The position numbers and the translations under genes were made by a program. Of a DNA stretch of 64,000 nt, positions 1 to 64,000 are shown piece after piece. Position 1 is the stretch's first letter, and each line of letters begins with the position of its first letter. Under the pieces are notes generated by a model that saw nothing but the letters and a program-made list of their open reading frames with translations, was not told the origin of the DNA and searched no databases. The stretch is from Moniliella sp. 'wahieum'. Taxonomy: Eukaryota. The stretch spans positions 62,001 through 126,000 of the forward strand of contig RSEE01000030.1 of NCBI GenBank assembly GCA_003971905.1. Reading direction: 5' to 3'.

Positions 1-517
1 CTGTACGCCGACTGCGCCGCGAGTCGCTGCGTACGGGCTCGTATCCAATCACGGTTCGTCACCTGGAGAGCATGATCCGCATGGCCGAGGCGGCAGCCAA
101 GATGCACCTTCGAGAGTACGTGCGTTCGGACGATGTGGATGTGGCGATCAATACGCGGTGCAATCGTTTGTCAGTACGCAAAAGACGTCGATCAAGAAGC
201 GCTGGAGCGCGGGCTGCGCAAGTACATGCACACTGCCGCCGACAGCCACGAACTGCTCTCGTTCCTGCTGGGTGGACTGGTCAAAGACAAGATGCGTTTC
301 CTGGCCCGCGGCCCCGCCGCGACCGCACGTCGTCGCGGCGGTCAGCAGGGCGATGCGACTGATGTCACCATCCCTCTGGCTGAGCGAGACGCGGCGCGGG
401 AAGTGGACGTGTTTGATGTGCGTCCGTTCCTTGCCTCGCGTCTTCCAGGCCAACGGATTCCGCTTCGATGCTGGTTCCAAGACGATCCACCGTCGGTTCA
501 ATGTGACGGCTGCATGA
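1..517 (+). CDS. MCM2: DNA replication licensing factor MCM2, 3' part (5' end outside window; frameshifted)
   Basis: Stitched frames read [71 protein letters not shown], the MCM lid (PITVRHLES) plus an MCM2-type C-terminus. Confidence 0.9.
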
Positions 518-825
518 GTGGGGTTGGGTTCGCACCAACCTCACGCTCTAGCATCGAGATTCCGCTGGAGATTCAGCTTCAGCTTGACCGCTTGCCAGCG
601 CGCCCCGTGGCTGGCCAGAGTCTGTGTACATGTACGGTAGCCCGACGGGTGTAACATATGTAAGAATCGATTGAATGGCTCCTTCTATGCAGATAAAAGA
701 TGGCCGTGCTCGTAGCGAAACTTACACACTACGCGTCCAATCACCCGCCGATACCTATCCAGCTCACGCATCCACTAACGTTTCCGTCTCGTGTCACTGA
801 TTCGCGGCCGAGACAAAGACAAAAG

Positions 826-3800
826 TTAGAAGATAGATTGGTACCTCACCGGCCACCCCACATCTTCCCCGGTCACGGCATTGTCGACAGGCAGGGCACG
901 AGCCCAATCGGGTATGTCGTCGCACAAGGCGGCGGTGGAGCACAAGTCGCGCGCGGCCACATGGAGGAGCGAGAACGGGGACGACGAGGACGACGCATCG
1001 GGCGGAGGTCCACCAGGGGAGGGAGAACCGACTGCCTGGCGGTCTGCTTGCGCCTGTGTTGAATGTGCACTGTCCCCTTGGCCGTGCCATTGCTTGTCTT
1101 GCTCTTGGCCTTGCTCTTGGCCTTGCTCTTGGTCTTGCTCTTGGCATGCGCGTCCTTCGGATTGAGGCTCGAGTTGGGGGCCGGGCTGTTGCCAAGCCCA
1201 TGAGGCGGCGGGGGAGGACCCGGCGCTGGGCGGGACGCGGGAACGCAAGGGTCCGCCTGTAGCATGACAGCCAAGACCGGGTCGAGGACCGGGGTGGAGC
1301 GGGGCAGGGGCTGGTGGCCAATCCAGTGGGCAAACCAGTGGGCAAACCAGTGGGCTCGGGGAGGGAAGGGTAGAGACGGACGGGGGAGGGGACGACGCGC
1401 GGTCCGGGTCGACTCGCCCTGGTCCCCGTGCGAGACCCGATGGGAGGTCCGAGGTGAACGTTCCTGTTCATGCTTATTCTCATTCTCATGGTCACGGTTA
1501 TAAGTACGGTCGTAGTCATGGTCATGGACATGGTCACGGTCACGATCACGATCACGATCACGATCATGGTACGGCGATGGGGTCCCATTGGCGCGCCTGG
1601 GCCAAAGCCTGGTAAGCCAAGGGGGTACTTTGTCCCAAATGTTCGCTGAGCGCAGCCATGGCCGCGGCCAACGCGTCGTCCCACGAAGCGAACGGGACGA
1701 GGAAGCTTGGTAAGGACTGACCTAGCATCTGGTGCACGTGCTCAAACGAGCGTACGACACTGGCGAGCGAACGGGAGTAAGAGGGAGGAGTAGTGGCCAG
1801 CGGCGCGTCAGCGGGCAGCCGATGCGCCAGGTCCACGAGGTCGGCCTGGAGCAGTGGGCGTAGGTAAGTTGCTGTGTCGGCGGTACACTGTAAGTTGAAC
1901 ACCTCTTCTTCCAACAAGTGTTTGCCCGCCAAGAGCGCTAAGGAGCACAAGCTCGGCCCGGGTATCCAAGGCGTAAGCGTGCGGCTTGGGTGGCGCCCAA
2001 AAGGTCTGGATGGCTTGGAAAAGTGTTGGGCGGCGTTGCTGCGCAACGTGTGGATCCATTCGATCATCTCGCGCGTCTCAACGGGCTCCTTGGGCCCTAC
2101 CAGCACCCGAAGCAGCCGTTCTTCTGCCTCGAGCAGCACGCGCGAGGTGCGGTGCGGCCGGAGATAGGCCTGGGCAAGAGGAAGGTTGGTCATGGTTACC
2201 GCCGCCGGGTGCCGGAGGAAGAGGACGAGGACGGGCGCGGTGACTTGAAGCATGTTCAAGTGTTCTTCCGCAGTACCCAAAGTCCAGATTCCCTTGACCA
2301 ACCCGCCCACCGCGTGGTTGGTGAGATGAGTGTCGATCAGCAGTTGCTCGGCAGAAGGTGGGGAAGGAGGGCAAAGGGTAGGAAGGGGGTCAGACATCAA
2401 TGCTAGGCCACAACGTGGGTGAGAGGGAGAGAGAAACATACCCGCTTGTTGCCGACCACGATCAAACTCGCGAGGGAGTTTCTTGACGGCGCGCCGGAAG
2501 CCCGGGATGACGTCCGAGTGGGCCATTTGGAGGAGGGTGACAGAGCCCTGGTGAGTCGTCGGATCACTCTTCTCGCCCCGAGCAAGGTACACGGCATTCT
2601 TACGCGGACGACCGCGTCGACGTTGAAACTTGAGTGCCGACGCGCGTGCCCAGATCACCCGGACTTCCTTGGCCAACGTGAGCATCGTCGCGGCACCGGC
2701 GGCGCGGGCGTAGGTACGTCCTGCGCCTACCGCCCGCAACACCGTAACCTGCTCCGAGCGCGACAGGTGCAATGGTACCGCCGCCCCTTCCCCCCCTTCC
2801 TCCGCCACCTTGTCTTCCCCGTGGCAGTGGGGGTGGGGGCCGTCGTCGTCGTCGTTATCGCCTTGGGCGTTGTTGCAGCCGGACCTGAAGTCCCGCCACG
2901 ACGGGTCCTTCGTCGTGGAGGCGTGGCGGGCACGGTGGATTGCTCTAGGGATCGTACCCGTGCCCGGCTTATCTCGGTCTTGGCCCACGACACGACTTTT
3001 TCGGCTGCTGCAATCGCCTCGTCCACCACTTGACCCACATCCTTCTCGCCGCGGGCACAGGCGAACGCGCGCGCGGCCGGGGGTAGGTGCCGCAGCAAGT
3101 CGTCCGGGGAGAAGGCGTACATTGTCGCCGCTTGCAGTTCGGCAAGGTAAAGCGCACGTAACTCGCCCCACCTGTCGTCCTCGGTGGCATCAGAAGGAGA
3201 GGAAGCAGGAACCGCACCAAAGGCAGTTAGGGCGGCCAATAGGAATTTTGTCCCACCACTTCCGGGGTGCGCGTGAGGGTGTACATGGGCGCGTGCGTGT
3301 CGGGTGATCCCTGGGCCAAGGGCGCATAGAGATACAGGAGATAGAGAGCTTGGGTCACGCACAGAGGGCCCACCGCACCATCTGAAGTGGAAGGGCCAGA
3401 AGAAGTCGAGCCATTAGGCTCACTTGCCCCTCTGTCCAAAGAACTCTTCGGGGAATCCCCTGTGGTAGTGGGTACGTTCGCCTTCATGTCCACCGTAGTG
3501 AGCAGGGTCAAGGCCCAGTCCTGAAGCAGACCGGAAAGTTGATCTAGGAACGCGTGGAGCACACCCTTAGCTACCTCCAACTCGGATGGAGGCTCAGGTT
3601 CCGGTTCAAGTTTCGGCTCAGGTCCCGGTTCAAGTTTCGGCTCAGGTCCAGGTTCAGGTCCTGGTTCAGGTTGGCCAAGCTCTGCTCTGGCTCCTGTCCT
3701 GTGCCCTCCGTGCGTTTGCGAATGCTCCCCCCCATTCTGGTGCTCATGTTCATGTCCCTCATGCTCCTCCTCTATCCCCTCCACGTGCCCCTCCTCATGC

Positions 3801-5677
3801 TCATGCTCTGCTCCTCTTCCTTCTCAGGCTCAGGCACAGACTCATGGTCACGTTGCTCCTCCGCCTCCGCCCAGGGCCGGGCAAAACGGCCACTGTCCTT
3901 CGGTTTTTCGGCGTTTCTTGCCGCAGACCAGCTACCCGGCGACGTGGCCGTTTTCGTGGTCGTTCCCTGGGCTGGGGGGGACCGCAGCGGTTGTGGCCGG
4001 GGCCGAGGCCGAGCAGGAACAGAAAGAAGTAGAAGTAGAAGCAGAAGTAAGCGCAAGTGCCGCTTGCTTGCCGTTGGTAGGTGGCTGACGAGCCTGGGTG
4101 GTATGTGTGAGGGTGGTAGGGTAGTGCGGGAGAGGGAGAGGGAGGCAGGCGACCCGGAGCCGAAGCAGTATGACGAAGCGCAGCGGGAGGCAGCTGGGCC
4201 AAGCGCCTTCGTACGCCAGTTGGATCAAGAGCAGGACAAGGATACGAGCTTCGAGGTGGGGCAGCAAGGACACATTGTTTCCAAGGCAACAGACCCGGTA
4301 CCAGCGCCCACACCCCGAGCACACTATCTTCCAATGCGGTTTCCACGTCGGTCAGGGTCTCCTTTCCTGTTCCGGTGCTGTTTCCTTTTCGGTCGCATTC
4401 GCGTTCCCCCCCTCTCGCGGGCTCAGCAGCATCGTCAACGCCCAAGACGGGGGAGGGAGCAAGCGCAACGCCCAACCCAGTTGGTCGGGCGGGTGGACGC
4501 CCAACCGGTCAAAGAAGGAAGTGGGGGCGGGGGCAAACCCAAACCCGAACCCGAACCCGAAGTAGCAGGAGCAATGGCAGACAGTAGTAGTGGTAACGGC
4601 AGGACTCGCGTTGCTGCCGGCGCTTTGACATCCGCTGCAGCATCCGCATCAGCATCCGCTTGGCGCGCCAGCACCAGACGACTAGCTTCGCCCCAGAGCC
4701 AGCCGGGCGGGGCGACCATGGAAGTAGCCATGGCGTCCAGGTCGGACGGGCGGGCGGGCGGCGCGGGCGGGCAGCAACGTCCATGTCCAGCGGCAGGGGG
4801 CGAGATACGTCCGAGACGACAGGCGACGAATCGGGCGGGGGGGGGCAAGGTCACGCCGACGTTTCGGGCCGGTGAGGTCGCGCCAGGGCGCGGGAGCGAG
4901 AGCGTGGCCGCGATGGGGCAGGGGCGGGGGGGGGAGCAGGGGCGGGAGCCGAGGTGGGGGCCGTACCGGACGGGTGGATCCAGTGCAAGGTGCGCAGGGA
5001 CCGAGACGATGGCGCCTGCCTCGGGCTCGTGGGACAAGACGAAGCCCGGGGGTGGCGGGGGGGCGGGGGCGGGGTGGGCGGAGAGCCGCCTTGCGGGACA
5101 AAGCCCAAGGAGACGGGCGGAGGGTAGGTGGTGGGCGGCGGGAGAAAGTAGCTGGTATCAAACCTGGGTTCGAGCGCGGCGCGTGCTGCTCTGGCCCCAG
5201 GCGGGGAGCATCGAGGGGGCGTCGGAGGCGTAAGAAGCGGGCAAGGCGGCCACGGGCGCTGGGGCAGCGGAGCGGGCGGTGCGGCGGTGCGGGCGTGGCA
5301 GCGTGGGACCGCATCGCGTCCGTCGATGGCGGGGCGGAAGGCGGGGCGCGCTGGGACGCGACGCCCAGCTGAGCGCCGACCGATCGGGGCGCGGCGAACG
5401 CGCGGCCGCGCCAGGGGCCCTGCGCGCCCTGTGCGCGACGCTTCGTACCGGTTGGGACCACACGACGCACGCGAGGTTCAGGCGTTGGCAGCGCGCACAC
5501 CGCGCGGCGCCTTCGAGCGGCGTGTGCGACGGCATGGTCCGCGCCGGCAGCTGGCAGCGCGCCTTCTTTTTGCGACAGGCGGCGCAGGAGACGGGGTGTA
5601 GGCCTCCCGCTTCCGGTCGCCCGATTCGGACCAGTCGTCCGCGTCGGCGCGAGGGGGTGAGCGGGGCTGGCGGCCAT
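826..5677 (-). CDS. Zn(II)2Cys6 fungal transcription factor, long and low-complexity-rich; start and single-gene extent uncertain
   Basis: SCAACRKKKARC-x18-CARCQRLNLAC binuclear cluster at about 5470-5600. Protein-like minus-strand segments continue to ...PDWARALPVDNAVTGEDVGWPVRYQSIF* at 826. Probable intron about 2348-2441 (GTATGT..CTGAC). TATA-like run at 6481-6491. Could be two genes. Confidence 0.65.
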
Positions 5678-7019
5678 GGCGCAGAGTAGGGGCAGGCCAA
5701 GGGGCCAGAGACGGTGGTGGGGGTGTGCGTGCGGGTGGGGGTGGGGGGGCTGGCGGTGGCGATGGCGATGGCGGTGGCGATGGCGATGGCGATGGCGGCG
5801 GCGGTGCTGGGGACGATGGCGACGCGCAGGCAGCGCTGGGGCGGAGGGGAAGGGTTGAGCCCGCCTCGCCCAGGCTGCCCAGCAGCAGGCGTGGGGGCAG
5901 GTGTGCGCCCGGTTGGCACGCGTCGCGTGCTAGCCAGGGGGGGACGGGGGAGAGGCAGGTGGGGCGGTGGAGGAGGGTTGCTGGTGCTGGTGGTGCTGGT
6001 GCTGGTGATGGTGACGGCGGGAATGCTGGCCGTGGCGACGGTCAACTGGATCGTCGCCGCGACGCGTCCCGCCCTCCGTATATCCCATCCCCTCTCTCCC
6101 GGCGGTCCGGGGCGGCAATTCCATTCCAACCTCTATTTTTGTGTTTCTATGCCCATCATGCCCATCTGAATTGAAGCGGAAGAACCCGCGTTTCCCGACC
6201 CTATCAGGCGCCGCGCCTGGGCCCCACAGCCAACAGCCAGCATTGTGGCATTGTCCATTTGGTTGGCCCAGTGTAGGAGGCGACGCCAATCGGGAGGGAC
6301 AGGACACATGAACAGGCAAGCCCACGGCGGATCGGCCCTGGGTGGTTCGGGTGACGCCTGCGGCCAGACCTCTGCCCCAACCCAACAGCAGGCCAAGGGT
6401 GGGGCGCCACAACGCAGGGAAACAACCATGGCAAAGCCAGGATGACAAAAAGCGGGCTCTGGTGAAGCTGGGGAAGAGAGATATATATATAACGAGCGTC
6501 ACCCCGAAATGGGAAAGTGCAGGGAAGGAACAGGAAGGGAAAAGAACAGCAAGGGAGGAAAGGAAAGAAAGGGAAAGGAAGAACAAGAGAAATGCAACCG
6601 AGAAATGCAAATGCAAATGCAACGACGGCAAGCAAGGTATGTGGGAGGGGGGCCGAGACCTAAGTGGGTGGGGGGGAGCCCCAACGCAACGCAACCCAAC
6701 CCAACGCAACGCAACAGGAAAGACAGAAAACGGCAAGGAAGCAAAGCACGAGGTAGGACGCACAGCGCGGGGGGGGGGGACCGACCGTTAATCCTCTCAG
6801 CCGAGGCCGAAGCCGAGGCGCACGGACCCCGCCCACGCCCACGCCCGCGCCCCTGCACCCCCACCGGCGCACCCATCCGCTCGGTAGCCGGTAGCCGCGC
6901 CGCACACACTCGATTCCAAATTCACCACCGCCTTGCGTCCTGCGCACCAAGCACCAAGCACATCATGTATGCCCACACTCACATGTCACACCAGTCCAGC
7001 ATCCACTTCCCGCTTCCGC

Positions 7020-7089
7020 TTTCCACTTTCCACTTTCCCGTTTCAGCTTTCCACTTTCCCGTTTCAGCTTTGCACTTTGCACGTTCCAC
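7020..7089. repeat. Degenerate heptamer tandem array (TTTCCAC/TTTCCCG/TTTCAGC/TTTGCAC) x10, including a 21-bp duplication
   Basis: tttccac tttccac tttcccg tttcagc tttccac tttcccg tttcagc tttgcac tttgcac gttccac read directly. Confidence 0.85.
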
Positions 7090-7120
7090 GTGCTGGCTTG
7101 CCCCTGCCGGCGCTCAGCGC

Positions 7121-9428
7121 TCAGCCGTCGGCCAAGTGCATCGTGGCGCGCGGCGGCGGGCAGGGCAGGGTCAAAGCTCGAACTAGACAGCGGAGGGGGT
7201 AGCTGTGCAGATGCGGGTGCAGGTGCGGGCGGGGGGAGCGTAGGGCGTGCGGGGGGGTCAGCCCAGGGGACTGGCGTGGCGGGCGGGAGATTGGCCGGTC
7301 GTACGGCCTGGACGGGCGGGAGCGGTGGGAAGAGCGGGAAGGCGGGCTGGGTCGGTGCGCGTGCGCGTACGAGGGCGCGTGCGACGTAGAGGTGGAGGTA
7401 GAGTAGGAGTGGGAATGCGAGTGGGAGTGCGAGTGGGAGTGGGAATGCGAGTGAGAATGCGAGTGGGGCGGGGAGTAAGGGTGGGAGAGCGAGGGTCCGC
7501 GTCGTAGTGCGAGCGAGGACGAGGGCGCGTACTCCGAGGCCGAGGTGGACGAGTAGAGTGTGCCCGAGCCAGAGAAGGAGAAGGAGGTGGCGGGCAAACT
7601 GGGTCGTGTGCGGCGCCGTTTGGATCCGGCCGTAGCGGCGGATCGGTCACTCCCTCCGCCCGGGCTGAACGCACGCAGTCCAGATCCTCCTGGCGCTACG
7701 CTAGCAGCCGGCGAAACGTACGTCGAACGGTCCTGGGGCGAAGGCGAGGTGCAAGCCGAAGCAGAAGCGGATGTCACGGCCAAAGGGGGCGAAGCACGTG
7801 TCTGTTCCGCAGAGTAGGCATGCGCATCGACGAGGAACTCATCGTGGGCGCGTTTACGCTGCAAGCCCAGAGCGCGTAACCGATCCACCCACAAATCCAC
7901 CCGATCCAACGACTCGCCAAACACGACAGTCACGTTGCGCAGAATATCCAAGCTTTCAACCGTGAGGGTAAACACCTTGTTGGCCGCGACGGCGGTGCGT
8001 TGTGCCTCGCCTTCTGGGCCCGACGTGGCGCCCGCCCCCGCCCCCGTACCTGCACCTGCACCGTTGACCGAGGCCCATCGAGCCGGGAGCGAGAGCAGGA
8101 ACCCCTTGACGGTGGTGCGCGCGGCCGAGGGGAGTGCGGCGCCAGCGTACTTGGACACGACGTCCACCACGCCGCGAATGGTGTGCACCACATCGCCCTT
8201 GATCTGGACCAGGTTGGCCGCGAGCGGCGCGTGGGCCAGCTCGGACGAATCCAATTCGCCATGGTTGATTCGGACCATCATGTCGCGCAAGGAGGTGATG
8301 TTGTGTTCGAGATGCGCCGTGGCATATTGCAGCCATTGCAAACAGTATTTCAGCGATTTGATCGATTCGGGCCGCGCGGCAATCGCCGGTCAGACCGCCT
8401 GCCGTCACGCCAGCTTCGACCAGCATGCCCGTCAGCCCCGATCGTCCAGGTGGCTCAACGCGGCGGGCGGAAAGGAGAGTGGTGGAGGCAGGGGGCGCGA
8501 CAGTGGCAGGCACTGGATCCACGTCGCAAGAAGAAGAAGAAGAAGAAGGCTCGCAGGAGGGGTATGGGTAGGTACCACCGGATCCTGCTGGGTGGGAAGC
8601 AGGAGGGGGACCTGCGGGGCCCCGGTAGCGTAACCCAGAAGACTCGTGGGGGCGGGAGAAGGTATCGAGCTAAAAGAGGGGCTAGGACGTGGGATGCGGC
8701 AAGCGACCCATGCTGGCGTCCAGCTCGCGGCCAGGAGGGGGGAAAGGGAAGGACGAGCCAAGTCGGGCCGGCGAGCATGCAGGACGTAGAGCCAGGCTTG
8801 TGCTCTTGCTCGTCTTGGTCGGCAGGAGAGAGGTGAGCCCAGGTCGTGGCACGCTGTTCGGCGACGGTGGCTTGGATTTGCTTGGTCTCGTGGGGCGTCA
8901 GGACGCGGTGCAAGGCGGCGGCGAGCTCGGGGCCGTCGGGGCCGGTAAGAAGGTGGGTGGGTCGTTCGTTGGAGGAGGAAGGGTAGATCCAATCGAGCTG
9001 GCGACGAGCAAAGCCATCGAGCAGCTGCACATTCGACTCGCCCAGCACGCCGCCCACGCGGGAGATGACGGGGCGGCCGAGCGACTCGACCAGGTCGGCA
9101 CTGTACTTGACGAGCATGCTGGTTTGCTTGGCGCGGGAGTAGGCATCGAGGGTGCCGCGCACGAGGGGGTGGCGGCCGAGCAGTCGGGGGCCGCGTGTGG
9201 GTCGGGCGGGGCAGGCGGGGTGGCGGTGCGGTCGGACAGGGCGGCGTCGCTGGGGACGGCGGGGGGCGGGGGGTCTGAGTCGATGGTGGTGGCGGAGGTG
9301 GCCGGCGGGGGGGACGCGGGGCGCTCGTCGAGGCGGAGGGTGGAGAGCTGGCGCGGGAGGTGCTGGGCGTCGGCGGGATGGAGCACATGGCGGATGTGCA
9401 TGCGCTTGGGGCGGGGCGCAGACGCCAT
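7121..9428 (-). CDS. OPI1: Opi1-family transcription factor (frameshifted)
   Basis: AYSRAKQTSMLVKYSADLVESLGRPVISR..LDGFARRQLDWI; SLKYCLQWLQYATAHL; IKGDVVHTIRGVVDVVSKYAGAALPSAARTTVKGFLLSLPARW; KVFTLTVESLDILRNVTVVFGESLDRVDLW. All are Opi1-domain blocks. ATG at 9428. Confidence 0.85.
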
Positions 9429-9801
9429 GGCGGCGGTGGTGGGGGGGGGAAGGGTGGTATAACAGGTGGGTGGTCTGGCGACACGTGACGGGTGGGTGTG
9501 ATGTGTGACAGCGGCCGAGACAGCTGACCTAAGCACAGCAGGCTCCAGCGCGCACGGGGGCAGCCACGCGCTTTCACATGCCTGCGGTGCCCCAGCGCAG
9601 CCCATTCAGCATTCCCGCCCGTCTCGGGGGGTTGCATGTTACATCCATTCACTATTCATATTCAGTGAGCATGGCAGCATCAGTACTTCTACAGTGCATT
9701 CGTCTTGCTCTCCCCATCGCATGCCCATCCACTCCCACAGCAGATAGACCTGTCCCACGCCAATCCCATCCATGGCCAGGCCAGCCCCCAACCAGATGTA
9801 G

Positions 9802-12398
9802 CTAGTGCGACCACTGCGCATGCAACGTAGGTTGGATCCGCCGCTTCTTGGGCCCAGCCGCATTGTTGCCCAGCGCAGCCGCAGCCGAGGGGGCGGGAGA
9901 GGTGCAGCGGCCGGGGCAAGAGCAGGCACGGGGCCGGGCACAGCTGGCACGGGAGACGCCACGCAGGCCAGAGGCGGGTCCAGCTCCATCGGTTCGTCTG
10001 CAGGGACAGGCGCATCAGCCCCCGCCTTCTCCGCCACGACAGCATCCAGCGGGGCAGGCCGGGGCGACGGGGCCGGGGCCCGCGCGGCATGCGCGGCATG
10101 GAGGAGCGGGTCGAAGGATCCGGACCAGGGGGTGCCCAACTCGTGCGGGGCAAAGCTGATGGCGGAACAGTATCCGTCGCGGGAGCTGAGGAAGAGGAGC
10201 TGGCCATCGGGGCTCCAGCTGAGATCCGTGAGCGGCGCATAGTGCAGTTGGCTAACAACGGCAAGCGGGGCAAGCTGTTGCGTGTCGTGCAGCCAGATCG
10301 AGTCGGCGGTCCCGATCGCATACACCAGTCGGTAGGGCAGGTCGAATGCGCGTGCCGGGCCGGACACGGGCGCGGGAACACCCATGGGCCACTGCGCCGT
10401 GGAGCGCAGCGCATAGCGCACCGGCGAAAACCGAATGATGAATGGCACTTGGCGCACCGCCACTTGGCCCACGGGGTGTGCGTGCGTCCAGCTCGCACGC
10501 GAAAATACATGCGCAGCCGCCGGCGCCGCACCTGGTCCGGACACTGGCGCTGACACTGGGGTGGGCACTTGCCCTGGGGCTGGGACTGGGACCGGGCCCG
10601 AGGTCGGCGCACCCGAGCCGAACCCGAACCCGTGTCCGTCGTGTCCTCCGCCTGCGGCGGCACGACCGCCATGCCGGGGCGCGTGATGAGCAGCGAGCCG
10701 TCGGGAGCAAAGGCCAAGCGACGGAAAAAGGGAGAGTAAGTTTCGTCGCCATACAGTTTCGACGCGCCGCTTCCCGACGACGCGCCACAGAGGGGGCATA
10801 CACTTGACTGCTTCCAACACGGCTCGCCAGGGCGCCGAACTAGGAGCCGAGGGCGTCGCCACCACACCCAGTGGGCGCCACACGGGGGGGAGGTGCAGCA
10901 GGCGCGGGCGCAGAACCCGACCCTGACCCAGAATCAGGCACAGGCAAAGGTGGTGGCCGGGGGGAACAGGGAGGGGATGACAACGAGGAGAGGGGGTGAG
11001 GGGAGACGAAGGGGCGGCAGGGATGGAGTAGGTGAAGGTGCAGCAGGGATTTCCGTTGCCAAAGGTGCCGGCTGGGTCGGGGGGGGAGGCAAACGGTATC
11101 CGGGGGGCGGCGGTAGCGGCAGCGTAGAAGCGGCGGCAGTAGTAGGGGGGGTCGATGGCGAGGTTGCGCGGGGGTCGCAGTCGCGGTGGGCGCGCGAGGT
11201 GGGCGCCAAAGTTGACACTGACGTTGGTGCCGCTGCCAACGCAGTTGGTTTTGCCTTTTTGCGTGCGACCAGCACGTTGACTGGGGCAGGAGCCTGTGCA
11301 GCAGGTGCCTGTGCAGCAGGTGCGGTAGGTGCGGCAGGTGCGGCAGGTGCGGCAGGTGCGGCGCCGCGTTCCGAGCGACCAACGTGTTAACGTGGCCGGG
11401 AGGTGGGTGGGAGGGTTGTGCAGCGGGGGCTTGGGCGAGGGCGGCCAAGGGGGGAGCTTGGTCGGAGCGCGTGACGGCAGGCCCGTTAGGCCTGGACAGG
11501 CGGTAAATCAGCACGCTCGATCGGCCGACTGGGACGCGAGGAATTGCCCGAGCGGGTCCCAGGCCAAGCCTTGGACGCGGTGCGAATGGTCACTGATGTG
11601 GTGCAGGACCGAGCCTAACGGGGAGGGAGAGGGGGAGGGAAGAACCCAAGGGTGGCGTTAGCGTTCGCGAGGCAAGAGAAGAAAATAGAGGGAAAGAGGT
11701 CAGGGAGGAGGGAAGCGAGAGCGGAGAGGAGAAGGAGGAAACGTACCATCGGTAGCGGACAAGATCCGGACCGAGCCGTCAGTTCCGGCCGCTGCGACGG
11801 CGGATCCGTCCGGGGCCCAAGCGAGGGCGTACACTTCGGTCGCTGCGGGTCGAGCGGCGCGTGGTCGCCACACTTCCTTCTCAAACATGGCGTCCACTCC
11901 GGACGCGGCGGCGGAAAGGCTGGAGCGGCGGCGGGCCGAGGCCGAGGCCGAAGCCGAGGCCAAAGCAGTGGCCGTGGCAGTGGTCGAGGCCGAGCCCGTG
12001 GGTACACCTGGTCCTGCTGCGCCTTGCCCGGCTGGGTCGGGCGCCGGCTCCCAAAACAACACGGCACATCGTCGCTGCGCTGGCCAGGCGCGGCACACCG
12101 AGAAGCGAGGCCAGGGAAGGAGTCGTGGCGGGTTGTGACGGTCGAGGGTAGCACGGTACTCGATGCGCGGCGGGCGAGGCTGCCCTGACGGCGAGGGATG
12201 CAGGAGCCAGATGCGCACAAAAGTTGTCGCCGCCGGCCGTGGCGACTCTCCAGGCGCGGATGCCAGCGCCCGCGGGGGCGGCGGGCGGGGCGAGCCGACG
12301 CCCTCGGCCGCAGCGTCGGCCGGGGTGTGGTGGATGGAGCAGGCATACACGGGCTTGGTGTCGTGCCATCGGATCTCGAACGTCTTGGTCTCGACCAT
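9802..12398 (-). CDS. CAC2: Chromatin assembly factor 1 subunit B (p60), WD40
   Basis: MVETKTFEIRWHDTKPVY N-terminus; LYGDETYSPFFRRLAFAPDGSLL; FDLPYRLVYAIGTADSIWLHDTQQ..LHYAPLTDLSWSPDG..SSRDGYCS; C-terminal KKRRIQPTL. Intron about 11615-11746 (GTACGT..GCTAAC..TAG). Confidence 0.9.
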
Positions 12399-12613
12399 GG
12401 TCGCGGAGGGGGCGGGGAGGGCCGAGAGGAAGCACACGGGGGACAGGACGCTTGGTCTTGAGTCTGAGGGCGACGGGCGTCCTTCTGTGCTGCGTTGCCT
12501 CGCGTCGCGCCGTGAAGACAGGGGGGGCGCGTTACCTAAGCACCGCGCCTTGTGCGGGGGGCTACCGGGGTCAAGTAAGTTAATTAGCCAGCAGCCGAAA
12601 CGCCGTCCAGCCC

Positions 12614-15433
12614 ATGCGCGCTCGCCGCCCCGACTCGCTCGTGCTCGTCGGCACGCCGCTCGTCGCCTCCGACAGCGACGGCCGGCCGCGCGAGGGCGTC
12701 GGCGCAGCGTCGGCGCCCGTGTGGGAGCAGGTCGCCACCGACGCCCAGGGCCGCCGCCGCTTCCACGGCGCGTTTACCGGCGGCTTTAGTGCCGGCTACT
12801 TCAACACGGTCGGGTCCAAGGAGGGCTGGCAGCCCCAGGCGTTCTTTTCCTCGCGCAGCCAGAAACGCGCTGCCGCCCGCTCGGAGCACAGCGAGCAGCA
12901 GGACGAGACACGCAAGCGCGCGCGCGAAATGCGCCTCGATGAGCTGATGGACGAGGAGGATTTGGAGCAGATGCGCGATGCCCATTCCTTGGCTGCCAAC
13001 GAAGCGTATGCGGGTCAGGTGCCCAGGCGGCTCAGAAAGACGGCCAGCTGTTTCTCTCCTCGCTAGCTAGCGCGTCAGGGCATGGCATTGACGCATTTGC
13101 TTCCCTGTCGCCCAGACACGAACGTGAGGCGGGAGAGATGGCCGGCGCAGGCAAGGGAATGTGGGACCCACTACTGGGATCGTTTGTCGGCGGCTCTTCC
13201 TCTGCAGAGGCAACGGTGGGGGGTGGATCTAAAGCCGCCGCCCTGGATCCCATGACTGCCATATTCGGGGGCGCAGCACACGATCCTGGTCGCCCTTCCC
13301 ACCTGGCAAGCCGCCGCAAGAGAGCAAAGGCGCCCAGATTCTCGCCCGCATGGGGTGGCGGGTAGGCACAGGATTGGGACCCAGGGTATCCTACCGAGCC
13401 GTACGACGCTTACGCCTGTTGAACGACCGATTGGAAGCCTGGGCGCTCGGGCGGCCTCCCCCCTCTGCCAGTGAGCCAGACATGGGCCAAGACGAGGAGG
13501 GGCATGCGGCCAAGCATACCTATGCTCCTCCAGATACGCACTTTCTCCCCCCCCCCTCGCAGCGGGATGCCGCGCACCACGGCCTGGGATTCGACTTGGA
13601 CCTGCGCGCGCCTCCCGCTCCCTCAGGCCGGTCCCGGGCGCCACCTCTGTCTCATGGGGGATGGACGTGGGCGAGCGAGGCGGCTGACGCGTCCCTCGCC
13701 CCCCCACCGCCCACCTCGTCCAATGTGCCGCCTCCGCCCGGCTGGGGTCCTGATCGGGCGCGCGTACTGACGATTCTGATGAGCAACCCTCGTGCGGCGA
13801 ATGCGGTGCCTGCACCGGCCGCTCCATCCTCCTCGGCAGCCACCCGCGCCAGTCTGCTCGGAGAACGGCCAGCGCCCGGTCCAGCGCCCAAGCTACAGGA
13901 CTACCTTGCTACGCCCGCACTCCTCTGCCGGACCTGGTCCTGCACCTACTGCCCCTCCTGCTAGCTTACCTGTAGCAGCGCAACCCATTCCCTTGCCCGA
14001 CCCGCGCGCTGCGCGGTCGGCCTTGGGGGGTTCATCCCATTTGGGGTGGCGGAGGATGAGAAGGACAAAGACTCCAAACGATCGCGGTACCTTACCTTTC
14101 TCCGGCTGGCTAGTGCGCCCGGCACGCTTCCCCCGGGCGCACTGACGCTTGCCTCCTGGGCCGCGCAGCATGGCCAGCCAATCGCGAGCGCGCAAGCGGA
14201 GCTAAAAGAGTTTGGTGCGGCCGCTCGGATTTTCCGCCCGTTGGCATCGGCGTTGGCGGGGCGGTTTGCTTCTTCCTCTTCGGCCGCCGAGCCGAGCAGC
14301 AACGACAAGGGAACGAAGCAACCCCCCTCATCAGGGTCGCCCCAGCGCGAAGGAACCCTTCCTGGCGGCTTGGCCCAGCCTCTCACCCGCCCCGACGCAC
14401 CGGGACACGCAGAACGACCATTTGGCCCGCAGCACGCGACGCGTACTTGCACACGGTGGCTTCCGGACCGACTGCTGTCCAAGCGGATGGGGTGCGCTTT
14501 CCCTCCTGCCGGACTGGAGGGGGAGACGGTGCCGGGCTTGGTGGCGCACGCTCCCGGGGAGCAGAGGCCAGCGTCGAACCCGAGGCGGCGGAACAGGCTC
14601 GGTTGGCCGCCTCGGCCCCGGCTTCGGCACGTACGTGGGTGCGGGCGCAAAAAGGGTTGCAGGACATGGTGGACCAACGGTCGTGGGAACAACATGGGCC
14701 CAGTACGGGGACGGGTGGCCCCCCGCGTGCCGTCGGAGCGGAACAAGGTGCGGACCGGACCGCGCGCAGCTTGCCCCGTGCGGATCAAGTGGGTTTGGCT
14801 GAGGACGAGCGGCAGGTGGGGGGTAAGCTACCTTTGCGCCCGCCCATGGACCTGTTCCGTTCCGTCTTTGGAGACTCGGACGACGAAGAGGAGCCGGCGG
14901 ACGCGCTGCCCCGTCCAGGCACCAAGCAAGACAAGCAAGACGAGGCAACGACGACGCTGTTGCCTCCTGTTGCCAGTCGGACAACCGCCTCGTCCACCAG
15001 TAGCATCACCTTTGTTGCCCGTTCCGATCGGCGCACGCCCCTGGGGCGAGGCACGACGGCCTCGTCGCTCGCGGCGCCCGAGGGGGACGTGGGAGCCAGC
15101 GCCGGAACCGAGGCGGACACTAGGCGCGCCGGTGCGGGTGAGCCAGCGACAGGAACGAGCAAGGGCAAGACCAGCAAAAAGAAGAGCAAGCAGGCGAGGC
15201 GACAACGAGGCTTGCTGAGCTTTGGCGAGGAGGGCCAAGACGACGACGAGGGCAGTCGGGTGCCCGTGCGCACAGGCAAGACAAGGCCCGCCCCGGGGTC
15301 GGGGCCACCGCGCGGGGAGGCGGGGGCGTCGTCGACAGCTGCGTCGACCACGGCGGCCACCACGCCAGACGCGCCGCCGCCACCGACGTCGGCGGGCGGG
15401 CGGAGGGCACGGCCGCAGGCAGCGGATCTTTGA
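12614..15433 (+). CDS. G-patch domain protein, GPATCH1/DUF1604 family (splicing-associated)
   Basis: [41 protein letters not shown] is the DUF1604 signature. G-patch [11 protein letters not shown] at about 13350, [19 protein letters not shown]-terminal RPQAADL. Confidence 0.88.
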
Positions 15434-15645
15434 TTAAGGGGAATTGGATAGGATGGGATGATCGATGATCGATGACCCCCGCGCGAGAAGGCTGAAGCTC
15501 AGGGACGGAGCGAATCGGCGGCTGAAATCGGGGATGGAATTGGAAGCGGTTGATCGATGATCGCAATCGAATCGCAATCGAAGAGGCGCATCGTAATCGA
15601 GCAACTAGTAATCGCCCATCGGAGTTGTTCGACTGCCAATCGTTC

Positions 15646-15672
15646 TGATAATCGATAATCGATAATCGATAA
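15646..15672 (+). promoter_or_regulatory. Four tandem GATAA sites at 7-bp spacing, about 315 bp upstream of the GATA-factor ATG
   Basis: tGATAAtcGATAAtcGATAAtcGATAA; function inferred only. Confidence 0.45.
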
Positions 15673-15985
15673 CCGCTCCCAGCCTCGTGGCCGCGGGGCG
15701 GCGCAGGACACTGGCGCCGTGCGGGCAGCACCTGGTTTTGTTTTTTGGGCGTGGCACGTGTCAAGCGAGGCGCAGAGGCGGGGTGCGCAGCATGCTCATC
15801 CTAATCTCCTTGCGGTGTTCGTTGTTCTGTGGGAGTTTTTCCTTTTCGCTTTCCTCCTTTGCTTTCACCTTTGCTTTCTCCCTTGCTTCCTTCCTCTTTC
15901 TCTCCTCTTCCTCCTCTTTTCTCCTCTTCTCTCCTCTTTCTCCCTCTTTCTCTCCTCTTCCTCTCCTCTTCTCCCCCCCCACGCC

Positions 15986-18351
15986 ATGGCGGCGTACACA
16001 AGCGGCATGCCCACCCCCTACCGCCCCCCCGCCTCGCCCCTTGCCCCCTCCCCACCGCGGCATCCTCGACAGTGCCTCCGTCCAGTCCGACAGGAAACGA
16101 CTGCCTCCGCCGCCCATTCGTCCACCACGCCACATCCTTCCCCGCCTCTCCCCCCACCAAGAAGGAGAACAAGAGGGAGCAGGGCATGACCTGCATCAAC
16201 TGCCGCACCGACACCACGCCCCTGTGGCGGAGGGACGAAGACGGCAAGCCGATCTGCAATGCCTGTGGCCTGTTCTACAAGCTGCACGGCACCCAGCGTC
16301 CCATCAATATGAAAAGACAGTGATCAAGCGACGCAAACGCACCCCAGCTGCCCAACAGGCCGGCCTTGCCAAGGACGCTCCTGCCGCTACTGCCACCGCC
16401 AGGCCCGCGCAAGCCCAGGCCGTAGGCAGCACTGCCTCCACCACCTCCCCACTCTCCCCCAGCATCGGCGCCGAAAGTCTCCCTGCTAGCGACAGTGACA
16501 GCGACAGCCCCCTGGCGCACCAGTACCCGCATCCGCACCCGCAACCACCAACCCACCTCCCTCCTGCTCTCCTCCTTCCCTGGTCCCAGCAGTCGCGCCT
16601 TCCACGCCACCCAGGAGACGTACTCCTCCCCAAATCTACCTGCTCGTCGCTCCCCCAGCGCCGACCAGGCGCCCCTCGATGTGTCCCTTCGCCCCGATCG
16701 CGACCGCGAAGCAGCGATGGTGCTGATGGAAGTGGGATGCGGAGGGCGACGCGCCCCCCCGCCAGGGCCTGAACCGGAACTACCCTTGAACTTGAACCAG
16801 GTCCTGGGTGTTGGATCGGTGGGATCCGACATGTCATATCCACCACTCGCGACCCGGCCGTCGGATACGAGTCATATCCCCCCCCCGAACGCAAGCGCAC
16901 CCCAGTCGCACGGTACCTTCCGCCTCCGCCCGGGTACGCTGATCGCTATGCGGAGGAGGATGTGGCAGGGACCATGATGGTGGAGCCACATCGTTCACCC
17001 CCATCCGCTCCCCAAGCATCCCACCCACTGCCGCCAATGCGGATGGAAGTGGACTCGGGCCCAGAGCCCACGACCAAGCGTGCTCGCTCGTCGGCCGAGC
17101 CGATGGAAGCGCCTACGATGGCAATGGCCATGGCCATACCCCCCGCCGACAGTTTCCCAGCGTATTCGCGTCGACCTGGTATCCGCAACTCTACCATGCG
17201 ATCCACCTCGCAACCTGCTGCGCAGGCGCGTTCGCGTCTCCTGGGTGACTCGCCGATCCTAAGCCGGCATGGACTGCCTCTTGCTTCGCGCGGGTGGGGA
17301 GGGCGAGCCAGTCGCCAGAAATGCCGGTGGGCGCCGCTTCGTACTGGGCCCCCGGTTGGGCTGGCCAGGCAACGCCTACTCGTCTCACAAGACGGGCGCG
17401 GTGCCGCTTACGCTCCCACCGCCGTCTGGGCACCTTTTCTCTTCGACCCGCCCGCCGTTTCCCCCCGTCTCGCTGGGTGAGCGGAACGCCGATCCGTCCT
17501 TGGTCGGCGCTTCGCTCCTGCACCCCCTTGCGGAAGCGCCTTCGTATCCCGGGAGCGGGCGAACGAGTAGCGGATCCAACCCTGTTGCAACCCCTCGCTC
17601 TGGCTTCTTCCCCCTCCCCTGCCTGCTGCAGGTGCGGCGGCAGGGGAATGGGTCGCGACGCTGGAAACGGCGTGTGAGCAACTGCGGTGGGAACAGAGGC
17701 GGATGGACCAAATGCTCAGCACGTACCATGCGCTGTTGGCGCAAGCTCGAACCGCGTTCTGCGATCCGGATCCCACCCGCTCCAGGACCGGGACTGAGAC
17801 TTGCTCCCGCCAGCGTGGGATCGAGCGCTAGGCGCGCCAACACCTTTGGTCGGTCGTCGTGCCTTCTCCAAGCCCCACCGGCCCCTAGCGCACGCACACC
17901 TTCTCGCATCCGCCCGTTCCCGCTCCCTCCTTTGCCCACCACGCTGGACCCAGCCCACCCCACCGAGCCTGCACCTGCCCTCGCCTCGCTCCGCCCGGCC
18001 TTGCCCCCACCCTACCCTACGCACCTACCTCGACACACGAACGTACCGGTACCAGGGAGCAAGGAGCAAAGAGCGGAACGAAGACGCGATGGAGTCCGCA
18101 CCGTCTCGCTCCAGTTCCCGCTCCGCTCCCGCTCCCAAAGCCGAAACGAAACCCCGCGCGCTCCGAGTCGCGCCCTTGGCGCAGGAGTGACGCTGACGAG
18201 GACACGGCGATGTGGAGGCGGAGGTGAGGCAGACAGAACGGCAATGGCACATGCAGGGGGGAGCAGCGCGCGCCGGCCCGATCGCGGGGTGCGAGAGTGG
18301 GAGTGGGAGCGCGAGACGGGCGGTCGCTCCGCCGTCCCAGTCGGGGAGTGA
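15986..18351 (+). CDS. GATA-type zinc finger transcription factor (single finger; 3' end approximate)
   Basis: [41 protein letters not shown][K]TVIKRRKR (C-x2-C-x17-C-x2-C) at about 16190-16340. ATG 15986 follows a long CT-rich tract. Confidence 0.88.
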
Positions 18352-19248
18352 GGGGGAGAAGCGACGCGTGGGCGAGCGCGTGGGACAGTGGTGGGTGTAC
18401 GGACGCGGCGCTGTACCCCCACTTGCTTCGCCAGTCCAATACGCCTATTGCGCCCGATGGCTTCGCTGCCCCCCATGCGGTCCCGCCCTATCACGCCCGA
18501 ACAAAAGGTGGACGGGATGGAAGGCATGGAAGGGGTGCATGCCACGTCTTAATATACGCACGGCATTGCAAGTATCCCCGTCCCTCTACCGCGATGTGGT
18601 TGGTGCTGCTCAAGGCGGATACGGTGCGCCCGGAGCACGTAAAGCAGAGTGGTCAAGCTGGTGCAACCCCAGGGGGACAGAGACGCGGTCGGTTGTGTAC
18701 TATATATACCTATCCCACCCTTTAAGGCGCAGACAGATGAATTCGATGGATCGAGGGACCGGGTTTGCTAGCCTAGTGTGTGCCAGATGGCAGATTGGCT
18801 TAGGTGACCGGTGATGGGTCCGTACACTACGTCCCCGAATGGACATGAGAGAACGAGACTGATGTGTAGAAAGCACTGCAGACTGCCAACACTTTATACA
18901 GCCCGCTGGTTTCCGTTCGGCGCATCCGTGCGGTCTCTCCCTCATCAGTAAGATTGTGTATAGTGACGCAGGTGACGCGAGCACGATTCATGATCCGACT
19001 AGCTGTGCCTGCCTTGCGGCCCATCGGTCATCCTTATCGTTTAGTAGAAGTAGAAGCGGTTTAGTATGCGAGGCCTTCTCCTACCAGGATCCTGGCTCAG
19101 GTGTAAAAAAAAGAAGAAAAACAAATCAGCGGCGGCGCAGGCAGTTTCGCACGTCTCGCCTTTGCGCATGCAAAACTCAACCACAGGCGGTTGGTTCTGC
19201 CCCGCCAGCGACCCACGGATGTTGGTGCTCGCGCGACCCAAAAAGGAG

Positions 19249-19343
19249 TGCTTCAAAGGGGAATCGAACCCCTGTCACATCGACGTCTTACAGGCACGAG
19301 GCCAGTCTGGCAACGATGTAGTATACCACTAACCCATTGAAGC
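19249..19343 (-). tRNA. tRNA-Gly(GCC) with about 24-nt intron at the canonical 37/38 position
   Basis: Reverse complement: GCTTCAA TG GGTTAGTGGTATACT A CATCG TTGCCA [GACTGGCCTCGTGCCTGTAAGACG] T CGATG TGAC AGGGG TTCGATT CCCCT TTGAAGC A. Acceptor, anticodon and T stems pair, and a T5 Pol III terminator follows 4 nt downstream. Confidence 0.93.
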
Positions 19344-20088
19344 TTCATGACAGTGCTCCTGGAAGACTTTTGGGGGACGCTGTGCGACCCGAGGCCAACT
19401 AAGGTGGGGCAGGAAGACCGATTGACAAGTACAGGTCGACGCATGAGGCGCGGAGGTCGGTATCATTGACAAATCGCAACTAAACGAAGGAGAGTAGTAA
19501 TATACAGGTTTGGACAAACCCCGTAAAACGATATAGATCGATGGAAAGAAAAAGATACCGATGCTCCACGGCCCGAGACGAGAGGAAACCACAACTGAGC
19601 ACTGATATCCTGATTGTGAAAATGTATAGAGTGGTGACCCAAAAATGTACGCCAGTCTGCTTCGCTCTATTAAAAGCGGAGTTGCCTGCGTTGAGTGCTT
19701 ACTGTGTGCGCTAACAGTACACCGCACTGCAGGCGTAGATGAAACCAGTGAAACGAGATGTACGTTATATACCTGAAGAGAAAGGGTGAGGCGTCTTTTC
19801 GAGTCCGTCTTCTATAAGTATAAGTTTAAGACAGATGGGATATGGAATGATATGAGCCTATAGTTCATCGGACGGGTAAGAAGCACAGTGAAGAAACGGC
19901 TCTGATGGGAACGAGACAGAAGAAGTGATTCAAAAAGGCGCCATGGACCTTTCCCCTTTGGGGAACATCAGGAGCAGAAGGGAAGGGAAAAGGCGCATAT
20001 GTACAAGTGCTCTCGGCCTCCAAAAAGGCGTAGAGAGGGGCATGTGGCGCTTTCACACTGGGTTTTCGCATTTCATCGGTTCCGGTTC

Positions 20089-21758
20089 TTAGAGGGGGTT
20101 GGGTGCATCAATGTTAACCGACACGGCCTTAACCTGGACATAGTTCTCCAACGCGTAGCTTCCATTTTCACGGCCAATGCCCGAGGCCTTGTACCGCCAA
20201 ACGGCACTTGGGACGACAAGGCGTTGTACGTGTTGACCCACACTGAGCCAGCCTGGAGCGCGTGCGCCGTCTTGAGAGCCTTGGAGATGTCACGGGAAAA
20301 CACACCGGCAGCCAAGCCGTACATGGAATCGTTGGCCTTCTGCAACAGCTCTTCGTGGTCCTTAAACTTGTGCACCACGACCACCGGGCCAAAGATTTCC
20401 TCGCGACTAATCACCGAGTCTCCGACGCATCCGTAAAAATCGTCGGCTCAATGAACCACCCGCTTGGCTGGCCCTTGCCCACGTACCGCTCCGCCGGCAG
20501 CGGCTTGCCGCCCGTCACCAAGCGCCCCTCGGTCTTGCCCACCTCAATGTAATGCATGATGCGGTCATACTGCACCTCGCTAATCTGCGGGCCGAGGTAA
20601 CTGTTCGAGTCAAACGGGTCGCCCACCTTGACGGAATCAAACTTGGCCTTGAGGCCGGCAAGGAACGGCTCATAAATCTTCTCGTGCACATAGATCCGCG
20701 TTCCGGCACAGCAGGTTTGGCCCATGTTGAAGTTGGCGCCCATGGTGCACCAGGAAATGGCCTGTTCCAAGTCGGCATCGTCCAGCACCACCGACGGCGA
20801 CTTGCCACCCAGCTCGAGGGTGACCTTCTTGAGGTTGGTGTTGGCTGCTGCCTTCATCACCACGCGTCCGACGCGCGTCGAGCCAGTAAAGGAGACCTTG
20901 TCAATGTCCATGTGCTCTGCAATTGCGTTACCGGCGCCCGGGCCAAGACCCGTGACCAAGTTGACCACACCGGGAGGGAAGCCGGCTTGGTGGATCAGCT
21001 CAAACAGCTTCAGTGCCGACAAGGGCGTGTTCTCGGCCGATTTGAGCACCACCGTGTTGCCCGTAGCAGGGCAGGACCCAGCTTCCAGCCCGTCAGTACC
21101 AACGGGTAGTTCCACGGTACAATGCGCCGCACACGCCCACGGGCTCGAGACGCGTGTACTGGAACAAGTGCGGGTTTTCGCCCTGCAACACTTGGCCCGT
21201 GTGCTTGTCGGCCCAGCCAGCGAAGTAGCGAATGGTCGCGGCCAGTTGCGTGACGTCAAAGGCCTTGGCAATGGACACGGGCTTGCCATTGTCCGTGCCT
21301 CAATTGCCGCCAACTCGTCCAAGTTCGCCTCAACCAGATCGGCGAGTTTGCGAAGCATGGCAGCACGCTCGGGACCGGTCGTGTTCATGCCCCACGTCGT
21401 CTTGAACGCCCGACGCGCCGCCTTGACCGCCAAGTCAATGTCGTACCCATCGCCTTGGGAATCTCGGCAATCTGCTTCTTGGTCGCAGGGTTGTACACCT
21501 TGAGCAGCTCCCCGGTCATGGCAGAGACCCATTGCCCGCTGGATTACCGAGGTAGCAATAAGCAGTTAGGACATTGATCGCAAGGTACCTTTTGACGAGG
21601 AACGGCGCCAGATAAAAGCACGAACAAGGAAAAGGGTTCGAAACGTACTCAATGTACAGACCGCCACTGAAGCTGGACTTGGTGCCGTCGGGGAAGACGA
21701 GGTTCACTTTCGGCACGGGCGACGAGCCGTAAGGGAGACTTTGAGCAGTAGGAGCCAT
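20089..21758 (-). CDS. NAD(P)+-dependent aldehyde dehydrogenase (ALDH1/2-like)
   Basis: KVSFTGSTRVG, KKVTLELGGKSP (catalytic Glu), FNMGQTCCAG (catalytic Cys), REEIFGPV, YGLAAGVF, VPFGG. Intron 21539-21648. TATA at about 21849. Confidence 0.95.
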
Positions 21759-24700
21759 AGTGATGGATAGTGCTAGAGGGAGCAAAGGGGAAAGAGGAAG
21801 AGCAGTGGGGATGATGAAAAAGACAGGAGGGAGGGTAGAAGGTGGAGTTATATATATATGACCCCAGACGCACAGACCCTCGGCCACATGAGCTTATTGA
21901 GGTCTGAGGGAGGCCCCAGCGCGCGGGAATAATAGACGAGACGAAGGAAATAGGTCGGATGAGGGGGCAGGGGACGGTGAGGAATAGCCGCAAGGGCAGC
22001 AGCCGATGGCTCTCGTGCCTGTCATCTGTCACCCACACAAAACACAATAGAAATGTGACATGTGATGAGGCACACGGACATAGGATGAGGCACGGCAGAG
22101 ACGGGGTGATGCTTGACGGATAGCGGCTGACGGCGTGGGGCCCCGGAGTGGGGCACCTCTGCGGTGGTAACTCAGAACACCGGGCATGGCCGGAGACATG
22201 GATCCCGACGATGGGGGAGCGTGGGGGCGGGAGCGCCAGGCAACCGACAAGAGGCGGCTATGTGCGCCGGGGGCCGAGCGTGGAGCAGGAAGCGGCGCTG
22301 GGGGTGGAGGCAAGAGTGGGGCTGGCCGGGCGGCTGGGGAGTGTGGGTGGGGCGGGACGAGAGAGCGGCGGGGGATGGAGTGAGGTGCGGTTGGCGCGCA
22401 CTGCGTCTGTTCGGCTCTGGTTAGCCCGTGGTGGCTCGCCTGCGAAAACAGCCAGAGACACTCGAGCGACGGGAGGCTAGCCTACGGCGCTAAGGCCCAA
22501 AGTCTTCTAAGCGCCCTGCGCGTTTCTACGGCTGCTACGGCTGCTACATCGCCGGTATAGCAGCACAAGGACGGTCAACAGATTGAATGTCCCACTATGA
22601 TGGTGCTTTGCGCAGAGTGTAGCTTAGGCCACGGCGTAAAGGCCTGTAGCACGCTGCTACGTCCGGCCGCGGTACGGTTGGGGCAGGGTTAAAAAAATGG
22701 CCCTGCAACACGTGCGGGGGCAAGCTGCAGCGCTGGCGTCCGAGACAAGTGCCGGCTGGTGCCTGCCGGAGCGCACCCCCGCACCCCGCATGGCAGCCGC
22801 CGTGTGGGGGAATCAGTAGCCAGCTGCAGCAGCTGGGCCTGTGTGTCCCCCCGTGCCTGGGCCGGCAGCCATCACCCATCGCGGCATTAACGTTAAATGT
22901 GTAACGAAGCGCAGCACGTGCAGCTCTCCGATCACCGGTCGCCAGTGGAGCAGGCGACAGCAGAAGAGCGCAGGCTGGACACTGCCCCGTGCTGGGCCCG
23001 AAGCGGGTATAACGCACGAGGCACAGGGACTCTGAGTACATTGAGTGCTGACTGGCGCTTCCATGCTGCATCCCCCACGTCGCAGGGGGGCAGCCAGTGT
23101 GGCGAGCCCGTCCTTGCCCCCACACTGGCGCCCCGCCCCAACTGGGAAGCGCATAGCTGTCTCACCATGTCCGCCCTCCCCAGCGTCTGATCGCATCGGT
23201 TCCGCGCCCTTCCGCACCCGGTTCCGCGCCCCGAACTCGTAGTGCTTGGGCATGGATTGGGACGGCCATTGTTGCATGTCTGTGTCTTCCTCTCCGTTCC
23301 ATTGAACCCAGCCACCATCTTCAAGGCACCACCCTCTCCCCATCATCTTTCGGGCGACGGCGGGTCGCCCAGCCTATCCTCTCTCCCTCGTCGCAAGTCC
23401 CGTTCGTACGGCCGAGGTGGTCCGTGAGTGAGCTTCTGTGAGTTCCTGAATTTGTCCTACTTCAATTATTTTGTCATTGGTCTTGCGCAAGTGAGCGATT
23501 AGTTGTGAGCCTCTGGATCTGGACGTCGGCTTGTCCTGATCTGAGCGTCTCGTTTTCGTTGAGATTCTTCCCTCTCATGCGCTCCGCCTCATGCATCATG
23601 CCTCTACGTTTCTAGCTGAGGGCAGCGAACCTGCCGTTTTCCGTTTTGAGCATTTCTGGGTTTGACTGCCCCCGTTCCTCGCTGAGCGTGGGAACCGTTC
23701 CCTACGGTTGGTCCGTGCTCGTTTCTGGGCACCACAGGTCTCGATTCCCTTGCCCTTTCTTCGTTGTGCTCTGTCTTTCTCTTATAGATCCTGCCTGTAT
23801 GACTCTTGATCCATGTTTCTTGTCCCTTAGCGGGACATTTCGTCTTTTCCTTCGTCTACTTCGTCTTTTTTGTCCCCATTTCGCCTCATCCTTTCGTCGT
23901 TCGTCCTTACACAGCATCCTTTGCCAATCCATCTTGATCCACCGCCAGGCAACTCCCGTGCTACTCTTTTTTAGATCGCCAGCAGTCGCTCCAACTGCTT
24001 CCAGCAGCCACAACTGAGCCGTTTCCGTATCCATTCGGCCGGGCCATCCATTGCCGTCGATCTCCAGCTTTCAATCTGGTCTGTCTGCTCTGCACCGATC
24101 CCGCGGCGACACTGCAAGAGTTGAGTTGTTCTGTCCGACAGACCCCGTCCTACCTTGTCTTGGTCTGAAGACGCGTCAACCGTTCAGGCAACCCTTCAGG
24201 ACCACAACGGACGGTAGACACGCTGGACCTCTGCACGTTCCGGTGCATCCACAACCTCTGGCCACGCCCCCAATTGAGAGGTCCCACCTCGCCTCAAGCT
24301 CTGTTCGGATCTGCCAGTAGTGTCCGGCGGCTCGATGAACCGTGAGTGCCAGTGGCCTGTCCAGATGGAGACGTAAGCGAGCAACAGCACACTAGCCTCG
24401 GTTCCGTTTACTTTATTGTCGGGTGCAGTGCTGTCCAGATACTGACGAAGGGGGGGATGAATATGCGTGCCATGGCAAAAGCAAAATATGATGGTGTGTG
24501 GTGAAGAGAGCACAATCAAATCTCACCGTCAACCTCTTGTCCCGACCATTTTCTTAGCGCGATGCAAAGCACGCTTCAGCCCAAACATCTTCCTCCCAGC
24601 ATCTCGAAGACATGTTGGTCCCAGATTGCTCCAAGGTCCTCGTGGCATGCCTGCACCGTGGCTTGCGTCCAAATTAAATAATGGGCCCCAGTGGCAGTGG

Positions 24701-25663
24701 TACGTTTCGGAGCAGTGCGTAACGCTGCCGCAGATGGCCCGTTCCTTCGCGCCCTCTAAGGAGGAGAAGAAAGGGGGTGCAGAGGATACTGACCAACCTG
24801 CTGTTAGTGTATTCCCACTCGACCGCTGTCCATTACCCCTCTGGCTGTTGGCGCGGTCCACGGTCCCGAAACCTCAACAACATATTTCGTCCTCCCCGAC
24901 ACGCCATGCACCCCGACACTTTGTATCCGCTACCAGACGCAGCATCGTTCGAACCAGAACGAGATGATCAAGGCAAAAGGAAATAGATTGGACCACTGGT
25001 GAGGAGAGCCACGATTCTCACTAGAGTGTTAGTATGGCCATACACTCGGAGACGATATGGTTCATGTCTTGCGTTGCGTTTCCTCTTCCTCCGCGCACCA
25101 CACCTGGGCCCGTTGTTCGAAATGGCAATGTGCATCATACCCAAATAATGAAAAGCGCTCGAGGTGCGGGTCGGCTCCCGCACCATCTCGCGGTGCGCTG
25201 AAATGGAAGGGATAATCGATACCGTACAGAGCTCAGGATGGGCTCAAACAGGTTTAGTAGTGAAGTCAGTCCATGGCGACGAAAAGAAAGGTGCTGGACC
25301 GTCGCGGCGACACGGTGGCCAGAATAGGCAGGGGACAGGTGGCCACGAGACGAACATATAGCGATCTACCCAAGCCTCAGGCCTCAACCCTGCGCGTAAC
25401 GTATACATGTGCCAGTGGACGCCGCGACGGAACATGATGTTGACGCCCGCTCGGTTAGGGGTCTAAGACGCAGAAAAATAGGTGCGCAAAGGCAGGTATC
25501 AAAACAAGCAACAAGAAGATTCGAGCACCGTTTCAAACCGGTGCATTTTTGTCAGGTCGTACATTTCCACATCAATAAGAACGAAAGGGGGGGGGGGGGG
25601 GGGGATTAGTGGTAAGAAGATAAGGCGCGGGGGGGGGGGGGATTAAACCCTCAGGAAGCCCGA

Positions 25664-27760
25664 TTAGAAGAAGAAGTCAAGGACTTCTTCCACCAGGGAA
25701 CGAGGCGAGCCTCTTCGCGCTCGCTTCAAGTTGTTCGAGGGTAGGTGCTTCGCGGCGGCCGGTATCAATGTCAATGTCCTCCTGCTTGACCCAGGAGTGA
25801 AGCCACCAGCGGCGGGGCCCGTACCAGACGGCACGTTGCCCAGGTACTTGACGTGCCATGGGAGCGGAAGACCGCGTCCCAGTCCATCTCGCCAAACACG
25901 AGGAAGACAATCACCACAGGCACGGCGAGGTAGGCTTGGAAGAAGGTCACGGCGCGCTCCGAGTCCGTGTCGGCATCGGCACCGATCGGGGCAATGGCAA
26001 TGATCGCTTGGAATACCAGCACGGCAAAGTTGATCACAATCCCGTACACTGCCCCGATAATCCGACGGGCGAACGCCAGGGAATCAGTTCGACTGGCCGG
26101 CCGGCAGCCTTCCAGGCAGCACGGAAGCGGATGTGGCAAATGCAAATGGTACCTAGAGTGAGCGAGAAAAAAGGGAAGAATGTAACGTTAGTTAGGAGGC
26201 AAGGGTAAGGCATGGCAGGGTAGGGCAGGAGCCGAACGAGGACAAGAAAAAACATACCCCACGAGAAGATGACGGCGAGACCACTGAGTGCCAAGAGCCA
26301 GTTGAAGACGTCACCGGCGCTAGTCGAGTAAACGAGGAAGGCGAGGAAGCCAAAGGCCAGTGTGACAGCCACCGCGGGCATAGGGCGACCTTCGCGGTCA
26401 ATGTAGGCGAACCAACGGGGAGCCTGACCGTTTTGGGCGAGGGCGACGAGGGTACGAGAAGATCCGTACACACTCGTGTTGGCCACCGACAGGGACGAGA
26501 TGAGAATGACGCGTTGACAATCGAGGGCAAGGCGTGATTTTGCGCTTGATGACGAGGACAAAAGGAGAACTGTTGGGATCGTTGCTGCTCGACCCGCTCG
26601 TCAGGGCAGGATCGTTGGGACTGATGTTGAGCGTGATAATAAAGAGCGAGCCAACGTAGAAGAGCATGATCCGCATGAAGATCTGGCGCGAAGCTTTGGG
26701 GACTGCCTTGCGAGGGTTGATCGTCTCGGCCGCGGTGATACCAATCATCTCCGTGCCAGAGAAACTGAAGGCGGCACTGACCAGCACCGAGCAGAATCCC
26801 TTGAAGCCATTGAGGAACGCATCTCCATGGTGCCAGTACTGCAAGCCAACCGTCGTGTGGTTAGGGGCCCCGCCGGCAGTAATCACAATGCCAGCCACGA
26901 TGAAACCCAGTCATGCTAAAAAAATCCGTGGGTCAGTACCAGGCTCGCTGACGACAAAAACAACGGTACATACAGAATCTTCAGTACCGAGCCAAACACT
27001 TCAAAGTCGGCGTAACCGCGAACGCCAAAGATGTTGATCACGGCAATGACAACCCAGCAAATGATGACCCAGACACCAGGGGATACGTGCTGGTTCGGAT
27101 CCCAGAACCCAATAATGATGGTCGCTGCCACCAATTCGAGGGGCAAGGTGACGAACCATTGCATCCAGTCTGTGCAGAGGCAGAGGTTAGTCGATTGTCG
27201 AAGGGTAGATACCAAGGAGACAGGGGATGCAGAAATACGAACAGTTCCAACCCATGGCGAAACCCCAGGCGGGCGAGATGAAGCGGGTAGAGTAGGTGGA
27301 GAAGGAGCCAGAAACAGGGAAAATAACCGCCAATTCACCGAGGCACATGACGACACAGTAGAGCATGGAACCAATCAAGCAATAGTCGATAATCAAAAAT
27401 CCCGGGCCACCGCTGGCGTACACCGTGCCAGACCCAATGTAGAGACCGGTACCGATGCTACCGCCAAAGGCGATCATCTGAATGTGGAACTGGCTCAGCT
27501 TGCGCTGAAGTCCCTCGGGGGGTTGGAGGTGATTTCCTGGATGGAGGAGGTGCCGTCCAAGTCATCGTCTTCGCGGCCGTAAGGGGAGTGGGCGCTGTCA
27601 ATAAACGAAGTCTTCTCGAGTGCTTGTTCGGTGGGCGAAGCCTTGGCCATGTCGGGGTAGTGGCCGGCTGGGCCTGCGCGGCCGCCGACTCGGGCGTGTC
27701 GACGAGCGGGGCCGGGTGCAGCTTAAAGCCGTCGAGCCAGTAGCGGATGGCACTGGCCAT
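25664..27760 (-). CDS. Amino acid permease, YAT/APC family (Gap1-like)
   Basis: HIQMIAFGGSIGTGLYIGSG; YSTRFISPAWGFAMGWN; FKGFCSVLVSAAFSFSGTEMIG; SVANTSVYGSSRTL; FNWLLALSGL; FFQAYLA. Introns at about 27170-27241, 26895-26974 and 26155-26257. Confidence 0.93.
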
Positions 27761-28912
27761 GGTGGACGAAAGAGGAGGAGGTGGTGGTGGGGGGGAAACG
27801 AGAAGGGGGCCCCGCGTTGCGAGGCAGCGAGTGGGAGGCTTAATATGCGAGCGCAAGCGATGGCGCACCCACGCGTGCCTTGGGGCGTGGTGCGTGAGCG
27901 CGTGAGGCTGGGCGCCGTTTGTTTTGTCAGGGGGGCCAGCGGCGGAAAATTGTTCCTAAGAACGCAGAGGAGCGGCCCCCGGGGGCGTTGGCTGCCATTA
28001 TGCATTCGACGCAGAGGATGTGGCGGCGGGCGATCTAGGATGCCACTGCCCGCCTGCCCGGGCGCGAGCGCTCTGGCGCGGCTGCAGCCACGGCGCCTGT
28101 GGCCACCACCCTCACCCACTCGATGACGCGATGGCGCGGGTGACGCGTGACGCATGACGTGCGCCGCCGTGCGGGCGATAGCAGATTCGGACGCACACCG
28201 CCCCTGTGCTGAGTTTGAGATGGGTTCTCGACGCCACATCGCTATCGCAACACTGGCGCGGTGCGTGTGCGTGGGATTGGCTTGGGCGGCACAGTTGCTC
28301 CGTTTTCGACCGGCTTTTGGCCGTGCCCGTGGCCAGGGCACACCACCAAACCAACGCAAACCCAGGGCAGGCCAGCGCACACCAAGGCACCGCCCACCCG
28401 CTCAGCTGCGCACTCCGACGCCCAGGCGCGGCGCCCGGCCCGACAACGAGCCGGCTGGCCGCTGGCGCCGTGCCTCAGCCACCACCCCAGCCAGCGGCCA
28501 ATTGCAAGCCCCCCTGAGGCGGCCGAGTCAGCCAGTAAAAAAAAGCAAAATTCTATAATCAGTCAAAGCTAGTGACTCCTTCCAAGCAGCGGGGCTGCGC
28601 CTGGGCCGTGCCTGCGTTGCCGTGTCTGTCGGCCAGTCGGATGGATGATGCAGTCGATACAGCCGCGTCAAGACACCCCCACCACACCACATGTTTTCTC
28701 CACCGCCCCACCAGCGCCCAACCCTGTGATGGGGCCCAAGAGGGCCCAGGCGGCCCAGGACTTGGATATGCTTCGGTGCCTGTCCCGGAGAAGGGGTCGG
28801 TTCAACTTGAACGTTCAACGAACGGTTCTCCGGGGCTCAGGCTGAGTGCCTCAGCAGGCTGAGGCTCAGCCTGAGCACTGAAGCTCAGTGCGCAACATTC
28901 TCCTGAGCACTC

Positions 28913-28976
28913 GCTCACTAGTCACTAGTGAGGCTCACTGCTCACTAGTCACTAGTGAGGCTCACTGCTCACTAGT
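28913..28976. repeat. 27-bp tandem repeat (GCTCACTAGTCACTAGTGAGGCTCACT) x2.4 inside a TCA/TGA-rich palindromic block
   Basis: Exact copies at 28913-28939 and 28940-28966, partial copy at 28967-28976. Confidence 0.9.
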
Positions 28977-30108
28977 TCCCCACTAGCTCGCGCCCGAATC
29001 CCCAGGATCCACTTCTCAGATCTCATTCTTATGCGCTAGGCCTTAGGCCGAGCTTGATACGTGATAGACTTGAGTGCTGCAGGCGCCCCTTGAAGCTTGA
29101 AGCTTGAATCTTGATCCGTTTGGCGCGTTCGCACCGTATGTAGATTCTTTTAGAGAGCAGTATATTATACCCCAAGCACCGTCCGCGCCCCCCCCCTGTG
29201 TTACGCCCAAAGTTATACCCCTCTTCTGCGTACTGAATCATGGTGCACTGCGCTATTAACTAACTCCGATTAACACGCAGGCGCGCTCGTCGTTATCATG
29301 CTCTTTCTCCCTCCGCCCTCCTCCGCCGGTGCCACATTTGCCCCACCTCGAGTATATTATTGACCCGTTGACTGTGAGCCACACTGTAAACTGTTCCATC
29401 AACGTCTTCGAGCACCACAACCGTAAGTACACAGGTGGTTCGCATGGCGCGGACGAAGGTATCGATCATTTGCCAAAACCCCGCATTATAATGGTCAAGC
29501 CGGCAAATTGACTTGCTCTCTTAACCTCAAGCTTCAGCTGAAGCCTTTGGAGTCCGGGCACAATACCAACATGCTATTGCTCTAGAGTGGGTGCGACCCT
29601 TCCGGGCCATCTGTTCGTTTGGGATACCACTTCCTGGTCCTCCCCTCTTCCCGGCGGAACCTCACCGTCTCTCTCTTCGCCGTGGCTCTTGATTCTTTCT
29701 TCCTCTACCGATTGCCTCCCTACTAGCCCCGCTCACATGCATGTCACACCGGTAGATCGCATGCATATCGAATCAACTGTTCAACGCCCTAACCCGTCGA
29801 TTTCGAAGCGTATCGTACCTATAGGACTTGCCCCAGCTGCAGCAATGTGCAATGTAATGCTCTGCTAAAGTCCTGAAGCTCCCAGGGGTTTAGTGCGTGG
29901 CGGGCGAGGAACAGCCACCGTCGTCGGGCCCAGCTCAGAAGACATGAACGTATGCGTGGAAATTGTTGTACAGGTGGAAGGGGGAAGAAGACACGAGAAA
30001 ACAATGGGAAGGACACCAGGTAAAAAGAGAGGACGTGGATGAGGCCCCGGTACGTAAACGTGAACGTGAAGAACATCTGTATGGAATCCTGTGGAATCCA
30101 GGAATAAG

Positions 30109-30869
30109 TTACAGCCGCCGATTCTCCTTATCGGCATCCTCTTCGCACAAGGCCCAAAACGAATCCGAATCGTCGGACGCAGCACGAGAGGAACCCTCAC
30201 TGGACGCACGACGCTTGCGCTTTTTCAGCGCACGGTGGGACCCACCCCATGTCGGTCGCGGCAAGGCGTGCAGGACTGGGGGGATGTCCACGTGCGAGGC
30301 GGACCCAACGCGACGAGGATCGGGGGAGACCTTCGATGAGGAGGGCGCGGCCTGGTCGGAACTTGATGGGATAACAGGTACAGATGAGCGCCGAGAGCGC
30401 CACCACTGCGGCTGGAGGGTATGAAAGGCATGAGCTGTGCGTTGGCCCAGCCTACGCAGGCGGCTCCTGCCTTCTTCCTGATCCGAGCGTGGAGCCGGAA
30501 GGGCAGAAGACCGATCGGATGAGGGAGCAGGACCTGCGGAAGGAGCCGAGGCGACTAGCAGAGACGAGGAGTTGCTATGCCAATCTTCGTCCGTAGAACC
30601 AGATACCATGGAGACAGCACCAGTGAAAAGCCTGCGCCTCTTGTTCAGCGGAGAGGCAGTGGGAGAGCGGGGGGCTGCGCCTGTGGGCGGGGCGGGTACC
30701 TTGGTCGGCGCCGCCTCGGGGGCATCGCACGGCGACTCACCACGGCGGCGCGTGAATTGGCGAGCCAAAGCGGGATCTCCCTGAGTGGAATGCGGTTGCG
30801 CAGAAGTAATGGCGCGTCAGCCATGCTGGAAGAGGAGGAGGGGACGAGAAAGGCGTGCTCGTGTGGCAT
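30109..30869 (-). CDS. Small disordered hypothetical protein with D-box-like RIPLREI and C-terminal KEN motif
   Basis: MPHEHAF..MADAPLLLRNRIPLREIP joined by one frameshift to ..SPTASPLNKRRRLF..KKRKRR..DSFWALCEEDADKENRRL*. Confidence 0.5.
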
Positions 30870-31752
30870 GGGAGCAGCAGAGCAAGCAGGGGCCGCACCG
30901 GACCTGAGACAGGGCCAGGGCCAGGGCCAGGACCAGGGCAGAGGGCGGGGCGGAGGGGGGCGCAGACAGGGGGGGCAGGGGCGGTGGCATGCGGATGTGG
31001 ACAATGTGTGTCCCGGCGGTGGCCGTGCGAGGCGTGGAGTGGGAGAGGATGCGCGATGCGGGTGGGCTGCGCCGCTCTGGGGTAGACGTGAGGCGTGGGC
31101 AAGGAATGCGATCGATGGCCGGCGATGGCCTGGCAGCACTGAAATGAAAGTTGAAACGGGCCGCGGGACGCGGGACGCGGGACGCTGGAGATTGGAAATT
31201 GCAACTTGGCCAGGACAAGCGACTGGGCCGATGGAGGGAGTGTCTGCGCAATCATAAGCACCCAATCGATCCAGCAGCTGGGCAAGGAAAGGTTATGCTT
31301 ATGGATGCTTGGATGCCTGAGCCTGGCAAGGGGGGCGCAGCCAAGCTGCGCACACTAGCCACTGCCCTGGCCCCGTTTCAGGCGCGCGTCCCGCAGCCTG
31401 CTGGACCGCCTGACTGGATGGACGGTGCGCGGCGCGGCCTTGGCGGATGCTGAGTACTCCGACTGAGTCCGAGCGCCGAGCAACTGCGTACGGCTTGGCG
31501 TGGGCGTGTGGTGGGCGATGCATGATGCCAGGGTGGTGATGCATGATGGTGCTGCGCAGGCCCGCCTGGCGCCACTGTTGCGCAGGAAGCTGACGCAGCT
31601 GACGTAACCTCTGCGCTGGCGGCCTCCTTCAGACAGCTTCACCTCAAACCCGCTTTCAGCTCTTGCAACCACCGCCATTCCAGCGCCGCCAGTTACGAGC
31701 CGCTCCCTCCAAGTTGTTTTTTCGGGTGATTCCCCCCCCCCCCACACACGCC

Positions 31753-32998
31753 ATGTCGCTACCGCCCCGCTCGCGCACGCCCGGTGGCACTCCTTGCATG
31801 CAGCCGTCAACACCGTCTTCCCCTGGAAGTCATTATTGGCATCTTTGACCTCAAACAAGGCAGCGCAGTCATCAGTCTCTTCGCTCTGTTCAAAGATTGT
31901 AGGTGTCTTTGGCATCATTGCCATCCTCACTGGCGGCACATTTGCCCAGGTCGCCTCTACCCTCTACAGTCTCGCCACCATCTTTTGCATCCTCTGGGGG
32001 TTGCGCGGCATTTCCGATGAAGATGCTCGCACCGTCATGCGCTACGCTCACTTTTTTGTTGCCGACCACCTCATCTCGTCCATCTGGACTTTTACTTTTC
32101 CGTCAAGTATTTACCAGCCCACACATGGAGACCCCCTGCAACGGGCAAGTACCAGCAGGCGCTGATGCAGCTCATTGAGCAGCTCGAGCAAGAGTATGGG
32201 GAGACGCGTAAGCACTCTGAATCGCTCACTGGCGCTGCCCGCGTCGAGGCGGCCCAACAAGTATGGAACTTTGAGAAGAATTTGCCACGCTTGCTATTCT
32301 CCTTGGTTTGGTTCCTAAAGGTGAGTCCATACGTTTCCACTTGGCTTGCCACTTGCCCCTATCCGTTACTAACCTCGGCATCCTTGCTCCAGATCTTTTT
32401 TGCCCTCACGCTCTACTCGTACGCGCTCACCTTCGTCATGGCACGTACGCTGCGCTGCCCCTGGCCAAGTCGTCTTCGATGAACGTGGCCGCTCTCCACA
32501 TGCACCAGCACCACCGCCACAACAGCATGATGGCTGTAATGGAGAGCGACGAGAGTGGCGATGACGAAGAGGATGAGGAGAACCAGCAGAAGCCTTCGGT
32601 TGACGGTATGGTCAGCCCAATCGCCCGCGCACATCTTGGCAGATGCCGGTCCTTCATCTGCGACCGATACGCAGGCGGACTGGTGGCCAAGTACCGCGCC
32701 TCCGCGGCGTGCCTCCATTCGCGCGTCGTCCGATGCTGTACAGGCCCGCGCGCACAGCGTGGCACGCTTCTCTTTGGCCAAGACGACCTTGATTTCGCCG
32801 ACGCCCAATGCCCCTCCTTTGCCCGCTGTCGCGCCTTGACTCGACCCCCCCCCCAAACCAGATCCGCGCGTCTCCTCTTCATCGGTTGTGCACGACTTCA
32901 TCCTTTCTAGCCGCACCTCGTCTGTCGACCATGCCCACCTAACGCTCTTCGCGCTCGGCCGCACCGCACCTTTCCTTCCTCGGCAGCTCGCTGCGTAG
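31753..32998 (+). CDS. KEI1: Inositolphosphorylceramide synthase regulatory subunit Kei1 (DUF1753); 3' end approximate
   Basis: SLLGIFDLKQGSAVISLFALF.KIVGVFGIIAILTGG..YAHFFVADHLISSIWTF; LKIFFALTLYSYA across intron 32321-32392 (GTGAGT..CTAAC..CAG). Confidence 0.75.
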
Positions 32999-33692
32999 AA
33001 GCAGGAGGGGAGGTGCCGCCCTGCAGCGCATCAAGCCCCTACTGCTGGCGCACAGGGCGGAGATACCGAAGCGATACTCGCCATTTTCCACATTGTGTGC
33101 CGCTCTGTAATCTTCCTGCTCGAAACGATGATACCCGTGCCATCGACCACCGGCTGCGATAGGCAGCATAGTCGCAGCAACTATGCTATGCGGCAGGAGT
33201 ATAGGATGCGAGTGAGTAGTAGTAGTAGTGCCACTAGGCGTGGGTGCTGCATGTATATACGCGTCTGCCGGCCATGGGAGGGCCATAGACGGATTCCATT
33301 CGAAGGGGCAGCGAGGTCCCCCACGATGCGGAGGTGCTGGCGCGTGCTCGCTCCGAGGGGAGGATGGCATGCGGAGGCGAACACAAGTGTGTTGCTACCT
33401 ATGGCTTGGCACGCAGACTGCGGTACATAGACTGGAGCCAGCTGGCCGTCGGGGGCTCCCGCTGCTGCGGCGGGCAGGCAGGGACCACATGGTAATTCGA
33501 AGTGCGTGGGCGGCACGCAATGAAAAATTGCCAACACAGCCCTGTTACATGTTATGTCAGCACAAATTTAGAGTGGGCTATGCGTGAGCAACACCAACAG
33601 CGTTGTGCACCAACCGAGGCCTCTCGCTCGGCCCGCCGCCACTGCCACTGCCATTGCCGCGGCCCCCACCCCCACCACCATCCGCGCAAGCA

Positions 33693-35963
33693 ATGTCCTT
33701 CACCTCTCGCCTGTCGTCGTCCCCCGCGGGGATGCAGCACGAGTACGAGTGGCTTGCCTCCTCCTCTGCGCCGCCTGCCTGGCCCTCGTGGCGCGACGCC
33801 TCCGCCCCGCCCGACAGTCCCAGTCCAGTCGCGCATGCGAGCCAGCCCGTGCCACCGCTACTCGCAGCACGCCACCTCTTTCCAGCACACGTCTTGTCTG
33901 ACGTTGCTTCCGAAGGGGCGAAGACTACGACGAGGAAAACGGCCGTCCACTTTCCATGTCTGGCTCCTCGGTCCCCCATTTCCTGTCCCGCCGCATCGAC
34001 CGAGGCGCGCGGGCGCGGTGTTCCATCCGGCTTGGCCCGCGCTGCCCGCGGCTTCCTGCTTGGGCCTGAGCCTCACTCTATGGACCGCGCTGCCTTGTCG
34101 TACTCCTACGGCTCTTCGTACGGCCGTCACCAGCGCGTGCGTAGCCGTGCGACCTATGGTGCCATTCACCACGACCCTCACGCTCCTCGCGCATTCAGCT
34201 ATGAGGAGGAACCTTCTCAGCTACAAGCCGCCGCTAGTGCTGATGCTCCCGTCTCGATCTATCATGCTCGCGACATGGACCCGATCATGGCTGTGCGTGG
34301 CGTTCCAACGCAAGATGACATTGCCCATACCCTCGATGGGTTGTCGCACGACGTGGCCCAGTCGGGTCTGGCTCGCGCCTCGGGCTTTACACCCACCGAC
34401 ATTGCTCGGTGGAAACACAATGCCAAATCCAAACACCGCATCGCCCCACCCCCCCACATCAGGATGGAGGACACGTGGGTACGGAACCAGGCGAAGGATC
34501 ACGGTTGCTTCCGTCCGGCGGGATGGCGGCGGACCCCGAGTCAGAGGAGGTGTACAGCTCGCCATCAGCTCCGGAAGAGGCTAAGATCCTAGTCCGCTAC
34601 TCGCTTCCTATCACCGGCACGCATTTGCTCGAGATGGGAGTGCTGAGCACCACCGTGTTCTCTCTCGGGCACTTAGGAACCGTGGAACTGGCCGCGGCCT
34701 CGCTCGCGTCTTTGACGGGCAACGTTACTGGTTTCTCCATCATCTCGGGCTTTGTTTCTGCGCTCGACTCCCTTTTGCCCGCCGCGTTTGCTTCGGATCG
34801 GCCCTGGACGGTGGGAGTATGGACGCAACGGATGGCAGTGCTCCTGAGCATCTTGCTGGTGCCTGTTGCGCTGATTTGGTTCAAGTCAGAGACCATCTTG
34901 GTGGCCATGCGGCAAGAGCCGGAAGTGGCCCACCTTGCTGCCCAGTACTTGCGTCTTCTGATTGGTGCGCTGCCAGCCTACGCTGGGTTCGAGACGTGTC
35001 GGCGCTACCTCCAGGCGCAAAAGCTATTTGTCGCGCCCACCATCGCGGTAGGCATTGCTGGGGCCATCAATATTCCTCTCAACATTCTCCTCGTCTATGG
35101 CCCTTCGGGCATTGGGATTGGCTTCTTAGGAGCGCCCTTGGCGAGTCTGGTGGTACTGGATCATGTTTGGTGTTGCGCTAGTGCAATGTGCCCTGGCGCC
35201 CTGCTCCACCTGGGCCGGTTTCCAAGTCGGCCCTCGACCCTGCCGGGCTCAAGTCCCTGTGGCGGCTGGGCTTTGCCTCGACGGCCGCCATGGCGGCCGA
35301 ATGGTGGGCGTGGGAAATCACAGGCTTGTTGACCAGTTACCTGGGTACCACCTGGCTTGCCGCCCAAAGTGTGCTGCTGGTCACATCGGCTCTGATGTTC
35401 CAAATGCCATGCGTTGGCGACGGCGACGGCGGTGCGAGTGGGCAACTTGTTGGGTGCCCATGCGTCCAACATGCCTTTATCGCCGCCGCGGGTGGCTATG
35501 ATGGCCGCGTTTGTTGCCGGGTTGTGCAACATGCTGATTCTGGTCGTTGCACGCAACTATTGGGGGATCTTGTTCACGTCGGACCAGAAAGTGGTCCGGA
35601 TCATTGCTCAAAACTTGCCCTTTCTCGCTGCGTTTCAAGTGGCCGACGCCATCATCGCCGTCAACGGAGGCATTCTTCGCTCGAGCGGGAGGCAATCTGT
35701 CGGCGCCTACCTCAATCTCGTGTCGTACTATGTGCTGGGCATTCCTACCTCGATGTACCTGATGCACTTGGGCTGGAAACTGTCGGGCATCTGGCTCGGT
35801 CTCACGCTCGGCCTGGTCGCAGGCGCGGTAGGCACGACGATCGTCGTGGCACGCACCAACTGGGACCAAGAAGCTCACAAAGCCCAAGAACGTGTCTCTC
35901 GCTGCGGCATGCATGGATGCCGCTCCGACCGACTCGTTGCCCTCCATTGCCGAGGCTTCGTAA
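33693..35963 (+). CDS. MATE-family efflux transporter with long N-terminal extension
   Basis: EAKILVRYSLPITGTHLLE..LGHLGTVELAAASL..NVTGFSIISGFVSALDSL; LGFLGAPLA; AEWWAWEI; VRVGNLLGA; GILRSSGRQSVGAYLNLVSYYVLGIP; NWDQEAHKAQER. Confidence 0.92.
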
Positions 35964-37528
35964 ACGCACATGGAACCTTTCGTTCCACTCGCGCTTCGTC
36001 CTAGCCATTCTTCAGCGGGGCCTCGTCCATTCCACGGCGTTGGTACCGTTCGCGACATTGTCATATTCCCCACTTGCATCCTCTGCATCCTCTGTGCCTC
36101 CTTCCTCATCTTCACACCTTTCCTCCCTCCTCGCCTCCTTGCGCCTAACCTTCTTTTGCAAGGATGTGTCCTGTAATGTTGTCTTGCCCCGTACCTCGCA
36201 TACTGCTCGTTGCCGGTCTTCATTCGTGCTCCTGTCCGCGTTCGGTTTTCGCTGCTATTCCCCTTGCAGGCATTCGTCCCGCTGTTTTCTCTCCTATTAA
36301 GAGCAGTCCTAGTCACCCCCAATCCCCCCAAAAAGAGGGCCCAAACGCCCTCCGCTTCGTCCCAATCCATCCCACATGGAAACCTCGGTTGGGCACATAT
36401 ATAGGCCATCAGTCTCGAGTGGAAGAGTCAGCGTGACATGACATGCGACACGCGTCCCTGCTTCCCGCCGCCCCCCAACGCCACGCCCCTGCGACGACAG
36501 AGTGACGCAGTCGGGGTGGCAGGACTAAATGGTCGACGGAGTGGCCTTGGCCGTGACTTGGAGCTCCTGGTGGTGGTGAAATCGGGGGGCAAAGTAAGTT
36601 AGCCACTGAGGTTCTATACGCGGGGAGAGAAGTAGTAGGCCAAGTTCAGCGGCTCAACCTTAGGTACTAGTCGCGCTTGTCATGTGGTTGCGATCCCATC
36701 GACTCAGCCTCTCTCTTCCAGAGCCTTTTCTCCAGCTTCCTTCCAGGTTGCCCCAGGTTGCATGTTACACCCTCTGTCTGATACGGGGCATGTGCATGTG
36801 CTGGGGAGCGCTGAGGCTCAGCGCTCAGGCTGAGCACGCACGTGTGCTAGTTGCACATGCAATGGCACTGCTGCGCATGTTACATGTTAAGCTTTAAGCT
36901 TTGGGAGGCGCCAAGCCAAGTGTTGGTGAACGGGTGAACAACGCCGTCGATCCCGATCGTCAATCATTGATCATCCATCCGCCCCAGTCCGGCGAGCAGA
37001 GTACAATGCGCATGCCTGGCACGATGCATGAGTCATGTGAGTGGTGGTGAGCATGTGGGGGAAAGCTGCAAGAGGCTTGCGTGGAGACGGGTTGATCGTG
37101 ATCGAGTGATCGATGATCGTCCGAGGCCCTCTGGCTGCCCGTCTCCCTCAAAAGGGGACGTTGCGGCGCTCACGCTCATCGGCATCGATGTAATCAATCT
37201 CATCCATCTCAGACCTCATCGACCTCATCCCCGTGGCTGAGCGGCGGGGTGAGGGATTGCCGATTGAGTCTAAGGCCCAATGGACGTTGTTACAACGTTT
37301 CAATGGACAACGGTGTGCGCTCTACGACGTTCAGCTCAGCCATGCTTCCACCTGCATCCATGTGGTTTCCTCCTCCGCCGCCTCTGCCCAGGCAACAATA
37401 GCCTGCACGCTCCTATACACGCCGTTTGGTTATAAGCGACTTGGGCGGCTGTGCTCGCCATGTACAGATAGCTACCACTGCTGGTACTGCCCGCCGTCCC
37501 CTTCTCGTCTTCCCCCCCCGCTCTCTCC

Positions 37529-39366
37529 ATGGTTGCTTCCGGCATCCTTGCGCCCGTCGCTGCCACTGCGCTGGCGCTGAGCCTGGCCCTGACGCCCGCC
37601 GCCTCGGCCCGCACCGTCGCATCGGCCTCGTCGGCGGCCCGCAGCTACGTTGCCAGTTCGGCTGCTGTGCCGCTGGACCAAGTCCTGACCTACACCGTCG
37701 CCCTCACGCCAGGCAAGCAGGAGAGTTGGATGCCAAGATGCTCGCTACTTCCCTCATGGCGGTGCGTGGCTGAGCGAATCGGAGCTGACGGACTATACGC
37801 GTTCCAAGCCCGAACACGTTGCTGCCGTCAAGGCCCACCTGGTTGCGCATGGTACCACGAGTCGGACATTACCACGGGCAAGTGGGGGGATGAACTGCGT
37901 GTACAGAGCACCGTCGCTGCTGCCAACGCAGCCTGGAACACTTCGCTCCAGGCCTACACCCCATACCACCAGGGCCACACCATCCTCCGTGCCGCTGACG
38001 GGTACTCCGTTCCGGACGGTATCCTGCATGAGGCCATTGTCAACGTCCATCCGTTCACCTCGTTCCCCAACGTGCGTACTTCGGCTCCGATCCCTGTGCT
38101 GTCCAATGCGCAACCATCCCCGCTTGCGCATCGCGCCGGCAGCAGTAATTGCGATGCCTCGGCAGTGACGACCAAATGTCTCAAGCATTACTACGGTGCG
38201 GCAACTTTACGCCTGTGCCGCAGGAGGGAAGACGGATGTGCTGGTGTTTGGGTTTTTGGGAGAGTATGTGTCGCCGACGGACGTGTCGAGCTATATGAAG
38301 AAGTACAGCGACTACCCCAACTATACCATCCCATCATCTCGGCTGGCAACTCGACCAACGATCCGTCCAAGCCCGGAAGCGAGGCGATGCTCGATGTCGA
38401 TATGGTTGGTGGCCTGATCGCCCCTCTCCACGCGCAGTTCCTGTCTTTTGGAACGGACAACCAGAGCGCCAACGAGCCCTTCCTCCAGGCCTTCCACTGG
38501 GTTCTGGACAACTACAATGATACCAGCCGTCCCGGTGTGATTACAGCGTCGTACGTCGACGACGAGTCGTCCTACTCGCCCCCGACGCTCACCAGCTGTG
38601 CAACACGATCCAAAAGGTCACTGCTTGGGCACGTCGGTCCTGTACGGATCGGGTGACAATGGCCTGAACGGGGTCCATCCTACGAGAACTTGAGTTGCAA
38701 GAGCAAGTTCAATCCGACCTTGCCTGGCGACTGCCCTTAGTCTTGGCCGTCGGCGGCACACAGGGCTTCCCTGAAGTCGTCGTTGATGGCAACTCGCCCA
38801 ACGGTTTTTCGGAGGAGCTGGCTTCTCCAGCACTGGCTTCTTCAGCCGCCCTGCCTACCAAGTACGTCCCTATACCCTTTCCTCCTCCTGTCGTGACTCT
38901 TGCTATGATACGATAGGCCAAGCTGACAAGCTTGCCACACTGGGTTATTATATTGTACTGTAGAACACCTCGGTTACCAACTACTTGAAAGAGATCAAGT
39001 ATGCCCACTCATCCTACTACAATTCCAGCAACCGTGCGTACCCGGACGTGTCCGCCATGTCGCTCAACCTGGTTGTGGTGGTGGGAGGGCAAGAGCAGTT
39101 GATTGGGGGACGAGTGCGGCCACGCCCATCTTTGCCGGTATGCTCGCCTTGCTGAATAACCAGCGCAAGCTCCAGGGCAAGGCACACGTCGGTTGGATCA
39201 ACCCCGCGTTTTATGCCAAGCCCGACTGTTGCGCGACATTACGTCGGGAGACGTGGGCGGTTGCCCCGAGCCGGGGCTCACGTTTGAGGCCACCACGGGC
39301 TGGGACTTGCCGTCGGGATTGGGCAGTCCCCTGTTTGGAAATGGAGCGAGTTGCCGTAAAGCTTAA
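37529..39366 (+). CDS. Secreted S53 sedolisin / tripeptidyl-peptidase with prodomain
   Basis: Signal-peptide-like MVASGILAPVAATALALSLAL; EAMLDVD (E-x3-D); VLAVGGTQG; RAYPDVSA; GGTSAATP (catalytic Ser); GWINPAFY; Ca-binding GWDLPSGLGSP. Intron about 38862-38963. Confidence 0.9.
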
Positions 39367-40204
39367 AGGGGGGGAAAGCGCACGAACGCCTACTGGAATG
39401 ACGCTGATCTATCCTTTATTCCTTCGACGGACGCGCGAGTTTGATGTTGTTTTCTACTAATGATTGATGAAGGATGCAGGGATGCACACGTTTTGCTTGC
39501 ATGTGCGCATCGACAAGGCGCGGGACGCCATGTTGACTGTAATCGCAACTATCCTTTATCAGCCGCACTAGATGGTGCTCAGCTGGATCCGCATTGTTGC
39601 TTCGTACGTAGCGTATGCTGCAGCGCATGCGCCAAGACCTTTGTGATCGGAGACGGCTGCCTTGCTAGCTGATAACACATGGTCAATGAGGCGAGAGAGT
39701 GCTGGATGAGGCAGGTGGAGGTGGTGTGGATGCCGGGGCAAGATGGGAGCGCATAGATGGTCGTGTGGATGGATGGGGCATGTTACGGCTTGACATGCGG
39801 CAGGCGGCAGGCTGCATGCTACCCGGGCAGTGCACCCCGCCTTTGCTCATCACTCATCGGCCGTGTCTGCTGGCACTGGCGCTGTGCGGCGGGTGCGGGA
39901 GGAGACGGCGGATGAATGGGTGATGAATGGATGATGGACGGGTGATGCCCCCACTGGCATGCTGCGGTGACTAGTTGGAGTTCGCGTAGCCTGGGCTGGG
40001 CACTGGTCGCAGGCACCAGTCACTACGCACTGCCCACTAGTCACTAGCCACACGCCTTGCCTAGTCCAGCTGCCCTCCCAGTGCCTGCGCCCGCCCAGCC
40101 GGATGGGCCGCCGCCTGCGCCTCCCGCATCTCTTCTGGCCCACGCGCCCCCACCTTCGTCTGCCCGCCCCCCGTCCCCCCCCGCCCCGCGCGGCTCCCGC
40201 CCCC

Positions 40205-41340
40205 ATGCACCCGACGACTCGCCCCGGTCCGCGTCCGAGCTGGAGGACAAGGACAGCCTGTCCTCCCACCTCCACAAGGTCTCCTGGTCCCCTCCTTTGC
40301 CGACTCGCTCGCCAGCGCCTCCAGCGCCTCCGCCGCCGTCTTCCCCTGGCCGCAGCCCTTGGGCTACCGCCAAGAGCCCGTGCACAAAGACTCGAGAAGC
40401 GAACGCGTAGCAGCATACCCACCCTCCACCCTCCTCTACAGCGAAACCATTGCCCAGGCGCACCGCCGGCCGCTCAGCTCCGCTGATGTCTTTGCCGGGT
40501 CGGACATTGACCTGGGAAACTCATTCTTCCCTCCACCAGATCGTCCTCCTCTCGCGCCTCCCAGACCTTCCACGCCTTCCACGCGGAGATGGGGGATGAG
40601 TCGGCCGCAGCGGCTGTGCTGCTTTGCCGCTTGGTACGTTGGTTCCACACACGAACGCCTTTTCTTGCATGGAGCCCCGGCGTGCTGACTAGGGTCCATG
40701 GCCTAACCCCCACCCTCGTTTGACCACAGCTTTCTTGCCGGATCCAGCGCTTCCTTAGCCGCAACGCTGCTTTTCCTCTTTGATGCCAAACACGAGCGGC
40801 TGTTTGATGTCATGTATCCGCTCGGCTCGGTGTGCGCGTTTGCAGGAACCGGATTTTTGATGGGCGTAAGTACCACTGATCTGCGAGACTCCCTTGTTCG
40901 GCGCCTCATCTTGACACTAACACGCCTCTGCTCTGTTGGGACGGCTGCAGTACCTAGACCAGCTGAGGATCATGTTTAAGCCTGTCCGGATCGTCCTCTC
41001 CACTCTCACGATCGGTGCGTTCGTAATGGTTGGGGTCAGTGCATACAACTTGAGCGTGTTATTTGCCGTCATCTTCAACGGCGTTATGAACATTGCCTAC
41101 CTCTGCTATGCGGTATCTATCCTGCCCAATGTACAAAATGTGCGTGACTGGACCTACTGTCTTCTTCCTCCAGCCCTCTTTGCTGACGCTTGACACTTGA
41201 CGCTTGGCGCTTCCCCTCTCGATCCCTCTCTTCTGCTCGCCTGTTGGTTGCGTTTGCCCTGTTGACAGGCTTCCCATGACCCTTGTGTCATCACAGAGAG
41301 AAACCAAAGCTGCGGTGCTCCTACACGCCAGCTTTGCTAG
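40205..41340 (+). CDS. Got1/Sft2-family vesicle transport membrane protein (ends approximate)
   Basis: GMSRPQRLCCFAA..MYPLGSVCAFAGTGFLMG|YLDQLRIMFKPVRIV..YLCYAVSILP. Introns 40634-40729, 40866-40950 and about 41140-41268. Confidence 0.75.
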
Positions 41341-41933
41341 CGCGGCCCGCACGCTCGCGCTTGCGTCCCATGTGCACCCCCGATATCCAACCACATCCCC
41401 TGCTGTTGGCTGCCAGCCCCATCTTCATGCATGCTCACTAGTCACTTGGCTTTCGTGTTGAACGTTGAGACGTGGGCAGGGGGGAACTCGTAAGCACCTC
41501 GTGTCGAGCGTGGCGGGAGGATGAATGGTTGAGACGAGCATCCCTCTGCTCAGATCGCCCCAGCAACCACCGGGGACCGACGTGCCAAATCCGGTGACGA
41601 TAACGGCGGCAGGGACTAGGCCTGAGCCAGGCCGGACTAGGACCAGCCTGCCTGCGTGCGCGAGAGCAGCTGCTGATAACCACAAACGTTCAACATTGAA
41701 ACATGCATCCGGGGAAAAGAAAAGGTTAAGTATTGAAGTTGTCCGTGCGCGTGTCATGTCCGCCGCCGCACGGGGGCAGTGCTGCGTCGTTCTTCGTTTG
41801 GTTCCCAAAAGTTGGTACAGCCGTAGGTCCTGCGTCCAGATTGGTCCATTGCCCATTGCCCGGCGTCCGTTCCCCCCCCCCCCCCACCACCACCGCCATC
41901 ACCACCACTTGGCCTTGCCTGTGTGTGCTGAGC

Positions 41934-43544
41934 ATGCTGCGCTCTGCCTGTTCCCGGCCCCGTGCGGCCCATCTGCCCGCTGATCTGCTTGGCCGCCTCG
42001 CTCTCTCCACGTCGTCCCGGGCGGCGCGGGCGGCGCCCAAGCAGCCCAGCTCGTCGCTCGGTGGCTTTGCCGTCAGCTCGCAGCCGCGCATCACCTACAC
42101 GCATGCGCCCGCCTCGCAGCCTGCCACGCTCCATCTCAAGACGGGCGAGGCATTTACCGGCAAGAGTTTTGGTTCGCCCGTGCCGACCAAGTTTGGCGAG
42201 ACGGTGTTTTCGACGAGCATTACGTCCTATACCGAATCGCTTACCGACCCGTCGTACCAGGGCCAACTGCTGACGTTTACCCAGCCCTTGATTGGCAACT
42301 ATGGTGTGCCAGACAACTTTGCGCGGGTCGACCCGACGGGGGACGCGCGCGACGTGAATGTAGGTTCCTACATGGAGTCGGTTGGCGTGCAGGCCGCCGG
42401 GGTGATCTGCTCCAATCTGTCAGAACATTTTTCCCACTTTGAGGCGGTAGAGAGCCTGTCGACCTGGCTTGCGCGGCACGGTGTGCCCGGCGTGACAGGC
42501 ATCGACACGCGCGCCCTGACTACGCTCTTGCGGACCCAGGGTCCACCCTCGGCGCCATCAAGATTGGTCCGGACCACCTCGTGCCCCCGGCTGCGGACCA
42601 GTTCCTCGATCCCATGGCAGAGAACTTGATTGCCAAAGTGTCCACCAAGCAGCCCTATACCATCCACCCTCAAGGCGGTCCCGACGCAGCCAAGGTGCAC
42701 ATTGCTCTGATGGACTTTGGTTCAAAGGCCAACATCTTGCGCCACCTCTTGCGCCGGGGCGCGTCGGTGACGGTGCTGCCATGGGACTATGACTTTAGCC
42801 AGGTGCAGCATGGCTTTGATGGTCTCTTCCTTTCCAACGGACCGGGTGACCCGCATTCCATCCCGGGCGCGATCCGGGTCGTGCGCAAGGCCATTGCCGA
42901 GTTTGACCGCCCCATTTTTGGTATCTGCATGGGCCACCAGGTACGTCGAATTTTAGCTTGGGCTGGCTGGCTCCTGCTTCCCCTCAGACCACTTCTTTGA
43001 ACTCTGACTTGAATTACCCCCTCCCCCCCCTTGTTCCCCTGCTCCCCCACCCCCCTTCTCCACTTTAGATTATTGGTTTGGCGGCGGGGATCCAAGCGTA
43101 CCGAATGAAATTCGGCAACCGGGGGCACAACCAGCCCGTGGTGGCTATGGCATCCCATGGCAAGTCGGTCAAAGCTGGGCGTGTGTACATTACGTCGCAG
43201 AACCATGGGTACGCGCTCAAGTGGGAAGAAGGGCGCAGACGGTGGCCGAGGGCAAGTGGCCCGAGGGATGGGAACCGTGGTTTGTCAATGCGAACGATGG
43301 TTCGATTGAGGGCATTCGTCTGTCGCCAGAGGTGGACCGGTCGCCCGTATGGGCAGTTCAGTTTCATCCGGAACATGCTGGTGGCCCGGAAGACTGTGCG
43401 GAGATGTTTACGGATTATGTTGAGGAGTGCATCAAGGCGCGCGCACAAAAGGGCGCGCCGCCAGCCACGTTTCGCATGCCCGATGCAGTAGACAAGCAGC
43501 TCGGCACGGGCCTGCCTCCGACGCTGGTTGACATTAGCGCATAA
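41934..43544 (+). CDS. CPA1: Arginine-specific carbamoyl-phosphate synthetase small (glutaminase) subunit, with mitochondrial presequence
   Basis: [76 protein letters not shown] (catalytic Cys); [23 protein letters not shown]. Intron 42941-43068. Confidence 0.96.
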
Positions 43545-43780
43545 CCGGTGTGCGGCGCAGCTTGGGCTCCGTCCTAAGCTGCCTGCCCCCCTGCTTGCTT
43601 GGCTCTCAAGCTTTATGGTCAACAATGTAGTGCTCAACCTGCAAGAAAAGCAATTTTGTATTTGGAACTGCATCTCCTCCACGTTGGAAGTTCAACCCTC
43701 CCCTGCCTCTTGGCCGATTGATGGGTTGGATGCAATCTCACGTGGGGGTGGAAAGGGGGGAGTACTTGTGACGCGCTCGG

Positions 43781-46700
43781 CTAGGGGCGCGCGGTAGTGA
43801 CTTGAGCACCTGGTGTGGGGGGCTCTTGGGCGCCGGAATACAGTTCGCAGTTTCGGCGTGGGGGGGTACTAGTAGGTTCTACCTCCTGCCGAGGTACACT
43901 ATCGGACAGGAAACGTGTGGGTGTCCATGCAGTAGTATTGAAGCATAGGTCGAACTTGGTCGCGTGGAGACGAACCCTGCTGGCAGGAACTGTACGGAGA
44001 AAAGGCGCTACGGCAGGTGTAGAGGCGTTAGGTAGGGCGCACGCCAAGGCCATCCAACGTACCACATACCGGCCGAGCAGAGAAGAACAGAGGATGGCAA
44101 GATATCATAACTTGGTATTCACATGGACAAGCCACTGCAGTCTTCCTTTCCAGGCCAGGGAAGATACGGGGCAGCAGGGGGGCGGGCAAAGGGGCAGGCT
44201 CAAGTCAAGGGGAAAGGGACAAGGCAAGAGTGCGGAAAAGGGGGTATGGCAGCCACATTGCAAAGTCACCCCTATGCGCAAGCAAGGGGAGACCAGAAGG
44301 GGGGGGGGTCACAGCATGAAGGTGGCGGGCTATGGGAAGGCCGCAACAGGAGAAAAGGGTATAAGCAAAAAGTGCGACGAGGAACGAGTCCCGGTAAGGG
44401 GACCGCGACGAGCGGGGCCACGGGGTAAAGGGAAGGACGGAGGCGGGGTGGTACATGTTACCCGTCGCCCGAGATGGAGGAGGCGAGGGAAAGCGAACTG
44501 GTGCTTCCACTAATGCTGACGCTGGACATGCTAGGTCTTGGTGCCGAGTGGCGGAGAGTGCCTGAATTCGTGGTTCGGCCAGGCGGATTGGCGGTGGGCA
44601 GGCCGCTGTGGGGCTTGGAAGGCGAAGGAAGGGGAGTACCGTGCGCGTCGGCCTCGGCATCGGCACGAAGGCCCATCCGGCGCCCGACACGCTTGAGTTT
44701 GGTCCGCAAGTTGCGTTCGCCACTGGAAGCCGAGGCACTGTAGGACGAAAAGTTTCGCTCGTAGCGGGGGTGGATGCGGATGCGTCGGGGGAAGAAACAT
44801 GGAAAGAAACATGGGAGGAAACATGGGACGAAAGGTGGGAAGAAAGGTGGCTGGTAGCCAGGCCGAGCGGCACCAGATCGGGCGGGCGAGCGAGAGGCGT
44901 GGCCTGGTGCGGATCCGGAGCACTCTGGCTCAATCCGGGTTCGGGGTGGTCCACGGGGGGGAAAGGTGAGTTGGGCACGGAGGACATGGAGGATAGCGTG
45001 CGGGAAGCAAGTCGGTAGTCGACTCGGTCACGGGCGTAAAGGCGAGCGGGGCAGGAAGCTCTCGTTGTGGACGAGCGTGGTGCGGCCGCGTGCCCATGAA
45101 GTGGTCCATGCGGTGGAGCCAGGCCGATCGGTTGGACCAGCGGGATGGGAATCGCATCGGTGTGCGTCGCATCGTCCGGCCCGTGGGGGCCTGGCGCAGG
45201 GAGCGGAGGAGGAGGGAAGGTGGGAGTGAGCGAGGACCGATGGGCGTGGAAGCCTCGGCTCTGCAAGGAGAATTCCGAGCCGCGGCGACTGGGCGCGCGG
45301 GGTAAGGTTTTCTTGAGCGCGATGACGGTGCGCAAGGCATGCACTTGAAGTGGGAGACAGTCGGCTAGAGCCGCGGCTTGGTACACGCCTTGGGCCATCG
45401 CAAGCCGCGTCTCGTTCGTGAGAGCGGGTTGGAACGGCTGCAGGGCAGGCTCATCCACAACAGCACTTGTTTTCTTCCTCCCAGGAAGAGGGGCCAAGTC
45501 GACCGCCAAAGCATGGTGGGGGCATGCGTGCACCACGTTACCAACTGACGCATGTCGTACACGTACGCCATACACAACAAGGCAGAGGCGATTCGCGGGT
45601 GGCGTTGCAACGGTCGCGAGCGTTTGGGTGTACAAGTACAAAAGCAGGGCAAATACCACCTCGGTGGCTCATGCACACTCAGGCTCCGAGGTGTCACCCG
45701 CACATCCGACTTTCCTAATCGCAACACCCATGATCTCCTCTTCCTCCGTTGCCGAGGTGCGAGCGAGATGCAGCGCACGTCCGCGGTACGTACGCATGGC
45801 GTGACGGAACCAGGTCCACCGACGCTCCAGCACCGCCCGAGACGCACTCAGCTTGGTTCCATCCAAACACACAATCTCAAAATCGCCTTGCTCCCCAAGC
45901 ACACGGAGGGCAGAAGGGCTCGGGGGATCGGTTTGCTCGAGGACAAGGGCACACTGGGACCCGAAAGAGACGAACATAGCGTGTCCATACCGAGTTGCAC
46001 ACTGAATGTGCTAAACCGCCTTAGTGGCGGTTGGTAAATGCCCCAGGCGCTTAAGCTCAATGCAGCCAACTGGTTACTGTTGATTTGGCGAACATAGTAA
46101 TCCTCGGCCAAACTACGCTGGCGATCACCGAGGATGAGCAGGCGGTTGCGCAAGGGATGTAGAATTGCCTTGTTCCACGACCCTCCGCCATGAGCACGCC
46201 TCCGTCCAACCGGGTCCAACACAACGTCGGGAGATGGAGAGCCCAAATAGCATGAGCTTGAGCAGCGCTGGTAAGATGCGTTCCGGAAACGATGAGGTGT
46301 TCGCCTACCACGTACCCAGCTGGGAAGCGCAGTCCCGGTGGAAGGCGCTGCTCTGACCACTGGAGGTGGAGGTGTGGTGAGGAGGCATGGACCGTCCTTG
46401 AACCATTCGCTGGCTCACATCCTCAACGTGGAGATGCGGGGCGACGTCGCCCGGATCAAGTTGGTAGTGAAAAATTTGGAGCACGCGCTGAACGTTGGCG
46501 AAACGCGAGTTGGAGTACACGTAAATGGGAGCCAGGCGCTTGGCGCTCGAAAAGGACACACTGGTGGGAAGCGGATGAACCTCCGTAGCAGGCTCAGTAG
46601 AGGGAGGCGGCTCCAGGTTGCTGCAACTTTTCCAGCATTTGAAGCGACGATTGCAGACGCTTTGTACCCGCCGAAGCAAATGACGGGTAGTTTGACTAAA

Positions 46701-48383
46701 AGGGGAAGAAGGGGAATGATTGGACCATGGGGAACGGAAATGTGACCAGCCATGTTGAGGGTCGGATTGGCCTCCTGGACCAGAAACGGTTAACCAGCAT
46801 GGCAATTCTCGGGAAGGCACTTGCAGAGGTTCCTCTTCCTCGGAACCCACTTTCCCTTGTGATGCAGCAGAGACGCCCACCTCGTGTCCTTTCCCATCCA
46901 CCACCATCCAGGGGGAGGTAGCCGCGAGAGAGCGGTACGATCCTAGCTTGCCCTTGATCGGATCAGTGCGGAGCCAGCGGGCAGCCCGTAAGCTGTAGAC
47001 ATTGGCGTCCTGAATGTACTCGTTCTGCGCGTCCTGCCCACCGATCATAACAAGGTAGTCACCTGTGACAGCAGAGAGATGGGCGTAGCGAGCTTTGGGA
47101 CACCGAAAAGCGGTAGGGGATACCGAGTTGGGGTCAGATTGGGGACGATCAAAGGTCAAATCCACCTTTGGGTGCGGAGATTGTAGGCGATCACCTCAGA
47201 GAGGGCAACCAGTCCATCGGATGTTGAGCCCGTGGACGCCATAGAGGGGCGAGGGGTCACATCAGGGTCGACCGCCTCGCTGGCACGCGGGGTGCGCATG
47301 GTGACGGTGTCGGATGATTCGCGCTCGCCGTCGGGACCATGGAGCAAGGCCATGCCACCAGAGATAACCAAGCGCCCGTCCCACAAGTTGGCACCATGAA
47401 AGTACCGCGCCTGGGGCCAGATACAAGGAGATGCCTCCAACTCGTCGTGGGGCTCCAGCTCTCCAGTTTTGGAAGCGGTTTGGATAATGGCATCCGAATC
47501 CGGTCCCAGAAAGGTCCACACCCGGGTTTCAAGGTTGAGAACGTAGAGGGAAGCTGCTAATCGTCGGTCCGTCAGGCGGCCGCCAAAAACATAGAGGCAG
47601 GCCTCGCCTTGATCCGACGTGCCCGGACCGAATCAACAAGCGTTGCGGATGCTCCCTGAGAAGGCAAGTGGCGTGGTTAGGATTCAGCGTAGGTGAAAGG
47701 GAGAGGCTACGCACGATCAGAGGGGGCGGAATGTGCCACTAGTGTCAAGCAAAGAAGAGGATGTGTCGGCGAGAGAGGGCATGTAGCCACGGTGATCAGA
47801 GGCGAGTGGTGGGACAGACGGGACAGATGGGGATGAGGGGCCGCTAAGCACGTCCGACAGCGATGCCCGGGAGGTGGGGAGATGGATGGTTCGGCGAATG
47901 AGTTGCTGGCATGCGTGTGCTCGGCTGTGGGGGCTGCAGGATAGTGTTGTGGCTGGAGTAGATCAAGGAGCGGCCAGATCGGAGGGAGGGATGCGCCTTG
48001 GCCTGGGCTGAGGGCGCGAACCGAAGCGAAGTGGCGTCATCATCGGCTGAGGCCCCAGACAGAGGCAAGGGACCAGAAGCAGGAGGGGGGTATGGGGATG
48101 GTTAATCAGGGTGGTGGGGCTGGAGCTCTTGACAGCGCGAGCAACGCCGCCGCGGCCGGTGGGGCCGAGAGGAGGGGGAGCCGGCTGGATCTGGCGTCGA
48201 GAGGGAGAGTCGAGGACGACGGGTTCTTGGTCGGGGTACAGGGGCAAGATGGTGGGGGTGGCAGTTGCGTTGGTGGTGGTGGCGGTGGGGGCGGTGGTCG
48301 CGGTGGGAAGGGGATGGAGGACGAGGGAGTCCGAAGTGGCGGGGGCTGGGGCCGCTGGTGGCGCGTGTGCGGAGGCGAAACAT
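43781..48383 (-). CDS. Kelch-repeat plus BTB protein, Ral2/Mds3/Pmd1-like signalling regulator (ends approximate)
   Basis: Kelch blades PQARYFHGANLWDGRLVISGG and PKARYAHLSAVTGDYLVMIGGQD; LRFPAGYVVGEHLIVSGT; GSWNKA; BTB GDFEIVCLDGTKLSASRAVLERRWTWF..ALLLYLYT. Confidence 0.78.
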
Positions 48384-51300
48384 GGAGGGGGGGAGGGCGG
48401 CCGCGGCCAGGGCGGGAATGGCGACGACGCGGAGGGGCAAGGGGAGGGGCAGGGGAACGGGAAGGAAAGGGAAGGGAAGGGGGGGATGGGCAGGACCTGG
48501 GCCGGAGGGTGGAGGGCCGGGGGACAGGTGGGAGTGGGAGGTGGGAGTGGGAGTGGGCAGCAGGCTGCGATGGGCTGGCGTAGGACACTCACTGCTTTGG
48601 GACACTCTGTCCAGCCGCTGTACTCAAAGCACCCGGAGAGAATGGAACGCCTGGGGGGCAGTCTGATCATCGATCACTGAGACGCAGTGCTGGGTGGGAT
48701 GCATGTGATCGATGATTAATGAGAGTCTGCGCTGCCCGTGGCGCCGCCTGGCGCCGCTGCAGCTGCCGCGGCTCACGCGCTGAGCCCAAGCGTCCGACTC
48801 GACATGCATAACGCGTAACGCAGCCCAGCAGCCCAGCGCTGAGCACCTGCCCATCCGTCTGAGATCCCTGCTTGGTCATCCATCCACCCTCGCTCACCCA
48901 TCTCCAGCACTGCTCCCCTGCCCCGTCGGACGACCTCGCACCACACCACCCTCCTGCGGCTCTACGCCTCTGCGCCCCTTGCCTCGCCCCTGCTGCGCCA
49001 CCTCCCAAACACACCGGCCCTGTGCCCACCCTCGGCCCTTGCCTGCCCCTGGGCGTTTCTCCTCTCCTCGTTCTTGCTCGTCACCCATGCATCAGGCCTC
49101 AGGCATCAGGCCGCAGGTGGGAGCAGGCACTAGCTCCCTGTGGCAGCGTGTGGCCCTGCACCCGTGTCTCCTACTTGTACAAGACCCTGGCGGCCAACGC
49201 ACGCTGCGGCAGCCCCTTGGGTGGGGCTTGCATTGGGTCGATGCGGGTTCTGAAATCAACTGCTTATTCGGCCCCCATCGGCCGTGGCCGTTGAGGCCAC
49301 CATCTCTCGTGTATGTGGCAGCCTCAGCGCTGGCGCTCAGCGAGCGCTCAGCCCCCAGCCCCGCTAGCGCCGCTCCGGTCTCACCCCCTCCTTATCCATT
49401 GATCCCAGCTGGTCATTATAGTCCTCCACATTGGGCCTCTGCTGGAAACCAAGACCCCGGCGGCACGGTTGTGCGTCTCCATCATTGCATCAATGCTGAT
49501 CACAGCATTCGGCACGCACTCGTCCTCCGTGCATCCGCGTCATCACTCTCCCTCGGCAGCAACACTCTCCACACAACTCGAGGGGGCTTGCTCCCCTTTC
49601 ACGCCGCCTCGGCTACGAGATAGCCACCTACCAACCCGCAGAAACAAGTGCGCATGTTATGTACGAGACGAGACCCGTGTCGGCGGCGCTGCGGGCAACA
49701 CAGCGAAGACAATGCTAGCCCCCCCCCGTGTGGAAGCTTTGAAGCACTGCTTGGAGTAGACGAGAGCTGACTCAAGACGTCAGTGATGAAGTCGATGAAG
49801 TGTGTGTTTGGCCTGCTCCAATCGTTGGTGCAATTTAAGCCGCCACCACACGGGCGAGGTCTCAGCAGAGAGGGAGAAAGACTCTACTATATCCCTCGTC
49901 CCCCCGCAATGTAATGATCTTGGCCACCCAGCGATGTCCAAGTGCATCAGTTATGCTATGGTCGAGAGGAAGCAGGAGCTGCGTTGAACGTTGAACCCAT
50001 ACTGAGGATCAGAAGAAGAAGAAGTTAAGGAGAAGAAGGAGAAGAAGAAGAGTGGCACATGAGCAGAGGAAAGGGATACTGGCGTAGCGCCCGACGAGTA
50101 AGAAGGTCAGGATGACCTCGATGACCTTGGAGGTGGCTGACCCATAGGACCCTGGTCAACACAATGTAAAAGATCAAATGCTCCCCGAGAAAAGTGGGCG
50201 TAGCACGAAAGCCTGTGCAGCTGTGCAGGACATACAAGTTCTCGGATCTAGGAACAACGGATGGCGTCGAGCCGTTCAGGTCCTCTCTGAAAAAAGGAAT
50301 AACGCCATGTTGTGGTGACGGTGGTGGTTGAGATCTGAGATCTTCATCAGCTTCATAGAGACCAACACACGGGGAACAGACCGGGGTTGAGACAAAAGCC
50401 CGCGTTTGTATACAAACAAAAGTCTGCGTTTATGCACACATGCCTAGAGGCTTCGGGCATCTGAAGCCGACGTGTGGTGAGGCTGCGTATGCACCGCGGC
50501 TTGGGTCGTAGTAACGTGTCTGAAGCCTGCGGGGCTTAGGGATGGGTTAGAGGCAGTGGAGGACAAATATACTGCCTGCGTCGAGGCTGGGCAGGGATGG
50601 CTGTCGACGTGGCTGGAAAGGAACCCACGCGATATGCTGTGGTACGGGGATTCGACGCGGCTGAAGGAAGGCTCGTGCGGCTGGGCGGATGGAGAGCTGG
50701 AGGACGAGTTTGGAAGACGATGAGGAGGCAGCTATAAGCGGAGACGAGAGGTTGCCTGTATTATTGAAACGACTGGCTGGAAACGGCCAGGAGTTGGACA
50801 GGAAAGGCGGGAAGGGACGAGAATGGAAGGTGGGGAAAGGATCCCCATTGAACAAGGATGCTGACTGTGGGCTGACCATTTGGTAGCCCCCTCCTGTCTA
50901 AGCTGGTATATATATGTTGACAGAGCGAAGCAGACGAAGCAAGCGAAGGCTGCGAAGGCACTAAAAATATCATCCGATAGCACTTCCTCGTATAGCAATG
51001 TCACACAGGTCGGAAGTGACCTTGCTGCCCCACAGCGCTGGGGGTGCTGCGCTCTTCAGCGTACAACGCCAGCAAATCGCCAGCGGTTCGGAGTGGTTGA
51101 AGAGAGTCATGGAACGTCTGCTCCCGCTCCAGCCCCGCTCGCGGATTGGTTGCTACTTGAGGTCGATGAAGTTATTCGGAAGCGTGTGGCGCAGGCGGCA
51201 CGTGACGTGTGACGTGAATAAGAAGGGGGATAGGTGAGGCTGTGGTGCGTGGCGTTATGAAATTTGAAGGATCAAGTGACGCGTGGTGTAGAATGCATGG

Positions 51301-52448
51301 TGCTTGATCGATGATCGATGACGCGATGACGTGTGCATGTGAGCGCCTGAGCCTGAGCCGCGTTGAGGTGATGCATGATGCACAGGCCTTCTCGTACTCA
51401 CCAGTTGCTCACCAAGCGTACAGGGCGCTGACAGCGCTGACAGGCGGTGAGGCATGGGTGTCGATGACATGTTGACAAGGCGCTGGCCCTGGGGGGTGCA
51501 CGTCGCAGTCGACGGAAGCGACGAGGGCGCTGCCCGCGTTTTGGGCGGTCTGGCTGGGGTGGCCTGGGGTGGCCGCGTGTGGCTGGCGGCCAGAAGAGAA
51601 CGACGCCGTGCTCAGCCTGAGCTATGTATGCGAGACTCATATCTACCGCCCACAAGGCCAGTCGCCAGGCGCCAGCCCCTAGTCAGTGCCTTTGTGCAAT
51701 TGCTTGCAAGAACGCATCGGTCATGCATGACGCGGTTTTGATTGGATTTGCATTTTCTTTTCTTCTTATCGACTATCGATTATCGCCCTTTCGGCCAAGC
51801 CAGGCCTAGCCGCGCGTGCTGCACAAGCGGACGCCGTGTTCGGCCGCGCGGGGCGCGGAGCCTCAGCACGGACAGTCACCGCCGCTGGAGCGCGCGCGAC
51901 TTGGGTGTTGGCCTACATCGAGTGGAAGAGCCAGGTGCCGGATGGGCCATGCTGTTTCTTGCTTTGCCCGCTTTTCGCTGGGGAGTAGCGAGGAGTAAGA
52001 AGTGGTATAGTGATAAGGCAAAGCACCCCCATACCCGGCCCTCTTGCATTCGCGGGACACCATGAAGCATGGCTCTGCTTCAATCAGAGCCGCTCCTACT
52101 AGGTAGCTCCTCGAATTGAAGCTTTCGAAGAAGCTTGAAGCTCGAGAAATCGTAGGCACTTACTTCAAAGGGCGAATGAAACTTGAAAACATGGGCCACA
52201 GGCCTCGGGCCCATAGTTCATTTTGGGGGAGCACGGCGCCAGTGCTGGGCCAGTGTAGTTCGCAGGAAGCACTTGGCCAGTGTATGCGCCGTGTCAGTTT
52301 CGCCCCGAGCAGAGCGGAGCACGGACGGAGAGATTGGCAAGAAAGCCAGAGGCCACAGAACGACAGAGTGTACTCCCAGGCCGCCTCAACCCCCCCCCCC
52401 CCCCCCCCGAGTGTATAAGAAGGCTGGGCCGACACTTATCTCTTCGCC

Positions 52449-53965
52449 ATGTCAAGCATCCCACCGCCCTTCTTCGCTCGACGATCCGTGCTGTGTCTGT
52501 TCCCCCCCGTGTCCTGCCTGCTGCACGTGCCATGTCTCAACTTTCTGCCGCTGCAACCTTTGGCGATGAGCACCTCACCTCGGCCATCAGCCGCCTGAGC
52601 AAACACGTCTTTGTGTCGGGCAAGGGTTCTTGGGTCACCACTGACCAGGGCAAAGAGCTTCTCGACCTTACCTCGGGCATTGGCGTGACCAACCTTGGCC
52701 ACTGCCACCCCAAGGTGACCGCTGCGGCTGTCAAGCAGGTCCAGTCCATTGTGCATGCCCAAGTGAGCATTGCTTACTCGGAGGCGCAGATCAATGCGAC
52801 CAAGAAGATCCTCGGTGTTCTCCCCCACCCTTCGCTCGACAACATCTTCTTCTGGAACTCGGGATCGGAAGCGGTTGAAGCTGCTGTCAAGCTTGCTCGC
52901 CTGGCGACCAACCGACAGAACATTATTGTTATGCAGGGATCTTACCATGGCCGCACCCAGGGTGCCATGGCGATGACCACCTCCAAGACGGTGTACCGCG
53001 CCGGTACGCTGCCCAACATGGTACGTATTTCACGCTCTGCCGTTCGTGGTTGCCTTGGGCTAACCCCGTCCTTTCTAGCCTGGTGTGTTCACGACGCCCT
53101 ATCCCTACTACTCGCAGCTGGTGTGACGCCCGACACGGATGAGGAGACGATGAGCACCATGTGCCTGCACAGCTTGCGTCTGTTGCTGATGAAGCAGCAA
53201 CCGCACCCAAAGATACTGCCGCCATGTGGTGGAAGGTGTGTTGGGCGAGGGCGGGTACGTTGCGACGCCCACGCCCTTCCTCAAGGGCCTGCGCAAGATC
53301 TGCGACGAGCATGGCATTCTTCTTGTGGTGGACGAGGTCCAGTCGGGCTTTGGACGCACGGGGAAGATGTTTGCGGTGGAGTACTCGGGGGTGCGCCCGG
53401 ATGTGCTGATCAGTGCCAAGGGCTTGGCCAATGGGTTCCCTCTCTCGATGATTGTCGCTTCCAAGGAGCTGATGGACAAGCAGCCTGTCGGCTCGGCCGG
53501 TGGCACGTACGCTGGTAACGCTGTTGCCTGCGCGGCGGCCGAGGCAGTTGTGGATGCGTTCCAGGAGGAGAAGGTGCTGGACAATGTCAATGCGCGCAGC
53601 AAGGAACTGTTTGACTTCCTCTTTGCGCTCAAGAACAGTGGTACCAAGGCTGGCAGTCTGATCCAGGACATTCGTGGCCAAGGTCTTATGGTTGGCCTCC
53701 AGTTCTCTGCTGCCCAAGACGGCGCTGTGGCGCCCAAGGCGGCTCCTGGTCAACTCGTTCCTTTCGAGGTGGAGCCTACAGGCAAGGCGCAACTCGCTCC
53801 TCAGATTAGCAAGGAGTGTCTTGCGCGCGGTGTGCTCTTGCTCTCCACCTCCACCCAGGATACCATCCGTTTCATCCCCCGCTCACCATCTCGAAGGAGG
53901 AGCTGGCTAAGGGCCTCCAAGTCTTCAAGGAGTCTCTCGAGGCTGTTGTGGCCAAGCTTCCATGA
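52449..53965 (+). CDS. PLP-dependent class-III aminotransferase (4-aminobutyrate/acetylornithine aminotransferase-like)
   Basis: LDLTSGIGVTNLGHCHP; NSGSEAVEAAVKLAR; SYHGRT; VDEVQSGFGRTG; SAKGLANGFPLS (PLP Lys); GGTYAGNAVACAA. Intron 53021-53078. Alternative ATG at 52532. Confidence 0.93.
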
Positions 53966-55093
53966 ACACAGTTCCAAGAGTTACCAGCTGCCTCAAAGTT
54001 GATTTTGTACATTCCCACACCACATCAAAACTGTGCCCTCAGTAGATCGTTTGAACCTTGGCTAATACGTAGCGAAGCAAAGAGAGGATCGCTCTAGTGA
54101 GCTCTATCTAGCCTAGCCGACTGATGCGCAGCCGTTACCGAATCATTCGCAGGGAAGCGCAATCCAGCCGACGATGGTACAAACAGAAAATGGGGCGGTC
54201 GAGGTATATCGGTTTAGGCGTAGCGTTTCCCTGTCCCAGCGTTAAGCTCTGTCAATGATATGGACGCAGTATAATAGTAGAGTGCAAAAGTACATAAAAC
54301 CTCACGCGTTAAAAACAAGTACACGCAATTTTACCCCACAAAACGTGAGGCTCCAAAAGTTGCATACAACGAGAGGGCAACCCGACAACGCGTGGGCATG
54401 GCCCGATTGGGACCACGGCCTGTGCTTTCTGGATCTACTTGGCGCAATGGAGTCGGCCCTAGTCCTCACATCATTTGATCTTCAAGCTGGTTTTTAGGCC
54501 AGTCAAGCTTCAAGTGAGGCCGGTCAGGCAATGCATATTACAGTTAGTACTCGTTTATTCTGCTGTTTGGATTTGTGTGTCTTCAAAAACGAAGAGACGC
54601 GAGTAGCTCAGTGTATCCCCCCACGTTTCTTACAGTACGCCTGCTGACACCGGTCAATGGTCACTTTGAGCAAGGATCACTTTATCTGTACGATGAGTAA
54701 CCCTTAGCACCAACGACCGTGATTCATCAACCAACGCCAGATCGCAGTGCAGGTGCCAGCCAGCATCATCCCCGCTTACCCCACAATCCCCCATCCATAC
54801 GGCCTCCCGTACTCCTCACATGTCACAATGGCATGGAAAACTACTTCTCGCGATCAGTGCGCCGAACACTCCCGCATAGACGCGCGTAAAGGAATACATT
54901 ACGGCACAATTGGGTCCGTTCGCGACCCGCCGGAGAGGTTGAGAAAAGGGTTCGTAGCCAATCAAGTCGTAAGGGAGCCAAGTGATGCAATTTAGTTGTT
55001 GGCACACATTGAGGGGAGAGAGCGAGAGATTAGATTCCAGCATCTGTCGCCGACATTTCGGCGGCAGGAGAGAAGGTTGGTAATACAACGCTA

Positions 55094-56874
55094 TTAGACA
55101 CTGTACCTGAACTCAGGGTTGGACCGGTCGGTCAAGTTGAGGAACTCGTGGTTCTTAGTTGGTGGCTCGTATGTGCCATTGGCAATCGCTTCCTCCTTGG
55201 CGAGCGCGTTTGCGGTTCTCCCGGACAAAGAGGTACCACATCAGTGCAAAGTCCAGAGCACAGATGAAATAGATGATGGCAATGGCGATCTTTGCAGGCA
55301 GGTAACGGGGAGCCGTGTTGTGTGCATGATCTGAGGCGAGATGATGTTCTGGGTAGATGTGGGGAAATGCAAAGTAAGATGCGAGATGAAAAGTTAGTCA
55401 ATCGGTCCACAGAAAAAGAACAGAGAAGTCCCGACGTAAGCCGATGGTGTAGGCCACAGTCTGGATGGCTGAAACCGTAATTTTCTTACTCGCTCCTCAA
55501 CATTGGACGAGGTAAGTCCAAGATGGTGACCCATCCCAGAGGAATGGCACCCGTTAGGAAAATCCAATCAATGCTGGCCCTTGCCCGTCGTGGCCATCAG
55601 GACCGCCCCTACAAACCCAGGAATGTGACCGACAATGCACCAGAAAATCCGCTTGTTTGTCCTTGAACCCGAGCCAGCTGAGCCCAATGAGCACCACCAC
55701 TTCTACTGCGCCCAACGGTGTCACCAGAATCAACGACTGGTTCGCCGTGTATCCGAGGCCCATGACAAGCGTGGTGCCAAACGAGGTGGCAAGAGAGTTG
55801 GGAATGTTGGCGGCAAACGTCCAAAACGAATAGGTCCACGTGAACGGATCCCGAAGCGCTTCGCGGCACTGAGCCCAGTCAAAGTGCCGGGATCCAATCC
55901 CTTGCTCGTTGCTGCGCAGGCGCTCAATGTGAATCGCCTTCTCCCGGTCGGTGAGGAACCAAGCATCGGCGGGCGAGTTGGGTAGCAGCATGTAAAACAT
56001 AACCCCAAACAAGGCTGCCATGATGCCAAAGACGATAAAGCAAATCTGCCAACCGCGAAGGGTTGCGTGCGGGTCCGATCCCACATGCGTCGCAATCCCA
56101 TACGCAATCGCGCCCCCCAAGATCTGGGATAGACCACAGGTAGCGAACCAAAGGCCAACACGGAACGCCTGTTCACGGCGAGTGTACCATTGGCTGGTAT
56201 ACACCACCCATGCAGGCACCACTGTAGCTTCCGTGAGGCCAAGGAAGAAACGTGCGGCAAGCAAGCCACCATAGGACTTGACTCCCGCTTGTGCCGCCAC
56301 AATCACGCCCCAAAGGATCACATTGATGGAGACGTACGGCCGAAGCGGAAAGTATTGCATCAGACGGATGGTGGGGAACTCACCCACAGCTTGTCCAACA
56401 AAGAAGAGTGTGGCCACCACATTAAAATGGTCTCCCACTGCCAAACTGGGAATCGACTTTTTGATCCCCAGCGCAGCGGCGTACGAGATGGAGCTCTTAT
56501 CCAAGTACTGGGTAAAGTAGATGACCAGCAACATGGGAAGCACATGCAAATCCACTTTGCGCACAAGCCGGCGCTTTTCTTCGGCCGTCACTTCCCCCAG
56601 CGGACCGACGCGGGCGAGGACTTGGAGAGCGTCATCTGCATGAGAGTTGATAGACTCTTCCGATTCAGTCGCGGCAGGCGCGCCGACGTCGTACTTCAAG
56701 TCATTAGCCTCTTCGCTGTGGTTGTCAACCAAGCTGCGCGGCAAGTCTGGCACCCGGCTGCTGCACCTTCAACGTCAATCTTCTCCTTTTCAGAGGGAGG
56801 CGAAGCGGCCATTCTTTTCTGCGAATGGTGCGGGGGCGGGGGGATATGGTGGTCGCTGGAGAGGTGGCATACAT
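55094..56874 (-). CDS. MFS transporter, allantoate permease (Dal5/ACS) family
   Basis: RLVRKVDLHVLPML..QYLDKSSISYA; ARFFLGLTEA; WYTRREQAFRVGLW; LPNSPADAWFLTDREK; QCREALRDP; NIISPQ; NLTDRSNPEFRY. Confidence 0.93.
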
Positions 56875-57699
56875 GACAGAGGAAAGATATATATGTAGCT
56901 TTTTCTGGACCTGTTCAAACGATGTGCCAATGTGACATGCGCAAATGTTGGATTGACGTGCTCGGCATGCTCTCAATGTGGGGGAGTCTTGGCGGCAGAT
57001 TTTTTTAGCCGCCAATTCGAGCACTACCAAGGGATCTAATCGATCTAATCCAAGATCTCGATCCACACTCTTCCATGCCCCGCAAGCCTGAGACCCTGAG
57101 ACGCCACTGCTTTTTACTGCCTCTCAGATCTCATGCATCACGACCCAGATGATGGCTGGGCAGGTACTGGGGGCTGTGACTCCGTACTCGGTGGCTGAGG
57201 CCCTGAGGGAGAACTCACAGATACTCAGGTTGAGCACACTTGTGAGTACCTTGAGTAGCCAGACGGTGTACCGACGACCAGTGTGGCTCAGGCACAAGCA
57301 TGGGCAAAGTCACCGATGCGGACCAGGCCTGCCCAGGCCCGAGACCGGATCCCGCCACAGCTTGCCTGAGGTGTTCGTGTGTCCACAAGCCATCGGGGGA
57401 AGTTGACTAGTGGCTAGTGACTAGCTGGCTGCCCCTGAATAAGGAGGTAGGGGGGCAGGGCATGAACTAGTGAACCAGTGAACGTTGAACTCAACGTTCA
57501 ACTCAGTGGACGAGCAGGTTACTGGACGTTACGCGTTAGGGCAAAAACTTCCGGCGGCACCGGTAGGCGCACCCGCCCATCGGATCGGGTGTGGTGGTAT
57601 GGCGTAGTGCCGGGTTCTATGTTCGACGTTGATGCTAGCACGCCATACGTCCATGGATGTTGGTCATCTGCATGGTTGTACGGTCGTGTGCCTGGTCGA

Positions 57700-57751
57700 T
57701 GATCGATGATCAATGATCAATGATTAACGATCGATGATCAACGATTGATGA
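57700..57751. repeat. Eight-unit 7-bp-period array (TGA/CGA + TCGA/TCAA/TTAA/TTGA)
   Basis: TGA at 57700, 57707, 57714, 57721, 57735 and 57749; CGA at 57728 and 57742. Confidence 0.9.
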
Positions 57752-58796
57752 TCCGCTTGCCTTGGCGATTTCAAGTTGAAATTCCGACGAGGCAGATATG
57801 CGCTGAAGAAATTTCTTCGGCCAAGTACTAGCTGCTCCACACGTTCCGCTTGCCATTGGCCTTGAGTCTTGAATCTTGAATAGCAAGCTACCGCACTTCC
57901 TTGAGACTTGCGTGTTGGGCGCTGGAGCGTCAAGGGCCATGCACATGCATCGTGCGAGTTGTACAAGCTGGTCTCTCAGATGCCCCCAGCCTCAGCGACT
58001 AGTGAGGCACGCAATGAGATGAAGAGAGAAGGAGAAGTTGGTCTCTGATTGAACTTATTACCCATCCGCATTATCGCAACACTCATCAGTGCTCTCCGTA
58101 CGGTCAGCATGGGCCACTAGTCACTAGTCACTACTGTCATACAGCTCATCTCTGCAGATATCTTCCGCCCGCTTGCTTCTCCTGTCCTACCGTACAAGGT
58201 ATTGGCCGTGCATGCCATCTGAATCGCCCCTATTATAGGCCCGGATGCAAGGAAGCGTGTGCGGCGACCCGCTCCCCTGCTGCTGGCTACGCAACCGCGG
58301 CCAACGTCCCGCCAGCCTGGAAAAACATGACGGATCTTCACGAATGACGAAGCGATGAAGGATGAAGGATGAAGTGGGGCCAAGATGCTAGCCTGCCCGT
58401 CGAAATGCGAAAAGGTGCCCGCCAGGCAATAGCCGCCCTGGTCTACCGACGACGAGCGGGTGCTGGAGTACAATGGACCAAAATACATTCCTCGGTCTCC
58501 AACGTGGATAACCAAGACCGTTGGATCCATCATGCATCATGGAGACGTTGTGATAGACCTGTTGGTGACCGTGACCGCTGAACGTGCAAAGCAAGCACAG
58601 GGGATGCTGGCGCGCCCTCAGCCTCATCCGCCAGCGGATCCGAGGGAGCCCAAGACATCGTTGCCACCTGGCTGGAATAGTGGACCGGACGTACTTTGAA
58701 CCCCTCGGAGCCACGGCGCATTAACCTCAGATGCTTCCATCACGCCATGTGCTGACACGGGCGAGGAGACAGTAGCGGTTTCTAACGCGCACAGAG

Positions 58797-59500
58797 TCAC
58801 GAGGGGGCCAACGGTATTGCGCTAGAGAATCGGAAACAGAGGGATAGGACCACTCCGACTGGTTGCCCGCCGTTGCGACAGCAGGCTGCGCCTGGGTGTG
58901 GGGCAAGACCGCCCGCAGCGCTTGAGGGACATGGGCAGGGGGAGCTGGTGGTACAGGCATGGTAGCCGGGTAGGTGGTCAATGTAGGTACGAGCCAGAGC
59001 CAGGGACGAGGGCCCAGCGTGGCAAGCAAATTGGCAACCGTGCCCACGGAGAAGGGATACTGTGCTTCGGAGCTGTGGAGATGCGGCCCCGGCGGGCCTA
59101 TGGTGGCCGCACAACTGGTTTCGGAGGACTCGATGGATGTTTGGTTGGCCATGGTGAGGAAAAACACAAGTACAGTGAAAAGCCCCCTACGAGCAGCAGG
59201 ACCAAGGAGGAAAGGACCATGTTGGTCAGTAGCACCCCCATCACAAACGACGTGGGAGCCCCGCGGCGAATGCGCTATTACGCGTCGAGAGCGACTTGGG
59301 CCAATAGATGGAGATTAAATGACAGACAGACATCTGTCGCCAAGAGCAACCGAAGAAAGTCGCCGTAATTGCGCGCGCCAATACAATTGCCCAGCCAAGG
59401 GCAGTGATGCAGTGATGGTCCATTCGCACAATGCACACCCCGCAAACACGGCGTGGCCGAGGAACAATATATGGTGCTCAGGTGCTCTGTCTGGCAGCGA
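58797..59500 (-). pseudogene. Degenerate, 5'-truncated DHHC palmitoyltransferase
   Basis: VCGVCIVRMDHHC / HHCPWLGNCIGARNYGDF split by an 8-bp duplication (59401-59416). TTxE-like NQTSIE and PaCCT-like YPFSVGTVANLLATLG are present. No N-terminal TM1-2 before the divergent gene at 59725. Confidence 0.6.
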
Positions 59501-59724
59501 CGGAGATCCAAGCCAGGAGCCACGTCTGTTACGTAACCCTCCTGGGGCTCTCATTAAAACAATCAGCGGGCCAAGCGGCACGTGCTCTGATTAAAGGCGC
59601 TGCTTTATTGGGAGCACCTGGCGTTGCGTGGCGGTGGCGGTGGTCGCGCCAGCAGCCTCGCATCCCTCTTCCCATCGCCCCTTGCACCCCGACATTGGCT
59701 GGCATCGCGACCACGCCGCGCAGG

Positions 59725-61437
59725 ATGCCACCCAGCTACTCTGTCCGTTCCACAGGCTCGTCCTTGGCCGGCACCCACTTGAGCCCCCCGGGCTCCATCG
59801 CCACCACACGCGCCTCGCTCGACTTTCCCCATCGGCCCGACGTGCTGGTGACGCGCGCCGATCTGCGCAGCAGTGTATCCGCGTACGAGCAGCTGCTCGC
59901 TTCGGGAAAAGCATTGACCAATGCCATGCTCGTCCTCAGCCGGGCTGCCGCGGACTTTGCTGCGTCGCTCGAGACGTGCCGCAAAGTCAAGGGCGCTCAT
60001 GCCCAAGCGGAGAACTTGCAAGCCTGTGCTGGCCTCCACTTTCTCACCAGCAACTGGTCCCAAGTTCTTGCCGACTCGTTCTGGAAGGACTTTCAGATCC
60101 CTTTGCTCAGTGCCTTTGACTCCTACCGCACCACCCACAACGAACGGCAGGTGGCCCACGATAAGCTTTTGGCCGACAAGTCGCGCGCGCTCAAGGAAAC
60201 CGAGGCTCGTAACATTCGCAATGGCCTTGGCAGGCGTGGCCCAGGGCGTGATCTCGCCTCCTTCAAGCTGCTCTTGGCAGAGATGCAGCAGCAAGTGGCA
60301 GAAATTGACCTGTACAAGGCCGAGTATTATCATGAAGTGTTAGGTGCAGAGGAGGAAATGTGGGAATACATTCAAAGCAAGGTTTGTCCTCTTTGCTCTT
60401 TGCTCTTTGCTCTCTGCTCTTTTCTCCTAACCTTCTCACCCACCCGATCTACTTTTTTTTCTGCCTTAGATCTCATTGCTCTCGCGCTCGCAGGTGGAAA
60501 TGTGGGAGCGTTTGTCGTCCAAGGCAAACTCTGATCCCGTCCTGGAACACGTATTGGCTTCCATCCCTGACCCTTTCCATTCATATGGGATTCCACCACC
60601 AGAGGACCAGATCTTGAGTATCATCCCGCCTTCCAACCTCCTCTCCGGTTATACTGGGAGCCAAATGCCCCGCACCGCACCCACGTTCACCAGTGGCTCG
60701 ACGAATGGGAGTGCAGCAGCGGCGGCTGCGTTGGCCATTCGGATGGGACGGCACAGAGTCGGGCGGGCGTCCCTGCGCTTTCGTCTACGCCCACCAAGAC
60801 CAAGGCTTCCGAAAACGCAAGCCCCCGGTTGCGAGAGGAGGCCTGTTTGAGCCGTCGGATTCGGAGGATAGTAGGACCAATGGGGACTATGCTATCCTCA
60901 CCGCTCCTGCGGCCAACGACTTGCACCCTCCGGCTCCTGAGCCCCCCGAAGGGAAAAGGCGCGAGTCCAAAGGAAAGAAACGTGCTTCTTGGGAAGACAT
61001 GGACGGGGCGGAACCCCCCCGGATGGCGATCTCCGGCCGCTGAGCAGCATTAGTGAGGAAGCGGCATACAATGGTTCTATGAGTGATACGGACGAAGAAG
61101 GGACTGGGTCCAAGTTCCCTGGTTCCCCTTCGGCCAGTGGGGATACGACCCAAGCACCCGACTCAGCTGATGCTGAATCGGGCAGTACTGTCGCTTCATC
61201 TTTGCTTTGCGAGACGAAGGGAACCAGCCCTGATCCGCCAAAGATTAGTTCTGTTCTCGCTACCGGAGAGAGGATACGTCTGAAGGCCCTGGAGATCGTA
61301 CCCGATACCGTCTCGGACGGCGGCGTGACCGTTCGAGAGGTTGAACGGGGGGATGAGGCAGCCAGTGACGGGACGAGTGTGGATGTTCCACCGACGACTA
61401 TGGCCGCGAGGCAGAGACGAGTGTCGCCCAAGCCTAA
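59725..61437 (+). CDS. IMD/I-BAR domain phospholipid-binding protein, Ivy1-like
   Basis: VLVTRADLRSSVSAYEQLLASGK..LSRAAADFAASLETCRKVKG..LQACAGLHFLTSN..LADSFWKDFQIPLL; EMWERLSSKA..SDP..IPDPF. Intron 60382-60493. Confidence 0.72.
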
Positions 61438-62102
61438 TTGTTCTTCTCTCTCTTATACTTTGTTCTTCGCACCAGATGTTGGCCAGCCTGCCGGCAATGT
61501 CCCGTCTCGTTTCTTTTGTTTCTTTATCATTGGTTTCATTGACCTCCCACATTCCTTTACTATCGCATCGTTTGTGCTTGTCCACTCTTTTTTCGTTGAT
61601 ACCTCATCCTGCTGCTTACCCTTGGACCTGTTGCTGCCCAATTCGACGAGTATGTAGATGCCAAATGAACGAAGGGATGGTTAGATGACGCGCGATGACG
61701 GGAGCCAAATGATCCTGGGGTGTTGGCAACGCCGTTGGTCTCCTTAATTTAGTGAATGAGAGCTGTCAGCAACGCTGGATGACCGAGCATGGTAGTAGAC
61801 CAAACGTTTCTTCGTTGTATGTCTCCGGCACTTGAAGTTTACAAATGCTAGTATGAACCCAAAGCCATCCCGGCCCAAAATCTTGCAACACCTTTCCCCA
61901 CCCAGGCCATGCTTCAGGCCAAGGACGGCATGTCCGTCTCTGTGTACGGCGCGACACTCACTTCTACGCCGGGCCCACCGCGAGTCCATACCCCGTTAAC
62001 GAGCATCCCAAGTATACAATAAGCAACCGAGCCAATGCAGACGCATGACGTCGAACCGGGCGGGCCAACGGGCATACGTATCCCCCCCCAAACTCGGGGA
62101 AG

Positions 62103-64000
62103 CTAGAAGAACACAGACCACTGTCCGTAGATTGACAGTTCCTGCTCTCCCGGGACACACTCGCTGCGATTGCCTGCACCAACCAACGGTCCACTACATC
62201 GCGCGTGTCAAGCAGGCCGTGTTGAGGAGGTGCGGGCATGGATGTGCACCAAGGCAGGAGAAGGGTCGGTTGAGTCGGCGGTCAAGCTGCTAGCAGCAGA
62301 GGCAGCGTCCAACGCACGCCCCACTCCGGCAACTAGATCCGTCCCCCAGTCGCTCCACGCTTGAGCCAGCAAGGCGGCAATGGAGCCATCCAGGACCAAA
62401 GCTGTTGCTTCTCGCGGCGACTGGGCCAACAGACGAGCGTCGTGCGCAGCAGGCAGTTCGCGTGATCGTACTGCTCCATCCCTCACAATGGACGCTCGTT
62501 TCGAAACACGGGATCGAGGTGGACGCCTTCCATCTTGGTCCTGTCCGGCCTCCTCCTCTTCTCCCTCCTCCCGCTCCTCCTCTTCCTCCGCGCCCTCATC
62601 TCCTCATCTCCCATCTCTTCTTCCTCTTCCACCTGGTCTTCCAGAATGTTGTCGTCGTCCAGGAGGAGCATCACGTCCCTCTCCCCGTCCGCATCTCGAA
62701 TGCCCAGGGGGTGGCACCTAAGGGCCCCGTCAAAACAAACGAGAGCCATCCCCAGCCAGCAAATAGTACCGCAGGAAGGCAGCCAGGATGGCCATCAGTC
62801 TCGCTGGTCGAGAAGGGCGCGAACGGGTAGCGAGGGGGTCAGCCCGAGCCCGCTCCGCGTCGGCCGGGGTGAGTGTGAAGAGGGATGCCTCGGTCGCCTC
62901 TTCGTCTCCCAACGGCACTTCCGAGCGGGGACGTTGGCGCGCCTGTTTGCGCGCCAACTCATCTCGAACAAACACCCCTTCAGCTCAGCTGCCCGCTCCT
63001 CCACTCTCCTCCAATTGCCAAAATCAGCACTGGTCCAGGTGAGGGCACAACGATCGCTTGCCTGTCACAGCATCCGTGCTGGTCAGAGAAACGGTGGGCA
63101 GAGCTCGGGGGACGTCTCGGTAAACGGACGGGAACCCGCTTGGCCAACGCCGCTCCCACCTGCCCGTACCGCCCCGGCCGTGTCACCGGCCATGATATTG
63201 GTCAAGTCGACCAGCACATCAAAAAACCGCGGCCCGCTCCACCATCCCGGTCGGTCGTCACCGCTACCCAGCCCGCTTGGGCCGAGGGCATGAAACGAGG
63301 GTCGTCTTGAGGGAGAGAACGGATGCGGTCCTCTTCCTCCAAAGCAAAAAGGTCATGCAAGCTCAGATACCCACGATAGCGGGGCAGCATCGCGTGAGGA
63401 GCAGGATCGGAGCTGCCGTCCTGGCCAAGAGAGGCCAGGGAGCTGCGTCCTCGTTGGGAAATGTTGTCGAGCAGACTGAGAAGGTTGAGGGCAAACATGG
63501 AGGCCGTGTAGAGAGGGTTGCCGGGTGGACAATAGATCAAACCCTCCTCCCATACTCAGGACCAGTCTCGAGCGCACTCGGTTCCAAGGCCAAGTATTCG
63601 GGCAAGAGAAGCTTGATCAGCTTGGGGAGCAGCGGGCCAAAGCCGTAGTGGACCGCAGGAAGAAATAAGAGCGAATCGTACGAGGCTGGCAAGGCAGTGA
63701 CTAGCTGGGGCTGCGAAAACTGAGCATAAAAGTCCTTGATGAGCGTCGCAACTTGGCGAGCAGCAGCCTGCGCTCCAACCTCTTCCACTCCTCTTCACTT
63801 TCCCCGAATCCGAGCCAGCGTCAGGCAGATCGCTCTCGTCCTCAGCTAAAAGGAGTTGCACCAGAGTCAAGTCCAGCTCGGGACACGACGCAATCACAGC
63901 CGCAATCTCCTCGCCCAACTGACTCAATGGAGTGGTGTAGCGTATGCACCCCACCCGCTCTTCCCGCTCCCAATGGCTGGGGGGGTACTGGTCGTCGACC
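62103..64000 (-). CDS. Hypothetical protein, 3' part (5' end outside window)
   Basis: Continuous protein-like segments (QVATLIKDFYAQF..DSLLFLPAVHYGFGPLLPKLIKLLLP; IYCPPGNPLYTASMFALNLL; YLSLHDLFALEEEDR) joined by frameshifts, with a probable end ..LSIYGQWSVFF*. Family not recognised. Confidence 0.6.

What the first reader, a model, noticed from the sequence alone, without database searches (positions are those of the whole stretch)
15459..58372. Shared intergenic pattern: T(C/G)A triplets at a 7-bp period with variable, mostly palindromic 4-bp spacers
Seen: many short repeats that look unrelated fit one rule, (TSA-N4)n. Examples: TGA-TCGA-TGA-TCGA-TGA (15459, 51305); TGA-CGCG-TGA-CGCA-TGA (28141); TCA-CTAG-TCA-CTAG-TGA (28915); TGA-AGCT-TGA-AGCT-TGA-ATCT-TGA (29091); TCA-AGCT-TCA (29527, 54503); TGA-TGCA-TGA (31537, 51369); TCA-GCGC-TCA (36818); TGA-TCGA-TGA-TTAA-TGA (48706); TCA-GGCC-TCA-GGCA-TCA (49092); TGA-ACGT-TGA (49985, 57479); TGA-GATC-TGA (50329); TGA-AATT-TGA (51258); TCA-TGCA-TGA (51721); TCA-GATC-TCA-TGCA-TCA (57124); TGA-GTCT-TGA-ATCT-TGA (57863); TCA-CTAG-TCA (58121); TGA-AGGA-TGA-AGGA-TGA (58356). 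The triplet and period stay fixed while the spacer changes, even within one array, which simple slippage of one unit does not explain. The clusters sit in intergenic, promoter-side DNA. Inference: a polymerising or multimeric DNA-binding protein reads TSA half-sites and defines promoters, nucleosome-free regions or origins; a hairpin-driven mutational process is the alternative. From memory, Ustilago maydis intergenic DNA has similar GTGAATC-type arrays; this is unverified here.
Basis: partly seen in the sequence, partly recalled or inferred. Interest (0 to 1): 0.75.

Follow-up and report, generated by a model that had tools for sequence, protein, structure and literature searches.

The report
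Transposon exit scars build heptamer arrays
The 7-base repeats between the genes of this fungus are most likely repair scars left where an unusual EnSpm-type jumping gene landed on T-N-A sites and cut itself out again, so they record a mutation process rather than protein-binding sites.

Summary
The pattern is real: 100 TSA-N4-TSA sites against 47±7 in shuffles; 45 have palindromic spacers against 3±1.5. The rule is T-N-A, not TSA, and the spacer is copied from the two flanking bases plus their reverse complement (44 of 49 window sites). Homeologous contigs show these units as insertions that are not tandem duplications; the duplicated stretch never exceeds 7 bp. A low-copy EnSpm/CMC-like transposon family (five 4.85-4.97-kb copies, CTCACTG ends) sits only on nnTNAnn heptamers (13 of 13 flanks), with a perfect 7-bp duplication in 5 of 6 end pairs and one verified empty site. 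Best reading: excision footprints (hairpinned flanks opened about 2 nt past the tip, then end-joined), with repeated hits and slippage building arrays; about 60,000 sites by extrapolation. No element-to-scar pair was seen, no intact transposase was found, and surviving copies have a narrower target than the scars. The protein-binding reading is not supported: the sites are the least conserved non-coding DNA. The scan noted this pattern and these elements before on other pieces of this genome.

The parts
15459..15672 (.). Cluster of six palindromic T-N-A sites (TGA-TCGA and TAA-TCGA arrays) in a gap modelled as convergent
   Evidence: one 7-bp unit polymorphic at 15666
28808..29114 (.). Cluster of eight palindromic sites (ACGT, CTAG, GATC, AGCT spacers) about 1.2 kb upstream of a minus-strand gene start at about 27764
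   Evidence: 27-bp and 8-bp gaps against the homeolog
33543..33554 (.). Single 7-bp non-tandem insertion tg-TTA-CA-TG-TTA-tg (5-bp repeat plus 2 inverted bases), absent from the homeolog
36818..37229 (.). Cluster with a polymorphic 7-bp insertion at 37107 and a 9-bp footprint at 37214-37229 (full heptamer CCTCATC, GA, CCTCATC)
48667..49108 (.). Cluster of palindromic sites in a divergent gap
49785..49800 (.). 9-bp non-tandem footprint GATGAAG-TC-GATGAAG, absent from the homeolog
51258..51730 (.). Cluster about 1 kb upstream of the aminotransferase gene; at 51272 the window has a plain GA-TCA-AG site where the homeolog has both a left-derived (TCGA) and a right-derived (AGCT) spacer
52463..53960 (+). 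Neighbouring gene: class-III aminotransferase (4-aminobutyrate aminotransferase-like); coding DNA nearly free of the sites
54501..54514 (.). 7-bp insertion ag-TCA-AG-CT-TCA-ag; homeolog has the single site
55557..56768 (-). Neighbouring gene: MFS transporter, present in several segmental copies that were used to polarise events
57035..57723 (.). Cluster upstream of the MFS gene, with a 9-bp footprint at 57037 and a polymorphic 8-bp footprint at 57195
57863..58539 (.). Arrays that differ among four paralogous copies; GATGAAG repeats at 58354-58374 (non-palindromic spacer: doubled heptamer or slippage)
59403..59417 (.). Site where only one of four copies (C13 homeolog) carries AG-TGA-CT-AG-TGA: polarised as an insertion

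Best explanation
The arrays are accumulated excision footprints of a cut-and-paste DNA transposon of the EnSpm/CMC type that duplicates a 7-bp target pq-TNA-xy. Step 1 (shown): the element inserts at nnTNAnn and duplicates all 7 bases. Step 2 (inferred): on excision each flank is sealed into a hairpin exactly at the element boundary, as RAG/Transib do. Step 3 (inferred from the products): the hairpins are opened about 2 nt past the tip, giving 4-nt palindromic overhangs xy-y'x' and q'p'-pq. Step 4 (products shown, pathway inferred): end joining usually keeps one overhang and drops the other, giving TNA-xyy'x'-TNA or TNA-q'p'pq-TNA (+7 bp); rarer joints keep more (+8, +9, +11). Step 5 (partly shown): the new triplet lies in a palindromic heptamer whose two overhangs would be cohesive, so repeated hits, helped by slippage, extend homogeneous arrays, while hits at the outer triplets add spacers copied from each flank, which gives arrays with two different palindromes. 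Scars persist where a 7-bp insertion is tolerated, with a bias to upstream regions.
For: Flank rule: 44 of 49 window sites; among 252 isolated sites the period-7 match stops after exactly two bases on one side (52 and 41 sites), only 79 of 252 can be tandem duplications. Class counts in 454 kb at T.A versus A.T/C.G/G.C cores: one overhang 542 vs 4/13/14; plus one base 38 vs 1/9/1; full heptamer twice plus 2 inverted bases 40 vs 1/2/9; duplication longer than 7 bp: 0-2. Homeolog indels: 26 of 58 clean 7-bp, 4 of 27 8-bp and 5 of 19 9-bp indels fit; 15 are non-tandem against 2 at control cores; polarised as insertions. Mixed arrays are ordered as predicted (left 18 of 25, right 15 of 25; wrong way 0 and 2). 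Element: five 99%-identical copies, about 65-bp TIRs, subterminal repeats, EnSpm-like transposase remnants (E 3e-10 to P0017, a Transposase_21 protein); 13 of 13 flanks nnTNAnn; 7-bp direct repeat in 5 of 6 end pairs; empty site on C46 holds one CATCAAC; one end (C23:153495) sits on the second triplet of an existing scar.
Against: No site was found with the element in one copy and a scar in another. All transposase frames seen are broken (decay or assembly indels; 2,774 one-base gaps in 367 kb of alignment). Surviving ends have A/T next to TNA at 22 of 26 positions, recent scars at 12 of 30 (hand count; p=0.0009), and 154 isolated scars show no preference beyond T.A, so this family as it is now cannot be the only source. 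About 60,000 sites (0.86/kb) stand against five full copies. No element with a 7-bp TNA duplication lay in the first 0.85 Mb held. The C11 copy has two different flanks. CMC hairpin geometry is recalled by analogy to Transib/RAG; no paper on CACTA footprints was found.
Confidence: 0.8

Rival explanations
1. A host process with no inserted element (a stand-alone or domesticated hairpin-forming nuclease, or a replication template switch) writes the scars at T-N-A; the transposon merely shares the target.
For: Scar number far exceeds element number; scar targets are broader than element targets; TIR-less CMC transposase genes exist at C34:513262-516872 and C17/C62.
Against: The hard cap at 7 duplicated bases and inverted bases from both flanks need a prior 7-bp duplication, which the element is shown to make; the polymorphic events have no microhomology at the switch point (read by eye); the C17/C62 gene decays neutrally (14/18/16 mismatches by codon position).
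Confidence: 0.12
2. The arrays are selected binding sites for a multimeric protein that reads TSA half-sites every 7 bp and marks promoters.
For: Bias to divergent gaps (1.8 vs about 1.0 per kb) and a peak 0.8-1.5 kb upstream of modelled starts; gap-free sites are slightly less substituted than other TNA (about 0.036 vs 0.045).
Against: Mixed pairs not enriched; spacer fixed by flank; rapid turnover between homeologs; different arrays at the same place in four paralogs. Secondary use of some scars is not excluded.
Confidence: 0.04
3. Ordinary slippage of palindromic heptamers (microsatellite birth).
For: 16 of the 26 fitting 7-bp indels are also plain tandem changes; a general 6- and 7-bp repeat richness.
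Against: 173 of 252 isolated sites have less than 7 bp of repeat; 15 non-tandem polymorphic events; T.A specificity. Slippage can extend arrays but not start them.
Confidence: 0.02
4. Sequencing or assembly artefact.
For: The assembly has many one-base indels, also in coding DNA.
Against: Sites avoid coding DNA 15- to 30-fold; many are shared by homeologs; phased mixed-palindrome arrays also occur in unrelated metagenome contigs.
Confidence: 0.02

Closest known systems
Fungal EnSpm/CACTA elements of the CMC(T) clade, e.g. CNIRT6 of Cryptococcus neoformans (PMC12810828, passages read) and rust EnSpm families (PMC12730594, section 3.1 read)
   Same: TIRs containing CACTG, subterminal repeats, transposase remnants with CxxC, HxxxH and final E region similar to Transposase_21 proteins.
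   Different: Ends begin CT-CACTG, not CA; duplication is 7 bp at nnTNAnn, whereas CNIRT6 makes 3 bp of variable sequence and the clade is described with 2-5 bp.
P nucleotides at RAG coding joints (PMC2175297, abstract read); Transib by recall
   Same: Even, zero-loop palindromes of the flank; opening 1-4 nt past the tip gives 2-8-nt overhangs, which covers the 2-nt additions here.
   Different: Here the ends carry a 7-bp duplicated target and the joints are heritable and genome-wide.
Ac/Ds (hAT) footprints in plants, S. cerevisiae and C. albicans (PMC5873905, passages read); hAT7 of rusts (PMC12730594)
   Same: Duplication plus short palindromic insertions from hairpin opening; hAT7 makes 7-bp duplications.
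   Different: hAT palindromes are centred on the complement of the boundary base; here they are even and N is kept in 542 of 601 cases; no hAT domains rang (both without a working control).
NuwaII PHIS transposons, target C|TNA|G (PMC4482050, passages read)
   Same: T-N-A target core.
   Different: 3-bp (or 5-bp) duplication with fixed C and G; no DDE_Tnp_4 match in this genome; scars show no C/G preference.
Short-range template-switch mutations (recalled, not read)
   Same: Local inverted copy of adjacent bases.
   Different: Fixed length, T-N-A anchoring, 7-bp cap and lack of microhomology are not expected.

Membership tests
Excision footprints of flank-hairpin transposases | Target duplication of fixed length around the joint | tested here: met
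   Duplication capped at 7 bp; equals the element's duplication
Excision footprints of flank-hairpin transposases | Filler is an inverted copy of the flank end | tested here: met
Excision footprints of flank-hairpin transposases | Element with the matching target in the genome | tested here: met
   13 of 13 flanks nnTNAnn; finer preference differs (22 of 26 vs 12 of 30)
Excision footprints of flank-hairpin transposases | Same site seen with element and with scar | tested here: inconclusive
   One empty site examined; it is the plain pre-insertion site
Excision footprints of flank-hairpin transposases | Hairpin intermediates, dependence on the transposase | not testable with these tools
   Needs an assay
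EnSpm/CACTA (CMC) | Transposase of the Transposase_21/CMC type | tested here: inconclusive
   Broken remnants only; E 3e-10 for the C-terminal part; PF02992 did not ring on these copies; no tree built
EnSpm/CACTA (CMC) | 5'-CA..TG-3' (CACTA/CACTG) termini | tested here: not met
   Ends are CT-CACTG; the empty site shows CT belongs to the element
EnSpm/CACTA (CMC) | 2-3-bp (clade 2-5-bp) duplication | tested here: not met
   7 bp
EnSpm/CACTA (CMC) | TIRs with subterminal repeats | tested here: met
hAT / hAT7 | Footprint palindromes centred on the complemented boundary base | tested here: not met
hAT / hAT7 | hAT transposase domains | tested here: inconclusive
   No match, controls silent
PHIS/NuwaII | 3-bp TNA duplication flanked by C and G; DDE_Tnp_4 transposase | tested here: not met
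Selected protein-binding array | Conservation of sites between homeologs | tested here: not met
Selected protein-binding array | Spacing-dependent binding or chromatin effect | not testable with these tools
   No runs were listed; needs pull-down or reporters

The most novel reading that the evidence does not exclude
A CACTA-derived transposase whose cutting register has moved 2 nt outward on both substrates (CT added outside CACTG; 3-bp TNA widened to a 7-bp duplication) has hopped tens of thousands of times at low copy number, or works hit-and-run, and has become a main writer of new non-coding DNA in this lineage: each visit leaves a cohesive palindromic heptamer that invites the next, so promoters fill with a self-growing 7-bp lattice that could later be used by host proteins. 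The same grammar in metagenome contigs of other organisms suggests the lineage of elements is wider than this genome.
Probability: 0.35. Interest if true: 0.82.

Novelty: new variant of a known kind. Interest (0 to 1): 0.63.

Why it matters
It gives a concrete route by which short tandem repeats are born de novo: transposon scars, not slippage, seed them. It offers a fossil record of tens of thousands of past insertion sites in a genome with almost no surviving copies, from which target choice and hairpin-repair outcomes can be read. It points to an EnSpm-like lineage with a 7-bp duplication and shifted ends, outside the 2-5-bp range given for the clade. It also warns that such promoter-side arrays will look like regulatory motifs in motif searches.

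Tried and rejected
Protein-binding, slippage-only and artefact readings: see rivals. Tc1/mariner-type footprints (bases left from the element ends) rejected: the spacer follows the flank, not a fixed end. hAT chemistry rejected on symmetry. Family searches of the genome with no match: PF05699, PF13359, PF18758, PF10551, PF18759, PF14372, PF13960, PF03184 (controls silent in 28, 46, 52, 98). PF02992 found two TIR-less genes; no ends or 7-bp duplication were found around them; P0016 found only these two. Structural scans of held DNA found no element. Guessing CACT ends next to CATCAAC found no pair. C125, C132 and C16:880-885k hits were not element ends. No sequencing runs were listed, so no reads were laid. 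Protein searches did not name the organism; basidiomycete-like by gene content, 'smut-related' only from earlier notes. Ten paper searches listed nothing describing these arrays or a 7-bp EnSpm duplication; Table S1 of PMC12730594 has no '7 bp' entry but holds no duplication column; other supplements and subscription papers were not seen.
Full report
Observation. All 21 examples are present as quoted. TSA-N4-TSA occurs 100 times against 47.35±6.88 in 100 shuffles, and 45 of the 100 spacers are palindromes against 3.1±1.5 in 200 shuffles. The excess is carried by identical triplets (48 and 33), not mixed ones (5 and 14). TAA and TTA behave alike, while A-N-T, C-N-G and G-N-C do not, so the rule is T-N-A. 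The window is G000:C30:62001-126000 of a 69.5-Mb assembly in which four phased TSA triplets occur 7,521 times per strand against 1,554 for the reversed pattern.

Where the sites lie. A gene model trained on Pfam-confirmed frames and on homeolog divergence over 214 kb of C30 (no RNA data) gives 0.06 palindromic sites per kb in coding DNA, 0.2 in introns, 1.8 in divergent gaps and about 1.0 in tandem and convergent gaps, with a peak 0.8-1.5 kb upstream of modelled starts. Missed genes may blur these classes. Exclusion from coding DNA is expected of any 7-bp insertion.

The spacer is written from the flank. Of 49 same-triplet palindromic sites in the window, 44 have a spacer made of the two bases next to one triplet plus their reverse complement. 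Among 252 isolated sites in 454 kb (both homeologs included), the period-7 match most often stops after exactly two bases on one side (52 and 41 sites); only 79 of 252 have the 7 matching bases a tandem duplication needs. In 25 arrays whose first and last palindromes differ, the left flank matches the first spacer in 18 and the right flank the last in 15; the wrong-way matches are 0 and 2.

The units are insertions. The assembly holds pairs of contigs 88-95% identical, read here as homeologs. Gap lengths show a bump at 7 (115, against 97 at 5 and 6 and 57 at 8). Of clean indels, 26 of 58 at 7 bp, 4 of 27 at 8 bp and 5 of 19 at 9 bp fit the model below at T.A; 15 of these are not tandem changes, against 2 non-tandem fits at the three control cores together. 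Extra copies polarise several as gains: window 59403 and about 58335 (one copy of four each), and two successive gains of 7 and 9 bp in one of five copies of a repeat. At window 51272 the homeolog carries both a left-derived and a right-derived spacer where the window has one plain site. Gap-free sites are, if anything, slightly less substituted than other TNA, which I count as weak evidence for the binding rival.

The geometry is a 7-bp duplication with hairpin ends. Write the target pq-TNA-xy. In 454 kb of non-redundant DNA, both strands, TNA-xyy'x'-TNA-xy occurs 542 times at T.A against 4, 13 and 14 at the other cores; with q also repeated 38 against 1, 9, 1; with pq repeated (the whole heptamer twice around two inverted bases) 40 against 1, 2, 9; with both overhangs kept 4 (two sites) against 0. 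Repeating three or more upstream bases gives 0, 2, 1, 2: the duplication stops at 7. N is unchanged in 542 of 601 cases, and 154 isolated first-time scars show no preference beyond T.A. A plain doubled heptamer is only a minor class (28 against 12, 12, 22). Ac/Ds footprints are centred on the complement of the boundary base (PMC5873905, passages), which does not fit; even palindromes opened 1-4 nt past the tip are the RAG/Artemis pattern (PMC2175297, abstract).

The element. My own scans of the first 0.85 Mb and eight transposase-family searches found no element (see Tried and rejected); PF02992 found two TIR-less genes, one decaying neutrally. Earlier notes of this scan gave a heptamer and an end motif, which I tested. 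Pattern searches and fetches found five full copies: C11:228241-233089, C23:154552-159519, C29:72158-77127, C34:500340-505284 (ends only fetched) and C35:43991-48846, 99% identical inside, plus a 378-bp short copy on C20 and single ends. They have about 65-bp TIRs starting CTCACTG, subterminal repeats and broken frames similar to the C-terminal part of Transposase_21 proteins (E 3e-10). Five of six end pairs have a perfect 7-bp direct repeat (CATCAAC or its complement three times, in both orientations; GATCATG; GATGATG); the C11 copy has two different heptamers. All 13 independent flanks confirmed by homology are nnTNAnn; the other matches were not all examined. The homeologous empty site on C46 holds a single CATCAAC, which proves the duplication and shows that CT belongs to the element. 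One end sits on the second triplet of an existing scar.

What is against it. I saw no site with element in one copy and scar in another. No intact transposase was seen; the frames may be broken by decay or by assembly indels. Surviving ends have A/T beside TNA at 22 of 26 positions, recent scars at 12 of 30 (hand count; p=0.0009), so other families, an earlier enzyme, or biased retention must be invoked. About 60,000 sites (0.86 per kb over 384 kb, extrapolated) stand against five copies; this is possible because scars add up with time while copies do not, but it is not shown.

Beyond this genome. One scan of metagenome contigs for a three-spacer pattern gave 11 loci; in several the array continues in phase with further, different palindromes (for example L098, L100, L104), while density outside the arrays is low. 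One locus carries an NB-ARC-TPR-like gene; the organisms were not identified. This is a lead that the process is not unique to this genome.

Comparison and verdict. It works like excision by flank-hairpin transposases. The element resembles fungal EnSpm/CACTA (CNIRT6: CACTG ends, 3-bp duplication; PMC12810828, passages) but fails two defining features, the CA terminus and the 2-5-bp duplication given for the CMCT clade (PMC12730594, section 3.1), so I do not file it as a member. 7-bp duplications are known for hAT7 of rusts (same paper), a TNA core for NuwaII (PMC4482050, passages). Ten searches of the open library found no description of such arrays. The scan had already noted the pattern and four of these elements on other pieces of this genome; their lengths (4870, 4959, 4982, 4984) equal my C35, C34, C23 and C29 copies with duplications. 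Verdict: real, mutational, a new variant of a known kind; confidence 0.8, interest 0.63.

Noticed in passing
G000:C35 from about 48902 (L112, L139), C72:165207 (L130, L138), C10:329510 (L127, L137): A second young TIR family, 4.9-5.3 kb, ends CATAGCTAATCG, 94-99% identical, at least 11 near-full left ends; 2-bp duplications (TA on C72, TC on C10); no hit to the CMC proteins tested.
   Followed up: partly
G000:C34:513262-516872 (L090, L093, L094): Single-copy EnSpm-like transposase gene with D, D, CxxC, DxxH, HxxxH and E-region motifs, two frame breaks and no TIRs found; no homeologous copy was returned.
   Followed up: partly
G000:C17:556-559 kb and C62:282-283 kb: Fossil Transposase_21 gene at a syntenic place in both homeologs, decaying neutrally.
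   Followed up: yes
G000:C11:228241-233089 (L125): Full copy with two different nnTNAnn flanks; may mark recombination between two copies.
   Followed up: no
window 50467-51000 and 54210-54270: Pieces of a dispersed repeat with 30 or more copies at about 80% identity, one end with a (TAG)-like tail; probably retrotransposon-derived.
   Followed up: partly
whole assembly: Contig pairs at 88-95% identity (C30/C13, C8/C77, C47/C10, C56/C59, C17/C62) plus paralogous blocks at about 78% (C30 vs C8/C77): looks like a hybrid on top of an older duplication; C152 and C19 are 100% identical over 9.65 kb.
   Followed up: partly
window 54720-59450: MFS transporter region repeated at least four times on C30 and four times on C13 at 85-91% identity.
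   Followed up: partly
window 19249-19343 (-): tRNA gene with 95-98% identical copies elsewhere.
   Followed up: no
window 52463-53960 and other genes: Frequent one-base frameshifts in conserved genes suggest uncorrected long-read errors.
   Followed up: no
L098:5001, L100:4486, L104:4987: Mixed-palindrome T-N-A arrays in metagenome contigs of about 53% G+C from other organisms.
   Followed up: partly
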